From NCBI GenBank assembly GCA_964458135.1, contig CAYWHT010000001.1, positions 1 through 49,395 on the forward strand: a DNA stretch of 49,395 nucleotides, given 5' to 3'. The stretch comes from an uncultured Saprospiraceae bacterium (GTDB lineage Bacteria > Bacteroidota > Bacteroidia > Chitinophagales > Saprospiraceae). Numbering within the stretch: the first letter of the stretch is position 1; each line of letters starts with the position of its first letter. The position numbers were made by a program, and so were the translations under genes. Shown here piece after piece: positions 1 through 49,395 of this stretch. The notes under the pieces were generated by a model that made no database searches, was not told the DNA's origin, and worked only from the letters and a program-made list of their open reading frames with translations.

Positions 1-137
1 AATATAGCGATCCGTGGTAACATAACTCTTACCTCACCTACAGTTCGGGCATAATAATATTCTATAAGCAATCTATAAATCTCGTTAAATTGCCAAACTT
101 AAACTTTTATAAAATTTCGCAAAAATTGAAAAGCAAG

Positions 138-168
138 AAAAAACGCCCCAAGCCCGGAACTTGGAGCG
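138..168 (-). terminator. Rho-independent terminator candidate
   Basis: On the minus strand a 9-bp stem forms (160-168 pairs with 144-152, including one G-U pair) with a 7-nt loop. It is followed by a T6 run (138-143). It lies about 50 nt downstream of the stop of the small ORF 218-364. Confidence 0.5.
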
Positions 169-217
169 CAATTGCCGAGTTAGGCTAGCCTGCCAAAATC
201 ATCATTGAAGTAACGAT

Positions 218-364
218 CTATTTGTTTTTGCGGTTGTTTTGAGCGGCACGGAGTGCGTCGCGAGCGCCAGCTTCGCTGTTCCCACGACCGATATTGCCCT
301 TTGAATCTTGGGCATAGTAACCGCCGTACATACTCTTTCCGACTGTGACTCGTTCAGACCCCAT
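218..364 (-). CDS. Small hypothetical protein, 48 aa (MGSERVTVGKSMYGGYYAQDSKGNIGRGNSEAGARDALRAAQNNRKNK)
   Basis: The ORF is below the length cut-off of the ORF track. The ATG at 362-364 is preceded by a consensus AAGGAG (373-378 on the plus strand) with an 8-nt spacer. The stop is TAG at 218-220, and a terminator hairpin follows. Confidence 0.4.
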   Translation of the reverse strand: MGSERVTVGKSMYGGYYAQDSKGNIGRGNSEAGARDALRAAQNNRKNK

Positions 365-646
365 AGTAATTGCTCCTTTTGTTCGTACTACTTTGCTTCA
401 GAAATCGGAAGGTCGGTCGCTAGCGGACTTCTAAATCATCCGTTCTCAACCTCCCTACTGTATAAATGGGAAGAATCTCGACTTTTATGCAACTTGAGGG
501 AATTTTTTTGGCAACAACTCGGAGATTTGGCTCTCATCCACCGAGTCCCCGCCGCATCACCCTTAACCCAACTGTGGTAGCAGTGAAATGCCAAGAGAGC
601 CACTCCCGAGCTGACCCCTACCAACCAGACGATTGGGTCATCGGTC

Positions 647-726
647 AAAAAAGCACCCGAAACCCTTGTCCGGATCCGGAAGGAAGGTTGCTCTATTGAG
701 ATCCAATCCTCCTGAGACAAGGGTTT
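647..726 (-). terminator. Long hairpin plus T-run, possible terminator of the pentapeptide gene
   Basis: A perfect 11-bp stem AAACCCTTGTC/GACAAGGGTTT (660-670 / 716-726) encloses a 45-nt loop with a nested GGATC/GATCC stem. On the minus strand a T6 run (647-652) follows 7 nt after the stem. The structure lies 65 nt downstream of the stop at 791. Confidence 0.3.
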
Positions 727-790
727 GAGGGCAAGCCAATAGAAATCCTTTCGGACTTTAGTCCCGTTCGACAACGGATAGCGCTCGACC

Positions 791-1375
791 TCATCGAGCG
801 GTGAAATGCTGTTTGACCAGGCGTCCGCCGAGCGGCAGCCGCAACCTTGTCAAAGCGACATCGCTCCCGATCGCCTGCACGAAGTTGGTGTCTTCTAAAT
901 TAGCTCCGGTGAGGTTGACGGCACTGAGATTGGCATACGAGAGATTAGCGGCAATTAAGTTCGCCCAAGTTAGGTTGGCATAACTGAGGTCAGCTGCACT
1001 GAAATTGACGCTAATGGCGTGGCAGCGACTGAGATTGCCTCCAACCAAACTGGCTTGGAATAGATTGGCACCGTCTAAAAACGCGCCGGTTAAATTGGCA
1101 CGATCGAGCTGGGTGCGACTGAAGTTGGCGTTGAGGAGCGCCGCGTGGCTCAAATCACAACCGGTTAATTCGCTATCCACCAGCACCAGATTGCTCAAAT
1201 CCAGCCCCCGCAAATCGGCATCTGACAGCCGCACGGACTGGAACCGTCGCTCTCCCGCTGCCACGCGCCGCTGGAATTCAGCCGCCGTCATCGCGGTTTT
1301 GGAGCGATCGTCGTCGCGGCGGATGGCGGAACGATGGCGAGTGCCTTTCAACCTGGCTTCGATCCATCCAAACAT
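791..1375 (-). CDS. Pentapeptide-repeat protein
   Basis: There is a continuous run of A(D/N)LXX-type pentapeptides (ADLRGLDLSNLVLVDSELTGCDLSHAALLNANFSRTQLDRANLTGAFLDGANLFQASL...ANLSYANLSAVNLTGANLEDTNF). I prefer the ATG at 1375 (GGAG 8 nt upstream) over the TTG at 1399 used by the ORF track. Confidence 0.9.
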   Translation of the reverse strand: MFGWIEARLKGTRHRSAIRRDDDRSKTAMTAAEFQRRVAAGERRFQSVRLSDADLRGLDLSNLVLVDSELTGCDLSHAALLNANFSRTQLDRANLTGAFLDGANLFQASLVGGNLSRCHAISVNFSAADLSYANLTWANLIAANLSYANLSAVNLTGANLEDTNFVQAIGSDVALTRLRLPLGGRLVKQHFTAR

Positions 1376-1493
1376 GATAAGTTCTCCAGGTAATGGCAAT
1401 AGATTGACCAGCGCCCAACAATTGTCCGACCGATCGAATTAGCGCGACCGCCTGGGGATTCATTCGGGAAATCCAAGCGAGCGCGCCCGAGTT

Positions 1494-2258
1494 TCAATCA
1501 GCAACCGACCCCCACAGTTGCGGAACCTTGCGAGCGATGTTTTCTCGCAGGCGCGCGACGATCTCGATGGCAAGAGCGTAGAGGTCGTTCGTCGCATCTG
1601 CGAGTTCGACCAATTGCAAATCGGGGTGGGGATGGCGAGCGAGTTGCCGTCCGAGGCGGCGCGGACGCAGGAACTCGTGTAGGTAAGCCAAGCCGTAGCG
1701 CAAATCGTTGGTTCGCTTGAGCAGGTTCGTATAGCAAGGCGCAACTCCCGACTCGACGCTGGGTTCGGGAGGATCGGGATGGTTCCGAGCGATCGCCATT
1801 AGCCGGTCGAGCAGTTCGATAGTTTGACCGAAATTCCGGGTCAGCTCGAAACTCTGTTCGGGACTGAGAATTTGTTGATTGTGACTCTTGTCTGCCAACC
1901 TCATCACCCATTCGCTCAGATTCACAACCAACGGCGGCAACTCCGACTCGATCTGCTCTAAATCTCGAAATAGCACCCGAGCGCGTTTTTTGGAAGTTAG
2001 TTTTCCCTGGTGTGCCAACCGTGCTACTTCTATCAACTGAGGCAGGGCGTCGCAACGTCCGCTGCGACGGTACTGTGCGAGGAAACGCAGCAACACCGTG
2101 CGATCGCTCGGTTGTTGTCTTTCGCTCGGTCTGACGGGATCCGCTACTTTCTCAACAGGAGCAACAGGCATAAGATGCGCGTCCTGGCGGCGGTAGGGAT
2201 CCTCCGAGTTGGGAGAGTTATAAGCTGCTCGCATGGGAATAACTTTCCTTCTCCTCAT
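1494..2258 (-). CDS. Hypothetical protein (254 aa)
   Basis: This is the longest ORF at this locus and has an ATG start. The overlapping same-strand ORF 1498-2055 is Arg/Ser-rich and looks like an off-frame artefact. No motif was recognised. Confidence 0.5.
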   Translation of the reverse strand: MRRRKVIPMRAAYNSPNSEDPYRRQDAHLMPVAPVEKVADPVRPSERQQPSDRTVLLRFLAQYRRSGRCDALPQLIEVARLAHQGKLTSKKRARVLFRDLEQIESELPPLVVNLSEWVMRLADKSHNQQILSPEQSFELTRNFGQTIELLDRLMAIARNHPDPPEPSVESGVAPCYTNLLKRTNDLRYGLAYLHEFLRPRRLGRQLARHPHPDLQLVELADATNDLYALAIEIVARLRENIARKVPQLWGSVAD

Positions 2259-2390
2259 AATTAGCTGAGAGAGATCGTCCGACTCCTGGGGACAATCGCC
2301 TTAACAATCAACTGGGCGTAAACGTTCAATTTATGCCTAACTTCTTCGTCCGACTCTAGATGGGACACAAACGTCAGAAGTCATGCATTT

Positions 2391-3593
2391 TTACTTGGAA
2401 CTTGAAACTTCGTCGCTCGCCGCTCGGATTAAATCATCTAAATAGGCGCTTACCGCTTCACCAACAGCATCATTGCGAGACATTTCCGTATCTTCCCGAC
2501 GAGCGTGAGCCAGTACGAGCCAACAAGCTGTCCCACTGGTCGCCATCGATAAAATTAGGAAGAACAGCGGGAATCCCAATCCAGCCAGATCGAAGTGTAT
2601 CAGCTTGTTGTGGAGGTTAATCGCCGCCAGGCGAATCGTTTCCGTGCCAGAGTGCAATTCGTAATTTTCGTTAAAATGGCGGGCAAATAATTGCGGCATC
2701 TCTTGCTCCAAAAACAGCACGTCATCGCCAATTTGCTGGCGTCGCGCCAGCTTTTGTGCCCAGGCTTGTCGAGCCTCTCGCTTCGGTTTCGCCGCTTGCT
2801 TTTCCAGGCGCAACACGCGCTGCTCTAGGGGTAAGTTCTCCGGTGAAACTTGGCTCCAATCGCGATGGCGCTCTACCCAGCGACCGAACAACTTCACGTA
2901 GAGCGCATCCCACTTGGGATCGTCTTTTTGCGTGTTCTGATACTTGCGTAACGTCGCCTCATAGTCCTGACGAGCCCTCTCCACCTCGATACTGGTAACG
3001 GGCATATCCTCAAGATTTCGGCTTTGCCGTTCGATTAATTCCAAGGCTTTGAGGCGAGCCAGTTGCGGGCGGTTGTTCATGGCTTCGCTGCCCACTCCGG
3101 CGGCAACGGATTGCAGCAGGCTCATGGCGAGCATTGCCGCCGCACCAGCCCGCGCCCAGGCGCGGTTGCCGGACTTGCGCCCGGCGACCGCCGTCCCGTT
3201 ATCGTTGGTAAATTTAATGATTAGCAGGTTGAGGACGAGACTGGCACCGATGGCAAAGACATTGCCAAAATCCTTGAAGGCAAAGAATAAAATCGGTTGG
3301 TTCGTAATAGAATTTAACAGGCTGCCAATGCTGACCACACGAGCGGTCAGCCGTGAATGATCTACCAATTCATCGGTCACGAGGTTTTGACCATGAAATT
3401 CGTCAGCATTGGCAAACAGAAGGTTTTTCAGGAAAAGTAGCGGTAGCGCGACTTGGGCGATCGCTCGTTTTAGACCATCAGGAGTTGAGTCGTTCTGGAG
3501 GAGTTCGGGCTTCAGTTCCCGCAAAGTATCAGATGCTTGTTGGGATTCTTCCCTCGGATCGGGGATCGAGAAGGAGTCGAATTTAGCAGTCAT
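2391..3593 (-). CDS. Hypothetical membrane protein with central coiled-coil
   Basis: Hydrophobic helices are present (for example AGAAAMLAMSLLQSVAAGVG and GFPLFFLILSMATSGTACWLVLA). They flank a charged helical region (ERARQDYEATLRKYQ...LEKQAAKPKREARQAWAQKLARRQQ). The ATG at 3593 is preferred over the GTG at 3632. Confidence 0.55.
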   Translation of the reverse strand: MTAKFDSFSIPDPREESQQASDTLRELKPELLQNDSTPDGLKRAIAQVALPLLFLKNLLFANADEFHGQNLVTDELVDHSRLTARVVSIGSLLNSITNQPILFFAFKDFGNVFAIGASLVLNLLIIKFTNDNGTAVAGRKSGNRAWARAGAAAMLAMSLLQSVAAGVGSEAMNNRPQLARLKALELIERQSRNLEDMPVTSIEVERARQDYEATLRKYQNTQKDDPKWDALYVKLFGRWVERHRDWSQVSPENLPLEQRVLRLEKQAAKPKREARQAWAQKLARRQQIGDDVLFLEQEMPQLFARHFNENYELHSGTETIRLAAINLHNKLIHFDLAGLGFPLFFLILSMATSGTACWLVLAHARREDTEMSRNDAVGEAVSAYLDDLIRAASDEVSSSK

Positions 3594-3805
3594 GAGTTGA
3601 TCATCCAAACGATTGCAATTCAAGCGAGCCACTATGTTTTGGCTTTAAATCGTTTCTGGGTCAGGAAGAGTTTTTTATGCATCCGAGACCTCTACGCTCG
3701 CCTGCTGATGTTGCAGATGTTAACGATCGCGCGCCAAGCGGGTCGATTGGAGTTAGGGTAAGCGTATCGAGAGGAGTGGTGCGACAAAAGTTAGGTTTTG
3801 TTGCC

Positions 3806-4018
3806 ATGATGCCGCCTATGAAGACCCATCCCTGCCTCACGGCGATCGAGACGGACGCGGAGCTGCTGCGCTGGTGGCTGTCCGGTCGCGCGCGCACGAC
3901 GTACGGCGTCTATCGCGGCACCGCCCGCCAGTTTTTGGCGTTCCTGGGCAAGCCGCTACGCGACGCTCGGGTCGAGGATATTTTATTATGGCTCGAATCG
4001 TTTCAATTGAGACTCTAG
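3806..4018 (+). pseudogene. Truncated tyrosine recombinase (N-terminal SAM-like domain only)
   Basis: AELLRWWLSGRARTTYGVYRGTARQFLAFLGKPLRDARVEDILLWLESF fits the core-binding pattern of the phage-integrase N-terminal domain. The frame stops after about 70 aa, and no catalytic R..HxxR..Y domain follows in any frame. Confidence 0.5.
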
Positions 4019-4069
4019 ACAAGGACGAGTTTGGCTGCGAGAGTTAAATTTTACGCCCTTTTTTCGGCA

Positions 4070-4408
4070 ATGGCACCCAACAAATACACCTGGTTCCTGC
4101 AAGAATATGGAGAGGCGATCGCGGCAATTGCCTGGAGCAAGCATCGAATTGACGGAATTGGTGCCGTAACGGTCGCGATGTTCCAAAACGGAAACTTTAA
4201 GGTCGGCTATCGACCCCGCGATCGCTGTTCGGAGCGAGTGCAGTCGCTGTTAGATAGCACCGACCCCAATACAAGCATTGTCGTCCGTTTTCAAGACGGC
4301 ACGGTCGTGCAGTTTTCGCCAGATCCGCCGCCGGAGGCTTGCTATCAAAAAATGAATCTCCGACGCAGCGAATTCACGGCTCGGACAACCAAGAACTTTC
4401 GCTGGTAA
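4070..4408 (+). CDS. Hypothetical protein (112 aa)
   Basis: The ORF has an ATG at 4070 (the ORF track starts at the TTG at 4031). No motif was recognised. Confidence 0.4.
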   Translation: MAPNKYTWFLQEYGEAIAAIAWSKHRIDGIGAVTVAMFQNGNFKVGYRPRDRCSERVQSLLDSTDPNTSIVVRFQDGTVVQFSPDPPPEACYQKMNLRRSEFTARTTKNFRW

Positions 4409-4466
4409 GTTGCCCGATGGACAAACCGTGGCTGATAGTTAGGCGATCGCGGGCATTGCCGTTACT

Positions 4467-4973
4467 CTAATCTTTGTACCAGAGATAGCGCCCTAAGTTA
4501 AAGAGCGCAGCACAGCGCCGTAATGCCTTTGCTTGTGCATTAGATGAAGGATCGCCAAACGAACTTTCTTCCATATATACTTCCCTGGTTGTTCTGTCGA
4601 ACTTTTCTTCTAACAGATTCACAGAGCCATAAGCAGAACGGCTGACAACTCCATCCTTACAATGGAGCTTTAATGTCGCGAAAACATAAATTCTGTTCTC
4701 GGCAAACTGAGGCTGAGAAACCGAAAACTCCCAGCCAGGGCAATACTTGTCTAAGATCTCTGTAACGCGATACCAAGGCAAGTACTTCACTCTGGTTCCA
4801 TTACGACGATCGACGATTTTGTTTTTTAGATAGGATTCGGGAAGTTCGCGCCCTAACACTTCAATAGTTTGCCTTATCGTCCATTCCCCAACTGACTTTG
4901 GAGGTTCCGGGGCGTCCTCCTTCCGAGCTTGAGACTGCTGCGATTGGAAGCTGACTACGTTATTATTTACCAT
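4467..4973 (-). CDS. Rad52/Rad22-family single-strand annealing protein (candidate)
   Basis: The C-terminal signature GDPSSNAQAKALRRCAALFNLGRYLWY resembles the Rad52-family (A/S)xKRAxxxFGlGxyLY box. It is preceded by a PGW...beta-rich core (YLPWYRVTEILDKYCPGWEFSV...VFATLKLHCKDGVVSRSAYG). Confidence 0.6.
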   Translation of the reverse strand: MVNNNVVSFQSQQSQARKEDAPEPPKSVGEWTIRQTIEVLGRELPESYLKNKIVDRRNGTRVKYLPWYRVTEILDKYCPGWEFSVSQPQFAENRIYVFATLKLHCKDGVVSRSAYGSVNLLEEKFDRTTREVYMEESSFGDPSSNAQAKALRRCAALFNLGRYLWYKD

Positions 4974-5044
4974 TTTCTATCCCTCTGAAATACAGCTACA
5001 GCTAAGGTCAGGGGATTCCTCCCCTGACTATCTCTATCATTTAT

Positions 5045-5383
5045 TTAGAATTCATCACATTCATCATCTCCCATAATAGGAGTGGGATAAATCTGCTCAA
5101 TGCAGTCTAATTTCCAGCCATTACCGAGAAGCGCAGGAGCTTCCATCAAAGCATCCCACTCTGCAGTATGGCGGTTCTCCGAGCAGACAATCAAATCCTT
5201 CTCCTCGCGAAATGAATTAACTAATTCGTCTCCGCGAATAACATCGCATTCACGCGAGAATACGGCACGAAAGACACTGTTATTGTCAACAACCAATGCA
5301 TTGGCTGATAAATGATTTTGAGCGTTGCATTGAGGCGCTGTTGCAACCATAATACTCCTAGTTTTTGTCGTGACTCTGTTCAT
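5045..5383 (-). CDS. Hypothetical acidic protein (112 aa)
   Basis: The ORF track starts at the TTG at 5389. The first ATG is at 5383 and coincides with the predicted transcription start of the minus-strand promoter, so the mRNA may be leaderless. The C-terminus is acidic (MGDDECDEF). Confidence 0.5.
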   Translation of the reverse strand: MNRVTTKTRSIMVATAPQCNAQNHLSANALVVDNNSVFRAVFSRECDVIRGDELVNSFREEKDLIVCSENRHTAEWDALMEAPALLGNGWKLDCIEQIYPTPIMGDDECDEF

Positions 5384-5472
5384 TTTCAATACTAATAAAT
5401 GTCGGGCAAATTTGTCAAGAGAGTTGACAAAAAAACTACAGTAAATTACTATAGTAAATGAACAGAGTCACG
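5369..5472. promoter_or_regulatory. Palindromic back-to-back promoter region
   Basis: The plus strand carries TTGACA (5424-5429), a 17-nt spacer and TACTAT (5447-5452). The minus strand carries TTGACA (reverse complement of 5413-5418), an 18-nt spacer and TAGTAT (reverse complement of 5389-5394). Both are enclosed by a perfect 17-bp inverted repeat, CGTGACTCTGTTCATTT (5369-5385) and AAATGAACAGAGTCACG (5456-5472). Confidence 0.55.
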
Positions 5473-5492
5473 CAACAGAGAGTCAACAAAAA

Positions 5493-6455
5493 ATGTTTGC
5501 ATTTACACCGTTATTCGATCGCATACTAGAGACCGCGATTAAAACCCAGCAAGAGTTGCAAGAGTTGAAAAAGCCTGGTTGGAAACGCTGGCAGGAAATT
5601 TATAAACCAGCAATCGACGCAATTGCACAGGCACTCGATCTCGAAGGAGTCGAGGTTATATCGAAGCCAGAAGAACCCGAACCGGAGCCGGAACCAAAAA
5701 TCGAATATTTATCACCGAATGTAGTCCAAAAAGGGCAGTATTTCGCCTTGGGTTGCAACAACAAACAGCGACTAGCACGCTGGGTTAAAAACTTGGGAAA
5801 GGTCGGAAACCACTTTATCGAGAAAGATGAAGGCGATTTAACGGAAAAAAAATGGGTGTTATTCTGTACTAATCTGCGGCGCGATCGCGCAGAGTGGATT
5901 GCAGAAAATGCGGATGGCTTAGATTTAGAACCAGAAGTTGTTACCGAAGAAACGCCACAACAACCCAACGCTGACGAATCCACCGACCAATCCAACGAAT
6001 CCGAGCCACAGCCGCAACCCGATAAACCTGCTGTAGTTCCGGTGCGGGAGTCTCAGCAATCCGACCAATCCGACGCTGACACGGACGCGCTCATGTTCCA
6101 AAAAGGAGCGAAAGTCAAGGTGGCGACCGATCGGTTCATCCACCTGGGAGTTGAAAAAGGAGCGATCGTAACCCTAATCGGACACCCTACTGCTGGAGCA
6201 GTGGGACGCCCCGCACGCGCACACAACGACCTGGGCGAACCCCGAGTAGTGTTTCTCTGCTCGGAGGAAATGGAGAAAATTGCCGACGCCGACACTGCCG
6301 ACCCTGTTGAATCCAAAATCGAACCCGAGCCTCAATCCTGTAAGGATAAGGACGAAGAATATGACTTCTTCGAGGGCGAGGTTGCTGGCGGTGACGGCAA
6401 CACATGCCCCGCAATCGCCACGACGGTAACGGTAGACGACAACGTGCCGTTCTAA
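5493..6455 (+). CDS. Hypothetical acidic protein (320 aa) ending in an SSB-tip-like DDNVPF
   Basis: This is a long ORF with an ATG start. It has PE/QS-rich acidic low-complexity linkers, and its C-terminus reads ...TVTVDDNVPF. Confidence 0.6.
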   Translation: MFAFTPLFDRILETAIKTQQELQELKKPGWKRWQEIYKPAIDAIAQALDLEGVEVISKPEEPEPEPEPKIEYLSPNVVQKGQYFALGCNNKQRLARWVKNLGKVGNHFIEKDEGDLTEKKWVLFCTNLRRDRAEWIAENADGLDLEPEVVTEETPQQPNADESTDQSNESEPQPQPDKPAVVPVRESQQSDQSDADTDALMFQKGAKVKVATDRFIHLGVEKGAIVTLIGHPTAGAVGRPARAHNDLGEPRVVFLCSEEMEKIADADTADPVESKIEPEPQSCKDKDEEYDFFEGEVAGGDGNTCPAIATTVTVDDNVPF

Positions 6456-6519
6456 TCTAACGCCCATCATCTACACGCTTCACGGTGATGGGCGCTTCAG
6501 CCGCTACCACGCCTCAACT

Positions 6520-7503
6520 ATGAACTTCGACCTCAACAGCTTTGACCGAATCATCATCGCCTGTAGCGGTGGTAAAGATTCAGTCGCATCAACCTTACGC
6601 CTACTAGAACTGGGTGCAGACCCCCGCAAAATTGAGATTTGGCATCATCTCGTCGATGGCAGCAGCGATGAGTTTTTCGACTGGGCTTGCACCCCCAGCT
6701 ATACCCGCGCCTTCTGCGATTTCCTCGGCATCCCGATTTATTTCTCCTGGCGGCAAGGAGGATTTCGGCACGAGATGCTCAAAGAACAGGATTTATCAGC
6801 TCCCGTATTTTTCGAGACGCCTATGGGACTCCAATCGGTAGAGCCGACCGATCGCGCCAAACCCAATACGCGCCGCAAATTCCCGCAGCAATCAGGAAAC
6901 CTTCGTACCCGCTGGTGCAGCGCAGCGCTAAAAATCGAGGTCGCCGACAAAGCGATCTCCAACCAGGAAAGACTCAAAGAGGGCAGATTCCTGTTTGCGA
7001 GCGGCGAACGCGCAGAGGAAAGCGTTCAACGTGCCAAGTACGCGGAATTTGAGCCTCACAGGAAGCAGACCAAAAGCCGGGACATCTGGCACTGGCGACC
7101 TTTGCTGACCTATTCCACGCGCCAGGTATGGGAGATACTCCAGCGCTGGAGTATCCAACCGCACCCAGCCTATCACCTCGGATTCGGTCGATGTAGCTGC
7201 ATGAGTTGCATTTTCCTCGGAGACAATGACCTAGCAGTGCTGCGCCAAATCGCACTCGATCGCCTCGAAGAAATCGCCCGGTACGAACGCGACTTTGCCC
7301 GACCCGACAAAGGATTTAGCGGTACGATCGCGCGCAGCGGCGAAACTATCCTCGATCGCTCTGCCAAAACGACACCACGCCAATTCGATCCTCAATGGGC
7401 AGAACACGCCCTCAACAAAGATTGGCAATTGCCAATCTACGAACCGAACTGGGAACTTCCCATTGGCGCAGTTGCCGGAAATATCGCCGGAGGATCGCCA
7501 TGA
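6520..7503 (+). CDS. PP-loop ATP pyrophosphatase of the PAPS-reductase/DndC-like family
   Basis: It carries an N-terminal PP-loop IIIACSGGKDSVAS and a downstream RWCSAALKIE box. A Cys cluster GRCSCMSCIF is typical of mobile-element PAPS-reductase-like proteins. Confidence 0.8.
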   Translation: MNFDLNSFDRIIIACSGGKDSVASTLRLLELGADPRKIEIWHHLVDGSSDEFFDWACTPSYTRAFCDFLGIPIYFSWRQGGFRHEMLKEQDLSAPVFFETPMGLQSVEPTDRAKPNTRRKFPQQSGNLRTRWCSAALKIEVADKAISNQERLKEGRFLFASGERAEESVQRAKYAEFEPHRKQTKSRDIWHWRPLLTYSTRQVWEILQRWSIQPHPAYHLGFGRCSCMSCIFLGDNDLAVLRQIALDRLEEIARYERDFARPDKGFSGTIARSGETILDRSAKTTPRQFDPQWAEHALNKDWQLPIYEPNWELPIGAVAGNIAGGSP

Positions 7504-7637
7504 TGGATAACCGCTGCCCCTACTGCAATGCCCCTCTCCGCAGGGGGAATAACGAGGAAATCTACGGCAAGCGCTACGGACACGGGAAAGCCGCCAAGTC
7601 GCTCTGCAATCTGTTTGCAATTTTTTTAACCAGTTAA
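7500..7637 (+). CDS. Small Cys-containing peptide (45 aa), translationally coupled
   Basis: The ATG at 7500 overlaps the TGA of the upstream gene (ATGA). A GGAGGA box (7489-7494) lies 5 nt upstream. The peptide MMDNRCPYCNAPLRRG... has a single CxxC. Confidence 0.3.
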   Translation: MMDNRCPYCNAPLRRGNNEEIYGKRYGHGKAAKSLCNLFAIFLTS

Positions 7638-7659
7638 AGGCACAAATGGAGGTAGATAA

Positions 7660-7926
7660 ATGATTCGCAAATATTATATTTATGGCTGGTTTTGCGACCT
7701 AAGTAACTGGGGGTTAAATGTAGGAATTCAGCGATTTAGCCTTACAATTTTTGCTCATTTTTTTAGCGATGGTTTTATCGAAATAGGTATCGATTTACCT
7801 TGGGAACCAGTAAATTATTGGCTAGAGCGGCATCAATTCAAATGGTTTTATTGGCAGCCCGATACTTCCCTACCTTGGAAGTGGCAGCGCCCTGAAGATT
7901 TTGAAAGCAAAGGCATTCCATTCTAG
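7660..7926 (+). CDS. Hypothetical Trp-rich protein (88 aa)
   Basis: The ATG at 7660 has a GGAGG box 7 nt upstream. No motif was recognised. The protein ends ...ESKGIPF. Confidence 0.45.
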   Translation: MIRKYYIYGWFCDLSNWGLNVGIQRFSLTIFAHFFSDGFIEIGIDLPWEPVNYWLERHQFKWFYWQPDTSLPWKWQRPEDFESKGIPF

Positions 7927-8014
7927 TCTAGGCGATCGTTGTTCCGCAAATATCGCAGTTCTTCTTCATTATAGAAACTCAAGATTTTCTTTAAGGACGA
8001 TCTTCTTGTCACTA

Positions 8015-8341
8015 CTAGCTCACCCACCACAATACACGGGACGAGCAGAACCCAAGAAGAATCACGACAATTGTAACCAGCAAAATTGCAGACTTCTTAG
8101 CATTGGCAATCCCTACTTGCTTAATCTGGATAAACCATCTATAGATCGGGATTGCCATCGCAAAAGCTGGTAGAAACGACAATAAAATTAGTAGAACCCA
8201 CTGGATTAGGACAGGCAACTGATATTTCTGGACGAGTGCAGTCAGCAAAATATTATTAATCTCTACCTTGGTGGGAAAAATCGTGAATGCAAATGCTATA
8301 GCAATCGGCACCTTGTATTTGCTTGGATTTAAAAAAATCAT
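8015..8341 (-). CDS. Small integral membrane protein (108 aa)
   Basis: Three hydrophobic helices are predicted (for example VPIAIAFAFTIFP, LPVLIQWVLLILLSFLPAFAMAIPI and AILLVTIVVILLGF). The ATG is at 8341. Confidence 0.5.
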   Translation of the reverse strand: MIFLNPSKYKVPIAIAFAFTIFPTKVEINNILLTALVQKYQLPVLIQWVLLILLSFLPAFAMAIPIYRWFIQIKQVGIANAKKSAILLVTIVVILLGFCSSRVLWWVS

Positions 8342-8414
8342 CAATTTATTAATACATTAAATGCATCTTTTGAGTGAGATTGTATCAATTGTTTAACGAA
8401 TTAGCTTATACCTA

Positions 8415-8454
8415 ACCAACTAGACGTGGGTGAGACCAACTAGACTTGGGCGAG
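8415..8454. repeat. Tandem 20-bp direct repeat (2 copies, 2 mismatches)
   Basis: ACCAACTAGACGTGGGTGAG (8415-8434) is followed directly by ACCAACTAGACTTGGGCGAG (8435-8454). The pair lies in the intergenic region between ssb and the membrane-protein gene. Confidence 0.7.
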
Positions 8455-8481
8455 AAATAAAAGGACAGATTCAATGTCCTT
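8453..8481 (-). terminator. Rho-independent terminator candidate downstream of ssb
   Basis: A 7-bp stem AAGGACA/TGTCCTT (8461-8467 / 8475-8481) has a 7-nt loop. On the minus strand it is followed by TTATTTCT. Confidence 0.45.
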
Positions 8482-8530
8482 CTACTCTCTACCAAAACCC
8501 AAGTCCTTACTGTTTCACTACTTCTAGGCT

Positions 8531-8917
8531 CTACTCCTCAGAACTGCTATTGTCATCCTCGTCATTATTATCGCCATGGTTTTTGACGCTAATTAACTCG
8601 AGACGATCGACACTTCCAATTTGCAAGCCCGCGCGAGGTTCATCGTACTTTTTTGACATATAGGGAGACGGTTCGATCGCCCCGTATGCGGCAATCAAGC
8701 TCCCTTGCTTGAGATAATCCAGGATACCCCAACCAATCGAGCCTTCCCAGATACTCAATTGCACCTGGAAGCTGCTATCGGTGTTGTTCTGGCGGCGGCA
8801 ATAAATCGTCGCCTCGGCAACTTTGCGCTTTCCATTGGAAGTATCAATTTCCTTGACCTCGGCATCAGCAGCGAGATTGCCCACCATCATTGCCGTAGAC
8901 ATGGTTGTTAATCCCAT
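8531..8917 (-). CDS. ssb: Single-stranded DNA-binding protein (OB fold) with acidic tail
   Basis: The SSB-like N-terminus reads MVGNLAADAEVKEI...KVAEATIYC...IWEGSIGWGILDYLKQGSLIAAYGAIEPSPY. The acidic C-terminal tail reads GDNNDEDDNSSSEE. GGAG lies 9 nt upstream of the ATG at 8917. Confidence 0.65.
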   Translation of the reverse strand: MGLTTMSTAMMVGNLAADAEVKEIDTSNGKRKVAEATIYCRRQNNTDSSFQVQLSIWEGSIGWGILDYLKQGSLIAAYGAIEPSPYMSKKYDEPRAGLQIGSVDRLELISVKNHGDNNDEDDNSSSEE

Positions 8918-8971
8918 AATAGATCTCCGTTAGTTAAGTACAAAATCAAATCAATCCAATCACGCGATCGC

Positions 8972-10930
8972 CTACTCCAATTCTCCAAATTCAGGCGACC
9001 ACCATTGTTCCTTGCGCGTCCAGAAGTACGCGACATCTTCGCAATCCTGCTTAGGTCGATCGGCACAACGCAACATTGCCTTCTTCTTCTTACCTTTTTG
9101 ATAATGGTGTTTTTCCAGCGGGTTTCCACATACCGGGCAAGTGAAATCAGTACGCTCGTCGTCAGGCAGATGGTTGTCGAAATTTTGTTTGACAAACTGC
9201 CGCCCCTGTTGCAATGCCTCTTGGAAATAATCGAAATAAAATTCGAGTAGATAGCTCTCCCAATCTTCGTCGCCTTCTGCGATCGCATCCAACTCTGCCT
9301 CCATTTCGGCGGTGAAGGTAGTATCGAGCAGATCGGGAACGACTTGCGCCAGCACCCGATACGTTTCCATTCCCAGGTGCGACGGTGCGAGCTTGCGCTT
9401 CTTGGAACGCACGTAATCGCGTCCTTTCAGCGTTTGCAGGATTGACGAGAACGTACTGGGACGCCCCACACCGCTCTTTTCGAGCTTCTGTACCAATTTC
9501 GCTTCCGAGTAGCGCGGCGGCGGCGATGTTTGGCGGCGGTCGGCATCGATTTTTTCGGGCGTAACGGCTTGTCCTTCCTTATCCAAGTTCGACGGAAGTT
9601 TGCGATCGCGCCCCAGATTGCGCCAATACTTACCGTAACCGGGGAACTCGACCGTTTGCCCTTTAGCTTCCCAATAAATATTCCCCGACTCGACCACAAT
9701 CCGCTTCTTGCGAAGTTTGGCATTCGCGCAACACGCGGCAATCGAGCGATTCCAAATCAGCGCGTATAGGGCAAACTGCTGCTTCGAGAGTTTGTCCAAA
9801 ACTTCCTGCGGGTGCAAGCTGATATCGGTCGGGCGGATCGCCTCATGTGCCTCCTGCGCTCCCTTCTTGGCTTTATAGGACGGCATCTTATCCGGCACGT
9901 TGTCGGGGTCGTTGGATTCGAGCCAACTTTTAGCGTCCGCTTTGAAATCGTCCGAGAGTACGGGCGCATCAGTCCGGTGGTAGGTAATGAGCGAAACGTG
10001 CTTGCCATCGAATTCGATTCCCTCGAACAGCGATTGCGCCAAATTCATTACCTGCTCCGGCGATACCCCCAACTTCGATCCAGCCGCCTGCTGCAAGGTC
10101 GAAGTCGTAAATGGTTTGGGCGGTTTCTTGGAAGCGGCGCGATCGGAGATTTTAACAATCCGATGTTGGGCATCCCGCGCCGCCTCAATGACCTTGTTGG
10201 CATCGGCTTTCGTCCAGATTCTCCTGGATTCGATTTCCGGCAAGTCGTCCTCCGATTGCGCGTCATCGTCCGATTGCGCGTCATTGTCGTCGCTGCCGAC
10301 ATCCGTACCAATGAAGTATGCTTTAAATCCTTCGGTATATTTCACCCAAGCCGACCAATACGGCTGCGGCTCGAACTCGTCGATTTCCTTTTCGCGCCGA
10401 CAGATAATCGCCAATGCTGCCGACTGGACACGCCCTGCCGACTTGCCCCCCGTGGAATTCCACAGTAGGGGCGATACCTTGAATCCCACGAGCTTATCGA
10501 GGATTTGCCGCGCGCGCGCAGCATTGGCAAGATTGGTATCAATACTTGGATCGGCATTATCGATCGCGCGCTTGACTGCCTTCTCCGTAATTTCGGAATA
10601 GCGCACGCGCTTGAGCGATTTTAAACCAAGCTCTTGCTGGACGTGCCAGCCGATTGCCTCTCCTTCCCGGTCGGGGTCAGTCGCCACATAAATCTCGCTG
10701 GCTTGCTTGGCAAGTTTTTTCAATTTGGAGATCGCCTTCTTGCCATTGCTTCCTCTCGGTTGGTAGCGCGGCTTCACCCCATCGCGATCGATGTCGAATC
10801 CCAGGTTGTCTTCGCCATCGTTTGCCAGCTCGACCAAATGCCCGAACGATGCCTCAACGCGCCAATCCTTACCTAAAAATGACTTTAGCGTACTCCTTTT
10901 GTTGGGAGACTCTAATACAAGCAATTTCAA
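8972..10930 (-). CDS. Type IA DNA topoisomerase (Topo III/TraE-like) with C-terminal zinc ribbon
   Basis: The Toprim N-terminus reads MKLLVLESPNKRSTL...ASFGHLVEL and includes ATDPDREGEAI. The active-site Tyr box is LITYHRTDAP (compare YMRTDS). The C-terminus reads CPVCGNPLEKHHYQKGKKKKAMLRCAD. The TTG start at 10930 has a GGAGGA box 7 nt upstream. Confidence 0.9.
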   Translation of the reverse strand: MKLLVLESPNKRSTLKSFLGKDWRVEASFGHLVELANDGEDNLGFDIDRDGVKPRYQPRGSNGKKAISKLKKLAKQASEIYVATDPDREGEAIGWHVQQELGLKSLKRVRYSEITEKAVKRAIDNADPSIDTNLANAARARQILDKLVGFKVSPLLWNSTGGKSAGRVQSAALAIICRREKEIDEFEPQPYWSAWVKYTEGFKAYFIGTDVGSDDNDAQSDDDAQSEDDLPEIESRRIWTKADANKVIEAARDAQHRIVKISDRAASKKPPKPFTTSTLQQAAGSKLGVSPEQVMNLAQSLFEGIEFDGKHVSLITYHRTDAPVLSDDFKADAKSWLESNDPDNVPDKMPSYKAKKGAQEAHEAIRPTDISLHPQEVLDKLSKQQFALYALIWNRSIAACCANAKLRKKRIVVESGNIYWEAKGQTVEFPGYGKYWRNLGRDRKLPSNLDKEGQAVTPEKIDADRRQTSPPPRYSEAKLVQKLEKSGVGRPSTFSSILQTLKGRDYVRSKKRKLAPSHLGMETYRVLAQVVPDLLDTTFTAEMEAELDAIAEGDEDWESYLLEFYFDYFQEALQQGRQFVKQNFDNHLPDDERTDFTCPVCGNPLEKHHYQKGKKKKAMLRCADRPKQDCEDVAYFWTRKEQWWSPEFGELE

Positions 10931-10942
10931 ACCTCGTTCCTC

Positions 10943-11515
10943 CTATAGCGGTATATTTTTGCGATCGACCAATTCGTAGCTCTCGCCCGTAAAACACAGT
11001 CGCAAGCGCTTCACGGTATCCGGCGGATCGCTCGGATCGCTGGGATTGGGTTGGTGAACTCGCAAGCACGGAAGCCCCTTCTGCATCGATTCAGTCGCCT
11101 CAATTAGATGGAATCCACCAGGCGCATCGACCATATAAGCCATGAATACTTGTTCCCACTGACCGTCGCGCACGTGATAGCCAGCGAAGCGACGCCCGCT
11201 TCGCCCCCGCAAAAGCCGCGAGTTGAAGTCAATAAAATACAGTGCCTCGTGCGGTTTTAGCACAAGGGCATCTCCAACTACTTGCGATAGCCGTTCGCCG
11301 GAGAGACTGGAATTATCTTGAACGATCGTTTCAATTCGCTCCTCGCTCAAAACTGACTGTGCGGATTGCCAGTCGGTCGCGCTAGCTTTCGAGCACGAGC
11401 AACCAAACAGAACAAATACTAGGAAGGTAAAGGCGAAGAGCAAACGCCCCAAGTTCAAGTGCTTGGCAAGCCACTGCGGAATCTCAATATCGTCTTTTCG
11501 ATGATGGGTCTGCAC
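10943..11515 (-). CDS. Putative lipoprotein / exported protein (190 aa)
   Basis: An N-terminal hydrophobic segment ends in the lipobox-like VLFGCSCS. The GTG start has an AAGGAG box 10 nt upstream. Confidence 0.5.
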   Translation of the reverse strand: MQTHHRKDDIEIPQWLAKHLNLGRLLFAFTFLVFVLFGCSCSKASATDWQSAQSVLSEERIETIVQDNSSLSGERLSQVVGDALVLKPHEALYFIDFNSRLLRGRSGRRFAGYHVRDGQWEQVFMAYMVDAPGGFHLIEATESMQKGLPCLRVHQPNPSDPSDPPDTVKRLRLCFTGESYELVDRKNIPL

Positions 11516-11529
11516 TGTTCGTGTTCTCC

Positions 11530-12183
11530 TTAATTAATAATTCGGGAGGGAATCTCGATACCAAGCTGCTCTAATGCCCAGCGCTCGTAGGGATAAATAT
11601 GGAACTGTTGCTGTCCCTCTCCAGTCCCCCAACTATTGACTCGCTGCTGAAGGCGATCGCGTCCGATGCGGTTGATAGTACGCTCGTATCGGTCGAGGGC
11701 GAGCTGGCGGACGACTTGAGACGAAAGGGTTTCGCCATTGCGATTCGGAATTTCAGTCAGCGGTCGATGATCGCCGACAAGATCGTAAAGCTCGCGCTGG
11801 CACTGCTCGTTGGCAGCCGAAATAATCAAATTATCTGGTTTGCCCTGTCGCTCCTGAACTTCAGTCGTATTAGGTGTAAATTCAGGCATCGAATCAGGCG
11901 TACGATAAGCGTAAAACCAATAATAGGTTCGACCGTTTACTACTGTGCGTGCGGCTAATCGCACGCCCCCTCGAATCATGCCTGGTGGCTGGGTTGGAAT
12001 GCAATTAAGTGTTTGCTGCTTGATTTGCGCTGCATTGAGCGTATCCGCAGAAAATTGAATGTTTTGTTGTTGATTGTTGTTTTGTTGAGCCACCACGGAG
12101 CGATCGCTGCTGGCAATAGCAGCTATGGCAACTGCCGCACCACAGCTACAAAGGGCGTACAGTAAAAATCTGAGCTGTCTCAT
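11530..12183 (-). CDS. Secreted hypothetical protein (217 aa)
   Basis: The signal peptide reads MRQLRFLLYALCSCGAAVAIAAIASS. A strong AAGGAGGA box precedes the ATG at 12183. Confidence 0.55.
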   Translation of the reverse strand: MRQLRFLLYALCSCGAAVAIAAIASSDRSVVAQQNNNQQQNIQFSADTLNAAQIKQQTLNCIPTQPPGMIRGGVRLAARTVVNGRTYYWFYAYRTPDSMPEFTPNTTEVQERQGKPDNLIISAANEQCQRELYDLVGDHRPLTEIPNRNGETLSSQVVRQLALDRYERTINRIGRDRLQQRVNSWGTGEGQQQFHIYPYERWALEQLGIEIPSRIIN

Positions 12184-12194
12184 AAATTCCTCCT

Positions 12195-14618
12195 TTAATA
12201 CATATCGAGGGACTTCTGCGGATCGACCGTCGTGCGCGGGAATGGCAACGTCCCAGCTTGCGAGTTGTCATTTTTGTGAAGGGCGAAATCGAGATGGATA
12301 CCAGAAGACGATCCGGTATTACCCTCTCCGCCAATTTGCTGCCCCTGGCTAACTTGCTGCCCCTGGCGCACATCAACACTACTGAGGTGCGAGTAGCGGG
12401 TCTTGCGCCCATTCCCGTGATTGATTACCACGGTTTTGCCGAGTCCCCCTGTATAGCCCTGGCTGACAAATTGCACGGTTCCCCCGTCGGCAGCTTTAAT
12501 CGGCGATCCGCGCCGCCCGGTACTCAAGTCGAGGGCGTCATGGTATTTGGATGCAAAGCATCCAATACTGCGATAACCATAGTCAGAAGTCATCACCGCA
12601 TCGCTAGCCACAGGATTAACCAATGTTCCCGTCGCTTTACCGGAACCTTCAGGAGCATTAGCTTGAGCGCAACTATTACTCGTAGGCTGGCTTCCTCCCA
12701 TCGCTTGATAGTTCTGCCGCGCTTGCTTCCCGTACTCGTAAAGACTCAATCGCCCAAGCGCATCTGATGCGCCGCCATCAATTGGCGCACCCGCACCACC
12801 AAACCACTTCTGAGCCACGCGCTCGACCAACCGCCCGCCAGAAAACGCTTTGCCCGTGGTCGGATCGATTTCTTGCCGCGCCCCTTGCATCAACTGCTTC
12901 ATTTCCTCTCGGTACGCCGCTTCCTGTACTTGAGAGGGAAAGTATTTCTGAAGTTCGGATTTAGTGGGACGAGAGCCATTTTTGAGGCGCTGCAACCACT
13001 GCGCGCCTCCTGGCTTCTGCTTCACTCGCTTCTGCACTTCTGGTAGATAGCTCATCATCTGGTGTTTGCCCAGCCCCCGACCACAGTTGTAAGGCGTGCA
13101 GGTGTGTACGCCGATGGCAGTATATTCGCCGCTGCCCTGCGATTCGATCTGGTGGATTGCTTCGCCCAGACGACCGACATTAATGCCGTTGAGCATTTCG
13201 CCGCACGGAGCAGTCGAGGGCGATTGCCCCGGCACGCCAAAGCTGGGATTTTGATTGCCAACTGGGATCGCAGAGTCAGAAATTCCCGACGTTGCCGTCG
13301 CCCCCCCCTCACCGTCCAGCTTGCCGATGAAGATCTTGTCGTTAGTCGAACGCGACAGCCACGGGACACGAAGCTGATTGTAGGGCGTGCAAGTTCGCAT
13401 TCCCGCAATCAGCGCACACCAGCGAAACCACAGCTTAAAGTTAACTTTCCCTTCGCTCTCATCTGGTTCCCAGACAACAACCTTGAATCCTTCGCCAAAT
13501 GGATGTCGTCCCGTGGGTTCGTATCCGGTGCTGTATCCAAACGGACTCGGAACATTTTTGAGGACACCAAACCCACCTTCGACTTCGTGGTATTTGCCCG
13601 ATATCCATTGCTTCCCTTCAAACTTGGATGCGGGCGGGTTCCCTTCACTCTCGGTATCGTCGAGTTCGATATAAGCGCATTTTGCCGGATCGGTAGCAGC
13701 GTCGTCGGGCTTGACCAACTTTCCTTCCTCAGAGCAAGCCACGCTAAATCCAGCTTGCTTGCTGCCGCTGATCGTATCGGTTCGATGGTCTTCGGCGCTC
13801 CCCCAAATCGCGTCGATTCGGGCAATTGTGCCGACATTCGCTGAAATATTAGAAAAATTCCCAAACGGAAGCTCGTCTAATCCAGGAATGCTGCTCGGAC
13901 TACTGTCAGCCCATCCTTCAATATTGCCAAGTTTTGTCGAACTCGCACCGGGAAGATCGTTGATGCTGTATCCTTCTAGAACTTTTCCCAACTCCGATAA
14001 CTGCAAGTCCCCCGCTGCGGGAAACTCCTCGACCAATTGCCCGAAAGTTAAATTATCAGGGTCGCTCGGCAAATTCTCGACAAATTGCGATTCCTGTTGC
14101 AGCAGGCGGCTAACTGGTTCGATGTCCTCGATCTTTTCGCCATTGAGCGTTGGAATATCGCAAAGCTGCGAGAGTGGCTTATCCGAGAGCAATGAAAATT
14201 CACTGAGAGAGGTATTTTCAGCGATATTCCGCCCCGTCCCTGTCGAAATATCGTCGAGGGATAGGTTTTGAGGCGCAAATCCACCTCCGCTGGCGAGGTC
14301 GCCCAATCGCAAAATATCTTCGATTCGATCGCCCTTTTGCCAAGTTCGCCCCACCTGATAGTCGGCTTTGCCATTCCAGCGATCGCTAATTTGTCCGCCC
14401 GATTTGACTGGATCGAGGTCGCTGAAGGTCAATTGCTCGATATTACTGAAATCGATTTGCTGTCGGCTCTGGTTTTGCGCAATTGCTCCTTCTGCGGCAA
14501 TCACCACCAACATCGCAATGGCAAGGACACACGCCCCCAGAAACTTAAATATCTTCGAGTAGTGCCGTCTCGCGGTGAACGCTCGGTTGCCGTTTTGGTG
14601 CCTTGTTGGGCGTCTCAT
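12195..14618 (-). CDS. Conjugative cell-wall hydrolase: lytic transglycosylase (SLT) plus M23 peptidase domains
   Basis: An N-terminal transmembrane anchor is present. The SLT-like box is AIHQIESQGSGEYTAIGVHT...GLGKHQMMSYL. The C-terminal M23 domain has the HxxxD box (YHDALDL) and GTVQFVS...GKTVVINHGNGRKTRYSHLSS...GNTGSSSGIHLDFALH. The usual HxH box reads HLD here. The ATG at 14618 is preferred over the TTG at 14681. Confidence 0.85.
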   Translation of the reverse strand: MRRPTRHQNGNRAFTARRHYSKIFKFLGACVLAIAMLVVIAAEGAIAQNQSRQQIDFSNIEQLTFSDLDPVKSGGQISDRWNGKADYQVGRTWQKGDRIEDILRLGDLASGGGFAPQNLSLDDISTGTGRNIAENTSLSEFSLLSDKPLSQLCDIPTLNGEKIEDIEPVSRLLQQESQFVENLPSDPDNLTFGQLVEEFPAAGDLQLSELGKVLEGYSINDLPGASSTKLGNIEGWADSSPSSIPGLDELPFGNFSNISANVGTIARIDAIWGSAEDHRTDTISGSKQAGFSVACSEEGKLVKPDDAATDPAKCAYIELDDTESEGNPPASKFEGKQWISGKYHEVEGGFGVLKNVPSPFGYSTGYEPTGRHPFGEGFKVVVWEPDESEGKVNFKLWFRWCALIAGMRTCTPYNQLRVPWLSRSTNDKIFIGKLDGEGGATATSGISDSAIPVGNQNPSFGVPGQSPSTAPCGEMLNGINVGRLGEAIHQIESQGSGEYTAIGVHTCTPYNCGRGLGKHQMMSYLPEVQKRVKQKPGGAQWLQRLKNGSRPTKSELQKYFPSQVQEAAYREEMKQLMQGARQEIDPTTGKAFSGGRLVERVAQKWFGGAGAPIDGGASDALGRLSLYEYGKQARQNYQAMGGSQPTSNSCAQANAPEGSGKATGTLVNPVASDAVMTSDYGYRSIGCFASKYHDALDLSTGRRGSPIKAADGGTVQFVSQGYTGGLGKTVVINHGNGRKTRYSHLSSVDVRQGQQVSQGQQIGGEGNTGSSSGIHLDFALHKNDNSQAGTLPFPRTTVDPQKSLDMY

Positions 14619-16260
14619 CGTTATCGTCAGATCTGAGTTTGCGTTCGTCGATGCCAAGAAGATTCTGCGGCGGGCGCGCAAATACGCTGTCGTCTTCTCC
14701 CTGTACGGGCTTGGCGTAGTCTGCCTTGTTCAAAATTCCAGCAATCGCATCGCTGATATCGCGCTTTTGGGCATCCGGGATAAAATTCTGTCGTTCCTCA
14801 ATAATTTCATCGCGGCTGATTCGAACTTTTCCCGGCTTGAAATCGCCCGAGTGCATATCTCGGAAGTAGCGGCGGTTAGCCACTGCGGTTACGGCTTTGC
14901 CAATTTCCGCTGGCGTACATCCTTGGTATTCGCGCAGGATTACGTGCCAATCCTCAATTTCGAGGTGATCGTGCTTGAAATACTTATCTAAATGCACTTG
15001 GAACACTTCGTAGAGCGCTCCTCGGTGCGGCAAGCCAAAAAAGTGAATCACCTCAAATCGCCGGATCATCTCGGGCGGCAGCATCTGGAGATGGTTTATC
15101 GTCGCAAACATGACCACGGGTTCGACGTGATCGTTCATCCAGCTCAACAGTCGTCCTGCCAATTTCCCGAGCTGCCCTCCTTCTGAAGAGCTGTCCCAGC
15201 CTGCAAAGGCTTTATCAAATTCATCGAAAAACAGAATAGCATTCCCGATTTTGCTCACAAACTCGATTAGATAATCAAAGTTGTCCATCGATTCGCGCAC
15301 TGTATTCCCGATGAGTCCATTCCAGTCGGCGGCAACCAAGGAACCGCCGATTCGCTTGGCGGCTAACTTGGCAGCCAGCGACTTACCCGTTCCCGGAATC
15401 CCCCAAAGCAGCACCGATTTTGGCGGTCGCAGTTCGCGCTGGCTGGCTTCAGGCTCCATCAATAAGCGAATTTCTTCGAGGGAGCGATCGAGCAAATCCA
15501 TTCCCGCCGCTTTCGGTACGTCCGGCTCGGGCAAAATCGTAATCCCGCGTCCGGCAACCTTTTCGCGTTTGTAGGTCAAAATGTTGTCTGCTACCGTCTC
15601 GGTATCGGTATCCCGATTGCAATCGAGGGAGCGATCGAGAATTACGGCGATTTCGGCACGAGACAACCCGATACACGCTTTCGCAACTGGTCGCTGCTGT
15701 TCGAGGGAGCGATCGGATTTATCCCAGCCTAAATGCTCTTGGCAATACTCGCTTACCTTCTCCCGAATCTCGAAAGCATCTGGCAACCCAAACTCTAAAG
15801 CTGGCAGCATTGAGTGCAGTGCAATCGGAATCTCGAAAGATTCATCGGCAAATACCAGATACTTTCGATTGTCAGACTGATTGAGGTAGAAGTAGGCATT
15901 CTCGATCTGATACTCTTCCTGCCTTCCCAGATTCTGCAATGCTCCCTCTAGTACGTAGATTCCGGGACTACTGGCTTCTGCAATCTTCTCGATCGCGATC
16001 GCTGCGTCTACCCCGTACAAATCAGCGGTCGCGTCGCGGCAATCGACCAATTTGACTTGAATCTCGCAATCGTAGCCCTCTACTTTTTTGAGGCAATTGC
16101 ATCCTGGATTCCAGAAAAATAGGGGCAAGCCTAGTTCTTGCACCCACGGCACGAACTGCCGAAGCAAGTAATTCCGATCGCATTTTGGAGAGCGCACTGC
16201 CGATAGCGGCTCTCCCCGGCTGGCGAGAACTTGCCAATTCTCAAGTGGTTCAAATCGCAT
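14545..16260 (-). CDS. AAA+ ATPase (classical AAA clade) with large unknown N-terminal domain
   Basis: Walker A is LLWGIPGTGKSLAAK and Walker B is ILFFDEFDKAF. A sensor/arginine region VMFATINHLQMLPPEMIRRFE is present. The ATG at 16260 (GGGGGA box upstream) lies 10 nt after the stop of the upstream gene. Confidence 0.85.
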   Translation of the reverse strand: MRFEPLENWQVLASRGEPLSAVRSPKCDRNYLLRQFVPWVQELGLPLFFWNPGCNCLKKVEGYDCEIQVKLVDCRDATADLYGVDAAIAIEKIAEASSPGIYVLEGALQNLGRQEEYQIENAYFYLNQSDNRKYLVFADESFEIPIALHSMLPALEFGLPDAFEIREKVSEYCQEHLGWDKSDRSLEQQRPVAKACIGLSRAEIAVILDRSLDCNRDTDTETVADNILTYKREKVAGRGITILPEPDVPKAAGMDLLDRSLEEIRLLMEPEASQRELRPPKSVLLWGIPGTGKSLAAKLAAKRIGGSLVAADWNGLIGNTVRESMDNFDYLIEFVSKIGNAILFFDEFDKAFAGWDSSSEGGQLGKLAGRLLSWMNDHVEPVVMFATINHLQMLPPEMIRRFEVIHFFGLPHRGALYEVFQVHLDKYFKHDHLEIEDWHVILREYQGCTPAEIGKAVTAVANRRYFRDMHSGDFKPGKVRISRDEIIEERQNFIPDAQKRDISDAIAGILNKADYAKPVQGEDDSVFARPPQNLLGIDERKLRSDDNDETPNKAPKRQPSVHRETALLEDI

Positions 16261-16270
16261 AATCCCCCTG

Positions 16271-16939
16271 CTAATTCTGCTGCTGTACCCATTCGCGCTT
16301 CTCTGGTGGCTGCGTCCAGACCAAGCAAAATCCAGACCGAGCTTCGCGCGCCCCATATTTCAGCGTCACGCCCAACTCCTGAATCTGCTGCTGGCAATCC
16401 CCCAGCAACTGTTCGTTCCAGCGCATCAACTGTTTGGCGTATTGCCCTTCTTGACTCATCGCCCATTCCAGGGCTTTTGCTTCTTCGAGAGTTAGTTGCA
16501 CTTTACCTCTCGGATCGAGCTTGGTAGTCGCTTCTTGGTAAGCAAATCCCCCAGTAATTCCTATTGCTAAAGTTGTCAGAATCGCTACCGACCCAGCGGC
16601 GATCGACCATAGCCCGATTTTTGCCTTATTTTCTTGGGTCTGCTCGACAAGCCGTTGGGCGGACTCGGCAACCTTGTTTTCGACTCCAGTACGCGCCGCA
16701 CGCTGATAGCCTTCTAAATGCTCGTTAATTTGCTGCTGCGCGTACTCGAAGGAATGCTCGATCCGCCCCGGCGCATCTTCCACCAGTGTTTGGACTGCCG
16801 AGACTCCGACCATTAGCAGAAATACCGGATCGTCTTTCTTCAACCCGAAGGCATTAACAATCTCTAGGATTCGCTCCCGCTGCTGGGCATCGTAATTCGC
16901 CAACAGGCGATCGAGCATATTGTCTGATTTATCCAGCAT
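16271..16939 (-). CDS. Hypothetical membrane protein (222 aa)
   Basis: It has a single central transmembrane helix (IGLWSIAAGSVAILTTLAIGITGGFAY). The start overlaps the upstream ParA-like gene by 11 nt. Confidence 0.55.
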   Translation of the reverse strand: MLDKSDNMLDRLLANYDAQQRERILEIVNAFGLKKDDPVFLLMVGVSAVQTLVEDAPGRIEHSFEYAQQQINEHLEGYQRAARTGVENKVAESAQRLVEQTQENKAKIGLWSIAAGSVAILTTLAIGITGGFAYQEATTKLDPRGKVQLTLEEAKALEWAMSQEGQYAKQLMRWNEQLLGDCQQQIQELGVTLKYGAREARSGFCLVWTQPPEKREWVQQQN

Positions 16940-17942
16940 AATCTGGCTCGGCTACTTCTTCAGGTTCAGGTTTTTCAGAGCCAGAAGAAGACTCGCTGCC
17001 TGATTTCGACGACTGGTTACCGCCGTTACTATTAGCTCCTTTGCCGCCACTGCTGCTGCTGTTGGATTTACTACCTTTCTTGCTATTGCTTTTGCCGTTT
17101 TCGCTACCTTTATCAGTTTTTACACCTTTACCACTGTTGTCGGTCTTCGTTCCTGACTGAACGTCATCAAGCTTTTTCAGATTCTTCTCCAGCCCGTCAT
17201 GACTATCTCCCTCAAATATTCCGTCAAAGGCTTGAGTCAAACCATCCAAGAATGTCTTGACTCGTTGAGTTGCCAGAATCCCCTGTTCGTCCTGGATTTT
17301 CTCCTGAGCGTCTTCGAGGGTTAGTTCGTTGCGGTCAACGTAAAACTGTACTGCCGATTCCAAGGCTGGCAAATACATTTCGCCCAAAAAATTAGGAGCG
17401 TTCTTTACATCTTGATAGAGCGAATCGTTACTCAGATAGTCAAAATTCGCTCCGTTGAGCCGCCCTTCATTGAGGACGACAATGTGAGGAATTCCATAGT
17501 CAAACTCCTCAATTGAGCTATGAAGTTGTCGAACCGATTCGTAGCATCCATCAGAAACAAACCACTTAACAATTCGATTTCCACCATAGAAATTTCGCAT
17601 GAAATCGAGCAACGATACTTTTGCCATCCATCGATTTAAAGCATCTAGCGTATTGGAGGGTAAATTCACTACAACTTCTGCATCGGTGGCGACGTTGAAA
17701 ATAACGTCAGGCTCGGTTGCTAGGTCTGGGTTGTCCGATAACGTAATTGTATGCGTATCTTGTGCCAAAGATTGATAAATCCGACCAACATCATTAACTT
17801 GGCTGTCAGCTTCTACTAGCGTAAAATTCCGATCTTTAGTGTTAAGGTATTGGCAGAGCGAACGCGATACAAAAGTCTTTCCTACTCCACCTTTTTCGCC
17901 ACCAATTAAGTGAATGTAATTGAGTTTTTGTTTGTTAGACAT
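16929..17942 (-). CDS. ParA/MinD-family P-loop ATPase with Ser/Gly/Lys-rich C-terminal tail
   Basis: The deviant Walker A is IHLIGGEKGGVGKTFVS. The roughly 90-aa tail reads KTDNSGKGVKTDKGSENGKSNSKKGSKSNSSSSGGKGANSNGGNQSSKSGSESSSGSEKPEPEE. The ATG at 17942 is preferred over the TTG at 17960. Confidence 0.8.
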   Translation of the reverse strand: MSNKQKLNYIHLIGGEKGGVGKTFVSRSLCQYLNTKDRNFTLVEADSQVNDVGRIYQSLAQDTHTITLSDNPDLATEPDVIFNVATDAEVVVNLPSNTLDALNRWMAKVSLLDFMRNFYGGNRIVKWFVSDGCYESVRQLHSSIEEFDYGIPHIVVLNEGRLNGANFDYLSNDSLYQDVKNAPNFLGEMYLPALESAVQFYVDRNELTLEDAQEKIQDEQGILATQRVKTFLDGLTQAFDGIFEGDSHDGLEKNLKKLDDVQSGTKTDNSGKGVKTDKGSENGKSNSKKGSKSNSSSSGGKGANSNGGNQSSKSGSESSSGSEKPEPEEVAEPDYAG

Positions 17943-17991
17943 ACAAAAATAAGCTTGCAACAGATTACAATTGAAACGTGCAAAAACAAGT

Positions 17992-18462
17992 TTACAGCAT
18001 ACTTTCTAGCTTGTTAACTTCATTTCTAGCTCTATTTAAATTATCACTTCCATTTTTAATATCCTCGGAACTTTCTAAAGATTGCACTTCACCTGTATTT
18101 GAATTAAACTCAGACTTTGATTCTTGCTTAACTGCTGTCATCCCTAATGTACTAGGTACGCCTGTTACGTTTTCAATTTCATTTGCCCATCTCTGTAATT
18201 TTGCATATGATTGATGTGCAAAGAGTCGAATATCGATATCATCTTCTTGTTGGTTTATTTCTCTGAGAACATACCCGTAAAATCGAGCTTCAATGTAGTC
18301 TCTAACTTCGTCTCTTAGAAATTTAATAAATTTCCCTTCTTCTAAATTGTGACGAAGATAATTTAACGTAGCCCAAAACCTAGATCTTGGGGCAGCTTGC
18401 ATCCTGAGCTTCAGATTTATTTTTTTGTCTTCTTGGTTGCCACTATTACTATTAGTATGCAT
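17992..18462 (-). CDS. ParR-like centromere-binding adaptor (candidate, assigned by position)
   Basis: The gene lies immediately downstream of the actin-like ATPase gene. The N-terminus KINLKLRMQAAPRSRFWATLNYLRHNL is compatible with a beta-strand/helix (RHH-like) start. The ATG at 18462 has an AAGAGGGA box upstream. Confidence 0.4.
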   Translation of the reverse strand: MHTNSNSGNQEDKKINLKLRMQAAPRSRFWATLNYLRHNLEEGKFIKFLRDEVRDYIEARFYGYVLREINQQEDDIDIRLFAHQSYAKLQRWANEIENVTGVPSTLGMTAVKQESKSEFNSNTGEVQSLESSEDIKNGSDNLNRARNEVNKLESML

Positions 18463-18514
18463 GGTCTGTCCCTCTTTAATTCTACACCTACAATTCAAGC
18501 ATAAATTAGTTACA

Positions 18515-19693
18515 CTATACTTCTTGTAGTTGCTCTCCTGTCCTGTCAATAGTCATATTAAAAGTCATCATAAACAATTGACCAACATCAACAAGACGAT
18601 ACTGAAGCGATTCTAAATTACTAGTACTCGACCATTCTTCTAAAGCATAGCGGCATTCCTTTGGCAATTCCATCCACTGCGGTTTTGCCCAGTGAAATTC
18701 TTCATCAAGTTCGGGCTTGAAGTAATGTGCTGCGCCACCGCCAATCACCAAGGCATCTAGGCGCGTAGGACAATTTTCATTAAGCCATTCTCGAATCGCT
18801 TTCCAAGTTTGCTTGCGAGCCATCTGAATTGCCCTCGCGATCTTCTCAGCCTCTCGATCTTGATTTTTCGGGTCGGTCGATTTAATTAGACTGCGAATAA
18901 ATGCATTGTCGGGTTGGATATCGCTTCCAATATCGTAGAGTGCTTCAGTTAGCGACGCTCGGTCTTGACCCGATGTTTGAGTGATGACTTCATCGACGAG
19001 CTTCACAAATCCCAGGTTATTCGTTTTAGAGCGCTCCCGATCTACCTGACCTCGCGAAAAGAGTAAGAAACTGGAGTTACGGTGACCCATCATTAAAACT
19101 GCAATGGCATCGCTGCGAGTGAAGTCGCGTTCTCCATACTCCTGCATTACTGCCTTAGTAAATCCAAAACCTTCAGGTAAGCACGAGCAATATTCATCAA
19201 GGGTTAGTTCGAGCTTCTCGCTACGAAAGTAGAATCGTCCTAATGACTTATCGACTAGCTCCTGAAACTGCTCTTTATCAGGGTACTCGCTGTAAGGTAG
19301 CAATGCCATATAGAAAACTCTAGTCCCCTGTCTGGGCAGATCGTGCGTTTGGATGATGGTTGCGATCGCTGCGAACAACTTATAAACCGCACGCTCGTAT
19401 TTGAGGCGGTTCATTCGCACCGAGGCTTGCAGTTGCTTGGCGAGGTAACCGACTGCAAAGCAATCGTCACCGCGCTTTTTGGTCTTGAGCCAAGCATCGT
19501 TTTCCGGAGTGGTCAAGCCAGAAGAACTCTGATGATAGGCGTCAATCGACTGTTGCTCGACCTCTATCACCTCTGGTTCCATCAGGAGAAGTTGTATATG
19601 CTCTAAGCCCTCAAACCAGTAAAACACCTTGGTCAGCGACGATCCCGGATCGAAGGTCAGTTGAATCGTAACTGGTGAGCCTGTCAATGTCAT
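18515..19693 (-). CDS. parM: Actin-like segregation ATPase (ParM/Alp family)
   Basis: The phosphate-1 motif is LTFDPGSSLTKVFY (DxGxxxxK) and the adenosine motif is DALVIGGGAAHYF. The gene lies downstream of an iteron array. Confidence 0.7.
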   Translation of the reverse strand: MTLTGSPVTIQLTFDPGSSLTKVFYWFEGLEHIQLLLMEPEVIEVEQQSIDAYHQSSSGLTTPENDAWLKTKKRGDDCFAVGYLAKQLQASVRMNRLKYERAVYKLFAAIATIIQTHDLPRQGTRVFYMALLPYSEYPDKEQFQELVDKSLGRFYFRSEKLELTLDEYCSCLPEGFGFTKAVMQEYGERDFTRSDAIAVLMMGHRNSSFLLFSRGQVDRERSKTNNLGFVKLVDEVITQTSGQDRASLTEALYDIGSDIQPDNAFIRSLIKSTDPKNQDREAEKIARAIQMARKQTWKAIREWLNENCPTRLDALVIGGGAAHYFKPELDEEFHWAKPQWMELPKECRYALEEWSSTSNLESLQYRLVDVGQLFMMTFNMTIDRTGEQLQEV

Positions 19694-19857
19694 TCAATCT
19701 ATCCTCGTTCTAGCTTCATTGTGAAATTTTCATCTTTCCCCAACTCTTGTATCACCTTTCCCCAGTAATGTCGATCGCTACCGTCAAACCTCTTCAATCC
19801 TATTTCGATAATTCGATCTCTGTTGCACAAAATTGAAAATATCTATCGAAAGTTACA

Positions 19858-20032
19858 GAGAACTTCAGGAGAACTCTAGGAGAACTTCAGGAGAACTTCA
19901 GGAGAATAACAATGCCATATTCTTGGATTTTTGAATTTTTTTTAGCTCTTCAGACAATAGATTTAGGAGAACTTCAGGAGAACTCTGGGATAACCTCGGG
20001 AGAACCCTAAGAGAACTTCAGGAGAACTTTAA
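19858..20032. repeat. parC-like centromere: two blocks (5 + 6 copies) of an 11-bp direct repeat GAGAACTTCAG
   Basis: Block 1 (19858-19912) reads GAGAACTTCAG GAGAACTCTAG GAGAACTTCAG GAGAACTTCAG GAGAATAACAA. A 54-bp AT-rich spacer follows. Block 2 (19967-20032) reads GAGAACTTCAG GAGAACTCTGG GATAACCTCGG GAGAACCCTAA GAGAACTTCAG GAGAACTTTAA. Confidence 0.75.
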
Positions 20033-20039
20033 TGCTTTT

Positions 20040-20222
20040 TTGGGCAAATCACCTCTACTCGCAAGCAATGGAGGATGTCATTACGCAGTTTACAATTTTC
20101 GATTTTTTCGTAATATTGATATTAGCGATGCGATCTCGATCGCACATTGTTCGTGTTCTCGTACAGACTGCGCAAAGTCTTACCAGTAGACGAACTGAAC
20201 TGTCCTGTTAGCCGAACGAACT
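20040..20222. promoter_or_regulatory. Candidate oriT / mobC-relaxase promoter region
   Basis: This non-coding stretch lies directly upstream of mobC and the relaxase gene. It contains the palindrome TGCGATC-TC-GATCGCA (20129-20144) and AT-rich tracts. No nick site could be identified by eye. Confidence 0.3.
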
Positions 20223-20561
20223 ATGCAAACCGACTCAAAAGATCGAAGGGATACCATTATCCAGATACGCGCCACTCAAGATGAAAAGGCTGCCCTCGAT
20301 CGCGCCACACTGGAAGCTGGCTATCAAACTGTAAGCGAGTTTGTGCGGCAGATGGCAATTAACAATATAGACCGCAGGGTAGATTTTAATTGGCGAGATT
20401 ATAGGCTATCTTTAAACGAAATCTTCAGAGAGTTAGTCGCCAATTTAGATGGTCTGCGGGTTGTTGCTGGAATTGAAACTCAGTCCGAAGATTGGGGCAG
20501 AATTCAGCGCTCCATCTCCAAGTTGAAATCTAAAGTTGAAGAACTTAATGCCGATCGCTAA
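20223..20561 (+). CDS. mobC: MobC-like ribbon-helix-helix relaxosome accessory protein
   Basis: DTIIQIRATQDEKAALDRATLEAGYQTVSEFVRQMAIN matches the MobC/RHH pattern. The gene overlaps the start of the relaxase gene. Confidence 0.7.
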   Translation: MQTDSKDRRDTIIQIRATQDEKAALDRATLEAGYQTVSEFVRQMAINNIDRRVDFNWRDYRLSLNEIFRELVANLDGLRVVAGIETQSEDWGRIQRSISKLKSKVEELNADR

Positions 20562-22620
20562 AGCGCTAAAAAATCGCAGCTTTCGCTCGACCTTGCACTA
20601 TGTGGCAGGGGCGCACCGCGAATCGCGGCGAGTATTTGTAAATGTGGGTGTGCCGGACGAACCTGGTGCGATCGCTGAGGAGATGGAGCAGCAAGCCCGG
20701 AAAAGTAAGTATCCTTGCCAGCGTCCGTGTTACCACATTTCGATCAGCCCTCATGAAAGGGATGCCGATAGCTTGACCGATAAGCAGTGGAATAGGCTAG
20801 CTAAAGATTTTTTAGAGGATTCGGGGCTGGGCAATCGCCAAGCAGTTGGCTATTTACACGAAGACGAGGACTACCCAAAATCGGGAAATCTCAGACCCCA
20901 TCTACATCTCATTGCAAACCGAATCGACGACAGCGGCAAAGCCTACGACACGAGTTGGGACTTCTATCACTTCCAATCGGTGATGCGGGAATTGGAGGAA
21001 AAACACGGGTTGGTGCAACAAGCATCTAGTTGGGAGGTCGGGCGGAGATCGCGCAATAGTGTCAAGCAAGTACAGCGGTTGCAACGGGAAGAGCGCGAAT
21101 ACAATCGCGGCGATCGCACGAACTTAGGAGAGAAACAGATGCCACACAATGGCAGTAGCACTCGACAACAACAAGAGGCGCGATCGCAGCAGCAAGGGCA
21201 ATCAAAAGATATCGGAGAATTATTGCGCGAGACTCGCCAGCGCGATCGCGAGGAGCGACAGGAAAATCACCAGCAATTATCTGGAGCCGTCCAAGGGGGA
21301 CAGCGGCAGGGCAAAAAAATCGAATCCTCCACTGGCGAATTTGATGGCATGAGCGTTATCGGTGGTGGGATTCGCCTGGGGGCTTCAGCAACGGCGGTAG
21401 CACAAGGATTCAAGAAAAAGCTCGATCTCGCTAAAGAAGAAGCTGAGGGCGAACGTGCCGAGCAATTAATCGATCGTCTCTCTAAAGTGGGAGATCGTGC
21501 CGAGCAATTAGAAAATCGCCTCGGTTTTGGAACTGACAGGGAAAAACAGCAAACCTCCAACGAACCGGAAATTGAGGGGGGCAGCGATCCATCGAACATG
21601 GAATCGCTTGAGGATGAAGGGCTTGACGCACAGCGGGAGCAACAAGGTAACAACCCCCTCGAAAATGCCATCAATTTTGGGAACGCTCGACTAGATCGAT
21701 TAGCGGATGCAGCGGGACTCGACGATGAAGATGACAAGCAGCGCGGCAGCTTCGATCTCGATCCGAATGCTTCCACAGACGAGCAATTCGATCGCCTCTC
21801 CGAAGCAATCGATGCAATGGACGATCGGTTGGATGCTCTGGAGCAACGGGCAGAATATCTAGAGGAACTGGCAATCCATAGCTCCGATATGGAGGAAAAG
21901 GTTGCAATGGACGATCGGATCGAGCAGTCCGATTCCGGATGGCAGCCAGAGGAGCAATCCTACATCTTCGGCAAGGCAATCGCGCAGAGCCTCAACAATT
22001 ATGCCTCTGCTCGTAGCGAAGTTTACGCTACGCGAAAGGACGAGGATATTCCTACGCGCTCGCTCGGGACAATTTCACCAGATCCCGGTAGCAATCGCGT
22101 GTCGATCTCGGACGACGAGTACGGACTTAAATTTGAAGCGCAGCAAAACGAAGACGGTAACTGGCAAGTTACTACGAACGAGCTAAACGAGGATGAGAAA
22201 AGCTCGATCGCTAGTTTGCCGCAGACCAAAGAAGATTATCAGGTGCAAGCCTCTGGGAAGTCAGTCGTGTATGGGCTGTCCAACCTTGCACCAGAAGATA
22301 TGAAGCGCGATCGCGACAGCTACGTTCGCTGGAAAGGCGAGAACGATCGCTTTGACTATTCGTTTTCGATTGGTGGCGCGGACGAATCCAGTAAGCAGCA
22401 AATTATGGGATATGACAATCAGAGCGGAAGTGACGACCCCGTATTTGAGGCTTCAATTGACGAGAAAGGATTTGTCCGTACCGATCGATGCGATATCCCC
22501 TCTAACCAGCTCGATCGTTTAGTCGAACAGGGCAAACAACAAGGTCAGCAGGGGAAAGGACGTAAGCCGCAAAAGCAGCGACAGCGTTCCAAACAGCACT
22601 CCAAAAATATGGAGCTTTGA
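20548..22620 (+). CDS. Conjugative relaxase (MobA/VirD2-type HUH nuclease) with long C-terminal extension
   Basis: An N-terminal Tyr region (RSTLHYVAG) and the His triad YLHEDEDYPKSGNLRPHLHLIANRID (HxDx..HxH) are present. The ATG at 20548 is preferred over the TTG at 20536. Confidence 0.85.
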   Translation: MPIAKALKNRSFRSTLHYVAGAHRESRRVFVNVGVPDEPGAIAEEMEQQARKSKYPCQRPCYHISISPHERDADSLTDKQWNRLAKDFLEDSGLGNRQAVGYLHEDEDYPKSGNLRPHLHLIANRIDDSGKAYDTSWDFYHFQSVMRELEEKHGLVQQASSWEVGRRSRNSVKQVQRLQREEREYNRGDRTNLGEKQMPHNGSSTRQQQEARSQQQGQSKDIGELLRETRQRDREERQENHQQLSGAVQGGQRQGKKIESSTGEFDGMSVIGGGIRLGASATAVAQGFKKKLDLAKEEAEGERAEQLIDRLSKVGDRAEQLENRLGFGTDREKQQTSNEPEIEGGSDPSNMESLEDEGLDAQREQQGNNPLENAINFGNARLDRLADAAGLDDEDDKQRGSFDLDPNASTDEQFDRLSEAIDAMDDRLDALEQRAEYLEELAIHSSDMEEKVAMDDRIEQSDSGWQPEEQSYIFGKAIAQSLNNYASARSEVYATRKDEDIPTRSLGTISPDPGSNRVSISDDEYGLKFEAQQNEDGNWQVTTNELNEDEKSSIASLPQTKEDYQVQASGKSVVYGLSNLAPEDMKRDRDSYVRWKGENDRFDYSFSIGGADESSKQQIMGYDNQSGSDDPVFEASIDEKGFVRTDRCDIPSNQLDRLVEQGKQQGQQGKGRKPQKQRQRSKQHSKNMEL

Positions 22621-22639
22621 CGAACTACAAGGATAACTT

Positions 22640-23230
22640 ATGGGGATTTCTAGATACAGAAAAAATATTCAATTTGATTTTCTCTGGAACAACACCTACT
22701 TAAGTGGATTAGATTCGGCAACATTAATCGCTTTGGGTTTACTGCTGATTTACCTTACTGCTTTTCAGCCTGCGGTAGTTCTAGTAGCGTGTTTTAGCTG
22801 TGCAATTGTATCGGCTTTTTCTTTACTAAATCAGGGACTGAAAACCGCAACGGGTTATTCTATTCCCGTCAAAATTTGGCACTTAGCCACTGTTGTACTT
22901 GTACTTACAGCTATATTCGGACAAGCCACAACACCTGCTTTTGCTCAGTTCTTTAATAGTTTAGAGCAGGCAGTTCAAGATGTGGTTTCTAATGCTGATA
23001 CAGGTATTAGTTCGCAACTCGTAAGTACCATTTTTGCATTTTTTCGAGTACTAATTCTTCTCGCTTTTGTCATCGGCGTTGTCGTTGTATTTGCTCAGGC
23101 GACTAGAGGCAACGATTGGCAGCCAATTGCTAACTTGCTAGCTGTTGGCGTTGCGTTTGTGATTGGCGTTGAAATCATTAGCCAACTAATTCTTGGTGGC
23201 AGCGGACAACAAGGTGGTGGAAACCCTTAA
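22640..23230 (+). CDS. VirB2/TrbC-like pilin candidate
   Basis: A long leader ends at TTPAFA|QFF. It is followed by two hydrophobic helices separated by a short charged loop (FAFFRVLILLAFVIGVVVVFAQATRGNDWQPIANLLAVGVAFVIGVEIISQLILGG). The gene is the first of the T4SS cluster. Confidence 0.5.
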   Translation: MGISRYRKNIQFDFLWNNTYLSGLDSATLIALGLLLIYLTAFQPAVVLVACFSCAIVSAFSLLNQGLKTATGYSIPVKIWHLATVVLVLTAIFGQATTPAFAQFFNSLEQAVQDVVSNADTGISSQLVSTIFAFFRVLILLAFVIGVVVVFAQATRGNDWQPIANLLAVGVAFVIGVEIISQLILGGSGQQGGGNP

Positions 23231-23273
23231 TATTGATGGTGCCAATGATTTATGAGTTTTTGGAGCTTGACTT

Positions 23274-26200
23274 ATGGACGTTGATAAAGATCCGGTAAAA
23301 GTCAACCCAATCTTGGGGCAACGCGCGTCGATCGGACCAATTCCGGCTGACCAATTGATTCCCTGGGTGTTTATTGGCGTCTTCTCTTACTTCATTTTCT
23401 CAATGCTGCTTGGAGTGGGGATTTTGCCCTGGCTCGGTACGTGGATATGGATAGCAGCCTCGTGGTGGATACTCACGGGCAGCAAGACTTATGCCTTTAT
23501 TAAATCGTGGGTACAGCCACCGGGGGTCGATTGGATTAATGCCGAAACGTTATTCGTCCGCGCCACCGATGCCGGAACTTGGAGGCGTGCCAAACAAGAC
23601 AAACTACGCTACGTGAAGCAAACCTCAAGTGAAGACGGAAAGACGAGGAAATTCATGCCTTTTCAAAACTTCAGCCACATTCATAGTATCGCTGAAATTC
23701 AGCTTGGGGGATACAGTTTTGCGTGTTTAGTGCTGTACGACAAAGCAAATGATTCTTGGTCGGCTCAAATCCCTTTTAAATTTTCTGGCATTCACCCGCA
23801 GCTTTATCGGAATGAAGTGGAATCCGCTATTAGCGCACTGCATGAAGCTTGTAGCGAATTTAATGAAGGCGAATTTTTAACCTTCCAAACTTCGTGTAAG
23901 TCAATTACGCGCAATCGCAAGAAACAATTGCGAGAACTGGCTAAAACCTCTGATTCTAAGGCAATTGGCGTTCAGTTGCTCAATGAAGAACAGCGCGTAA
24001 AAGAGCTTGCTGCTAGTGGTGCGCGGCAAGTTTGGGAGCAGATAATTTGGGGAAGCTGGACAGCACAGAAAGACATTGAGGAGCGCACCGATTTAATCGG
24101 AAAGATCTTGCTATGGATTAAAAATAAGTACCAATCCTCAATTACAGGATTCATGGGAACGAAACAATCCTATTTCAATGATTTTTACGAGGATTTAGCG
24201 CGGCAAATCCACGAGCGCGGCTTTCTCAAGTGGCGAAATTTGCTCGAAACTAAGGGTGAATTGCTCTGTGAACCGATGAGCGCTCGGGAAATTTGGCAGC
24301 ATCTATGGTATCGATTCAACATCCAACCTGCTCCAACGCTGCCGCAAAACCGCTATATCCAAGTAATTGAGGAGCAAGGCGGACTGCAAACCAACGTACC
24401 GCAATCGGGGCAAAAAGATCTGATTACGCTGCTAGTACAGGGCGATCGCGGTAAAACTTCCTGCCCGAAACACCAGTCGCAGCGGGGTTTTATCTATTCG
24501 TGCAATAAGGTCGGGCGAGTGGTAACGATCGAGCAACCTCCCGAATTGTGGCGTAATGCCAGAGAGCAGTTGAAATGGATTTGGAATCGCCTCTCCACAA
24601 CCTACGTGCGCGATACGGACGCCGTCATACAGATCAGCTCTCGGGAAAAGTGGGCAATCCAAGATGAGCTTGAAAAAATGACCAAACAGTCTAAATACGA
24701 GGAGCGACGCGCGGTAGCCGAGGGGACTGGCAAGGGCGTCGCGGCATCCATGCAAGGGGAACACGCCGAAGATGCTCTCAGAAAGATGCTCGAAGGCAAA
24801 CAACCACTTTATTGCGCTCCCGTATTCGTGATTTGGCGAGATAGCGAGGAAGAAGCAAATGAGGCAGCGCGGCAATTTTGCCAAGCTTTTGGCAGCGCCA
24901 CCGCAACGGTGGAAGACGATATTGCGTGGCGAGTTTGGGTTGAGTCTTTGCCGATCAATAGTTTTCCTTTGCTAGAAAAATATTCTGCCTTCAGCGAGCG
25001 GAGGCTGACTCTCGATAGTGAAACCGTGCCGGGATTCCTTCCACTTACCCGCCCGCGCGATCTGGACAGCAGGGGTGTGGAGTTTTTAAACAGTCGAGGC
25101 GGACACCCAATTTACGTCAACTTGCTCGATCCGCAAACCGGACGCGCTCTAATTACTGGAAAAACTGGATCGGGAAAATCTGTATTGGGGTGGAGGTTTG
25201 TTCTGGATGCTTTGGCTCAAAATATCCCAGTAGTGGGGATCGATCTGAGCAGCGGTGGCGACTCGACCTTTAAAACTGCCGTGTTGAGCTTGGGAGAGGA
25301 AAAAGGCGCATACGTTGATATTCTGCGGGAATCTCTCAATATCCTCGAACCGCCCGATCTTCGTACTCTTGCGCCTGAAGTACAAGTGCAACGATTGAAG
25401 CGTTGGAAGGATGTCGTTCGCACCGTGGTTGCCACGATTGCAATGGCGCAAATCGAAGACCCCCAACTGCACTCGCGAGTGGATTCAATCTGTCTGCGTC
25501 TGCTGGAAGTCTTTTTTGCTGACGTGGATATTACCAATCGCTACAATAATGCCTTCGAGCAGGGCTGGAAATCTGAAGCCTGGGGCGAAATGCCAACTCT
25601 ACATGACCTGCTCAAATTTTGCTCGAAGGAGAAGTTGGGGCTAGAGAGCTATGAAGAAATCGACGCCAGGGCAATTAACCAAATCGTCAATCAGGTTGGG
25701 GCAAAGCTACAAGATCCGAATATCGGCGATGCGATCGGGCGTCCGAGTACGGTTTCGCCTTATCCACTAATTACGTTCTACGCGCTATCGGGGCTGTCCA
25801 ACGAGCAAAACGCTACCATCATGGCTCTTTCAGCGCAGATGGCAGCGCTGCGAAATGCCCTAGCGTCGAGTCAAAGCCTCTTCGTGGGCGACGAGCTTTC
25901 GGTGTTGTTGGACAAACCCGGCTTCGCCGATGTGGTGGGCGAGATGTTGGCGACCGGGCGAAAGGAAGGCATCTCCACTTTGATGCTGGCGCAGGATTTG
26001 GATGCGATCGTTAACTGCAAAGCCTCAGCTAAAATTCTCGCCAACCTCAGCACTCAAATTACCGGGAAAACTACCTATGCGGCAACGGCAGCCTATGCCA
26101 ATGCGCTGGGGTACGATCGCGAGCTAATTGCTCAAAATGCCAGCGAATCGTATAGAGGCAGCAAGCACGAACTTTATACGCGCTGGCGAGTGGAGCGGAA

Positions 26201-26465
26201 CAATCGCTTTTGGGATGCGCGATTCTATGCTGCGCCGATGATGCTGGCTAGCTTGGCAAACGGCGAGTCCGAGGTTGCCGCGCGCGATCGCGTTCTTGCA
26301 GGGTATCCCAGTACGGAAAAAGGTCGCTTGCGAGGGTTGCGCGATTTTACCGATCAATACGTGATGGCAATGCGAGGCAGTACTTCATTTTCGGAGGTGA
26401 TGCCTACTACTACAGGTTCGACGGTTCGAGAAGAACGCGAACGGCAAGTCGTCAATAATCGATAG
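23274..26465 (+). CDS. virB4: VirB4-family T4SS ATPase with N-terminal VirB3-like membrane segment
   Basis: N-terminal transmembrane helices are present (LIPWVFIGVFSYFIFSMLLGVGILPWLGTWIWIAASWWILTG). Walker A is ALITGKTGSGKSVLG and Walker B is SLFVGDELSVLLD. The protein is 1063 aa. Confidence 0.9.
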   Translation: MDVDKDPVKVNPILGQRASIGPIPADQLIPWVFIGVFSYFIFSMLLGVGILPWLGTWIWIAASWWILTGSKTYAFIKSWVQPPGVDWINAETLFVRATDAGTWRRAKQDKLRYVKQTSSEDGKTRKFMPFQNFSHIHSIAEIQLGGYSFACLVLYDKANDSWSAQIPFKFSGIHPQLYRNEVESAISALHEACSEFNEGEFLTFQTSCKSITRNRKKQLRELAKTSDSKAIGVQLLNEEQRVKELAASGARQVWEQIIWGSWTAQKDIEERTDLIGKILLWIKNKYQSSITGFMGTKQSYFNDFYEDLARQIHERGFLKWRNLLETKGELLCEPMSAREIWQHLWYRFNIQPAPTLPQNRYIQVIEEQGGLQTNVPQSGQKDLITLLVQGDRGKTSCPKHQSQRGFIYSCNKVGRVVTIEQPPELWRNAREQLKWIWNRLSTTYVRDTDAVIQISSREKWAIQDELEKMTKQSKYEERRAVAEGTGKGVAASMQGEHAEDALRKMLEGKQPLYCAPVFVIWRDSEEEANEAARQFCQAFGSATATVEDDIAWRVWVESLPINSFPLLEKYSAFSERRLTLDSETVPGFLPLTRPRDLDSRGVEFLNSRGGHPIYVNLLDPQTGRALITGKTGSGKSVLGWRFVLDALAQNIPVVGIDLSSGGDSTFKTAVLSLGEEKGAYVDILRESLNILEPPDLRTLAPEVQVQRLKRWKDVVRTVVATIAMAQIEDPQLHSRVDSICLRLLEVFFADVDITNRYNNAFEQGWKSEAWGEMPTLHDLLKFCSKEKLGLESYEEIDARAINQIVNQVGAKLQDPNIGDAIGRPSTVSPYPLITFYALSGLSNEQNATIMALSAQMAALRNALASSQSLFVGDELSVLLDKPGFADVVGEMLATGRKEGISTLMLAQDLDAIVNCKASAKILANLSTQITGKTTYAATAAYANALGYDRELIAQNASESYRGSKHELYTRWRVERNNRFWDARFYAAPMMLASLANGESEVAARDRVLAGYPSTEKGRLRGLRDFTDQYVMAMRGSTSFSEVMPTTTGSTVREERERQVVNNR

Positions 26466-26474
26466 GAGGTATTT

Positions 26475-27650
26475 ATGATGCTACGACGACTCATGGTGAC
26501 ATCTTCGGCTATTATCGCTGCGTTAAGCGCGATCGCCAATCCCGCGATCGCACAGGAAACAGAGAATTCTGCCGATGGCGGCAACGACTCTGAATCTATC
26601 GATACTAGCGGCAATACGGGGACAGTCGAGCAAGTTCAAGGCGACGTTACCGATACGGCTAGCGATATCGAAGAACAGGTGAGCGACGTTACCGGAGATA
26701 TCAATGAGGAAATTGATAATACTACAGAGGAATTAGGCGATGCCATTGGCGATGTTACTGATAGCAGCAGCGATGGTAATAGTGGTGGTGGGTTGTTCGA
26801 GGATAGTAGCGTTCTCAGTAATGTCCCCGATTCCGGGAACCTCGGCAATATTTCTGAGGGTATAAACGAAACCGTCGGCGACGTGCAAGAGTCGGTCGGT
26901 AACGTTCAAGAGTCGGTCGGTGGCGTTATCGAAAATGCTGAGAGTAGCGTCGAGGATTTGATTGCGTCGATCTCGGGACTCAATATTCTCGAACAGTTCG
27001 GACTCGCCGATCTCGGAGAAATTCTATCTTCCACTGATGAGATAGTTTCCGGTGGAAACTCCAGCTCTGGCAGCGAGGGCGATAGCTCCTCGGGAAACAA
27101 TACGGTAATTGGCAGCCTCGGCTTACCCAATCCTGGCAAAGTCGAGCACAAAATCGATAATGCCAGCACCAACCCAGCCAGCGAAATTTTGGCGACTAAG
27201 CAAGGCGGCGAAGGGTCGCCAGTTATCAAAGAAGATGCTGCCGACGAGTTTAAATCGGACTTAGCCTCTGAAGTAGCCCGCGCCTCTGCATTATCAGAGC
27301 AAGGGCAAGAAAAATTAGCTCAAAACGCTAAAGCTGCTCAAACAGCCACTCAAAAGTCGCTAAAGCTGGCGAAGAAGAGTGCAAATACTGACGTTTCGCA
27401 GAATATCATGCGAAATCTCAGCGCTCAACAAGCTATCCAGGGCAAGATGACGGCACTAGAAGTGGTTGACGCCCAGCTTAGGCAGCGCGACGATGCCTTG
27501 CGAAACTTGACCCTCTCCAGTGCATTAGACGAACTCCAACGCAATCGCGCCGCCGAACGACGCAAAGGAGCAAGTGCCTACAGTGGTGCATTAAATTCGG
27601 GCGCACAGGTGGTGGTTCCCGGCGTAACTGTTGAAGATGACGGAGGATAA
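26475..27650 (+). CDS. Secreted acidic repeat protein occupying the VirB5 position
   Basis: The signal peptide reads MMLRRLMVTSSAIIAALSAIANPAIAQE. Asp/Glu/Ser/Gly-rich repeats follow (VGDVQESVGNVQESVGGV), and the C-terminal half is helical. A TAGGAGGT box precedes the ATG. Confidence 0.6.
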   Translation: MMLRRLMVTSSAIIAALSAIANPAIAQETENSADGGNDSESIDTSGNTGTVEQVQGDVTDTASDIEEQVSDVTGDINEEIDNTTEELGDAIGDVTDSSSDGNSGGGLFEDSSVLSNVPDSGNLGNISEGINETVGDVQESVGNVQESVGGVIENAESSVEDLIASISGLNILEQFGLADLGEILSSTDEIVSGGNSSSGSEGDSSSGNNTVIGSLGLPNPGKVEHKIDNASTNPASEILATKQGGEGSPVIKEDAADEFKSDLASEVARASALSEQGQEKLAQNAKAAQTATQKSLKLAKKSANTDVSQNIMRNLSAQQAIQGKMTALEVVDAQLRQRDDALRNLTLSSALDELQRNRAAERRKGASAYSGALNSGAQVVVPGVTVEDDGG

Positions 27651-28799
27651 ATGCTACTCCTCAGATTTTTAGATATTCTCCCCCATCTTTTTGCCCAATC
27701 AGGCAGCGAAGCTGCTGCGAATATGGTGATAGACTCGCTGAATTTGCAGCAGCAGATTCGCGCATCCTGGGACGATATTTGGAAGTCCGCGCTAGATTGG
27801 CAGTCAGCGGATTCTCCGTACCTATTACTGGTTAAACTAAGTTCGACTCTTGCCTTCTTTATTTTGATTTACCTGTTTATCAAAAAGGGCGAGGAAATCA
27901 GCAAGAGCAAGTACCTAGGCTCGGTTATCGAGATGTTTATGATGCCCTTAGTTTACATAATTTTTGTTGGCACTAATGGCAAACTTCTAGCGCAGATTAT
28001 TCTTACATTGCGAGGAGTTGCAGAATCGGAAATTGAAAGACTTAACCAGATAAAAATTGGTGGGATTCAAATCTCAAACGCCACCTTACAGGTGCAGACA
28101 AATATTCTAGGGCAAGAGCGAATTCGGCAAGTTTATAGCGAGTGCCAGGGCGCAATTGGCGAAGATCTAACGAAATGTCTCCAAAGTAAGCAATCTGAAG
28201 CACAAGGAATTGTTAATGGTTTGGAGCAACAATTACCAGACAATGTTTCTCTGGAACCACTACAAAATTTTGCTGATACTATTGGCGGAATTACTGGTGT
28301 AAGTTCGGTAGCAGAAACTGCTGGAAATCTCGTTCAAGGTAATTTTATCGAAATTATCCAAAATCAGCTTTATCCAATTTTAAAAAATTTACTCTACGCA
28401 ACACAATGGGCTTTTATTAATATGGTAGAAGCGGCTCTAGTGCTAACCGCCGTTATTGCTCCTTTAGCTCTTGTGTTCTCGCTTCTACCCACTTCAGGAA
28501 AGCCAATTTGGGCTTGGGCTAGTGGCTTTATTTCGCTATATGGGTTAAAACTTTTCTATTCAATTATCGTGGGAATTATCGCTACAGTAATCGTGAATAC
28601 GGACGGTAGTCTCGCCGAACTTGGCTCAGAGTTTGGTTTCCTGATTTTCTTGTCCCTCCTCGCGCCATTTATCTCTACCGCCCTCGTAAGTTGGGGAGGC
28701 GTGTCGCTTTACCAGGGCATTCAGAGCCGAGCAACTGCCATCCTTGGTGCAGCTTTAGATGGAGTGGGTAGCATGGGCAAAATGATGATGGGGAAATAA
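27651..28799 (+). CDS. VirB6/TrbL-like polytopic membrane protein
   Basis: At least five hydrophobic helices are predicted. The position, between the VirB4/B5-position genes and the VirB8-like gene, supports the call. Confidence 0.6.
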   Translation: MLLLRFLDILPHLFAQSGSEAAANMVIDSLNLQQQIRASWDDIWKSALDWQSADSPYLLLVKLSSTLAFFILIYLFIKKGEEISKSKYLGSVIEMFMMPLVYIIFVGTNGKLLAQIILTLRGVAESEIERLNQIKIGGIQISNATLQVQTNILGQERIRQVYSECQGAIGEDLTKCLQSKQSEAQGIVNGLEQQLPDNVSLEPLQNFADTIGGITGVSSVAETAGNLVQGNFIEIIQNQLYPILKNLLYATQWAFINMVEAALVLTAVIAPLALVFSLLPTSGKPIWAWASGFISLYGLKLFYSIIVGIIATVIVNTDGSLAELGSEFGFLIFLSLLAPFISTALVSWGGVSLYQGIQSRATAILGAALDGVGSMGKMMMGK

Positions 28800-28800
28800 T

Positions 28801-29565
28801 ATGTTTTCATCTAAAAAGGATAACGATCCAAACAAAAACGGGTACCTAAACTCATCATCGTCTAATACCAAGGGCGATATGATTCAGGGCAACGAGAATA
28901 GAGTACTAATACTGCTTTTAATTTTGTCGGGCAGTTTGTTGATTAGCTTGCTTGCAATCGTGGTGCTTCTTTTTAATAATCGCGCTCTTGCAGAACGCGA
29001 AAACACCTACGTTCAAATGAACGATGGTTTTACTAAAGAAATCAGAGAATTTAATGTCAGCCATCGCGAAGCAAGCACGATTAAACAGACTGTAAGCACT
29101 TGGGTACAACTTACTTTTGAATGGGATAATCGAATTCCAGGATCGAGCGCTACTGATAAGGGATTTGAAATTAATGAAGAGACAATTCCCACGAAGTCGT
29201 ACCTGGCAAGTTACATTATGCAAGAAGGGTTTCGCCAACAGTTCTTGACACAGCTTGGGTCTGAAGTAGTTCCGCCTGATGTCTTTACGGGGCAGCGGCG
29301 CTCGACTGTAAGAATTTATGACATCTCCAATCCGCGCCAAGTGGGAGAGGGAACTTGGGAGATTGACGTTGTATCTTCTCGAATCGAAACTGTGGGCGGA
29401 CGCGAGGATCGAGAGGTTGAATTCAACCGCACTTTCACAGTTGAAGCCATCCCGCCAATCGAATCAGCATTAAAGGAGCAAGAGTCGAGCGCTTGGCGCA
29501 AACAGGTTTACGACCTGACCACAAACGGATTGATAATTACGCAGATTGAACCACTCGACGTATAG
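28801..29565 (+). CDS. VirB8-like bitopic protein
   Basis: It has a short cytoplasmic N-terminus and one transmembrane helix (VLILLLILSGSLLISLLAIVVLLF). A periplasmic domain of about 190 aa has alternating beta pattern (TWEIDVVSSRIETVGGREDREVEFNRTFTVEAI). The call is based on topology and position. Confidence 0.55.
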   Translation: MFSSKKDNDPNKNGYLNSSSSNTKGDMIQGNENRVLILLLILSGSLLISLLAIVVLLFNNRALAERENTYVQMNDGFTKEIREFNVSHREASTIKQTVSTWVQLTFEWDNRIPGSSATDKGFEINEETIPTKSYLASYIMQEGFRQQFLTQLGSEVVPPDVFTGQRRSTVRIYDISNPRQVGEGTWEIDVVSSRIETVGGREDREVEFNRTFTVEAIPPIESALKEQESSAWRKQVYDLTTNGLIITQIEPLDV

Positions 29566-29578
29566 GGAGATATTTTTA

Positions 29579-31609
29579 ATGGTTGAAGACAACAACTTAC
29601 AACAGTGCGAGGATATTCACGACAATGGAAATGGGGACAGCGAGGACGATGATTATACCTTAATCGTCTCTCCGGATTCCGATTTAGAGGAGCATAACGA
29701 GCAGCAAGAGCATGGCGAGGGCGAGGATAATCTTGCAAGCCTTGCTGGACTTGAACCCGACGAAGAGGATTTGCTAGTCGAGGAAGGGGCAAGGCTTGAC
29801 CTTGATAGTGACGAGGAGCAAGAAGGACGCGATCTGGCTTCTTCGCCCATCTCTCGAACAGCGGTAGTCGCTGGTGGGGTGGGATTACTCGTGTTTTTCG
29901 TAGTTGGGGCAATTTCTCTTTTTACTGGTAGCGGCGGCGAACAACAAATTGGCGAACGCAATCAGCGCCAGGAGGATACTGCTCAATCCGACTCCTACTC
30001 AAAAAGCGATCGTTACAAGTCCAAGCTGGCATTAGTCGGTCAGGAGAAAGGGCAACAAGAGGTTCAGCAGCAACCTCAAACCACTCCCGTTCGAGAGCAA
30101 CAACAACAAGGTGAAGGCGGTGGCGAACAGCGAACGCAGCAGCAGTCGCAGCAACAACAGGAGGAGCAGGGAGGACGACTGTATAATCCACCACCACAAC
30201 AGCCACAATCGCAACCGCAGCCACCATTGCCAAGCGGCGCAACTGAGCCAAATCCCGCCGAGCCACAAAGGGTCAGACAACGACCACCGCAACCGCAACG
30301 ACAACGACTGCAACCGCAACAACAAGAACAGGAGGAGCAGATCGATCCGCTTTCGCGCTGGAGCAAACTTGCATCGGCAGGTTCTCGTGGTGGGCAATTT
30401 TCGCGGGTGCAGCCAGTTGAAACGCTGGAACAACGACAGGGCAACGGGCGACAAGCGGCAAGCAACCAAGTGGCAGCGCAAATTCCTTCTCCCGAGTTGC
30501 AGAACGGGGGGCGCATCATGCAGGTTATGCCGGACGAACAACAAGATTCGCGCGCAAGTGCGTCCGCTCAAGGACGGCAAAGACAAAATCAACCGTCGCG
30601 GCGGCAGGTAGAAGGCTTCCCGGAAGCAACCATTGGCGACGATCCAGTTTATGACAATGAAAACCAGGAGCAACAAAACGATCGCCGTCAGGTGCAACCT
30701 CAACCGATGCAACCGATGAATGACAATTGGAATGACCGTTCCAGTTACCCGCACACACAAGACACACAAGGGCAACGGCAGCAGTCGCGGGACTTCAATG
30801 GGGGCAACAACGATCGAGTGCTAACGCCTTTACCGGCGACTAAGCAAGCTTCTCGCCAGCACCAGCGAACGCCTGGAGAGCAGGGCATTCTACAACGACA
30901 GCGGCAGCGCAGTAGCGAAGACAACGATCAACAGCAATCTCACCAACAAGCAGTAATGCGTGTGGCTATCGGGACGAGCGCTCGGGCAAAAGTATCGACT
31001 CCCATTGTCGCCAGCACCAGCGGCAAAACGGTGGGCAGATTTGCTGTAGAACTCACGCGCCCCCTGCAATCGACGGATGGCAAGGTGGCATTGCCCGCAG
31101 GGTCGATCTTGATTACCGACGTACTTGCCATCGACGACAATAGCCGCGCGATTCAACAAACTGTGGTTGCCGTGGTTTATCCCGATCGCGATGGGGAGAT
31201 TCGCCAGGAGATTATCGAGCGCAATACTCTCCTGGTGCGTGGAAGCGATGGGGGAGCGCTGATTGCCAGTCTCGAAGGGGGGGCGGCTGAAGCAGGGTCG
31301 ATCGAAGACGTGCGCGCTGGCGCAGTTGGGGCGCTCGAAAATGTCGGTGAGGTTGCCAATCAAGCCGATGTATTTTCTACTTCCAGTGCTTCGAGTGGGG
31401 GCGATGATTCCTCAACCGTAACGACTACCACGGTCGAACGCGACGATAACAGCTTGGCTGCTGCTGCATTAGAGGGATTTTTTGGGGAAGTGGGCGATCG
31501 CTTGGAGGAGCGATCGGAAGATCGTCTGCAATCTGCTCCGGTACTGGAGGTCGAGAGTGGCGAGGAAGTCGTGGTTTTCGTTAACGGATTTTTGGAGGTT
31601 CGCAGATGA
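29579..31609 (+). CDS. VirB10/TrbI-like protein with Gln/Pro-rich linker
   Basis: It has an acidic N-terminus, a transmembrane helix (AVVAGGVGLLVFFVVGAISLF) and a long Q/P-rich region. The C-terminal beta domain reads RVAIGTSARAKVSTPIVAS...GKVALPAGSILITDV...LLVRGSDGGALIA. The ATG at 29579 has a GGGAGA box upstream. Confidence 0.65.
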   Translation: MVEDNNLQQCEDIHDNGNGDSEDDDYTLIVSPDSDLEEHNEQQEHGEGEDNLASLAGLEPDEEDLLVEEGARLDLDSDEEQEGRDLASSPISRTAVVAGGVGLLVFFVVGAISLFTGSGGEQQIGERNQRQEDTAQSDSYSKSDRYKSKLALVGQEKGQQEVQQQPQTTPVREQQQQGEGGGEQRTQQQSQQQQEEQGGRLYNPPPQQPQSQPQPPLPSGATEPNPAEPQRVRQRPPQPQRQRLQPQQQEQEEQIDPLSRWSKLASAGSRGGQFSRVQPVETLEQRQGNGRQAASNQVAAQIPSPELQNGGRIMQVMPDEQQDSRASASAQGRQRQNQPSRRQVEGFPEATIGDDPVYDNENQEQQNDRRQVQPQPMQPMNDNWNDRSSYPHTQDTQGQRQQSRDFNGGNNDRVLTPLPATKQASRQHQRTPGEQGILQRQRQRSSEDNDQQQSHQQAVMRVAIGTSARAKVSTPIVASTSGKTVGRFAVELTRPLQSTDGKVALPAGSILITDVLAIDDNSRAIQQTVVAVVYPDRDGEIRQEIIERNTLLVRGSDGGALIASLEGGAAEAGSIEDVRAGAVGALENVGEVANQADVFSTSSASSGGDDSSTVTTTTVERDDNSLAAAALEGFFGEVGDRLEERSEDRLQSAPVLEVESGEEVVVFVNGFLEVRR

Positions 31610-32487
31610 GACGAGTTATTGCAGTTACCGCTGCCGTTGTCATTGGCGTTGCAGGTGTTGCAGCCCGCGCCGATGCCCAACAGCTTCCGCCGCCACCACC
31701 GGAGCCGGAGTCGGAGTTTCTGCCTGAAATCGAGCGGCAACAGCAAAGCGTCGCTTTTGTATCGCAGACTCGGGCGTATCGCTACACCACACCAGTACGA
31801 ATCTATCCAGGGCGCAATACCACGATTGAATTTCGCACGGATGAGGCGATTACCTTCGTCCAACTTAGCGATTTGAGCGAAATTGTCTACGAGACGAACG
31901 CGCCACTTCCATCGGGGCAAGCTAAGGTAATCGTTTTGCGGCAAATCCGCCCGCTCGATATCGAAGGGACAACCAATTCAGCAATTCCAAATCTTACGGT
32001 TTCGACCGTCGATCGCCAGGGCAACTTGCGAACCTACACCTTCAACCTCCTGGTACGCGATGGGGCTTTAGCAGCAGTTCCAGTCAATGACAAAACTAAT
32101 GGCGTGGCAATTGTACCCAACCAACAGGCTGAGGCGGAGCGACTGGCACTGCGGCGTAACGAACAGGGATTGCAATTTGTCAATACTCGCAGGCAACACC
32201 AGCACAATACCCTCGAAACTCAGATGGGAACTGCCACCTTGGGCGATATCAAGCTTGGCTTACAGGTTGCAATCGAGCGCGGCTATACGCCGAGCGACGA
32301 TCCAGTTGTCTACAACGTGCAACAAACCCTAGCGATTGCGCGAAATGGGACGCCCTTGCAACAAGCTATGCAGCAGACTCAGGTTGGACAAGAGGTGATG
32401 GTCGAACTGGGCGAAATCGGAATTGAGTCGGCAATTTTATCTGACAAGAAACCAAGTTACCAGCAGCAAGTCGAACAGGAGATTTAA
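31606..32487 (+). CDS. VirB9/TrbG-like protein
   Basis: The signal peptide reads MRRVIAVTAAVVIGVAGVAARADAQ. The VirB9-like pattern is RIYPGRNTTIEFRTDEAITFVQLSD...IPNLTVSTVDRQGNLRTYTFNLLV. The start overlaps the virB10-like stop (ATGA). Confidence 0.6.
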   Translation: MRRVIAVTAAVVIGVAGVAARADAQQLPPPPPEPESEFLPEIERQQQSVAFVSQTRAYRYTTPVRIYPGRNTTIEFRTDEAITFVQLSDLSEIVYETNAPLPSGQAKVIVLRQIRPLDIEGTTNSAIPNLTVSTVDRQGNLRTYTFNLLVRDGALAAVPVNDKTNGVAIVPNQQAEAERLALRRNEQGLQFVNTRRQHQHNTLETQMGTATLGDIKLGLQVAIERGYTPSDDPVVYNVQQTLAIARNGTPLQQAMQQTQVGQEVMVELGEIGIESAILSDKKPSYQQQVEQEI

Positions 32488-32489
32488 TA

Positions 32490-32699
32490 ATGCATCCGCT
32501 AGTCAAAAAAAAATTTGTAGACAAAAATCCCTCTACTATCAGTATTTGGGTGAATGGAATTCAAGTGATTCGGATAGTTAATAAGACATTAGTTATACGT
32601 CGAAAGGCAGATAAAAATGTTAGACTGCTAACCATTCATTTAGATGACAATCCTCAACCTGAATATGCGATCGTTCGTTCAAACAATAGACTTAGGTAA
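32490..32699 (+). CDS. Small basic hypothetical protein (69 aa)
   Basis: The ATG lies 3 nt after the upstream stop, with a GGAG box upstream. No motif was recognised. Confidence 0.35.
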   Translation: MHPLVKKKFVDKNPSTISIWVNGIQVIRIVNKTLVIRRKADKNVRLLTIHLDDNPQPEYAIVRSNNRLR

Positions 32700-32708
32700 A
32701 ATTTCTTG

Positions 32709-33089
32709 ATGACATTTTTGGCAGCAAACATGGCTGATATTAAACAAAAACAGCAAGAGAAGCAAGCAATTCAAGTTGCAGATAGTGCAAATCGAATTTT
32801 GGACGTGGCAGAAAGAGAAGATTTAGATGTCAAAAATGATGATGGAAGCGTTTCAGTGGAAGGTGATACCTATAAGGTTTTTCGTAAAGACAATAAAATT
32901 ACAATTGACAAAAAAAATAAAGAAAGTCGCGTTGTTCAAGATTCTGGAAATATTGTTGAGAATAAAGGAGTAACTCAAAAAGATGCCGAAATTTTTGAAG
33001 AAATGGCAAATAAGATGGAGCAACACGAGCAGCACCAAATTAACCAAAGAAAAGCTCAACAGAGAAAATCTAAAGAACCCGAGCTTTAA
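32709..33089 (+). CDS. Small protein consisting of the shared C-terminal module (see findings)
   Basis: ...DSANRILDVAE...SVEGDTYKVFRKDNKITI...KGVTQKDAEIFEEMANKMEQHEQHQINQRKAQQRKSKEPEL aligns by eye with the C-termini of the relaxase, the giant protein and the 286-aa protein. Confidence 0.5.
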   Translation: MTFLAANMADIKQKQQEKQAIQVADSANRILDVAEREDLDVKNDDGSVSVEGDTYKVFRKDNKITIDKKNKESRVVQDSGNIVENKGVTQKDAEIFEEMANKMEQHEQHQINQRKAQQRKSKEPEL

Positions 33090-33094
33090 TACTG

Positions 33095-36000
33095 ATGCCC
33101 GAGCGCGATCGAACGAACAACTTAGCCAATCATTTTCGAGATCGGTTTCTAGCTGGCGATCGATTTCAATCAATTACCCAGGCAAGAAAATCGGTATCGG
33201 ATTATTTAGGACAACCGATTCAACCGGGGTCACGCCAAGCCAAACAACTTGACGAATCTGTCGAGCAAGGATTGGTTCGGGCGGCGAAGGCAATCATTCA
33301 AGCTGGGGAAGACTCGGGCGATAGTCCCGCAGCGACCTACGATCGCTTGGTGGACTTGTACCAACGGCAACCGAGACTCGGAACGCGCAGTTCGACCTCG
33401 ATCGAGCGCCAGCAGTACAGTACGCCAGTGCCAATTGCCTACCTTGCCTCTCGATTGGCGGGAGTAGATCGCGATTGCGATGTGTACGAACCCACTGCCG
33501 GACACGGAGCGCTTCTAGCTGAAGCCGACCCTCAACGCTCAACTGTCAACGAACTCGATGACGATCGCGCTGCCGATTTACATCGCCAGGGGTACGAAGT
33601 TACCCAACACGATGCGGTTAATTGGCGTCCGGGGAGGCAGGCTGATGTGGTAATTGCCAATCCTCCGTTCGGTTGCCGCCAGGGACAAAACGGCAGAGCC
33701 GAGCAGTTTGAAATTGGCGGCGATCTCACCAAAATTCGCACGATCCACCTCGACCATGCAATCGCGTGGAAATCTCTCGAAGCGATGAAGGACGATGGGC
33801 GTGCCACGCTAATTTTGGGGAGCGAACATGGGACGCAACAATCGCGCTCGGACAAATATAACCAGCAACAAAATAGAGGATTTTTCTACAACCTCTATAA
33901 GAACTACAACGTGACAAACCATTTCACTATTGATGGCGGTTTGTACGGGCGGCAGGGGGCAGGATTTCCAATTGACGTGATTCAGATCGACGGACGTGGC
34001 ACATCCCAGCGCGAGCTTCCCGCCGCTGACGTACCGAAGCTCTATACCAGTTACGACGAACTCAAGGAAACCTTGAATTATGGTGTTAGTCGAGAACGCA
34101 CAGCAAGTTCAGATCGAGATGCCAGACTATCCATATTTCCAGAATCCCAACGTTTGGAAGCCGATGGAAATGGCAGAGGGTGCGCGCCGGACGCCCCAGT
34201 TTTGGCAGATCCTCCTGCCGAGCAACCAAACTCAAATAGTAGACTACATGGACTATCGGAGTCTGGTAGCCGACAAGGTAGAGTGGCTGATCTACCACTA
34301 CAGTTGGCAGCTAGAGATTCCTCTGATCGAAGTATTCGACTATATCGCGACCAAAGCGAAGAAAATCGAAGGCGTTTCGATGACCCCAGAACGGATAACC
34401 AGCGCTCGGGGGTGGGCACAGATTCTGACCGAGAATTCGTGGTTGCGGGCAATGTGGCAGCTAGAGATTCCGATGGAGCAGCGCGAGCTTCCGCTACAAA
34501 TCCTCCAGGACGAGGAGGAGAAGGAGCGAGTCATCGAGGGGATTCAGGAAGGGATGAACCTCGAAGAATGGTTACTCGAAATTCTGGTCGAGTAAAAAAA
34601 CATCGAGAACCATCGCCATTTACCGAGTTTGAGGAATCATCTATGCCAGAAGACGACAATCGCAATAATCCAGAACAACAGCAGGTTCGCTATCAGCCAC
34701 AGAGCAAGCATTCTTCGCTGGATACGCTTATCCCGCGCAACTTGCAAGGATCGGCTAGAGAGAGTTTGGACAGCCTGGAAGAACGGGTAGGTGGCGACAT
34801 TGATGAATTCGTGCGCGATTGCGTGGGATTTGAATCGGAGGAAGATTCGAAAGATGCCCTAGCTGGCGAACAAGTCGATGGAACCGCGCTCGCGATCGAC
34901 CGAATTGAAAATGACCAGGGGGCACTAATTGGCGACCAAACGGGAGTTGGGAAAGGTCGCCAATTGGCATCAATTCTTAAATATGCCAAGGAAACCGACC
35001 GCACGCCCATTTTCGTGACGCAAAAACCATCCCTCTACGCTGATATGATTCGCGATTTAGAGGATGTTGGCGAAGCGGGATTTAACCCGTTCGTAACCGA
35101 TCGAGATACCAAGGTGCCGCTTCCGGACGGACGTGAAATCAATACCAAGCCAGGACAGAAAAAGCAGGAAATCGACGATATTCTCAAGTCGGGCGAACTT
35201 CCAGACGAATACGATGGGATATTTACCACGTACTCGCAAATGCAGACGGTAAGAGGGAAAGAACCGCCTCGCCGCGAACTACTGCGCCAGTTTGCACCAA
35301 ATTCCGTGATGGTGCTCGACGAAGCCCACGAAGCAGGTGGATCGCCCGATCGCCAATCGCTACCAGGGCAAGCCTCCAATCGTGCCGAATTTGCCAGGGA
35401 GCTAGTGGACGACGCCGAAGGGGTTGCATTTTCTAGCGCTACGGCAATCAAGCGCCCAGACGTGCTGGACTTGTACGGGCGGCGCACGGGAATGACCGAA
35501 GCACTTGGGGGCGTAAAAGACTTGCAAAATGTCTTGGAGGGGGGAATCCCCTTGCAACAAGCCTCCAGTGCCATGCTGACGCGGGATGGCAACTACACTC
35601 GGCGCGAACGCAGCTATGAAGGCGTCGATTTTGGCATCGAGCAGGTTGATGTATCGCGCGAATCAACCGATGGCATGGCAGAAATTATGGGGTCGATCCT
35701 CCAGTTCGATCGCGCCAAGCAAGATGCGGTTATTTCCATTGACGAGGAATTGAAAAAAGAAGCCAAATCGGTCAGCGAAGACAATGCAATCGGTAAATCT
35801 GGCGCGGATAGCACTAACTTTACAGCGCTGATGCACAATGTGATGGATCAGGCTCAAGTTGCGCGGAAATCCGACCAGATGGCAGATGAAGCAATTGCTT
35901 CGCTGGAGCGCGATGAGAAACCCGTGATTGCTGTCTCCAATACAATGGGCAGCTTTATCGAGCAGGTGGCAGAGCGCGATGACCTCCATCGAGGGGACGA

Positions 36001-39000
36001 GTTTACTGCCAACTTCTCGGATGTCATGAAGCGCTACTTATATCGCTCTCGCGAGGTACAGGAGAAGAATTTCCGAGGAGAGCGCGAACGGCGGATGCTG
36101 ACCGACGAGGAACTGGGAACTGAAGGGGTCGAGGCATTCGAGCGTGCCGAAAAACTCATTGACGATACGGATCTAGATTTCCCGGTTAGCCCGATCGATC
36201 GTGTCCGGCAACGAATTGAGGATGCGGGCTATAGTTTCGAGGAAATTACGGGTCGCCAGCACGCTCTCGATTACGACGAAGATGGCAACGCCACCTATCG
36301 CAAGCGCGGCTCGAAAGAGACTTCGCAGGCTGCAAAAATCCAGACAACCGACAACTTCAACAATGGCGATACGGATGCCCTATTGCTCAATCGCTCTGGG
36401 GCAACCGGAATTTCGCTGCACAGCGGCGAGAAATTTCAAGATCGCCGCCGCCGCCACATGATTGTCGGGCAAGCCGAGCGCGACGTGAACGCTTTTATAC
36501 AAACATTGGGGCGCGTCCACCGCACTGGGCAAGTCGAGCCGCCGAAAATTTCGATCGTGATGAGCGATGTCCCGGACGAGAAGCGTCCCGCCGCCATGCT
36601 CGAAAAGAAAATGGCAAGCCTCAACGCCAACACTACGGCAAGCAGAAGCTCGGGGTTCGATACCAGCGAAATTCCAGACTTTTTTAATGAATACGGATCT
36701 GCCGTGGTCGAAAACATGATGGAGGACTACCCGGATGTTAACGCCAAGCTGGATTATCCAGTGGGGTTGTCAGGGAGTGGCAACCGCGAACAAGCCAATG
36801 ACGAGGATGCGATCCGCAAAGTTACGGGTCGATTGCCGTTGTTGAGCGTAGATGAGCAGGGGCAATTTTATGAAGAGCTTGAAGAAGAATACAAGGCAAT
36901 GTCGGAGCGGCAGAAAGCCCTCGGCAACAATATCCTAGAGGCAGACTTTCGGGATCTCGACGTTCAACCTATTGCTCAAGCTAACATTATCGAGTCCGAT
37001 CCGAATTCAAGTTCGGCATTTGCGAATGGGGTTCGTGCGGAAATTGCCAATGTAAATGCACCATCTAAGCCAAAGACGCAGCTTGAAGTGACCAATGAAG
37101 TCCGACGAGGGCTAGGCTTGGATTCAATTAGCAACCTCGAAGACTACGAACCCGACAAGGTGCGCGGCTCGGCAGAATTCGAGCGAGATGAAACGCTTGA
37201 GAAAGTCGATCGCGCTACAGACGCTTACCGAAATCGCCAGCACCAAAAAATTCGAGATCGCTCCTCGCTCGAACCTAAAGATCCCAACGCAGATAATGCC
37301 GAGGAGGAGCGGCAGCGGCTCGCTGAAAAATTTCAGAGCCGCCTGGATGCTGAAGACAAAAAAATTGACAAACAGCGCAGCCATATCAAGGAAGAAGTTG
37401 AACAATTTCCGCGCGGACAAACTGTGCGATTGGCAGCAAAAGGGCGCGGCGAAGAAGGTCGAACTTTTTATGGAGCAATTACTGATATTCGCAAGCGCGG
37501 ACAGAGCCTTGACGACTCGATTACCGGAGCAGACAATAGCAATCAGTTGGGCGATAATCCTCTAGCGGCGAGTAAGTGGGAAATGCTCGTTTCGATCGCC
37601 GATAGTGCCAGAGAAATGGCGATTCCAGTAAGCAAGCTAAATACGGGGCGAATCGGCTCGATTACTATGAACCCTGCTGAGGAGTCAGCGGCAGGAGAAA
37701 ATATCATGCAGATGTTCGACGATCGCCAGTCTGAAAGCAGCCGAGAGGTTCGGCAGGTGTTGCGCGGTAATATGCTGAAAGCCGCCCATCAGTACGGCAA
37801 TCAAGGTGACATGATCAACGCCACGACTCGCGATGGTGGAGTCGAGCCGATTATGTTGATGGATCGCAATTTTGACCTGAATAAAGAACAGGAAAAATCG
37901 AATGTGCTATTGCCGCACGATCGCAATATTAATCAATTTTTTGAGCTAACCGAAGACAAAGGAAAGGTTCAAACCGAAGATGGACGATTAACTCTTACAA
38001 AGCACGGAGAAAAATACCAACTCGAAACCAGCCGTGGGGCAAGCGATTATTATCTCAATCGAGATCTAACGGATGCTATTGGGGATGATTTTTATTCTAA
38101 AGGCAGTGACCGCATGGTGGCAAATTTTAATTGGGACAGGTTCGATAATGTCCTGGGCGAAATTAAGTATGTGATGGGGCATAGTAAAACTATGCAAGCT
38201 GCTTCCCATAAAGATACTGCCAGGGAGTTGGTTGGGGAACAGACTTTAAAATTTGATTGGCACGAATCGATCGACAAACAGGCTGTTAAAAGTTTAGGAT
38301 TTCCAGAACATCCGAAACTTGAAGATTTTAAGGGCAAGGAAGTACGGAATAAGCTGAACGCCTTGTTGCCGGATAAATTGTATGAAGAAGGAAAAACAGA
38401 GGATAACATGGCACTTAAGCAAAACGACAATGGCGAAACCGACAAAATCAATTTAGAAAATTCAAACTCAAGCAAAGAGCAGCAAGACGAACAAGATAAA
38501 CAGCAATTATCGGATAAATTCTCATCTTTTTCACGCGATATCGAAACGGAAATGTGGAATAACGAGGATGGAGATTCTATTGGTATAAAACTCCAGAGCG
38601 AGGGAGTTACAAGCGATGATTTCGACAGCTATATTTTCGAGAAAACGCTTGAATACTTTGACGATAGCTATACTGCAGAACCAGACCCAGACACGGATCG
38701 AGATGCAGTTCAAGCAGTTGAAGAGGCTAGTAAAAAAGCGGGTGTTAGCAATCAACTAGATGCGGTGATTAGTAGAGTTAGAGGAAATTATACTAAGCAG
38801 CAACAGGAGCTTGACAGTAGTATAAGCTTGGAGCAGGCTAAACGATCTTCTTCTCAAATCACTCAGGACATAGAAGAACGACGGCAAGAAGCTGAGAAAG
38901 AAGAGCAGCAGAAACTTGAAGACCAAGGTAGGTTGTATGAAGGCAAGAAACCTTCAGAGCGTGAGGATGCTGATTTTTTAAAAGAACACCTGCACGGTGC

Positions 39001-40114
39001 ATTTAAGGAAAAGTATGAATTAGATGACGAAGCAGCGACTGAACGAGTTAATGATTTATTTGGAACTTGGGAAAATGAAGGGTATAATGCAATCTACGAT
39101 AAGTATTTAGAGGATTTATCAGAAGATTGGAATAAACAGGTAAAGGATCTAGTAGCCGAAGCATCGCATGAAGATTCTCAAGAAGCTCACCGAACTGTTT
39201 ATAGTGAAATTGAAAAACGCGAAATCCAAAATTCTCATGAGGAGATGGGCGAGGCGGCAAAGCGAGTGAGCGGAATGCTTGATGAATTCAGCGGCGATCG
39301 CACTCAGATAAAAGGCGAACACGACTATCGCGATACCATCACTTTTCTGCGCTCAGATGCTCGCGATCGATTGAGCGAGGAGGAACGACAAACAGTCAAC
39401 GAAAGCTTCGATCGTGCTGAGGAGGTGATGCAATCGTACCAAAAATTAGGAAAAAGTATCGATTCTATGGAAGAGTTGCTGGACTCATACGAAGCCGATG
39501 CACCCGAGCGAGTAATTACCGAGGCGATCGAAGACGAAGATGAAGAACTCGATGCCATGCTTGTCTCGGCGGAGGAGGAAGAATCGCAAGTTCCCAGCGT
39601 CGATACCTTCCGCGATTGGTATCAGTCGGCGCGAAAGCTGGCGCGATCGGACGAAGAACTCGGCAAAATCGAGCAGTATGGAAAAGCAGCGAAAGCTGGC
39701 GAACTCGATAGCTTTGAAGAATCGGAAGAAATGGAAGAAACGATCGCGACGGCACAGCAACAGAGCCGAATCGGGGAAAACGTGGTATCAAATGCCCGGA
39801 GCTTTATCAGTGCGGCGAAAGATGCTGGGATTGTCAAAGAGAAAAATGGCGAGACTTCCCTAGAAGGCAAGCACTACCAGGTCACCCAGTGCAACGATCG
39901 AGTTGAGGTATCGGGCAAAGAGTCTGGGGCGAAAGTGATTAGCGATCTCGATCGCGAGGGGAACGAAAATATCCGAGAAGCGCACGACCTCTCGGACAAA
40001 GACAGCAAGCGCTGGGATAGTTTGGGAAATCGCAGTGCTGAAGATTTACAAACTCGCAAGCAGAAGCAACGCCAATCCAAGCAGCAGAAACAATCTGCTG
40101 AAGTCGAACGATAG
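33095..40114 (+). CDS. Giant (2339 aa) N6-adenine-type DNA methyltransferase fused to an SNF2/strawberry-notch-like helicase, with a long acidic coiled-coil tail
   Basis: The methyltransferase motif I-like box is DVYEPTAGHGALL and motif IV is VVIANPPFG (NPPF at 33659-33670). Helicase motif I is GDQTGVGKGRQ (about 34931-34963), the DEAH box is VMVLDEAHEAGG, and motif VI is QTLGRVHRTGQ. The last 600 aa or so are Glu/Asp/Lys/Gln-rich. Confidence 0.9.
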   Translation: MPERDRTNNLANHFRDRFLAGDRFQSITQARKSVSDYLGQPIQPGSRQAKQLDESVEQGLVRAAKAIIQAGEDSGDSPAATYDRLVDLYQRQPRLGTRSSTSIERQQYSTPVPIAYLASRLAGVDRDCDVYEPTAGHGALLAEADPQRSTVNELDDDRAADLHRQGYEVTQHDAVNWRPGRQADVVIANPPFGCRQGQNGRAEQFEIGGDLTKIRTIHLDHAIAWKSLEAMKDDGRATLILGSEHGTQQSRSDKYNQQQNRGFFYNLYKNYNVTNHFTIDGGLYGRQGAGFPIDVIQIDGRGTSQRELPAADVPKLYTSYDELKETLNYGVSRERTASSDRDARLSIFPESQRLEADGNGRGCAPDAPVLADPPAEQPNSNSRLHGLSESGSRQGRVADLPLQLAARDSSDRSIRLYRDQSEENRRRFDDPRTDNQRSGVGTDSDREFVVAGNVAARDSDGAARASATNPPGRGGEGASHRGDSGRDEPRRMVTRNSGRVKKHREPSPFTEFEESSMPEDDNRNNPEQQQVRYQPQSKHSSLDTLIPRNLQGSARESLDSLEERVGGDIDEFVRDCVGFESEEDSKDALAGEQVDGTALAIDRIENDQGALIGDQTGVGKGRQLASILKYAKETDRTPIFVTQKPSLYADMIRDLEDVGEAGFNPFVTDRDTKVPLPDGREINTKPGQKKQEIDDILKSGELPDEYDGIFTTYSQMQTVRGKEPPRRELLRQFAPNSVMVLDEAHEAGGSPDRQSLPGQASNRAEFARELVDDAEGVAFSSATAIKRPDVLDLYGRRTGMTEALGGVKDLQNVLEGGIPLQQASSAMLTRDGNYTRRERSYEGVDFGIEQVDVSRESTDGMAEIMGSILQFDRAKQDAVISIDEELKKEAKSVSEDNAIGKSGADSTNFTALMHNVMDQAQVARKSDQMADEAIASLERDEKPVIAVSNTMGSFIEQVAERDDLHRGDEFTANFSDVMKRYLYRSREVQEKNFRGERERRMLTDEELGTEGVEAFERAEKLIDDTDLDFPVSPIDRVRQRIEDAGYSFEEITGRQHALDYDEDGNATYRKRGSKETSQAAKIQTTDNFNNGDTDALLLNRSGATGISLHSGEKFQDRRRRHMIVGQAERDVNAFIQTLGRVHRTGQVEPPKISIVMSDVPDEKRPAAMLEKKMASLNANTTASRSSGFDTSEIPDFFNEYGSAVVENMMEDYPDVNAKLDYPVGLSGSGNREQANDEDAIRKVTGRLPLLSVDEQGQFYEELEEEYKAMSERQKALGNNILEADFRDLDVQPIAQANIIESDPNSSSAFANGVRAEIANVNAPSKPKTQLEVTNEVRRGLGLDSISNLEDYEPDKVRGSAEFERDETLEKVDRATDAYRNRQHQKIRDRSSLEPKDPNADNAEEERQRLAEKFQSRLDAEDKKIDKQRSHIKEEVEQFPRGQTVRLAAKGRGEEGRTFYGAITDIRKRGQSLDDSITGADNSNQLGDNPLAASKWEMLVSIADSAREMAIPVSKLNTGRIGSITMNPAEESAAGENIMQMFDDRQSESSREVRQVLRGNMLKAAHQYGNQGDMINATTRDGGVEPIMLMDRNFDLNKEQEKSNVLLPHDRNINQFFELTEDKGKVQTEDGRLTLTKHGEKYQLETSRGASDYYLNRDLTDAIGDDFYSKGSDRMVANFNWDRFDNVLGEIKYVMGHSKTMQAASHKDTARELVGEQTLKFDWHESIDKQAVKSLGFPEHPKLEDFKGKEVRNKLNALLPDKLYEEGKTEDNMALKQNDNGETDKINLENSNSSKEQQDEQDKQQLSDKFSSFSRDIETEMWNNEDGDSIGIKLQSEGVTSDDFDSYIFEKTLEYFDDSYTAEPDPDTDRDAVQAVEEASKKAGVSNQLDAVISRVRGNYTKQQQELDSSISLEQAKRSSSQITQDIEERRQEAEKEEQQKLEDQGRLYEGKKPSEREDADFLKEHLHGAFKEKYELDDEAATERVNDLFGTWENEGYNAIYDKYLEDLSEDWNKQVKDLVAEASHEDSQEAHRTVYSEIEKREIQNSHEEMGEAAKRVSGMLDEFSGDRTQIKGEHDYRDTITFLRSDARDRLSEEERQTVNESFDRAEEVMQSYQKLGKSIDSMEELLDSYEADAPERVITEAIEDEDEELDAMLVSAEEEESQVPSVDTFRDWYQSARKLARSDEELGKIEQYGKAAKAGELDSFEESEEMEETIATAQQQSRIGENVVSNARSFISAAKDAGIVKEKNGETSLEGKHYQVTQCNDRVEVSGKESGAKVISDLDREGNENIREAHDLSDKDSKRWDSLGNRSAEDLQTRKQKQRQSKQQKQSAEVER

Positions 40115-40123
40115 GAGTAATAC

Positions 40124-41959
40124 ATGAGCCGCCGCATCGAACCCAATCGGGCAATCCTACTCGCCAGAACCCAACAAAATGAGGAAATTCCTTACTGGGC
40201 AGAACCGATCGCCGATGCCTGGAGTACCATTTCCGGAATCCTATTCTCCGGACAGGGGATGGCGCTAATCGGAATCTTGCTTGTTCTCGGGGCAATGCGA
40301 GTATTCTCGGGCGGACAGACCCAAGGACTCGCCGCCGGAAAATGGGCAGGTCGCACGGAGCGCTTAAATGCCTGGAAGCGCACGAAAAAGAAGCTGAGGG
40401 GTGAGGACGTTGACGACGTGGCTTTGTGGTGCGGCGGCTCGGTTAAACAGGGCTTTTTCGGCAAGTTATTAACCTTTGTTACGGGTGACTTACCTACCAC
40501 GGTGGTTCCCGACGCCAATCGCTCGACAATCGTATCGGGGAAGCCGGGAAGTGGGAAAACCTTCTCAGCGATCGATCCAATGCTTAAATCGGCGATCGAG
40601 CAAGGGTTGCCCATCGTCCTCTACGACTATAAAGCAGACGAGCAGGGAGCTGGCGGACAGACTGATTTTGCAGCTACTTTAGCCGCGCGTCATGGATACA
40701 AATTGAATATTTTCGCACCAGGGCGGGACTACACCTGTACAATTAATCCTCTCGATTTTATGGAATCTCCGAGCGACGATATCACAGCCAAAACTTTGGC
40801 TGAGGTATTTCAGAAAAATATGAAAGGCGATAATTCAGGTGGTGACGCATTCTTCGGGGCTGCCGGACAGCAGTTAATCCAAGCCTTACTTCAGTTTGCT
40901 AAATCAACAAGGTATCCCGATATTCCAATGGCATTCGCGACGGTGCGGTTGCAGCAATTACCCGAGCGATTAATTCATGCTGAGAAAGAAGGCAATCTCC
41001 CCGTCTCTGTTAAAATTGCCTTCTCGCAGCTCATGTCTACAACGGGCGCTGAAAAAACTGTCTCGGGAATTGTCAGCACCGCTCAAGATATATTAACTCG
41101 ATTTATTTCGCCAAGGATTTTACCTGCAATTACTAAGGATACTAATATTTCAATCCAAATTAGTGGGAAAGAAATAATTGTATTTCAAAGTGATATTTTT
41201 CGTCAAGAAGTTGTAAATCCTCTGCTAGCAGCAATTATTAACGTTGTCATCGATCGTAATTTTAGTTATCAGCGCGAAACACCACTGATTTTTAGCGCTG
41301 ATGAATTCCCTACAATTTATTTACCACAAGCACCCAGATGGGTAAACGAACACCGCTCGAAAGGATTTTGCGGTATCTTTGGATTTCAGTCATTCCCGCA
41401 GATTCGAGATACTTACGGCAAAGAACAATCCGCCGTGATGCTGGCAGGTACAGGATCGCATTTCTGGTTTAACCCTGGCGACCAAAATACTGCCAAAGAC
41501 CAATCTTCATTTTTGGGAGAGGAAGAAATTATAATCGAAAATAAGTCGAAAACCCACCAGCGTGGGGAGGGGCGTGGTAGTATCAGTAAAAGTCAGCAAA
41601 CCCAAACTAAACCGCTGATAACCGCTTACGAGATTAATCAATTTAAGGTAGGGGAGTGCATTTATCTAAACCCCGGTTTCTCTGATGGCGACCGCGAGAG
41701 TATTCCCCAGCATTTAAAGCGCATTGAGATTCCAGAGGAAGATATTTCGCTACATAAAGAATGTGAAAAAATGTGGCTTAATACCGTTCGAGATCGATTA
41801 ATTCAACGAGAGCAGGGACGCCGACCAAATATGAACTTTGAGCAGCAATTGCAAGCTCGGTTCGAGGAGGCAGAACGGTTACTGCCTTTGCCTCCAGATG
41901 AAGAAGATGAAGAACAAAAAGATGATGTAAATGTTACCAATGTAATTCCAGATTTATAA
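40124..41959 (+). CDS. virD4: VirD4/TraG-family type IV coupling protein
   Basis: An N-terminal transmembrane helix is present (GMALIGILLVLGAM). Walker A is IVSGKPGSGKTFSAIDP and Walker B is PLIFSADEFPTIY. A TAGGAG box precedes the ATG. Confidence 0.9.
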   Translation: MSRRIEPNRAILLARTQQNEEIPYWAEPIADAWSTISGILFSGQGMALIGILLVLGAMRVFSGGQTQGLAAGKWAGRTERLNAWKRTKKKLRGEDVDDVALWCGGSVKQGFFGKLLTFVTGDLPTTVVPDANRSTIVSGKPGSGKTFSAIDPMLKSAIEQGLPIVLYDYKADEQGAGGQTDFAATLAARHGYKLNIFAPGRDYTCTINPLDFMESPSDDITAKTLAEVFQKNMKGDNSGGDAFFGAAGQQLIQALLQFAKSTRYPDIPMAFATVRLQQLPERLIHAEKEGNLPVSVKIAFSQLMSTTGAEKTVSGIVSTAQDILTRFISPRILPAITKDTNISIQISGKEIIVFQSDIFRQEVVNPLLAAIINVVIDRNFSYQRETPLIFSADEFPTIYLPQAPRWVNEHRSKGFCGIFGFQSFPQIRDTYGKEQSAVMLAGTGSHFWFNPGDQNTAKDQSSFLGEEEIIIENKSKTHQRGEGRGSISKSQQTQTKPLITAYEINQFKVGECIYLNPGFSDGDRESIPQHLKRIEIPEEDISLHKECEKMWLNTVRDRLIQREQGRRPNMNFEQQLQARFEEAERLLPLPPDEEDEEQKDDVNVTNVIPDL

Positions 41960-41992
41960 CTTTAAAACTAGGAATAAATAAGGAGATCTGCA

Positions 41993-42385
41993 ATGACTGA
42001 TACAACTGGACGAGATAGATTAATTGAAATGGCACAAGAACACAAGAAGCTCAAGGCAAAAGCAACTTTTTTAGATAATGGCGTGCGCCTTGGGCGCGTC
42101 GCCTACACTCAATGGGGAGGACTCCGCGCTCGATTCGGAATTGTTGCAGAGATTCGCGGTGGTTGGTTCGACCTTCGCCATAATGTGATTCTCGATCCTA
42201 TTGGGGTAGACGAATTCGACGACAATGACGACAGGAAAATTCACGAATATGGGTCAAATTTGCGAAACCTCTCTCGCAAGTGCTACGAGCGACGGAAAGC
42301 CGAATTGCAAGAACAGCTAGACCTGCTCGAACGAGCCTGGGAGATTCAGCAGCAACTTGAAGAATTGGATGGAGGCAGCAGCTAA
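41993..42385 (+). CDS. Hypothetical protein (130 aa)
   Basis: An AAGGAG box lies 7 nt upstream of the ATG. The C-terminus is coiled-coil. No motif was recognised. Confidence 0.55.
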   Translation: MTDTTGRDRLIEMAQEHKKLKAKATFLDNGVRLGRVAYTQWGGLRARFGIVAEIRGGWFDLRHNVILDPIGVDEFDDNDDRKIHEYGSNLRNLSRKCYERRKAELQEQLDLLERAWEIQQQLEELDGGSS

Positions 42386-42388
42386 ATA

Positions 42389-43249
42389 ATGGGATCGAGT
42401 GACTATGCCGAACGCGAAGATAGTAAGATTGCACGCCACGAACAGCGCTATGCCGAAGCTGGAGTAACCGGGGCGATCGCATCGCGCGCCGCCGAATTAA
42501 AAGCACAGCAGCAGGATGGTGGGGAAGAACTCGACGAAGTTGCCGTACAGATTGTCGATTTTGCCGATCGCAATCAAGCACAACACGAGGAATTACAAAC
42601 TCTGAGTCAGTACGGGGCAGATCTCGAACAGCATGGATTTGAGGCGATCGCTGACAACTATAGCAATCGGATTCCCGATCTCAAAGATAACCTGGGGCAG
42701 CATCGCGCTAGAGCTGCCAACGGCGAAGAGGTTGATTGGGTTGCCGACCGACAACGCGATTTAATGGGCGACCTACAGCGGCAAGGTTCCCTGGAACGAC
42801 AAGTCGAACAAGGCAATCGCGACTTGGGCGAGGTTATTAGCAACTCTGACACTGACGACACGGGAACAGGTACAGAGGAACAGGAAGAATCACCTTTCCA
42901 AAAACAAGTCGATAATTTCGCCATCATAGAAAATGCTAGGCGATTGCACCAGGCGGCTCAGAATACGCCATTGGTGAAGAAGGCTGGCAATAATATTTCC
43001 GTCCTGGAGGGCGATCGGTACTCGGTGGTACAGTCCGACGAGACTACAATCGTGCAAGGTCGCGATCGCGGCGGACGAGCGATTGCTAATGGCGACCATC
43101 TGCTTGATGCGGATGGATTCACGAAAGATGACGAGCGCTGTTGGGAGGAGCTAGGGCAGATTACAGCCGAGCAGCTACAGCAAAGCAATCGACAAATTCA
43201 AGAACGAGAAATTCTGCGGAGGGAGAATTCTGATGAGATTGAGATGTAA
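42389..43249 (+). CDS. Hypothetical protein (286 aa) carrying the shared C-terminal module
   Basis: The C-terminal 110 aa read ENARRLHQAAQN...VLEGDRYSVVQSDETTIV...DGFTKDDERCWEELGQITAEQLQQSNRQIQEREILRRE. They align by eye with the C-termini of the giant protein and the relaxase. Confidence 0.6.
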   Translation: MGSSDYAEREDSKIARHEQRYAEAGVTGAIASRAAELKAQQQDGGEELDEVAVQIVDFADRNQAQHEELQTLSQYGADLEQHGFEAIADNYSNRIPDLKDNLGQHRARAANGEEVDWVADRQRDLMGDLQRQGSLERQVEQGNRDLGEVISNSDTDDTGTGTEEQEESPFQKQVDNFAIIENARRLHQAAQNTPLVKKAGNNISVLEGDRYSVVQSDETTIVQGRDRGGRAIANGDHLLDADGFTKDDERCWEELGQITAEQLQQSNRQIQEREILRRENSDEIEM

Positions 43250-43385
43250 GGTTGCTGTTTTTGGATTAGTTATTGCTTTAATTGGTGCCTTGTCTCTAGC
43301 TTGGAGCAGATTCTGCTCCTCTCGCGCTCGGTTCATGAAATCTTTCTATTTTTCGAGGTACCCATCAATATTATTACGAATTTAA
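43233..43385 (+). CDS. Small hydrophobic peptide (50 aa) overlapping the upstream stop
   Basis: The ORF is below the ORF-track cut-off. The ATG at 43233 has a GGAGGGAG box (43218-43225) 7 nt upstream. The peptide MRLRCKVAVFGLVIALIGALSLAWSRFCSSRARFMKSFYFSRYPSILLRI has one transmembrane helix with positive flanks. Confidence 0.35.
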   Translation: MRLRCKVAVFGLVIALIGALSLAWSRFCSSRARFMKSFYFSRYPSILLRI

Positions 43386-43470
43386 ACAAAAATATAGATT
43401 TTTGTACGATATGACTAGGCAAAGTAAAAATCGATAACCAATACCTGCGTTCCAGCAGCTAGGGTTAATC

Positions 43471-43869
43471 CTAGCCACTTTTACTTTCATCCCAAATAGC
43501 CTTTGCAATCTCTTCCACTTCTCTGTATCGGATTGACTTTACAACCCTATTAACCTTTTTCTTAATTGTCTTTCGAATAGTTTCCCCAATCTGAAGTATA
43601 TCTTCGTCGGACACTCCTTTAGAAGTATTGCCAAAAAATACCGCACCATCTAGCACCATATCTTTATCTTCAGAAGGCTCTAATTTAACTAATGCCTCTA
43701 CAGTCTGCTTAAACTTAAAATGCTTTACTGTTACTTTTACACCTCTAATTTCAGCATCTTCTTGTTCTTGTTTCAGGTCAGTTGCGATTCTTTGTAACTG
43801 ACTATCAGAGATACCTTCACAAAATTCAATATCAAAAGTTTTACAGCCAAATCCTTTACCTTTTTCCAT
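43471..43869 (-). CDS. Hypothetical protein (132 aa)
   Basis: It is a clean ORF with an ATG start and a GGAG box upstream. No motif was recognised. Confidence 0.5.
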   Translation of the reverse strand: MEKGKGFGCKTFDIEFCEGISDSQLQRIATDLKQEQEDAEIRGVKVTVKHFKFKQTVEALVKLEPSEDKDMVLDGAVFFGNTSKGVSDEDILQIGETIRKTIKKKVNRVVKSIRYREVEEIAKAIWDESKSG

Positions 43870-44003
43870 TTTTCTCCGTTGAATTAATTTCGGTGTACTA
43901 ATAATTTTAGCTTAGTAAATTTCGCCGCAGGGTGAAGCAGCAAAGACGATCGCGATTGTGGTACAGAGAATTGAAGGATAACTGATGTCCATACGAGTAT
44001 ACC

Positions 44004-47000
44004 TTACGGCATAGCGGCATGGGGAATCAAAAATCCCCGTGGGGCAAGTTCCAATATTCGGGCTTGGAGATCGTAGCCAAGTCGTGCGAGCGATTCGCGC
44101 ACAATCTCAATTGGAATCAAGCACCGCAATTCTTGCAGCGTTTTAGTTGGATCGGGCGTGTCGAGCGATTCCCTAAACCACTCACCCACGTCTTCGATCC
44201 CGGCTTTCCACGGGGCAAGTTCTCGGGCGCGATCGGCTTTTTGTACTTCCTGTTTGATTAGTGCTTCGCGATCTCGCTCAAGCCAACGCTCGAAAACTTC
44301 CCAGCGTCGATCGTCAGGTCGTTTGTATCGATAGATTCGGATACGCTTCTTCTTGGGTTTGAGCTTCTGAATGCGTTTGAGTTGAAATGGAGGAGGTGGT
44401 TGTGGCAATGTCACCTCCTTGATATCGAGAACTTGTTTGCGCGAACCTTCCAGCCGAATCCCCAATGAAGCGAGAATTTGCTGCTGAATCCCCTGGATAG
44501 GTTTATCTAGCCATACCTTCTCGGTGGGATAGAAGTTGAGGAAATCCCTACAGCCACAGGGATCGCCCAGGACAATATCTGACATGCGACGAACTTCCGG
44601 GGAGTCGTTGTGGAGTTCCCGCCCATCAAGCAGGTCGGGGATGCCCATTTTTTTAAGAAGCTCGATTTTGGCTTGATAGAAGCGCAGGTCGGACAAGCAG
44701 AGTTCGCCCTCGCCCCCGTCGAGCTTGGCTTGTACGTGGGCGCGATCGCGTTCGGCGACAATAGCAGATTCAGCAACCATGAGGAGATAGTGCAGTTTGA
44801 TTTGGCTGTACCAGCCATCTTCATCATTGTGATTGAGTTGCTCGTTCACCTCAATGCCACCATATTTTTCTCGGAGTATATATTTTCGCTTCTGCCAGCG
44901 CTCCTCCTCAGTTTGGCTGGATTTTTCTTCTAGGAGCGAGAAGGTTTCCCAATCGATATCAGCAGCGGCGGCGACGGCACGGTCGTCCTCCGCTCGGGCT
45001 TCATCGCGAATGGCGCGGACACGATCGCATAGCTGCTTGATTTGGCTGCGCTCGGCTTCAATTTCATCTTTGAGTGTTGATAGCTCCTCCGAAATTTCGG
45101 TCAGCCACGCACGATCGCCCATTTGAGAGGCGATAAGTTTGTCGGCGTTGAGCCGAGCGATATCTGGTTGATGTTTATTAGATATTGGCTGAATGACTCG
45201 AACATCATGTCCTTCATTTTCTAATCCAGCCAGCACGGATTCGCGAAATCGAATTAATCCGGCATTGATTTGTGCGCCGTATTGCGCCCATGCCCGAAGA
45301 TTTTTCGGATCGTAAGCGCCATCGATATCAAAGTCGAGGTCGCGAAGCATCTCGATATTTTTGCGTGCCACTCTATCTGTAGAGCGAATCAACTGGCGAT
45401 AGTCGAGCGCTCCGTTGCCGATCTTGGAAACACCACGCTTAGCACACCAGACATGGCGATCGCAGGGATCTCGGAATCGCGCAAGGTGCTGGCGGGATTC
45501 GGATTCGCTATTAACGCCTTGGAAAATTCCAAAAATTGCTCGAAAGCGATCGCGTACATCAATCGATACTCCCGTCCCGATTGAGGGAGAGGCGATCGTG
45601 ATGGGGAATAGGGGAATTAGGTCGTTGAGCTTTTCAATTGCCCCGTATGCCGGATGGTCGGGGTCGCTGATAGATTCACTGTCTAGGCGCAAGCTTGGAA
45701 ATTTCTCGTCAGGGTATTTTTCGTTGATATAGCCTCGAATCGTTTTTTCAAGATTCTTGGTTCCCCAGGTAGATTTTGTTTTCTGCCCGTCACATACGAT
45801 CCCAATCGCGCCTCGGGAAATGGGGCGATCTGCGATTGGGCAGCACGCAGTGCGGGAGGCAAGATCGGAAGCCGCCCCATGGCGATCGCACTGCCGCTCG
45901 AAGACAATTTCGTCGATCGCGCGAAAGATTTGCTCTAGAACAATTCCAGGATTCGTATAATCGTAAAAATAGCATTTTGAGAGATCGGCTGGATTTTGCC
46001 AGTCGTTCACGAGAATCCACGGCTTCAAAGGGAGTTCGAGCTGGTCGTTCGCGAAATCGATATCGCGATCGCTCAGATCCGCCGACTGCACGATAATCGA
46101 TCCGCCAGAAGTCGCCACAACTTGCAGCAAGCGGCGGAAATTCCGCATTACGACTACTCGCTTCTCTTCGCCCTTTTGCCGCTTAGCGAGAGTTCCAGAA
46201 TTGAGCAAATGCCAGAAGACCTGATCGGCTTCATCGATAATCACGATTGCACCTTTCCAGTCTTCAGGATTAAATTGGGCGCGAGAATTCCGATGGCACG
46301 AATCCACACACAGCCCAATCCACCAAGTTCCTGTAGCGTCTTGCTCTTCCACGTAGCTAATTCCGAGGGCAGCGCAGATGGCTCGCACGAGCTGAATTCT
46401 GTGTCCGATCACGATTGTCTTTCGCCCAGAAGCGATCGCTCTGGCGATCGGCAGCGATAGAGCGCTGGTTTTCCCCGTTCCTTTTGGGCTTTTGACGGCG
46501 ATCAAGCCGCCGTCCGGATATTCGACATTCCCGAGATAGCGTTGGTTGAGCTTCAGGTCGGCATCCCGGAAGAGCTTGAAGCAAGTGAGTCGAGCTTGGA
46601 CGACCGCTCGATATTGACTCAGAGAGACAGCCGAGTCAAACAAAGTTTCGATTTCGGCAGCGGCGGAATCGCCACGCGCTACAATCCAATCGTCAATGCC
46701 TTTCTCTTCTCCAGGCAAATTGACGACGTCAACTGAATTTTCTGAATGTTGTGCGATGGCTTCGCCTAACTTCTCGGTCGCTTTCGCGATCGCGGCAGCT
46801 TTGCGAACCACTGGTTCGTAATCAAATACAATTACCCAGCGGCGACAAGATGCCACTAGCGGGGCTAAATCTGGATGAAGGCGATGCTTTGCACCTGCCT
46901 CTTCTTCACATTTGCGCGTCCCCATCCAAATGCCGGGAATCGCGATGGCGCAAAATCCGAGAGACAGGATAGCAGCGGCTTTTTTTTCGCCTTCGGTGAT

Positions 47001-47534
47001 ATAGAGTGCGATTTCTGGCGTGTTTCTGATCCACTGCCAGAAATTTTTATCCTCGATGTCTGCAAGGTTGTCGGTGGGCGATATTCCTTGCCGTGCGAGG
47101 TGTTCGAGGTATTCGCGCTCTTTGTGGTATCGACGCGCGATTCGTCGTCCTGTCTCGCAATCTACAGCAAAATAAACGATTCGGGCAGGTTCGCCTGGCG
47201 GAGATTCGTATTTGATGATTTTTTGCGGCTTCTGCCAGTCTCGCCTTGGCAAATCGGGCTTAAATCTCCCCCAGGTCATGGGGGTTTGCCAGTCTGTGGT
47301 GGGATCGAGTCCAGCAACGTACCAGCCGCCCGCGACGATGTGTTGATATTTTTTCTGGAGGACTCGCGCTTGGGCATCCGGGTGAACGCGCTTGGTCAGG
47401 CGGGGAATATCACAATAGCCAAAAACCGCTTGGAGTGCCTGGTCTCCCTCGACGCTGCGAAAATTTAGGGTCTGAATTCTCTCGGCGATCGCACTGCTGT
47501 CGAGTTCTTGTTTGTGGGTATACTTCAATTTCAT
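44004..47534 (-). CDS. Plasmid replication primase-helicase (Toprim/DUF3854-like N-terminus plus P-loop helicase)
   Basis: The Toprim-like region reads ALYITEGEKKAAAILSLGFCAIAIPGIWMG...RRWVIVFDYE. Walker A is LIAVKSPKGTGKTSAL and Walker B is AIVIIDEADQVFWHLL. An iteron array lies directly upstream. The architecture resembles Rep proteins described for cyanobacterial plasmids. Confidence 0.85.
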   Translation of the reverse strand: MKLKYTHKQELDSSAIAERIQTLNFRSVEGDQALQAVFGYCDIPRLTKRVHPDAQARVLQKKYQHIVAGGWYVAGLDPTTDWQTPMTWGRFKPDLPRRDWQKPQKIIKYESPPGEPARIVYFAVDCETGRRIARRYHKEREYLEHLARQGISPTDNLADIEDKNFWQWIRNTPEIALYITEGEKKAAAILSLGFCAIAIPGIWMGTRKCEEEAGAKHRLHPDLAPLVASCRRWVIVFDYEPVVRKAAAIAKATEKLGEAIAQHSENSVDVVNLPGEEKGIDDWIVARGDSAAAEIETLFDSAVSLSQYRAVVQARLTCFKLFRDADLKLNQRYLGNVEYPDGGLIAVKSPKGTGKTSALSLPIARAIASGRKTIVIGHRIQLVRAICAALGISYVEEQDATGTWWIGLCVDSCHRNSRAQFNPEDWKGAIVIIDEADQVFWHLLNSGTLAKRQKGEEKRVVVMRNFRRLLQVVATSGGSIIVQSADLSDRDIDFANDQLELPLKPWILVNDWQNPADLSKCYFYDYTNPGIVLEQIFRAIDEIVFERQCDRHGAASDLASRTACCPIADRPISRGAIGIVCDGQKTKSTWGTKNLEKTIRGYINEKYPDEKFPSLRLDSESISDPDHPAYGAIEKLNDLIPLFPITIASPSIGTGVSIDVRDRFRAIFGIFQGVNSESESRQHLARFRDPCDRHVWCAKRGVSKIGNGALDYRQLIRSTDRVARKNIEMLRDLDFDIDGAYDPKNLRAWAQYGAQINAGLIRFRESVLAGLENEGHDVRVIQPISNKHQPDIARLNADKLIASQMGDRAWLTEISEELSTLKDEIEAERSQIKQLCDRVRAIRDEARAEDDRAVAAAADIDWETFSLLEEKSSQTEEERWQKRKYILREKYGGIEVNEQLNHNDEDGWYSQIKLHYLLMVAESAIVAERDRAHVQAKLDGGEGELCLSDLRFYQAKIELLKKMGIPDLLDGRELHNDSPEVRRMSDIVLGDPCGCRDFLNFYPTEKVWLDKPIQGIQQQILASLGIRLEGSRKQVLDIKEVTLPQPPPPFQLKRIQKLKPKKKRIRIYRYKRPDDRRWEVFERWLERDREALIKQEVQKADRARELAPWKAGIEDVGEWFRESLDTPDPTKTLQELRCLIPIEIVRESLARLGYDLQARILELAPRGFLIPHAAMP

Positions 47535-47636
47535 GAAGATGTCCTCTAAAAAAAATCCATCGAGGACACCAAAACGGCTTGCCAGTTACAGCAGTTCGTT
47601 GTTAATATGAGGGTACTGTCTACCGGATCTGATCTG

Positions 47637-47702
47637 CTGTGATATCCTGATGTCCTGTGGTGTCCTAATGTCCTGATATCCTGTGATATCCTGATGTCCT
47701 GC
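47637..47702. repeat. Three tandem 22-bp iterons upstream of rep
   Basis: CTGTGATATCCTGATGTCCTG occurs exactly twice (47637-47657 and 47681-47701). A degenerate copy lies between them (GGTGTCCTAATGTCCTGATATC, 47659-47680). The array is built from an 8-10-bp TCCT-containing subunit. Confidence 0.75.
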
Positions 47703-47891
47703 AATATCCGGTTGGTCACCTCCTGTCCGTGACTCTGTTCAACCACGTTTCAGGAGCAAGGTGGTCAGGGGTCGAATTTGATCGGCTCTCCTGCTGCCGC
47801 CCAAAACCTCGGGCAATTGGTAAGATAGTCTGAGCGATGGGTAAAAATAGCATATAACTGTTAGTTTTGTTGTGATTACTGGCTATGTTAG

Positions 47892-47930
47892 TCGAGTTGC
47901 GTTCTGAATGCAACTCGATTTTGATTTTTG
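47892..47930 (+). terminator. Rho-independent terminator candidate (plus strand) in the rep control region
   Basis: A 9-bp stem TCGAGTTGC/GCAACTCGA (47892-47900 / 47910-47918) has a 9-nt loop. It is followed by TTTTGATTTTTG. Confidence 0.45.
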
Positions 47931-47986
47931 TTTACTTTCAGTATTTAGGATGCTCGTTCCATACGAAAATTTCTTATCCCCATATA

Positions 47987-48130
47987 CTTTTTATGGCAAT
48001 AGTCCGGACAGTTTTTGACTGACAACGAGAGAATGCGGGTTTCAGCTACCTCTCAAGACCGTTAAGCCAACGAGAGAATGCGGGTTTCAGCGCTTGTACG
48101 GAAAAATGTCCGGACTATTGCTAAAAAAAG
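47987..48130. repeat. Long inverted repeat enclosing two exact 24-nt direct repeats (candidate oriV element or structured RNA)
   Basis: The inverted-repeat arms are GCAATAGTCCGGACA (47996-48010) and TGTCCGGACTATTGC (48107-48121). They extend to about 24 bp with 2 mismatches (47987-47995 / 48122-48130). Inside, CAACGAGAGAATGCGGGTTTCAGC occurs at 48023-48046 and again at 48068-48091. Confidence 0.8.
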
Positions 48131-48247
48131 TGAGCTTACATTACCCAGTTGGGTGAAACCTTGATTGTGCAACAAGAATCAAACAAGGCGAGATCGATTC
48201 GCCCTGTAAAATCATTACAGAAATTTACTATAGTATAGTTTTGAAAA

Positions 48248-49042
48248 ATGGGCAAACAGTATAACGTGCAGGTCGATAATCGCGAAGCTCAGAAGTTGAG
48301 CAAAGTTTCGGCATCTGTTGGCTGTCTGTGGGGAGGAGAAGGGAGTGTTCCCCAACTACTTCGGAAGCTAGCTGCCGGGACAGTAATTGCCGTCGAGCGA
48401 CACGAACTCGACACACTGGAACCGCTAATCGATTATCCCATAGTACGTCAATTGCTGCAAAAGTTGGGGATTGCTGTCTCCAGCACACCTACGGACACCT
48501 CGGCAATTGAATCAGCTTTATCTCGCGCGATCGCCGATAAATCGCCCCTACTGGTCTGGATAGGCGAGGGGAAGTATAAAGTGCGCTACGGTGAAATCGC
48601 CCATCGAGACGATCGCGCCTACCTTGACTGCTGGATCGAAAATTGGCAGGAGCGAGATCCACTAGATTTTCCTGAACCAAAAGCACTGCGACACAATCGC
48701 ACGTTCCTAATATCAGCAATCCATCGCATTGCCAGGGATGAAGGAGCAAGGTGGCGCGAAGAAGGACTTGATAGTATTGGTGTGCGATATCAAATTGATG
48801 CCCTGCTAGTGAGGCAATATTGGCTTAAACCTTGGGAAACCCCGATTGCGACACTTTCAGATGGGAGCTTGCAGGTTGAGGCGAAGATATCATTTTGGTT
48901 CTGGTTATGGCACCAACGCCTAGTAGCGTATTTGCCCTATGTCTTGGTTCTCGAACCTACTGATTGCCGCGTGCTTCAGGAGAGTTTTTTGGTTAAAGCC
49001 ATTGAGCGATTTGATGATTTTTGGGGAAACCAAAATAGGTAG
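48248..49042 (+). CDS. WYL-domain protein (candidate ligand-sensing regulator)
   Basis: The WYL-like core reads YKVRYGEIAHRDDRAYLDCWIE...LRHNRTFLISAIHRI (compare WYL...RtFrldRI). The C-terminal extension LVAYLPYVLVLEPTDCRVLQESFLVKAIERF resembles the WCX region. The N-terminus may be RHH-like. Confidence 0.5.
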   Translation: MGKQYNVQVDNREAQKLSKVSASVGCLWGGEGSVPQLLRKLAAGTVIAVERHELDTLEPLIDYPIVRQLLQKLGIAVSSTPTDTSAIESALSRAIADKSPLLVWIGEGKYKVRYGEIAHRDDRAYLDCWIENWQERDPLDFPEPKALRHNRTFLISAIHRIARDEGARWREEGLDSIGVRYQIDALLVRQYWLKPWETPIATLSDGSLQVEAKISFWFWLWHQRLVAYLPYVLVLEPTDCRVLQESFLVKAIERFDDFWGNQNR

Positions 49043-49395
49043 TGTTTTTACTATAAAAAATTGCCATAGTAGATGAATAGGCGATTCTTCGAGCAGAACT
49101 ACTAAGTGGCTCAAGAGATTTACCAGCGCACCGGTCGGAACTCTCGACAGCGGTTCGATTCACATCAGTCAAGCAGAAACTTCCTGGCTGGGAAGCACAG
49201 GGATTGTACTTGTTCTTCTTAGCTCCTTACTATTCTGAGAGGAGTTGGCGGGTCAGATGTTTGAATCGGAGGCAGAGTTAGCCTATCCGGTCACTCTGGG
49301 ACTTGATGCTCGAAAAGAGCGCCGGCACCTGGAACATCAGGTTGAACAAAATAGCGACGCACTCCCCCACCTAGCCGAACGGCAGGTGGGGGTCA

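Follow-up and report, generated by a model that had tools for sequence, protein, structure and literature searches.

A previously undescribed extreme C-terminal domain encoded on a cyanobacterial conjugative plasmid, a candidate type IV secretion signal

Introduction

Effectors of the X-Tfe class carry the XVIPCD, a C-terminal domain of ~110-120 aa in which a folded part is followed by a Gln-rich tail, with the last residues mattering for translocation, and another described signal domain, BID, is a four-helix bundle (PMC8740702). TSA and TSB of the F/R1 relaxase TraI, as far as the citing account in PMC8406263 describes them, are folded relaxase domains that mediate coupling-protein recognition, and the same paper deals with plasmid proteins transferred via an F-type type IV secretion system (T4SS). 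Methylase-helicase polyvalent proteins, in turn, have been predicted to travel with the DNA and to counter restriction (PMC5512222).

Here we analyse a locus in which a probable protein of this last kind is encoded together with conjugation genes. The window, that is, the whole stretch of 49,395 nucleotides analysed, is from a cyanobacterial conjugative plasmid. The original prediction proposed that five segments in four of its proteins, namely, two in the relaxase and one each in a 2339-aa protein (hereafter, the giant), p286 and p127, share a module that, together with a Q/K/R-rich tail, marks these proteins for co-transfer. The shared module was confirmed for the latter three segments but not for those of the relaxase.

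Results

A single locus in the window holds the conjugative T4SS set, comprising the relaxase, a VirB4-like ATPase, VirB9/VirB10-like proteins and a VirD4-like coupling protein (Table 1), and the order of the mating-pair-formation genes is identical in loci L010, L015, L017 and L018. CyRepA1 (4.6e-100) provides the plasmid context. The relaxase consists of a nuclease domain (residues 29-159), a low-complexity middle and a conserved C-terminal region of ~220 aa, and the coupling protein has an acidic C-terminus (...AERLLPLPPDEEDEE...) that is kept in L014-L019. From its domain matches, the giant is a probable N6-adenine methylase fused to a Strawberry-notch-type helicase; the N6_Mtase match, borderline in the window, reaches a best E-value of 6.5e-6 among matching family members. 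Homologues of the giant are found on 738 plasmids. The homologue of the 69-aa protein in L098 is encoded directly upstream of the L098 giant, and small genes resembling that of the 69-aa protein occur in L002, L096 and L097.

Table 1. Conjugation genes, module proteins and their parts in the window (positions counted from its first nucleotide)
Feature	Position	Strand	Evidence or remark
NikA-like ribbon-helix-helix relaxosome accessory protein, 112 aa	20223..20561	+	Pfam NikA-like 3.2e-8, RHH_1 1.4e-5
Relaxase, 694 aa, MobA/VirD2-type	20536..22620	+	Pfam PF03432 2.5e-24
Relaxase unit 1, residues 471-572 (contains the predicted internal copy, 21991-22242)	21946..22251	+	AlphaFold, hhalign
Relaxase unit 2, folded part, residues 590-666 (predicted C-terminal copy)	22303..22533	+	AlphaFold, hhalign
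Relaxase tail, 28 aa, KQQGQQGKGRKPQKQRQRSKQHSKNMEL	22534..22617	+	Q/K/R-rich, ends M-E-L
Mating-pair-formation genes, including p196, p391, p382, p254	22640..32487	+	
VirB4-like ATPase	23274-26465	+	Label from size, position and weak Pfam matches only (TraG-D_C/KaiC-type ATPase)
TrbI/VirB10-like	29546-31609	+	Pfam TrbI 1.3e-6, weak
CagX/VirB9-like	31606-32487	+	Pfam CagX 2.9e-4, weak
69-aa protein, small family accompanying giant methylase-helicases	32490..32699	+	phmmer 2.4e-7 to L098 homologue
p127, essentially free-standing module	32706..33089	+	HMM 4.5e-30, residues 21-127; no family found in Pfam or NCBIfam
p127 module plus tail	32766-33086		
p127 tail	33015-33086		Ends ...KEPEL
Giant, 2339 aa	33095..40114	+	Pfam AAA_34 1.8e-18, Helicase_C_4 1.6e-27, N6_Mtase 4.4e-4 (just below cutoff)
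Giant module plus tail, residues 2227-2339	39773..40111	+	HMM 6.2e-31
Giant tail	40034-40111		RKQKQRQSKQQKQSAEVER
Type IV coupling protein, VirD4/TrwB-like, 611 aa	40124..41959	+	Pfam TrwB_AAD_bind 2.6e-23, TraG-D_C 6.7e-23, T4SS-DNA_transf 2.5e-16
p130, between coupling protein and p286	41993..42385	+	No Pfam/NCBIfam family
p286, N-terminal helical repeat region plus module	42389..43249	+	HMM 1.3e-30, residues 177-286
p286 module	42917-43246		
p286 tail	43163-43246		Ends ...DEIEM

The C-termini of the giant and p286, along with p127, are homologous beyond chance and represent one domain family. In BLASTP comparisons against a small database, the giant C-terminus matched p286 with an E-value of 7e-11 (29% identity across 112 aa) and p127 with 8e-6, and p286 matched p127 with 1e-6. 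A profile built from these three sequences and searched against 1.84 billion proteins retrieved 33 cluster representatives at E<=1e-3, of which 5 reached E<=1e-10, and we counted 32 as credible family members. The position predicted for the terminal copies held throughout: in 32 of 32 credible members, the module match stops no more than 17 residues from the C-terminus. Searches of Pfam and of PDB (Foldseek at E<=1e-3 and profile search) yielded no match to the module, which is a genuine, previously undescribed domain of ~85 residues confined to the extreme C-terminus.

The module is attached to at least 4 unrelated N-terminal architectures. Its carriers are giant methylase-helicases and DUF6908 fragments of these, repeat proteins resembling p286, proteins resembling P0012, and proteins of ~100 aa without a cargo; p127, P0008, P0018, P0026 and P0030 are cargo-less. 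Among the cargoes, 3 are Sbno-type methylase-helicases and 5 are DUF6908 proteins, and several architectures are without a Pfam match; one member, P0010, contains tandem modules. Relaxases, to which the original prediction had assigned copies of the module, are absent among the 33 matches from the 1.84 billion proteins.

The AlphaFold model of the giant's module (pLDDT 89.4) consists of a helix (residues 2-19), a six-strand meander (23-72), another helix (76-86) and the tail helix (90-112). This confident prediction is mainly beta, and because the model has no structural match, the module, as predicted, can be assigned neither to BID, to which the original prediction claimed no homology, nor to XVIPCD. 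Across the family, the folded part has an acidic median pI of 4.75, and this speaks against a role in binding DNA.

The tail spans ~25 residues, with a near-constant length across the family, and is enriched in Gln, which accounts for 21% of residues at positions -30 to -5 versus 6% in the background. The family consensus ends in [D/E]-hydrophobic-E-L(G), and a terminal hydrophobic-E-[LMVRA](G/T) is present in 23 of 32 members versus 62 of 1250 background genes (Fisher 6.5e-22), so that the motif also ends ~5% of the latter. Within the window, the Q/K/R-rich tails noted at the outset are indeed exceptional: the relaxase (0.60), the giant (0.50), p127 (0.40) and p286 (0.33) have the four highest Q+K+R fractions in the last 30 residues among 44 genes, and only these 4 of the 44 end in hydrophobic-Glu-X. 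The relaxase and giant tails in the window are strongly basic. Positive charge, however, did not hold up as a conserved tail feature: family-wide, the tail is not generally basic and its net charge has a median between about -1 and +1; Gln-richness, length and the terminal motif are conserved instead. At the DNA level, similarity between the tails does not exceed chance.

All five segments translate as originally described, at the coordinates given, and their proposed likeness stands for the giant, p286 and p127, but for the two relaxase segments it is not significant by BLASTP, HMMER or direct profile comparison. These segments had no match to the module by BLASTP or with the 3-sequence HMM, scored -16 with the 32-sequence module HMM, and gave P=0.38 when the module profile was aligned to the relaxase sequence with hhalign. 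Profile-profile comparison gave P=0.019 for the module versus unit 1, P=0.063 for the module versus unit 2, and P=0.12 for the two units against each other. In the AlphaFold model of the relaxase C-terminal region (pLDDT 74), unit 1 comprises a long helix (2-28), four strands (44-79) and a short helix (83-90) with L-N-E-D-E-K-x-x-I-x-x-L-P-Q, and unit 2 comprises five strands (126-183) and a helix (187-205); the predicted secondary structures of the units and the module are compatible. The region is conserved in Nostocales/Gloeocapsa plasmid proteins (L009-L013), and its homologues end in ...SEMQV, ...PEMQV or ...EIEM, compared with ...SKNMEL in the window; P0036 retains the ...KNMEL ending after a tail duplication.

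A bridging family comes from 14 Nostocales loci, where it forms the last ~118 aa, ending in ...PELGD, of proteins 270-300 aa long whose genes follow that of the coupling protein at a distance of ~4-5 kb downstream. Its profile aligned with the module (P=1.1e-3), unit 1 (5.8e-4) and unit 2 (4.5e-3), in all cases colinearly over 92-100 columns, and column-shuffled controls matched these scores in 0/60, 0/60 and 1/60 trials, respectively. We conclude that the relaxase segments form a conserved family of their own at the relaxase C-terminus, with a like tail, and that, judging from these profile alignments, remote homology of the relaxase units to the module is plausible, not proven.

In the window and in L001, the module genes are located inside the T4SS operon and flank the coupling protein. 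L098 encodes a relaxase, ParA, an AAA ATPase, an M23 peptidase and the p190 homologue, and then the module genes, which, in the stretch seen, lie far from any coupling protein. The module further occurs with TopA and SSB in L096, with an M23 peptidase in L003, and in L094 with a MobA_MobL relaxase (PF03389) that is unrelated to the PF03432 relaxase of the window and ends ...READLER. In L017, the coupling protein and SSB are followed by three module-less genes that end AEPEL, GGIEL and KGAEL. The number of module proteins per element is 3 in the window, 3 in L098-L100 (318 aa, 434 aa and the giant) and 2 in L002. The giant has module genes as its neighbours in five sequence sets that are independent of one another (window/L001, L002, L096, L097 and L098-100), and p286 homologues adjoin giants in L002, L096, L097 and L098. 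The closest relatives of the coupling protein (L014-L019, 53-61% identity) keep the T4SS, and the module was not detectable within 10 kb of them. Because L014-L019 show no module within those 10 kb and the L098 module genes are distant, the module tracks the giant cassette at least as closely as it does the coupling protein. A search of IMG/VR viral contigs for module copies found none.

Discussion

The best-supported reading of these observations, to which we give roughly even chances, is that the module and tail form a bipartite C-terminal type IV secretion recognition/translocation signal. Such a signal would combine an acidic folded domain of ~85 aa, a Gln-rich, predicted-helical tail of ~25 aa and, closing the chain with its free carboxyl group, the motif [D/E]-hydrophobic-Glu-Leu. 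Docking onto the coupling protein, the presumed receptor, would fall to the folded domain, directly or via the relaxosome, and the tail and terminal motif would engage the channel. In this manner, p127, p286 and the methylase-helicase might be delivered into the recipient alongside the relaxase-DNA complex, and the methylase-helicase might there protect or process incoming DNA. The coupling-protein contact, the actual transfer, the roles in the recipient and the homology of the relaxase units are what we infer from sequence comparison.

This reading is favoured by a family that is real, always terminal, attached to unrelated cargoes and present in several copies per element, by the conjugative neighbourhoods and the enriched terminal motif, and by the like tails of two unrelated relaxases. 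Related tails near coupling proteins (L017 and the Nostocales bridging domain) point in the same direction, as do the bridging-family link to the relaxase units, the tandem modules of P0010, the compatible secondary structures, the acidity that argues against DNA binding, and the precedents of XVIPCD/BID, F-type T4SS protein transfer and methylase-helicase polyvalent proteins. It is weakened by the relaxase units falling short of significance by HMMER and direct profile comparison, by the missing relaxases among the 33 family matches, and by the module-free surroundings of the closest coupling-protein relatives. Moreover, modules without a cargo sit oddly with a label that serves only for addressing, the tail in general lacks the basic character of classical VirB/D4 signals, and 2339 aa is very large for a T4SS substrate, so that unfolding and passage have to be assumed.

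The main rival explanation, which we consider unlikely, sees in the module a docking domain for homo- or hetero-oligomerisation that assembles the proteins of a conserved establishment/anti-restriction cassette inside the cell, making export unnecessary. Proteins like P0012 and p286, a small one of ~75 aa and the giant would be brought into one complex, with the Gln-rich helical tails pairing with each other. This fits the adjacency of module genes and the giant in all five sequence sets, the 2-3 copies per element, the prediction of a long helix instead of disorder for the tail, and the absence of the module around the closest coupling-protein relatives; cargo-less copies could cap or regulate the assembly. 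Assembly within the cell, however, leaves unexplained the strict extreme C-terminal position with its free-end ...E-L motif, the like tails on two unrelated relaxases, and the shared ending of the module-less L017 proteins encoded after the coupling protein. Still less probable, in our view, is a domain with an effector or targeting role in the recipient or host, where it might bind, for instance, some conserved factor of the latter, with position and tail incidental and the relaxase likeness only compositional. Q/K/R-rich tails are frequent in nucleic-acid-binding proteins, and the free-standing modules p127, P0008 and P0030, the failure of the relaxase segments in standard significance tests, the chance-level DNA likeness of the tails and the background frequency of the motif all speak for this explanation. 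An incidental tail is hard to reconcile, however, with terminal position in 32/32 members and constant tail length, the strong motif enrichment (6.5e-22), bridging-family profile links above shuffled controls, or preservation of the relaxase ending past the P0036 tail duplication.

Taken as a secretion signal, for which the case is circumstantial and about evenly balanced, the module appears most similar in logic to the Xanthomonas XVIPCD. Both, folded part and Gln-rich tail together, take up ~110-120 aa at the extreme C-terminus of proteins that otherwise have nothing in common and whose genes accompany a VirB/D4-type T4SS, a likeness of analogy only. The XVIPCD fold has two helices plus three strands, whereas the module is predicted as helix, six strands, helix and tail helix, and the module has no sequence, Pfam, Foldseek or PDB-profile match to XVIPCD motifs or fold. 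The XVIPCD end is hydrophobic/positive but that of the module acidic-hydrophobic (...E-L); the XVIPCD cargoes are antibacterial toxins with immunity partners, whereas those of the module are proteins for DNA processing and plasmid establishment, encoded by a conjugative plasmid in a cyanobacterial host. XVIPCD binds the all-alpha domain of VirD4 and is required for translocation; the module would be a candidate for such binding.

The bipartite design of a folded domain plus tail in the original prediction does parallel XVIPCD and BID, although its relaxase copies are at best remote relatives. With BID followed by a positive tail, as in Bartonella Bep effectors and related relaxases, the module further has in common that tandem copies occur, in P0010 and, putatively, in the relaxase units, and signal sharing between the relaxase and co-transferred proteins is possible, with marginal support here. 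The four-helix BID differs from the mainly beta predicted module, whose family tail is not net positive. The Arg-rich Agrobacterium VirB/D4 signal (VirF, VirE2, VirE3 and VirD5) is also a hydrophilic C-terminal tail with important last residues, with net positive charge in the last ~20, as also seen in the window relaxase and giant; across the module family, net charge is near zero, Gln dominates and a conserved folded domain precedes the tail. TSA and TSB, to which we sought similarity in the module and detected none, are internal, lack a tail motif and are not shared with other proteins.

The giant itself resembles polyvalent methylase-helicases, combining a methylase with an SNF2/Sbno-type helicase in one polypeptide on a mobile element. 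Phage P1 DarB is packaged and injected, and ArdC and TraC1 are other transferred proteins of the polyvalent type; to our knowledge, a delivery signal has never been defined for such plasmid proteins. The giant differs in carrying a candidate signal, common to its small partner proteins. If this is true, the plasmid would mark a methylase-helicase and its small partners for delivery with the relaxase-DNA complex.

The conjugative plasmid

The + strand of the window carries a divergent conjugation operon (20.2-43.2 kb), and a backbone gene set lies on the minus strand (see table). Because the relatives found are cyanobacterial throughout, we assign the window, on sequence grounds, to a cyanobacterial conjugative plasmid. 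The 29.5-kb Logan contig L001 carries a near-identical copy, and a megablast search of PLSDB with positions 32-44 kb returned no match. Two gene products have a composition that is unusual for T4SS components, namely, the VirB10-like protein, with a very long, low-complexity, Gln/Pro/Glu-rich N-terminal half, and p391, with an acidic Ser/Gly/Asp-rich repeat region.

Features of the conjugation operon and the plasmid backbone in the window
Feature	Position	Strand	Remarks
TopA	8972-10930	-	backbone
190-aa gene, 217-aa gene		-	backbone, between TopA and M23 peptidase
M23 peptidase	12195-14681	-	backbone
AAA ATPase	14545-16356	-	backbone
ParA-like	16929-17960	-	backbone
p392		-	completes backbone set (8972-19693)
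NikA-like accessory protein	20223-20561	+
MobA/VirD2-type relaxase	20536-22620	+	Pfam PF03432, 2.5e-24
p196		+	after relaxase, before VirB4-like ATPase
VirB4-like ATPase		+	1063 aa; after p196
p391	26475-27650	+
p382, p254		+
TrbI/VirB10-like protein	29546-31609	+
CagX/VirB9-like protein		+	after TrbI/VirB10-like protein
69-aa gene	32490-32699	+	small family, no Pfam match
p127	32706-33089	+
Giant protein	33095-40114	+	2339 aa; Strawberry-notch helicase domains; N6-methylase match borderline
VirD4/TrwB-type coupling protein	40124-41959	+
p130		+	between coupling protein and p286
p286	42389-43249	+
CyRepA1 replication protein		-	beyond p286; NCBIfam 4.6e-100

A C-terminal module family

The original prediction had aligned five segments from four proteins as copies of a common module, and the translations it gave are exact. 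Three of these segments, the C-termini of the giant methylase-helicase and p286 together with p127, are homologous beyond doubt by sequence comparison (BLASTP E 7e-11 for giant versus p286, 29% over 112 aa; 8e-6 for giant versus p127; 1e-6 for p286 versus p127), whereas the two relaxase segments proved marginal. The three-segment profile matched 33 proteins at E<=1e-3 among 1.84 billion cluster representatives. One of these, the FlgD/SpoIID/NlpC protein P0024, was discounted as a probable false match, both internal and partial; in 32 of the 32 other members, the match lies no more than 17 residues from the C-terminus. Module-bearing proteins range from 90 to 2652 aa, and one (P0010) carries a tandem pair. 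Matches at L007, L010, L039 and L093 were weak before joining the profile (E 0.016 to 6e-4), and because their later low E-values are circular, the sequences being already in the profile, the modules at these loci are only suggestive. A homologue search with module profiles retrieved just a near-identical p127 (P0001). The three-sequence profile found no match in IMG/VR viral contigs or in JGI metagenomes, from which a subfamily alignment later retrieved L098-L100. Within the giant itself, residues 1611-1648 (37925-38038, + strand; NINQFFELTEDKGKVQTEDGRLTLTKHGEKYQLETSRG) resemble the first third of the module at 0.3 bits, which is not significant.

The AlphaFold2 model built from the 32-sequence alignment (pLDDT 89.4) is confident. 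It consists of a helix (2-19), a six-strand meander (23-72) and a second helix (76-86); the long helix of the tail (90-112) has lower confidence than the rest. The family alignment shows a conserved N-A-x-x-F in the first helix, followed by E-G-x-x-Y-x-V, N-x-E-T-G-G and G-L-T-x-x-D-x-x-x-W-x-x-L-G-Q. Foldseek gave no match at E<=1e-3 in PDB or BFVD, PDB profile searches were empty, and there is no Pfam or NCBIfam model. The module therefore belongs to neither the BID nor the XVIPCD domains, and we rejected homology to any solved structure. Among the best Foldseek matches below significance, for this model as well as for that of the relaxase C-terminus, are polo-box domains; they give no more than a hint of a unit made of beta-meander plus helix. 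With a median pI of 4.75, the folded part is acidic, which argues against DNA binding, and we rejected that role.

Carriers and genomic contexts

The N-terminal parts of the module proteins fall into several unrelated groups, comprising three giant Sbno methylase-helicases, five DUF6908 proteins, p286-like proteins carrying helical repeats, P0012-like proteins, a number of other architectures, and cargo-less proteins of ~100-146 aa, such as p127. At least one of the DUF6908 proteins (P0021) aligns with the C-terminal part of the giant (phmmer).

In the window and L001, the module genes lie within the T4SS operon, on either side of the coupling protein gene. The other loci are arranged as follows: in L002, the gene for a 237-aa module protein precedes a small gene and then the giant; L096 has TopA, SSB, a module protein, a small gene, a methylase and a giant fragment; in L094, the giant adjoins a MobA_MobL relaxase; and in L003, a module gene adjoins an M23 peptidase of the same type as that in the L006 T4SS cluster. 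The JGI contigs L098-L100 (46-82 kb) encode three module proteins per stretch, the giant included. Here, a divergent relaxase is followed by homologues of p392, the ParA-like protein, the AAA ATPase and the M23 peptidase of the window, then, after a gap of ~440 bp, by a p190 homologue, 318-aa and 434-aa module proteins separated by two ORFs (~227 and ~133 residues, stop-to-stop), a gene of the 69-aa family, and the module-bearing giant. The L098 backbone reproduces the minus-strand set of the window in the same order, TopA excepted; the module genes and giant come after the 190-aa gene, in the place of TopA, so the giant cassette has moved within the plasmid backbone.

The 69-aa gene of the window (...VNGIQVIRIV...LLTIHLDDNPQPEY...) is one gene upstream of the giant, with p127 intervening. 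Members of its family lie directly upstream of the giant in L098 (12696-12929) and L002 (4464-4688), and just upstream of methylase and/or giant fragments in L096 (4467-4697) and L097 (2467-2733).

The tail and its free end

A Gln/Lys/Arg-rich tail had been predicted for these proteins, and within the window this stands: when the 44 genes are ranked by Q+K+R over their last 30 residues, the relaxase, giant, p127 and p286 take the first four places. Across the family, however, positive charge is not conserved. The tail comprises ~25 residues (mostly 19-30) with 21% Gln and a net charge near zero. In 23 of the 32 members its end is hydrophobic-Glu-[L/M/V/R/A], with or without a further G or T, a pattern that recurs in 62 of 1250 background genes of the retrieved loci (Fisher 6.5e-22); the commonest ending is ...[D/E]-L-E-L. 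What the family conserves is Gln-richness, tail length and the terminal ...E-L. Local alignments of the tail DNA were no better than codon shuffles, ruling out recent DNA-level copying.

L017 (Cyanobacteria bacterium FACHB-502) has, behind its coupling protein and SSB genes, a run of three genes (12724-16934) whose products terminate in ...AAEPEL, ...SGGIEL and ...KGAEL. The HMM detects a module in none of them; the last contains a module-like stretch (...SLQPEDFARLRALPEPQ...).

The relaxase C-terminus and a bridging family

The two relaxase segments, here units 1 and 2 (internal and C-terminal, respectively), gave no BLASTP match to the module and no match with the 3-sequence or 32-sequence HMM. 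The module profile scored P=0.38 against the relaxase sequence in hhalign, and direct profile-profile comparison gave P=0.019 for unit 1 and P=0.063 for unit 2. The last ~220 residues of the relaxase form a separate conserved family. Its members are proteins of 670-760 aa in the relaxase slot of Nostocales/Gloeocapsa MPF_T plasmids (L009-L013), which have only this C-terminal ~220 aa in common with the relaxase of the window; tblastn matched none of their N-termini at this position to its nuclease domain. These proteins (L009, 19239-21365; L010, 18612-20897; and those of L011-L013) are encoded upstream of a p196-like gene and VirB4. Their tails are all Q/K/R-rich and end in ...SEMQV, ...PEMQV or ...EIEM. 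The JGI fragment P0036, which shares 81% identity with the relaxase C-terminus, has a tail extended by tandem duplication (KQRQRSKQRSKQQKQRQRSKQRS) and keeps the ...KNMEL end. AlphaFold modelled the relaxase C-terminus as two successive beta-meander + helix units and a disordered tail (pLDDT 74), which is compatible with two module-like units without proving them.

Weak but repeated matches of the unit-1 HMM led to a bridging family. It consists of the last ~118 aa of proteins that are 270-300 aa long and terminate in ...PELGD or ...PDLGD; in 14 of 80 cyanobacterial T4SS loci, such a protein is encoded ~4-5 kb downstream of the gene for the coupling protein. The bridging family gives colinear alignments to the module (P=1.1e-3, 100 columns), unit 1 (P=5.8e-4, 92 columns) and unit 2 (P=4.5e-3, 96 columns), scores that column-shuffled controls reached in 0/60, 0/60 and 1/60 trials, respectively. 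From the profiles, remote homology of the relaxase units to the module is no more than plausible. The tail link between relaxase and module is independent of this homology. In L094, a PF03389 relaxase that is unrelated to the window relaxase and lies beside a module-bearing giant ends in ...SKRRHPQSREADLER.

A candidate T4SS substrate signal

We give an even chance to the reading that we prefer, in which module and tail constitute a T4SS substrate signal. Such a tag would be bipartite, with a folded recognition domain docking on the coupling protein or relaxosome and a Gln-rich tail whose defined free end is needed for channel entry, and would mark the giant and its small partners for delivery alongside the relaxase-DNA complex. 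The original prediction of such a signal is partly supported, by the module domain, the conjugative contexts and the relaxase tails, but not by positive charge or the relaxase copies. The coupling-protein clade of the window and L014-L019 has a conserved acidic C-terminus (...AERLLPLPPDEED...; motif ...AERLLP(L/M)PPDEED..., 41876-41956, + strand, in the window) that recalls the acidic extension at the C-terminus of F TraD and, speculatively, could contact substrates or the relaxosome.

In the main competing reading, the module would serve as an oligomerisation domain of the giant-protein cassette, which it tracks at least as closely as it does the coupling protein. Around the genes for the six nearest relatives of the coupling protein (53-61% identity), the T4SS is syntenic and no module is detectable within 10 kb, and giant homologues on Chroococcidiopsis and Picosynechococcus plasmids lack the module; these absences argue against a tight coupling-protein link. 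Oligomerisation, however, leaves unexplained the strict terminal position, the free-end motif and the relaxase tails. If the module and tail do act as a transfer signal, a broader version, which we hold more doubtful, is that the acidic beta-meander, the ~25-residue Gln-rich helix and the ...E-L end form a structurally new common coupling-protein ticket in this cyanobacterial plasmid lineage. Diverged forms would then occur in the relaxase (as a tandem pair), in Nostocales proteins downstream of the coupling protein and in establishment proteins; the giant would be injected into recipients together with the DNA, and copies that lack a cargo, p127 among them, would regulate or gate access.

To our knowledge, little is understood, beyond a few proteobacterial models, of how conjugative plasmids select those of their proteins that accompany the DNA; the delivery of giant methylase-helicase polyvalent proteins is a prediction, with no known signal; and natural conjugation in cyanobacteria is barely characterised. 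A portable tag, if true, would allow candidate co-transferred proteins to be listed from sequence alone, offer, through deletion or fusion of the tag, a direct experimental handle on protein transfer and anti-restriction during cyanobacterial conjugation, and possibly provide a tool for protein delivery into cyanobacteria. Even as an assembly domain, the module would still be a new domain family without a Pfam or PDB counterpart.

Transfer of plasmid-encoded proteins has been described for an F-type T4SS (PMC8406263), and methylase-helicase polyvalent proteins have been predicted to travel with DNA (PMC5512222). We found no description of the domain in the papers searched, which covered XVIPCD, cyanobacterial conjugative plasmids, polyvalent proteins, DUF6908, CyRepA1 and protein transfer by the F plasmid. 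The closest functional likeness is to XVIPCD. This C-terminal domain of ~120 aa has a Gln-rich tail and binds the all-alpha domain of VirD4, and translocation is lost when its last 6 or 20 residues are deleted; next comes the BID domain plus tail, also a precedent signal (PMC8740702). The original prediction likened the tag to BID in logic and claimed no homology, and this holds, as fold and motif tests place it in neither family. We rate this candidate tag as a new, structurally unrelated version of a known kind of signal.

Follow-up and report, generated by a model that had tools for sequence, protein, structure and literature searches.

A polyvalent methylase and Strawberry-notch-type ATPase protein with a recurrent C-terminal module, encoded among the T4SS genes of a cyanobacterial-type conjugative plasmid

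Introduction

DarB of phage P1, a protein of 2255 aa that is carried in the virion, serves in defence against restriction. Cyanobacteria possess dense restriction systems, which form the chief barrier to introducing DNA into them, and conjugation in these organisms is, to our knowledge, barely characterised. From the literature it can be seen that polyvalent 'DNA methylase-helicase dyad' proteins occur in conjugative elements and phages and, in the published model, are delivered with DNA (Iyer, Burroughs, Anand, de Souza and Aravind 2017, PMC5512222). P1 DarB is regarded as their archetype, Strawberry-notch-like (SBNO) variants are explicitly mentioned, and an N-terminal LPD36 domain of four helices with a GxGU motif is described (PMC5512222). 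As for the signals that T4SSs read, published examples are a bipartite arrangement of BID domain and positively charged tail in Bartonella effectors and relaxases (PMC6509941), the XVIPCD of Xanthomonas T4SS effectors, and the TSA/TSB of TraI (PMC8740702, PMC3912908).

Results

In this study, a giant gene and its surroundings were investigated in a window of 49,395 nucleotides, which is the whole stretch of DNA that was analysed. The window harbors a CyRepA1 replication protein, a relaxase, VirB4/9/10-like proteins and VirD4, and the host element is a conjugative plasmid of cyanobacterial type. The 7-kb ORF reported by the first-pass annotation is real, begins with ATG, encodes a protein of 260 kDa and is by far the longest in the window. 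The features of the locus and of the giant protein are as follows.

20536..22620, + strand: MobA/VirD2-like relaxase (Pfam Relaxase, 2.5e-24)
31606..32487, + strand: VirB9/CagX-like T4SS core component (Pfam CagX, E 2.9e-4, under the gathering cut-off; gene order conserved in related loci)
32706..33089, + strand: 127-aa protein, nearly all one copy of the C-terminal module, ending ...SKEPEL
33095..40114, + strand: giant ORF of 2339 aa, polyvalent methylase-SBNO helicase protein
33095..33379, + strand: aa 1-95, conserved N-terminal region before the methylase (conserved in two alignments)
33380..34084, + strand: aa 96-330, predicted gamma-class N6-adenine DNA methyltransferase (Pfam, PDB profile search, invariant motifs)
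34085..34774, + strand: aa 331-560, R/S/D/G-rich linker, non-conserved among homologues
34775..36946, + strand: aa 561-1284, predicted Strawberry-notch-type SF2 ATPase (Pfam AAA_34 and Helicase_C_4, invariant motif residues)
36947..38389, + strand: aa 1285-1765, family-specific conserved region (AlphaFold model, pLDDT 84.7)
38390..39544, + strand: aa 1766-2150, variable acidic stretch (27% D+E, pI 4.3)
39590..39739, + strand: aa 2166-2215, conserved 'RDWYxxARxLxRS' motif region (alignment of homologues)
39767..40111, + strand: aa 2225-2339, C-terminal module and K/R/Q-rich tail (matches to other ORFs' C-termini, predicted model)
40124..41959, + strand: VirD4-type coupling protein with an acidic C-terminal tail (Pfam TrwB_AAD_bind 2.6e-23, T4SS-DNA_transf 2.5e-16)
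42389..43249, + strand: 286-aa protein with the module at aa 175-286, ending ...SDEIEM

The giant gene lies directly before virD4 in a tightly packed, same-strand string with T4SS genes, starting 6 nt past the stop codon of ORF 32706..33089 and followed after 10 nt by the virD4 start, in agreement with the T4SS operon setting described earlier. Its placement between the virB9-like and virD4 genes also holds, with the correction that it is not the sole intervening ORF, as two small ORFs sit between virB9 and the giant gene. The linkage to virD4, M23, virB9 and virB10 is kept in about 30 related cyanobacterial loci, which were found with an alignment query, a single-protein query having found nothing; a few relatives displayed no T4SS genes in the 10-15 kb flanks examined. 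The family comprises more than 600 homologues, and relatives were noticed on 562 plasmid records, 339 of which are predicted to be conjugative or mobilizable. When 24 kb of the window were compared with plasmids by megablast, no near-identical record was returned, and promoter and terminator scans gave chance level only.

By its sequence, the giant protein is an adenine DNA methyltransferase (EcoKI/TaqI-like N6) fused to a Strawberry-notch-type SWI2/SNF2 ATPase. Besides YSTP (aa 108-111) of the methylase, all the motifs quoted beforehand were located: EPTAGHGALL (aa 132-141) and NPPF (aa 189-192, nt 33659-33670) in the methylase, and the Walker A sequence GVGKGRQ (aa 617-623, nt 34943-34963), DEAH (aa 742-745, nt 35318-35329) and the motif VI sequence GRVHRTGQ (aa 1139-1146, nt 36509-36532) in the ATPase. 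A sequence search of the whole protein against the PDB gave no match; a profile of the N-terminal 340 aa retrieved type I HsdM proteins, namely EcoR124II M (E 5.9e-6) and also StySJI and EcoKI. The earlier proposal had allowed an N6-adenine or an N4-cytosine gamma-class methylase, and only the former was retained because these nearest solved relatives are N6-adenine HsdM proteins. The HMM check that had been suggested for both domains gave a divided outcome, with Pfam N6_Mtase slightly below its cut-off (E 4.4e-4, 20.1 against 20.4 bits) and both helicase profiles above theirs. The SAM-binding and NPPF motifs are invariant in alignments of 30-33 homologues, which argues for a probably active enzyme. 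Neither a target-recognition domain nor a methylation specificity could be inferred from the giant protein, and the earlier suggestion of a link to HIP1, GATC and CGATCG found no support. The methylase resembles HsdM but is joined to another kind of motor, and a Pfam search of the window's large ORFs detected no Methylase_S or HsdR-type match; a type I restriction-modification system was therefore rejected.

In the ATPase region, Pfam assigns aa 607-858 to AAA_34 (E 1.8e-18, 67.0 bits against a cut-off of 27) and aa 1050-1278 to Helicase_C_4 (E 1.6e-27, 97.3 bits against a cut-off of 30.5). These form the SBNO pair, so that the SNF2/Strawberry-notch-type helicase fused to the methylase, as first described, is upheld. 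Its catalytic motifs are invariant in an alignment of 30 homologues, and the giant protein shares with the SBNO family both domains together with an intact Walker A, DEAH and motif VI. The eukaryotic members of that family are transcription-linked and carry no methylase, whereas the motor found here is methylase-fused and plasmid-borne.

The part behind the helicase had been taken for a single acidic coiled-coil tail of about 600 aa; the single tail gives way to a conserved region, then an acidic stretch, and then the module. The conserved region of about 480 aa (aa 1285-1765) is modelled as a long helical hairpin with several small beta-rich domains, and its comparison with the PDB gave no match by sequence and none of significance by fold. 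The following aa 1766-2224 are strongly acidic (27% D+E, pI about 4.3) and variable in aa 1766-2150, where homologues hold DUF6908, MutS_I, Toprim/DUF3991 or Prim-Pol domains instead, making this stretch the least conserved part of the giant protein. DUF6908, frequent in homologues, was undetectable in the giant protein with Pfam. Within the window, the 'RDWYxxARxLxRS' motif region is confined to the giant protein, and most matches elsewhere are giant-family proteins or apparent fragments thereof.

Compared with the described dyad proteins, the giant protein likewise displays an N-terminal region, an EcoKI/TaqI-like methylase with TP and NPP(F/Y), a SWI2/SNF2-clade ATPase and variable extra domains, and is encoded beside T4SS genes in a mobile element. 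The invariant YSTP, EPTAGHG and NPPF together with the HsdM profile matches place its methylase in the gamma class with TP and NPP(Y/F), AAA_34, Helicase_C_4 and the invariant motifs place the SWI2/SNF2-clade ATPase C-terminal to it, and the relaxase, VirB4/9/10-like proteins, VirD4 and CyRepA1, with their conserved linkage, identify the locus as that of a mobile element. Its aa 1-95 occupy the position expected for LPD36 / HsdM-N, with no clear GxGU motif seen. Its domain architecture is thus already covered by the polyvalent-protein literature. What the cyanobacterial clade adds is the conserved 480-aa post-helicase region and the conserved C-terminal motif and module, for which we found no literature description.

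The proposed resemblance to P1 DarB is correct at the level of architecture, DarB and proteins of this kind being classed together in the literature as methylase-helicase dyads (PMC5512222). The two are alike in size, N-terminal adenine methylase, motif order, central SF2 helicase and proposed delivery with DNA; they differ in that DarB is delivered by capsid packaging and not by a T4SS, and in that its helicase belongs to another SF2 family. A specific relationship was not borne out: the best BLASTP match had E 0.049 and was limited to about 100 aa in the region of the methylase motifs, and a tblastn against phage records did not retrieve P1. DarB orthology was rejected, no significant similarity extending across the methylase and helicase regions.

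The C-terminal module, also announced in the first-pass annotation, was recovered, aa 2230-2338 matching the C-termini of ORF 42389..43249 (E 1e-7) and ORF 32706..33089 (E 1e-3). It spans about 90 aa and, by its predicted model (pLDDT 92), is a real folded domain with a helix, six beta strands and two helices, followed by a K/R/Q-rich tail that ends ...SAEVER in the giant protein. Word-indexed homologue searches were too insensitive (7 matches for the module profile, 4 for the relaxase), and an exhaustive search of a representative library was used for the module. It disclosed the module in proteins ranging from 88 to 2707 aa in length, which form 304 clusters at 50% identity, and the module lay 30 aa or less from the C-terminus in 140 of 147. 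Module carriers include TrwC/TraI-type, MobA_MobL and VirD2-like relaxases, Toprim/DUF3991 and Prim-Pol primases, and MutS_I proteins, so that module and tail recur at the extreme C-terminus of otherwise unrelated proteins, three relaxase families and primases among them. SLT, M23 and PG-binding cell-wall hydrolases also carry the module, often internally. A terminal [GDES]-hydrophobic-Glu-hydrophobic sequence (ΦEΦ) was noticed in 19 of 53 module-bearing ORFs and in 10 of 3410 other ORFs. The window's own relaxase lacks the module, but its C-terminal end (...QKQRQRSKQHSKNMEL) is a tail of the kind seen in the module proteins; a basic or ΦEΦ-like tail was seen in it and in five of the six other cyanobacterial relaxases examined. 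Among the controls, no such tail was present on structural T4SS proteins, and VirD4 proteins end in acidic ones. A near-terminal 'YGEL' of topoisomerase III was considered as a tail motif and rejected, being internal in homologues.

Foldseek found no match of the module to the PDB at E <= 0.001 (best E 0.18, TM <= 0.35) and no significant match in viral libraries; in the fold searches of the module and of aa 1285-1765, weak Tudor/Spindlin-like matches (E about 0.05) were set aside as noise. Pfam detected nothing in module-only proteins, and no similarity of sequence or fold to the BID, XVIPCD or TSA signal domains was found. Those signals follow the same logic of a folded C-terminal segment of about 100 aa with a charged tail, common to relaxases and unrelated proteins of one T4SS. 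The present module differs from them in that no similarity to any solved structure was found, and its function as a signal is a putative one.

Discussion

Relaxases and primases are classical T4SS substrates. Their sharing of the module and tail supports, without proving, that the giant protein is recruited to VirD4 and probably passes into recipients, and the two elements together are a candidate signal that probably recruits the giant protein to the T4SS / VirD4, the latter being the presumed receptor. Tentatively, and at slightly less than an even chance, we propose that the module with its K/R/Q tail, often ΦEΦ-ended, is an undescribed VirD4-read substrate signal of cyanobacterial conjugation that defines the set of proteins shipped to the recipient. 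This set would comprise the giant protein, primases, relaxases, MutS_I and DUF6908 proteins and many small proteins, including the 127-aa and 286-aa proteins of the window, and the conjugation systems concerned are probably those of the MPF_C class.

For the giant protein itself, we suggest, with chances that we consider evenly balanced, that it is a polyvalent 'escort' which a conjugative plasmid of cyanobacteria encodes and which protects the transferred DNA from restriction. Donor cells would produce it along with the transfer machine; its module and basic tail would dock it on VirD4 with its acidic tail, and it would accompany the relaxase-bound DNA strand, or travel beside it, into the recipient. 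Since SNF2-type motors use duplex DNA and conjugation delivers single strands, its action would have to await second-strand synthesis. Once the complementary strand has been made, the ATPase may track the duplex, letting the methylase mark the adenines of the incoming plasmid quickly, and may also displace restriction complexes, with the outcome that an unprotected plasmid would survive the recipient's restriction systems. The proposed delivery is strengthened by the module and tail common to relaxases and primases; what counts against it is the size of the protein, 260 kDa, together with its stable folded domains, which make it a difficult cargo for a T4SS. The few relatives with no T4SS genes in the flanks examined also speak against the escort reading.

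An action confined to the donor is rather unlikely. Docked at the relaxosome or VirD4 by its module, the giant protein would methylate or remodel the plasmid before or during export and stay untransferred, the exported strand arriving already marked and the recipient duplex being hemimethylated. The duplex DNA that SNF2 motors need is available in the donor, as the SWI2/SNF2 mechanism suggests (PMC5512222), and the gene sits within the T4SS gene string and not in the leading region. The peptidoglycan hydrolases that carry the module need docking at the machine, not export into recipients, so that the module may perhaps mean 'recruit to the T4SS' and not 'translocate'. Transfer is nevertheless suggested by the module and tail shared with relaxases and primases, which are transferred proteins in other systems, and by the basic tail at the extreme C-terminus, which fits the usual T4SS translocation signals of BID domain plus positively charged tail (PMC6509941).

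It is improbable that the giant protein counters restriction independently of methylation, with the motor and acidic stretch stripping or decoying restriction complexes or other DNA-binding proteins and the methylase mainly binding DNA. The acidity of aa 1766-2224 recalls DNA-mimic anti-restriction proteins such as ArdA (PMC2731889), and DarB has been grouped with binders of transferred DNA, its methylation only inferred (PMC5512222); yet the methylase motifs are those that stay invariant among the homologues, and it is the acidic stretch that relatives replace by other domains.

A plasmid-borne defence or exclusion device, in which methylase and SNF2 helicase would mark self DNA and attack rival phages or plasmids in the manner of DISARM or BREX, is very improbable, for although such pairs are known from defence and type I/III R-M systems (PMC5512222), PADLOC matched no system and gave only a weak generic MTase_II (E 6.5e-4), Pfam scans of the large ORFs of the window revealed neither a nuclease nor HsdR/HsdS nor any other effector partner, and the conserved linkage is to T4SS genes. 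Membership in known defence systems (DISARM, BREX and others) was rejected on the PADLOC result.

Should the giant protein indeed be exported and act as an anti-restriction enzyme, the passage of such plasmids across restriction barriers would be explained, and it could serve as a helper for genetics in hard-to-transform cyanobacteria. Against the escort reading stands the observation that the sequence GGCC and many 6-bp palindromes are completely purged from the element, so the plasmid does not rely on the methylase alone. If the module is a VirD4-recognised tag, the transferred proteins of a whole T4SS class could be listed directly by means of it and then tested.

Results

The methylase-helicase protein and its domains

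A single ORF with an ATG start (33095..40114, +) encodes the giant protein of 2339 aa, and all the motifs quoted by the first-pass annotation, which had proposed a methyltransferase-helicase giant inside a type IV secretion system (T4SS) operon, were found in it. Its regions are as follows.

Domain map of the giant protein
aa 1-95: conserved N-terminal region
aa 96-330: methylase (YSTP, aa 108-111; EPTAGHGALL, aa 132-141; NPPF, aa 189-192)
aa 331-560: non-conserved linker rich in R/S/D/G
aa 561-1284: Strawberry-notch (SBNO) ATPase (GVGKGRQ, aa 617-623; DEAH, aa 742-745; GRVHRTGQ, aa 1139-1146)
aa 1285-1765: conserved region, modelled by AlphaFold (pLDDT 84.7) as a long helical hairpin with several small beta-rich domains
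aa 1766-2150: variable acidic stretch (27% D+E, pI 4.3)
aa 2166-2215: conserved 'RDWYxxARxLxRS' motif
aa 2225-2339: C-terminal module and tail

SBNO ATPases are defined by the Pfam pair AAA_34 and Helicase_C_4, which were detected at aa 607-858 (E 1.8e-18) and aa 1050-1278 (E 1.6e-27), respectively. The Pfam N6_Mtase score was slightly under the cut-off, and a profile from 33 N-terminal regions placed type I HsdM adenine methylases as the nearest solved proteins, led by EcoR124II M (E 5.9e-6) and followed by StySJI M and EcoKI M. Since these are the closest solved relatives, N6-adenine is favoured over N4-cytosine, the other option first allowed. Aligning 30 homologues showed no variation in the SAM-binding and NPPF residues, in Walker A, in DE-H or in motif VI, so that both enzymes look active as judged from their conserved residues. 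The region at aa 1285-1765 had no match in the PDB, either by sequence or by fold, and at the position of the acidic stretch relatives bear DUF6908, MutS_I, Toprim/DUF3991 or Prim-Pol domains. What had been described as one 600-aa acidic coiled-coil tail does include this acidic stretch, but consists of two different things. The giant protein is the sole carrier of the 'RDWYxxARxLxRS' motif within the window, and most matches elsewhere are giant-family proteins or apparent fragments of them.

The 'polyvalent proteins' that phages and conjugative elements encode are the subject of Iyer et al. 2017 (PMC5512222), where the 'DNA methylase-helicase dyad' is one main theme, ordered as LPD36, an EcoKI/TaqI-like adenine methylase (TP, NPP(Y/F)) and a SWI2/SNF2-clade ATPase, with P1 DarB as archetype and Strawberry-notch-like variants noted; the motor was proposed to enable the methylase to modify injected DNA. 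The giant protein matches this description and belongs to this already published kind. The likeness to DarB pointed out at first holds for the dyad-type architecture and not for a specific relationship: orthology was rejected, as BLASTP gave only E 0.049, confined to the methylase motifs, and the helicase family differs. Apart from the N4-cytosine option, the earlier interpretation was largely right as to domains, T4SS setting and module.

Plasmid and T4SS context

Its CyRepA1-family replication protein marks the window as a plasmid, here a cyanobacterial one; no terminal overlap was found in it, and HIP1 (GCGATCGC) occurs 38 times against <1 expected.

Features of the plasmid
8972-19693, -: topoisomerase III, two small ORFs, M23 peptidase, AAA ATPase, DUF6753, ParA and two ORFs without assigned function
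20536..22620, +: MobA/VirD2-like relaxase
23274..26465, +: VirB4-like ATPase (from gene order and weak Pfam matches only)
29546..31609, +: TrbI/VirB10-like gene (under the Pfam cut-off)
31606..32487, +: CagX/VirB9-like gene (under the Pfam cut-off)
40124..41959, +: VirD4
44004..47534, -: CyRepA1-family replication protein with DUF3854, 1176 aa (NCBIfam E 4.6e-100)

From 20536 to 43249 every gene reads in the + direction, and only a few bases separate neighbours. A 127-aa ORF stops 6 nt ahead of the giant gene, which itself ends 10 nt before virD4. In the - strand block, two of the listed ORFs (12195-14681 and 14545-16356) share 137 nt, and the closest relatives (loci L004-L006) carry ParA, DUF6753, AAA ATPase, M23 and one small ORF directly upstream of the giant gene. 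Within 5493-7503 (+), a PAPS-reductase-like domain protein (6520-7503) adjoins an unannotated 320-aa ORF, and the two might form a gene pair for DNA modification or sulfur transfer.

Homologues of the giant protein number >600, mostly cyanobacterial and usually named 'strawberry notch C-terminal domain-containing protein', the closest being from Nodosilineaceae, including Almyronema and Sphaerothrix (50-52% identity). Relatives occur in 562 plasmid records, which span many phyla (227 predicted conjugative, 112 mobilizable), and in only 3 phage records. Linkage to the transfer genes is conserved: of 78 related loci, about 30 cyanobacterial ones have a relative of virD4, M23, virB9, virB10 or virB4 no more than 10 kb away. 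The commonest order is virB10-virB9-M23-virD4-(one gene)-giant, of which the window has a permuted version. For a few relatives, the 10-15 kb of flanking sequence examined showed no T4SS genes. Relatives with 34-43% identity over ~1700 aa were also seen in bins labelled Cyclobacteriaceae (MAG, L007), Burkholderiales (L033), Xanthobacteraceae (L035) and Desulfobacteraceae (L037); the L007 contig is probably a mis-binned cyanobacterial one, because HIP1 is present 21 times.

The C-terminal module and tail

Two other window ORFs have C-termini similar to the last ~110 aa of the giant protein: one of 286 aa (42389..43249, E 1e-7) and the 127-aa one immediately before the giant gene (32706..33089, E 1e-3). 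The initial observation, of a giant methylase-helicase ORF with a shared C-terminal module, is confirmed. Iterated searches showed that in related loci the module (~90 aa) ends the giant protein and one or two further proteins, usually a 430-670-aa partner encoded just upstream and in one case a Prim-Pol primase. Many partners upstream of the giant gene (520-630 aa; L010, L023, L030, L047, L075), as well as proteins P0106 and P0192, are multi-copy, with two or more modules, one internal and one C-terminal, and their remainder had no Pfam match. The predicted structure (pLDDT 92) comprises a helix, six beta strands and two helices, with no match in the PDB or a viral library. When 1.84 billion representative proteins were searched exhaustively with a profile, the module turned up in 304 clusters (proteins of 88 to 2707 aa). 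It lay within 30 aa of the C-terminus in 140 of the 147 re-scanned proteins, and 40/147 had more than one copy. Joined domains include DUF6908, SBNO helicase, MutS_I, Toprim/DUF3991 and three relaxase families (TrwC relaxase with TraI-type helicase, MobA_MobL and VirD2-like).

The tail after the module has 30% K/R/Q in its last 30 aa, against 20% elsewhere, and often ends in [G/D/E/S]-hydrophobic-Glu-hydrophobic (GMELG, SGLEL, DEIEM, KEPEL), a pattern noted in 19/53 module-bearing ORFs versus 10/3410 other ORFs of the same loci; the example in the giant protein itself is AEVER. The window relaxase lacks the module and ends ...QKQRQRSKQHSKNMEL; its K/R/Q-rich tail (~22528-22617, terminal ...NMEL) is of the same type as those of the window's three module-bearing proteins, a type conserved in homologous and in distant cyanobacterial relaxases. 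Two homologues end ...SKQRSKNMEL and ...QRSKQRELEL. Four distant MOBP relaxases from Nostocales plasmids varied: the end reads ...KKQPSLEL in one and ...RRRGLSR in another, the module itself is present (E 7e-11) in a third, whose end is ...NRGIEY, and the last lacks both module and tail. Such tails were absent from the structural proteins VirB4, VirB9, VirB10 and M23. VirD4 proteins end in strongly acidic tails (...ITEDEFDEAFR among the L007-L076 homologues; ...EEDEEQKDDVNVTNVIPDL in the window), which are possible partners for the basic tails that the presumed substrates carry.

Discussion

Among the proteins that conjugative T4SSs transport, relaxases and conjugative primases are the classical examples. 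By analogy, the module and tail are a candidate recruitment signal of cyanobacterial T4SSs; they would recruit their bearers to VirD4, so that the giant protein might be exported into the recipient and there, assisted by its motor, methylate the newly double-stranded plasmid. We consider this whole sequence of events about as likely as not. In Bartonella effectors and relaxases, the BID signal joins a folded C-terminal domain to a positively charged tail (PMC6509941), and VirD4 reads the XVIPCD domain of Xanthomonas effectors (PMC8740702); the likeness is one of analogy, not homology. We found no description of this module and tail as a recruitment signal, and they are the part most worth testing.

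In the main rival reading, the module would do no more than dock the giant protein on the transfer machine inside the donor, and the plasmid would be pre-methylated there. The module also occurs in SLT/M23/PG_binding_1 cell-wall hydrolases, often not at the very end (P0200, P0205, P0223, P0180), which fits docking better than export; we regard donor docking as rather unlikely. Of two lesser rivals, anti-restriction without methylation, through the motor and acidic stretch, seems quite improbable, and a defence or exclusion role more so; PADLOC identified no defence-system component beyond a weak generic methylase match (MTase_II, E 6.5e-4), and there is no HsdS/HsdR partner among the window's large ORFs.

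No target-recognition element was identified in the giant protein. The plasmid itself shows site avoidance. GGCC was observed 0 times against ~186 expected and GGWCC once against ~94; thirteen 6-bp palindromes were at zero and others, such as CTCGAG and CAGCTG, occurred once. GGCC avoidance tracks the host's restriction systems, because related elements differ, with 0-2 sites in L001, L030 and L034 and normal counts in L002 and L004. Since GGCC is not protectable by an adenine methylase, avoiding sites and carrying the methylase would complement each other as strategies. CGATCG is 11-fold over-represented in the window.
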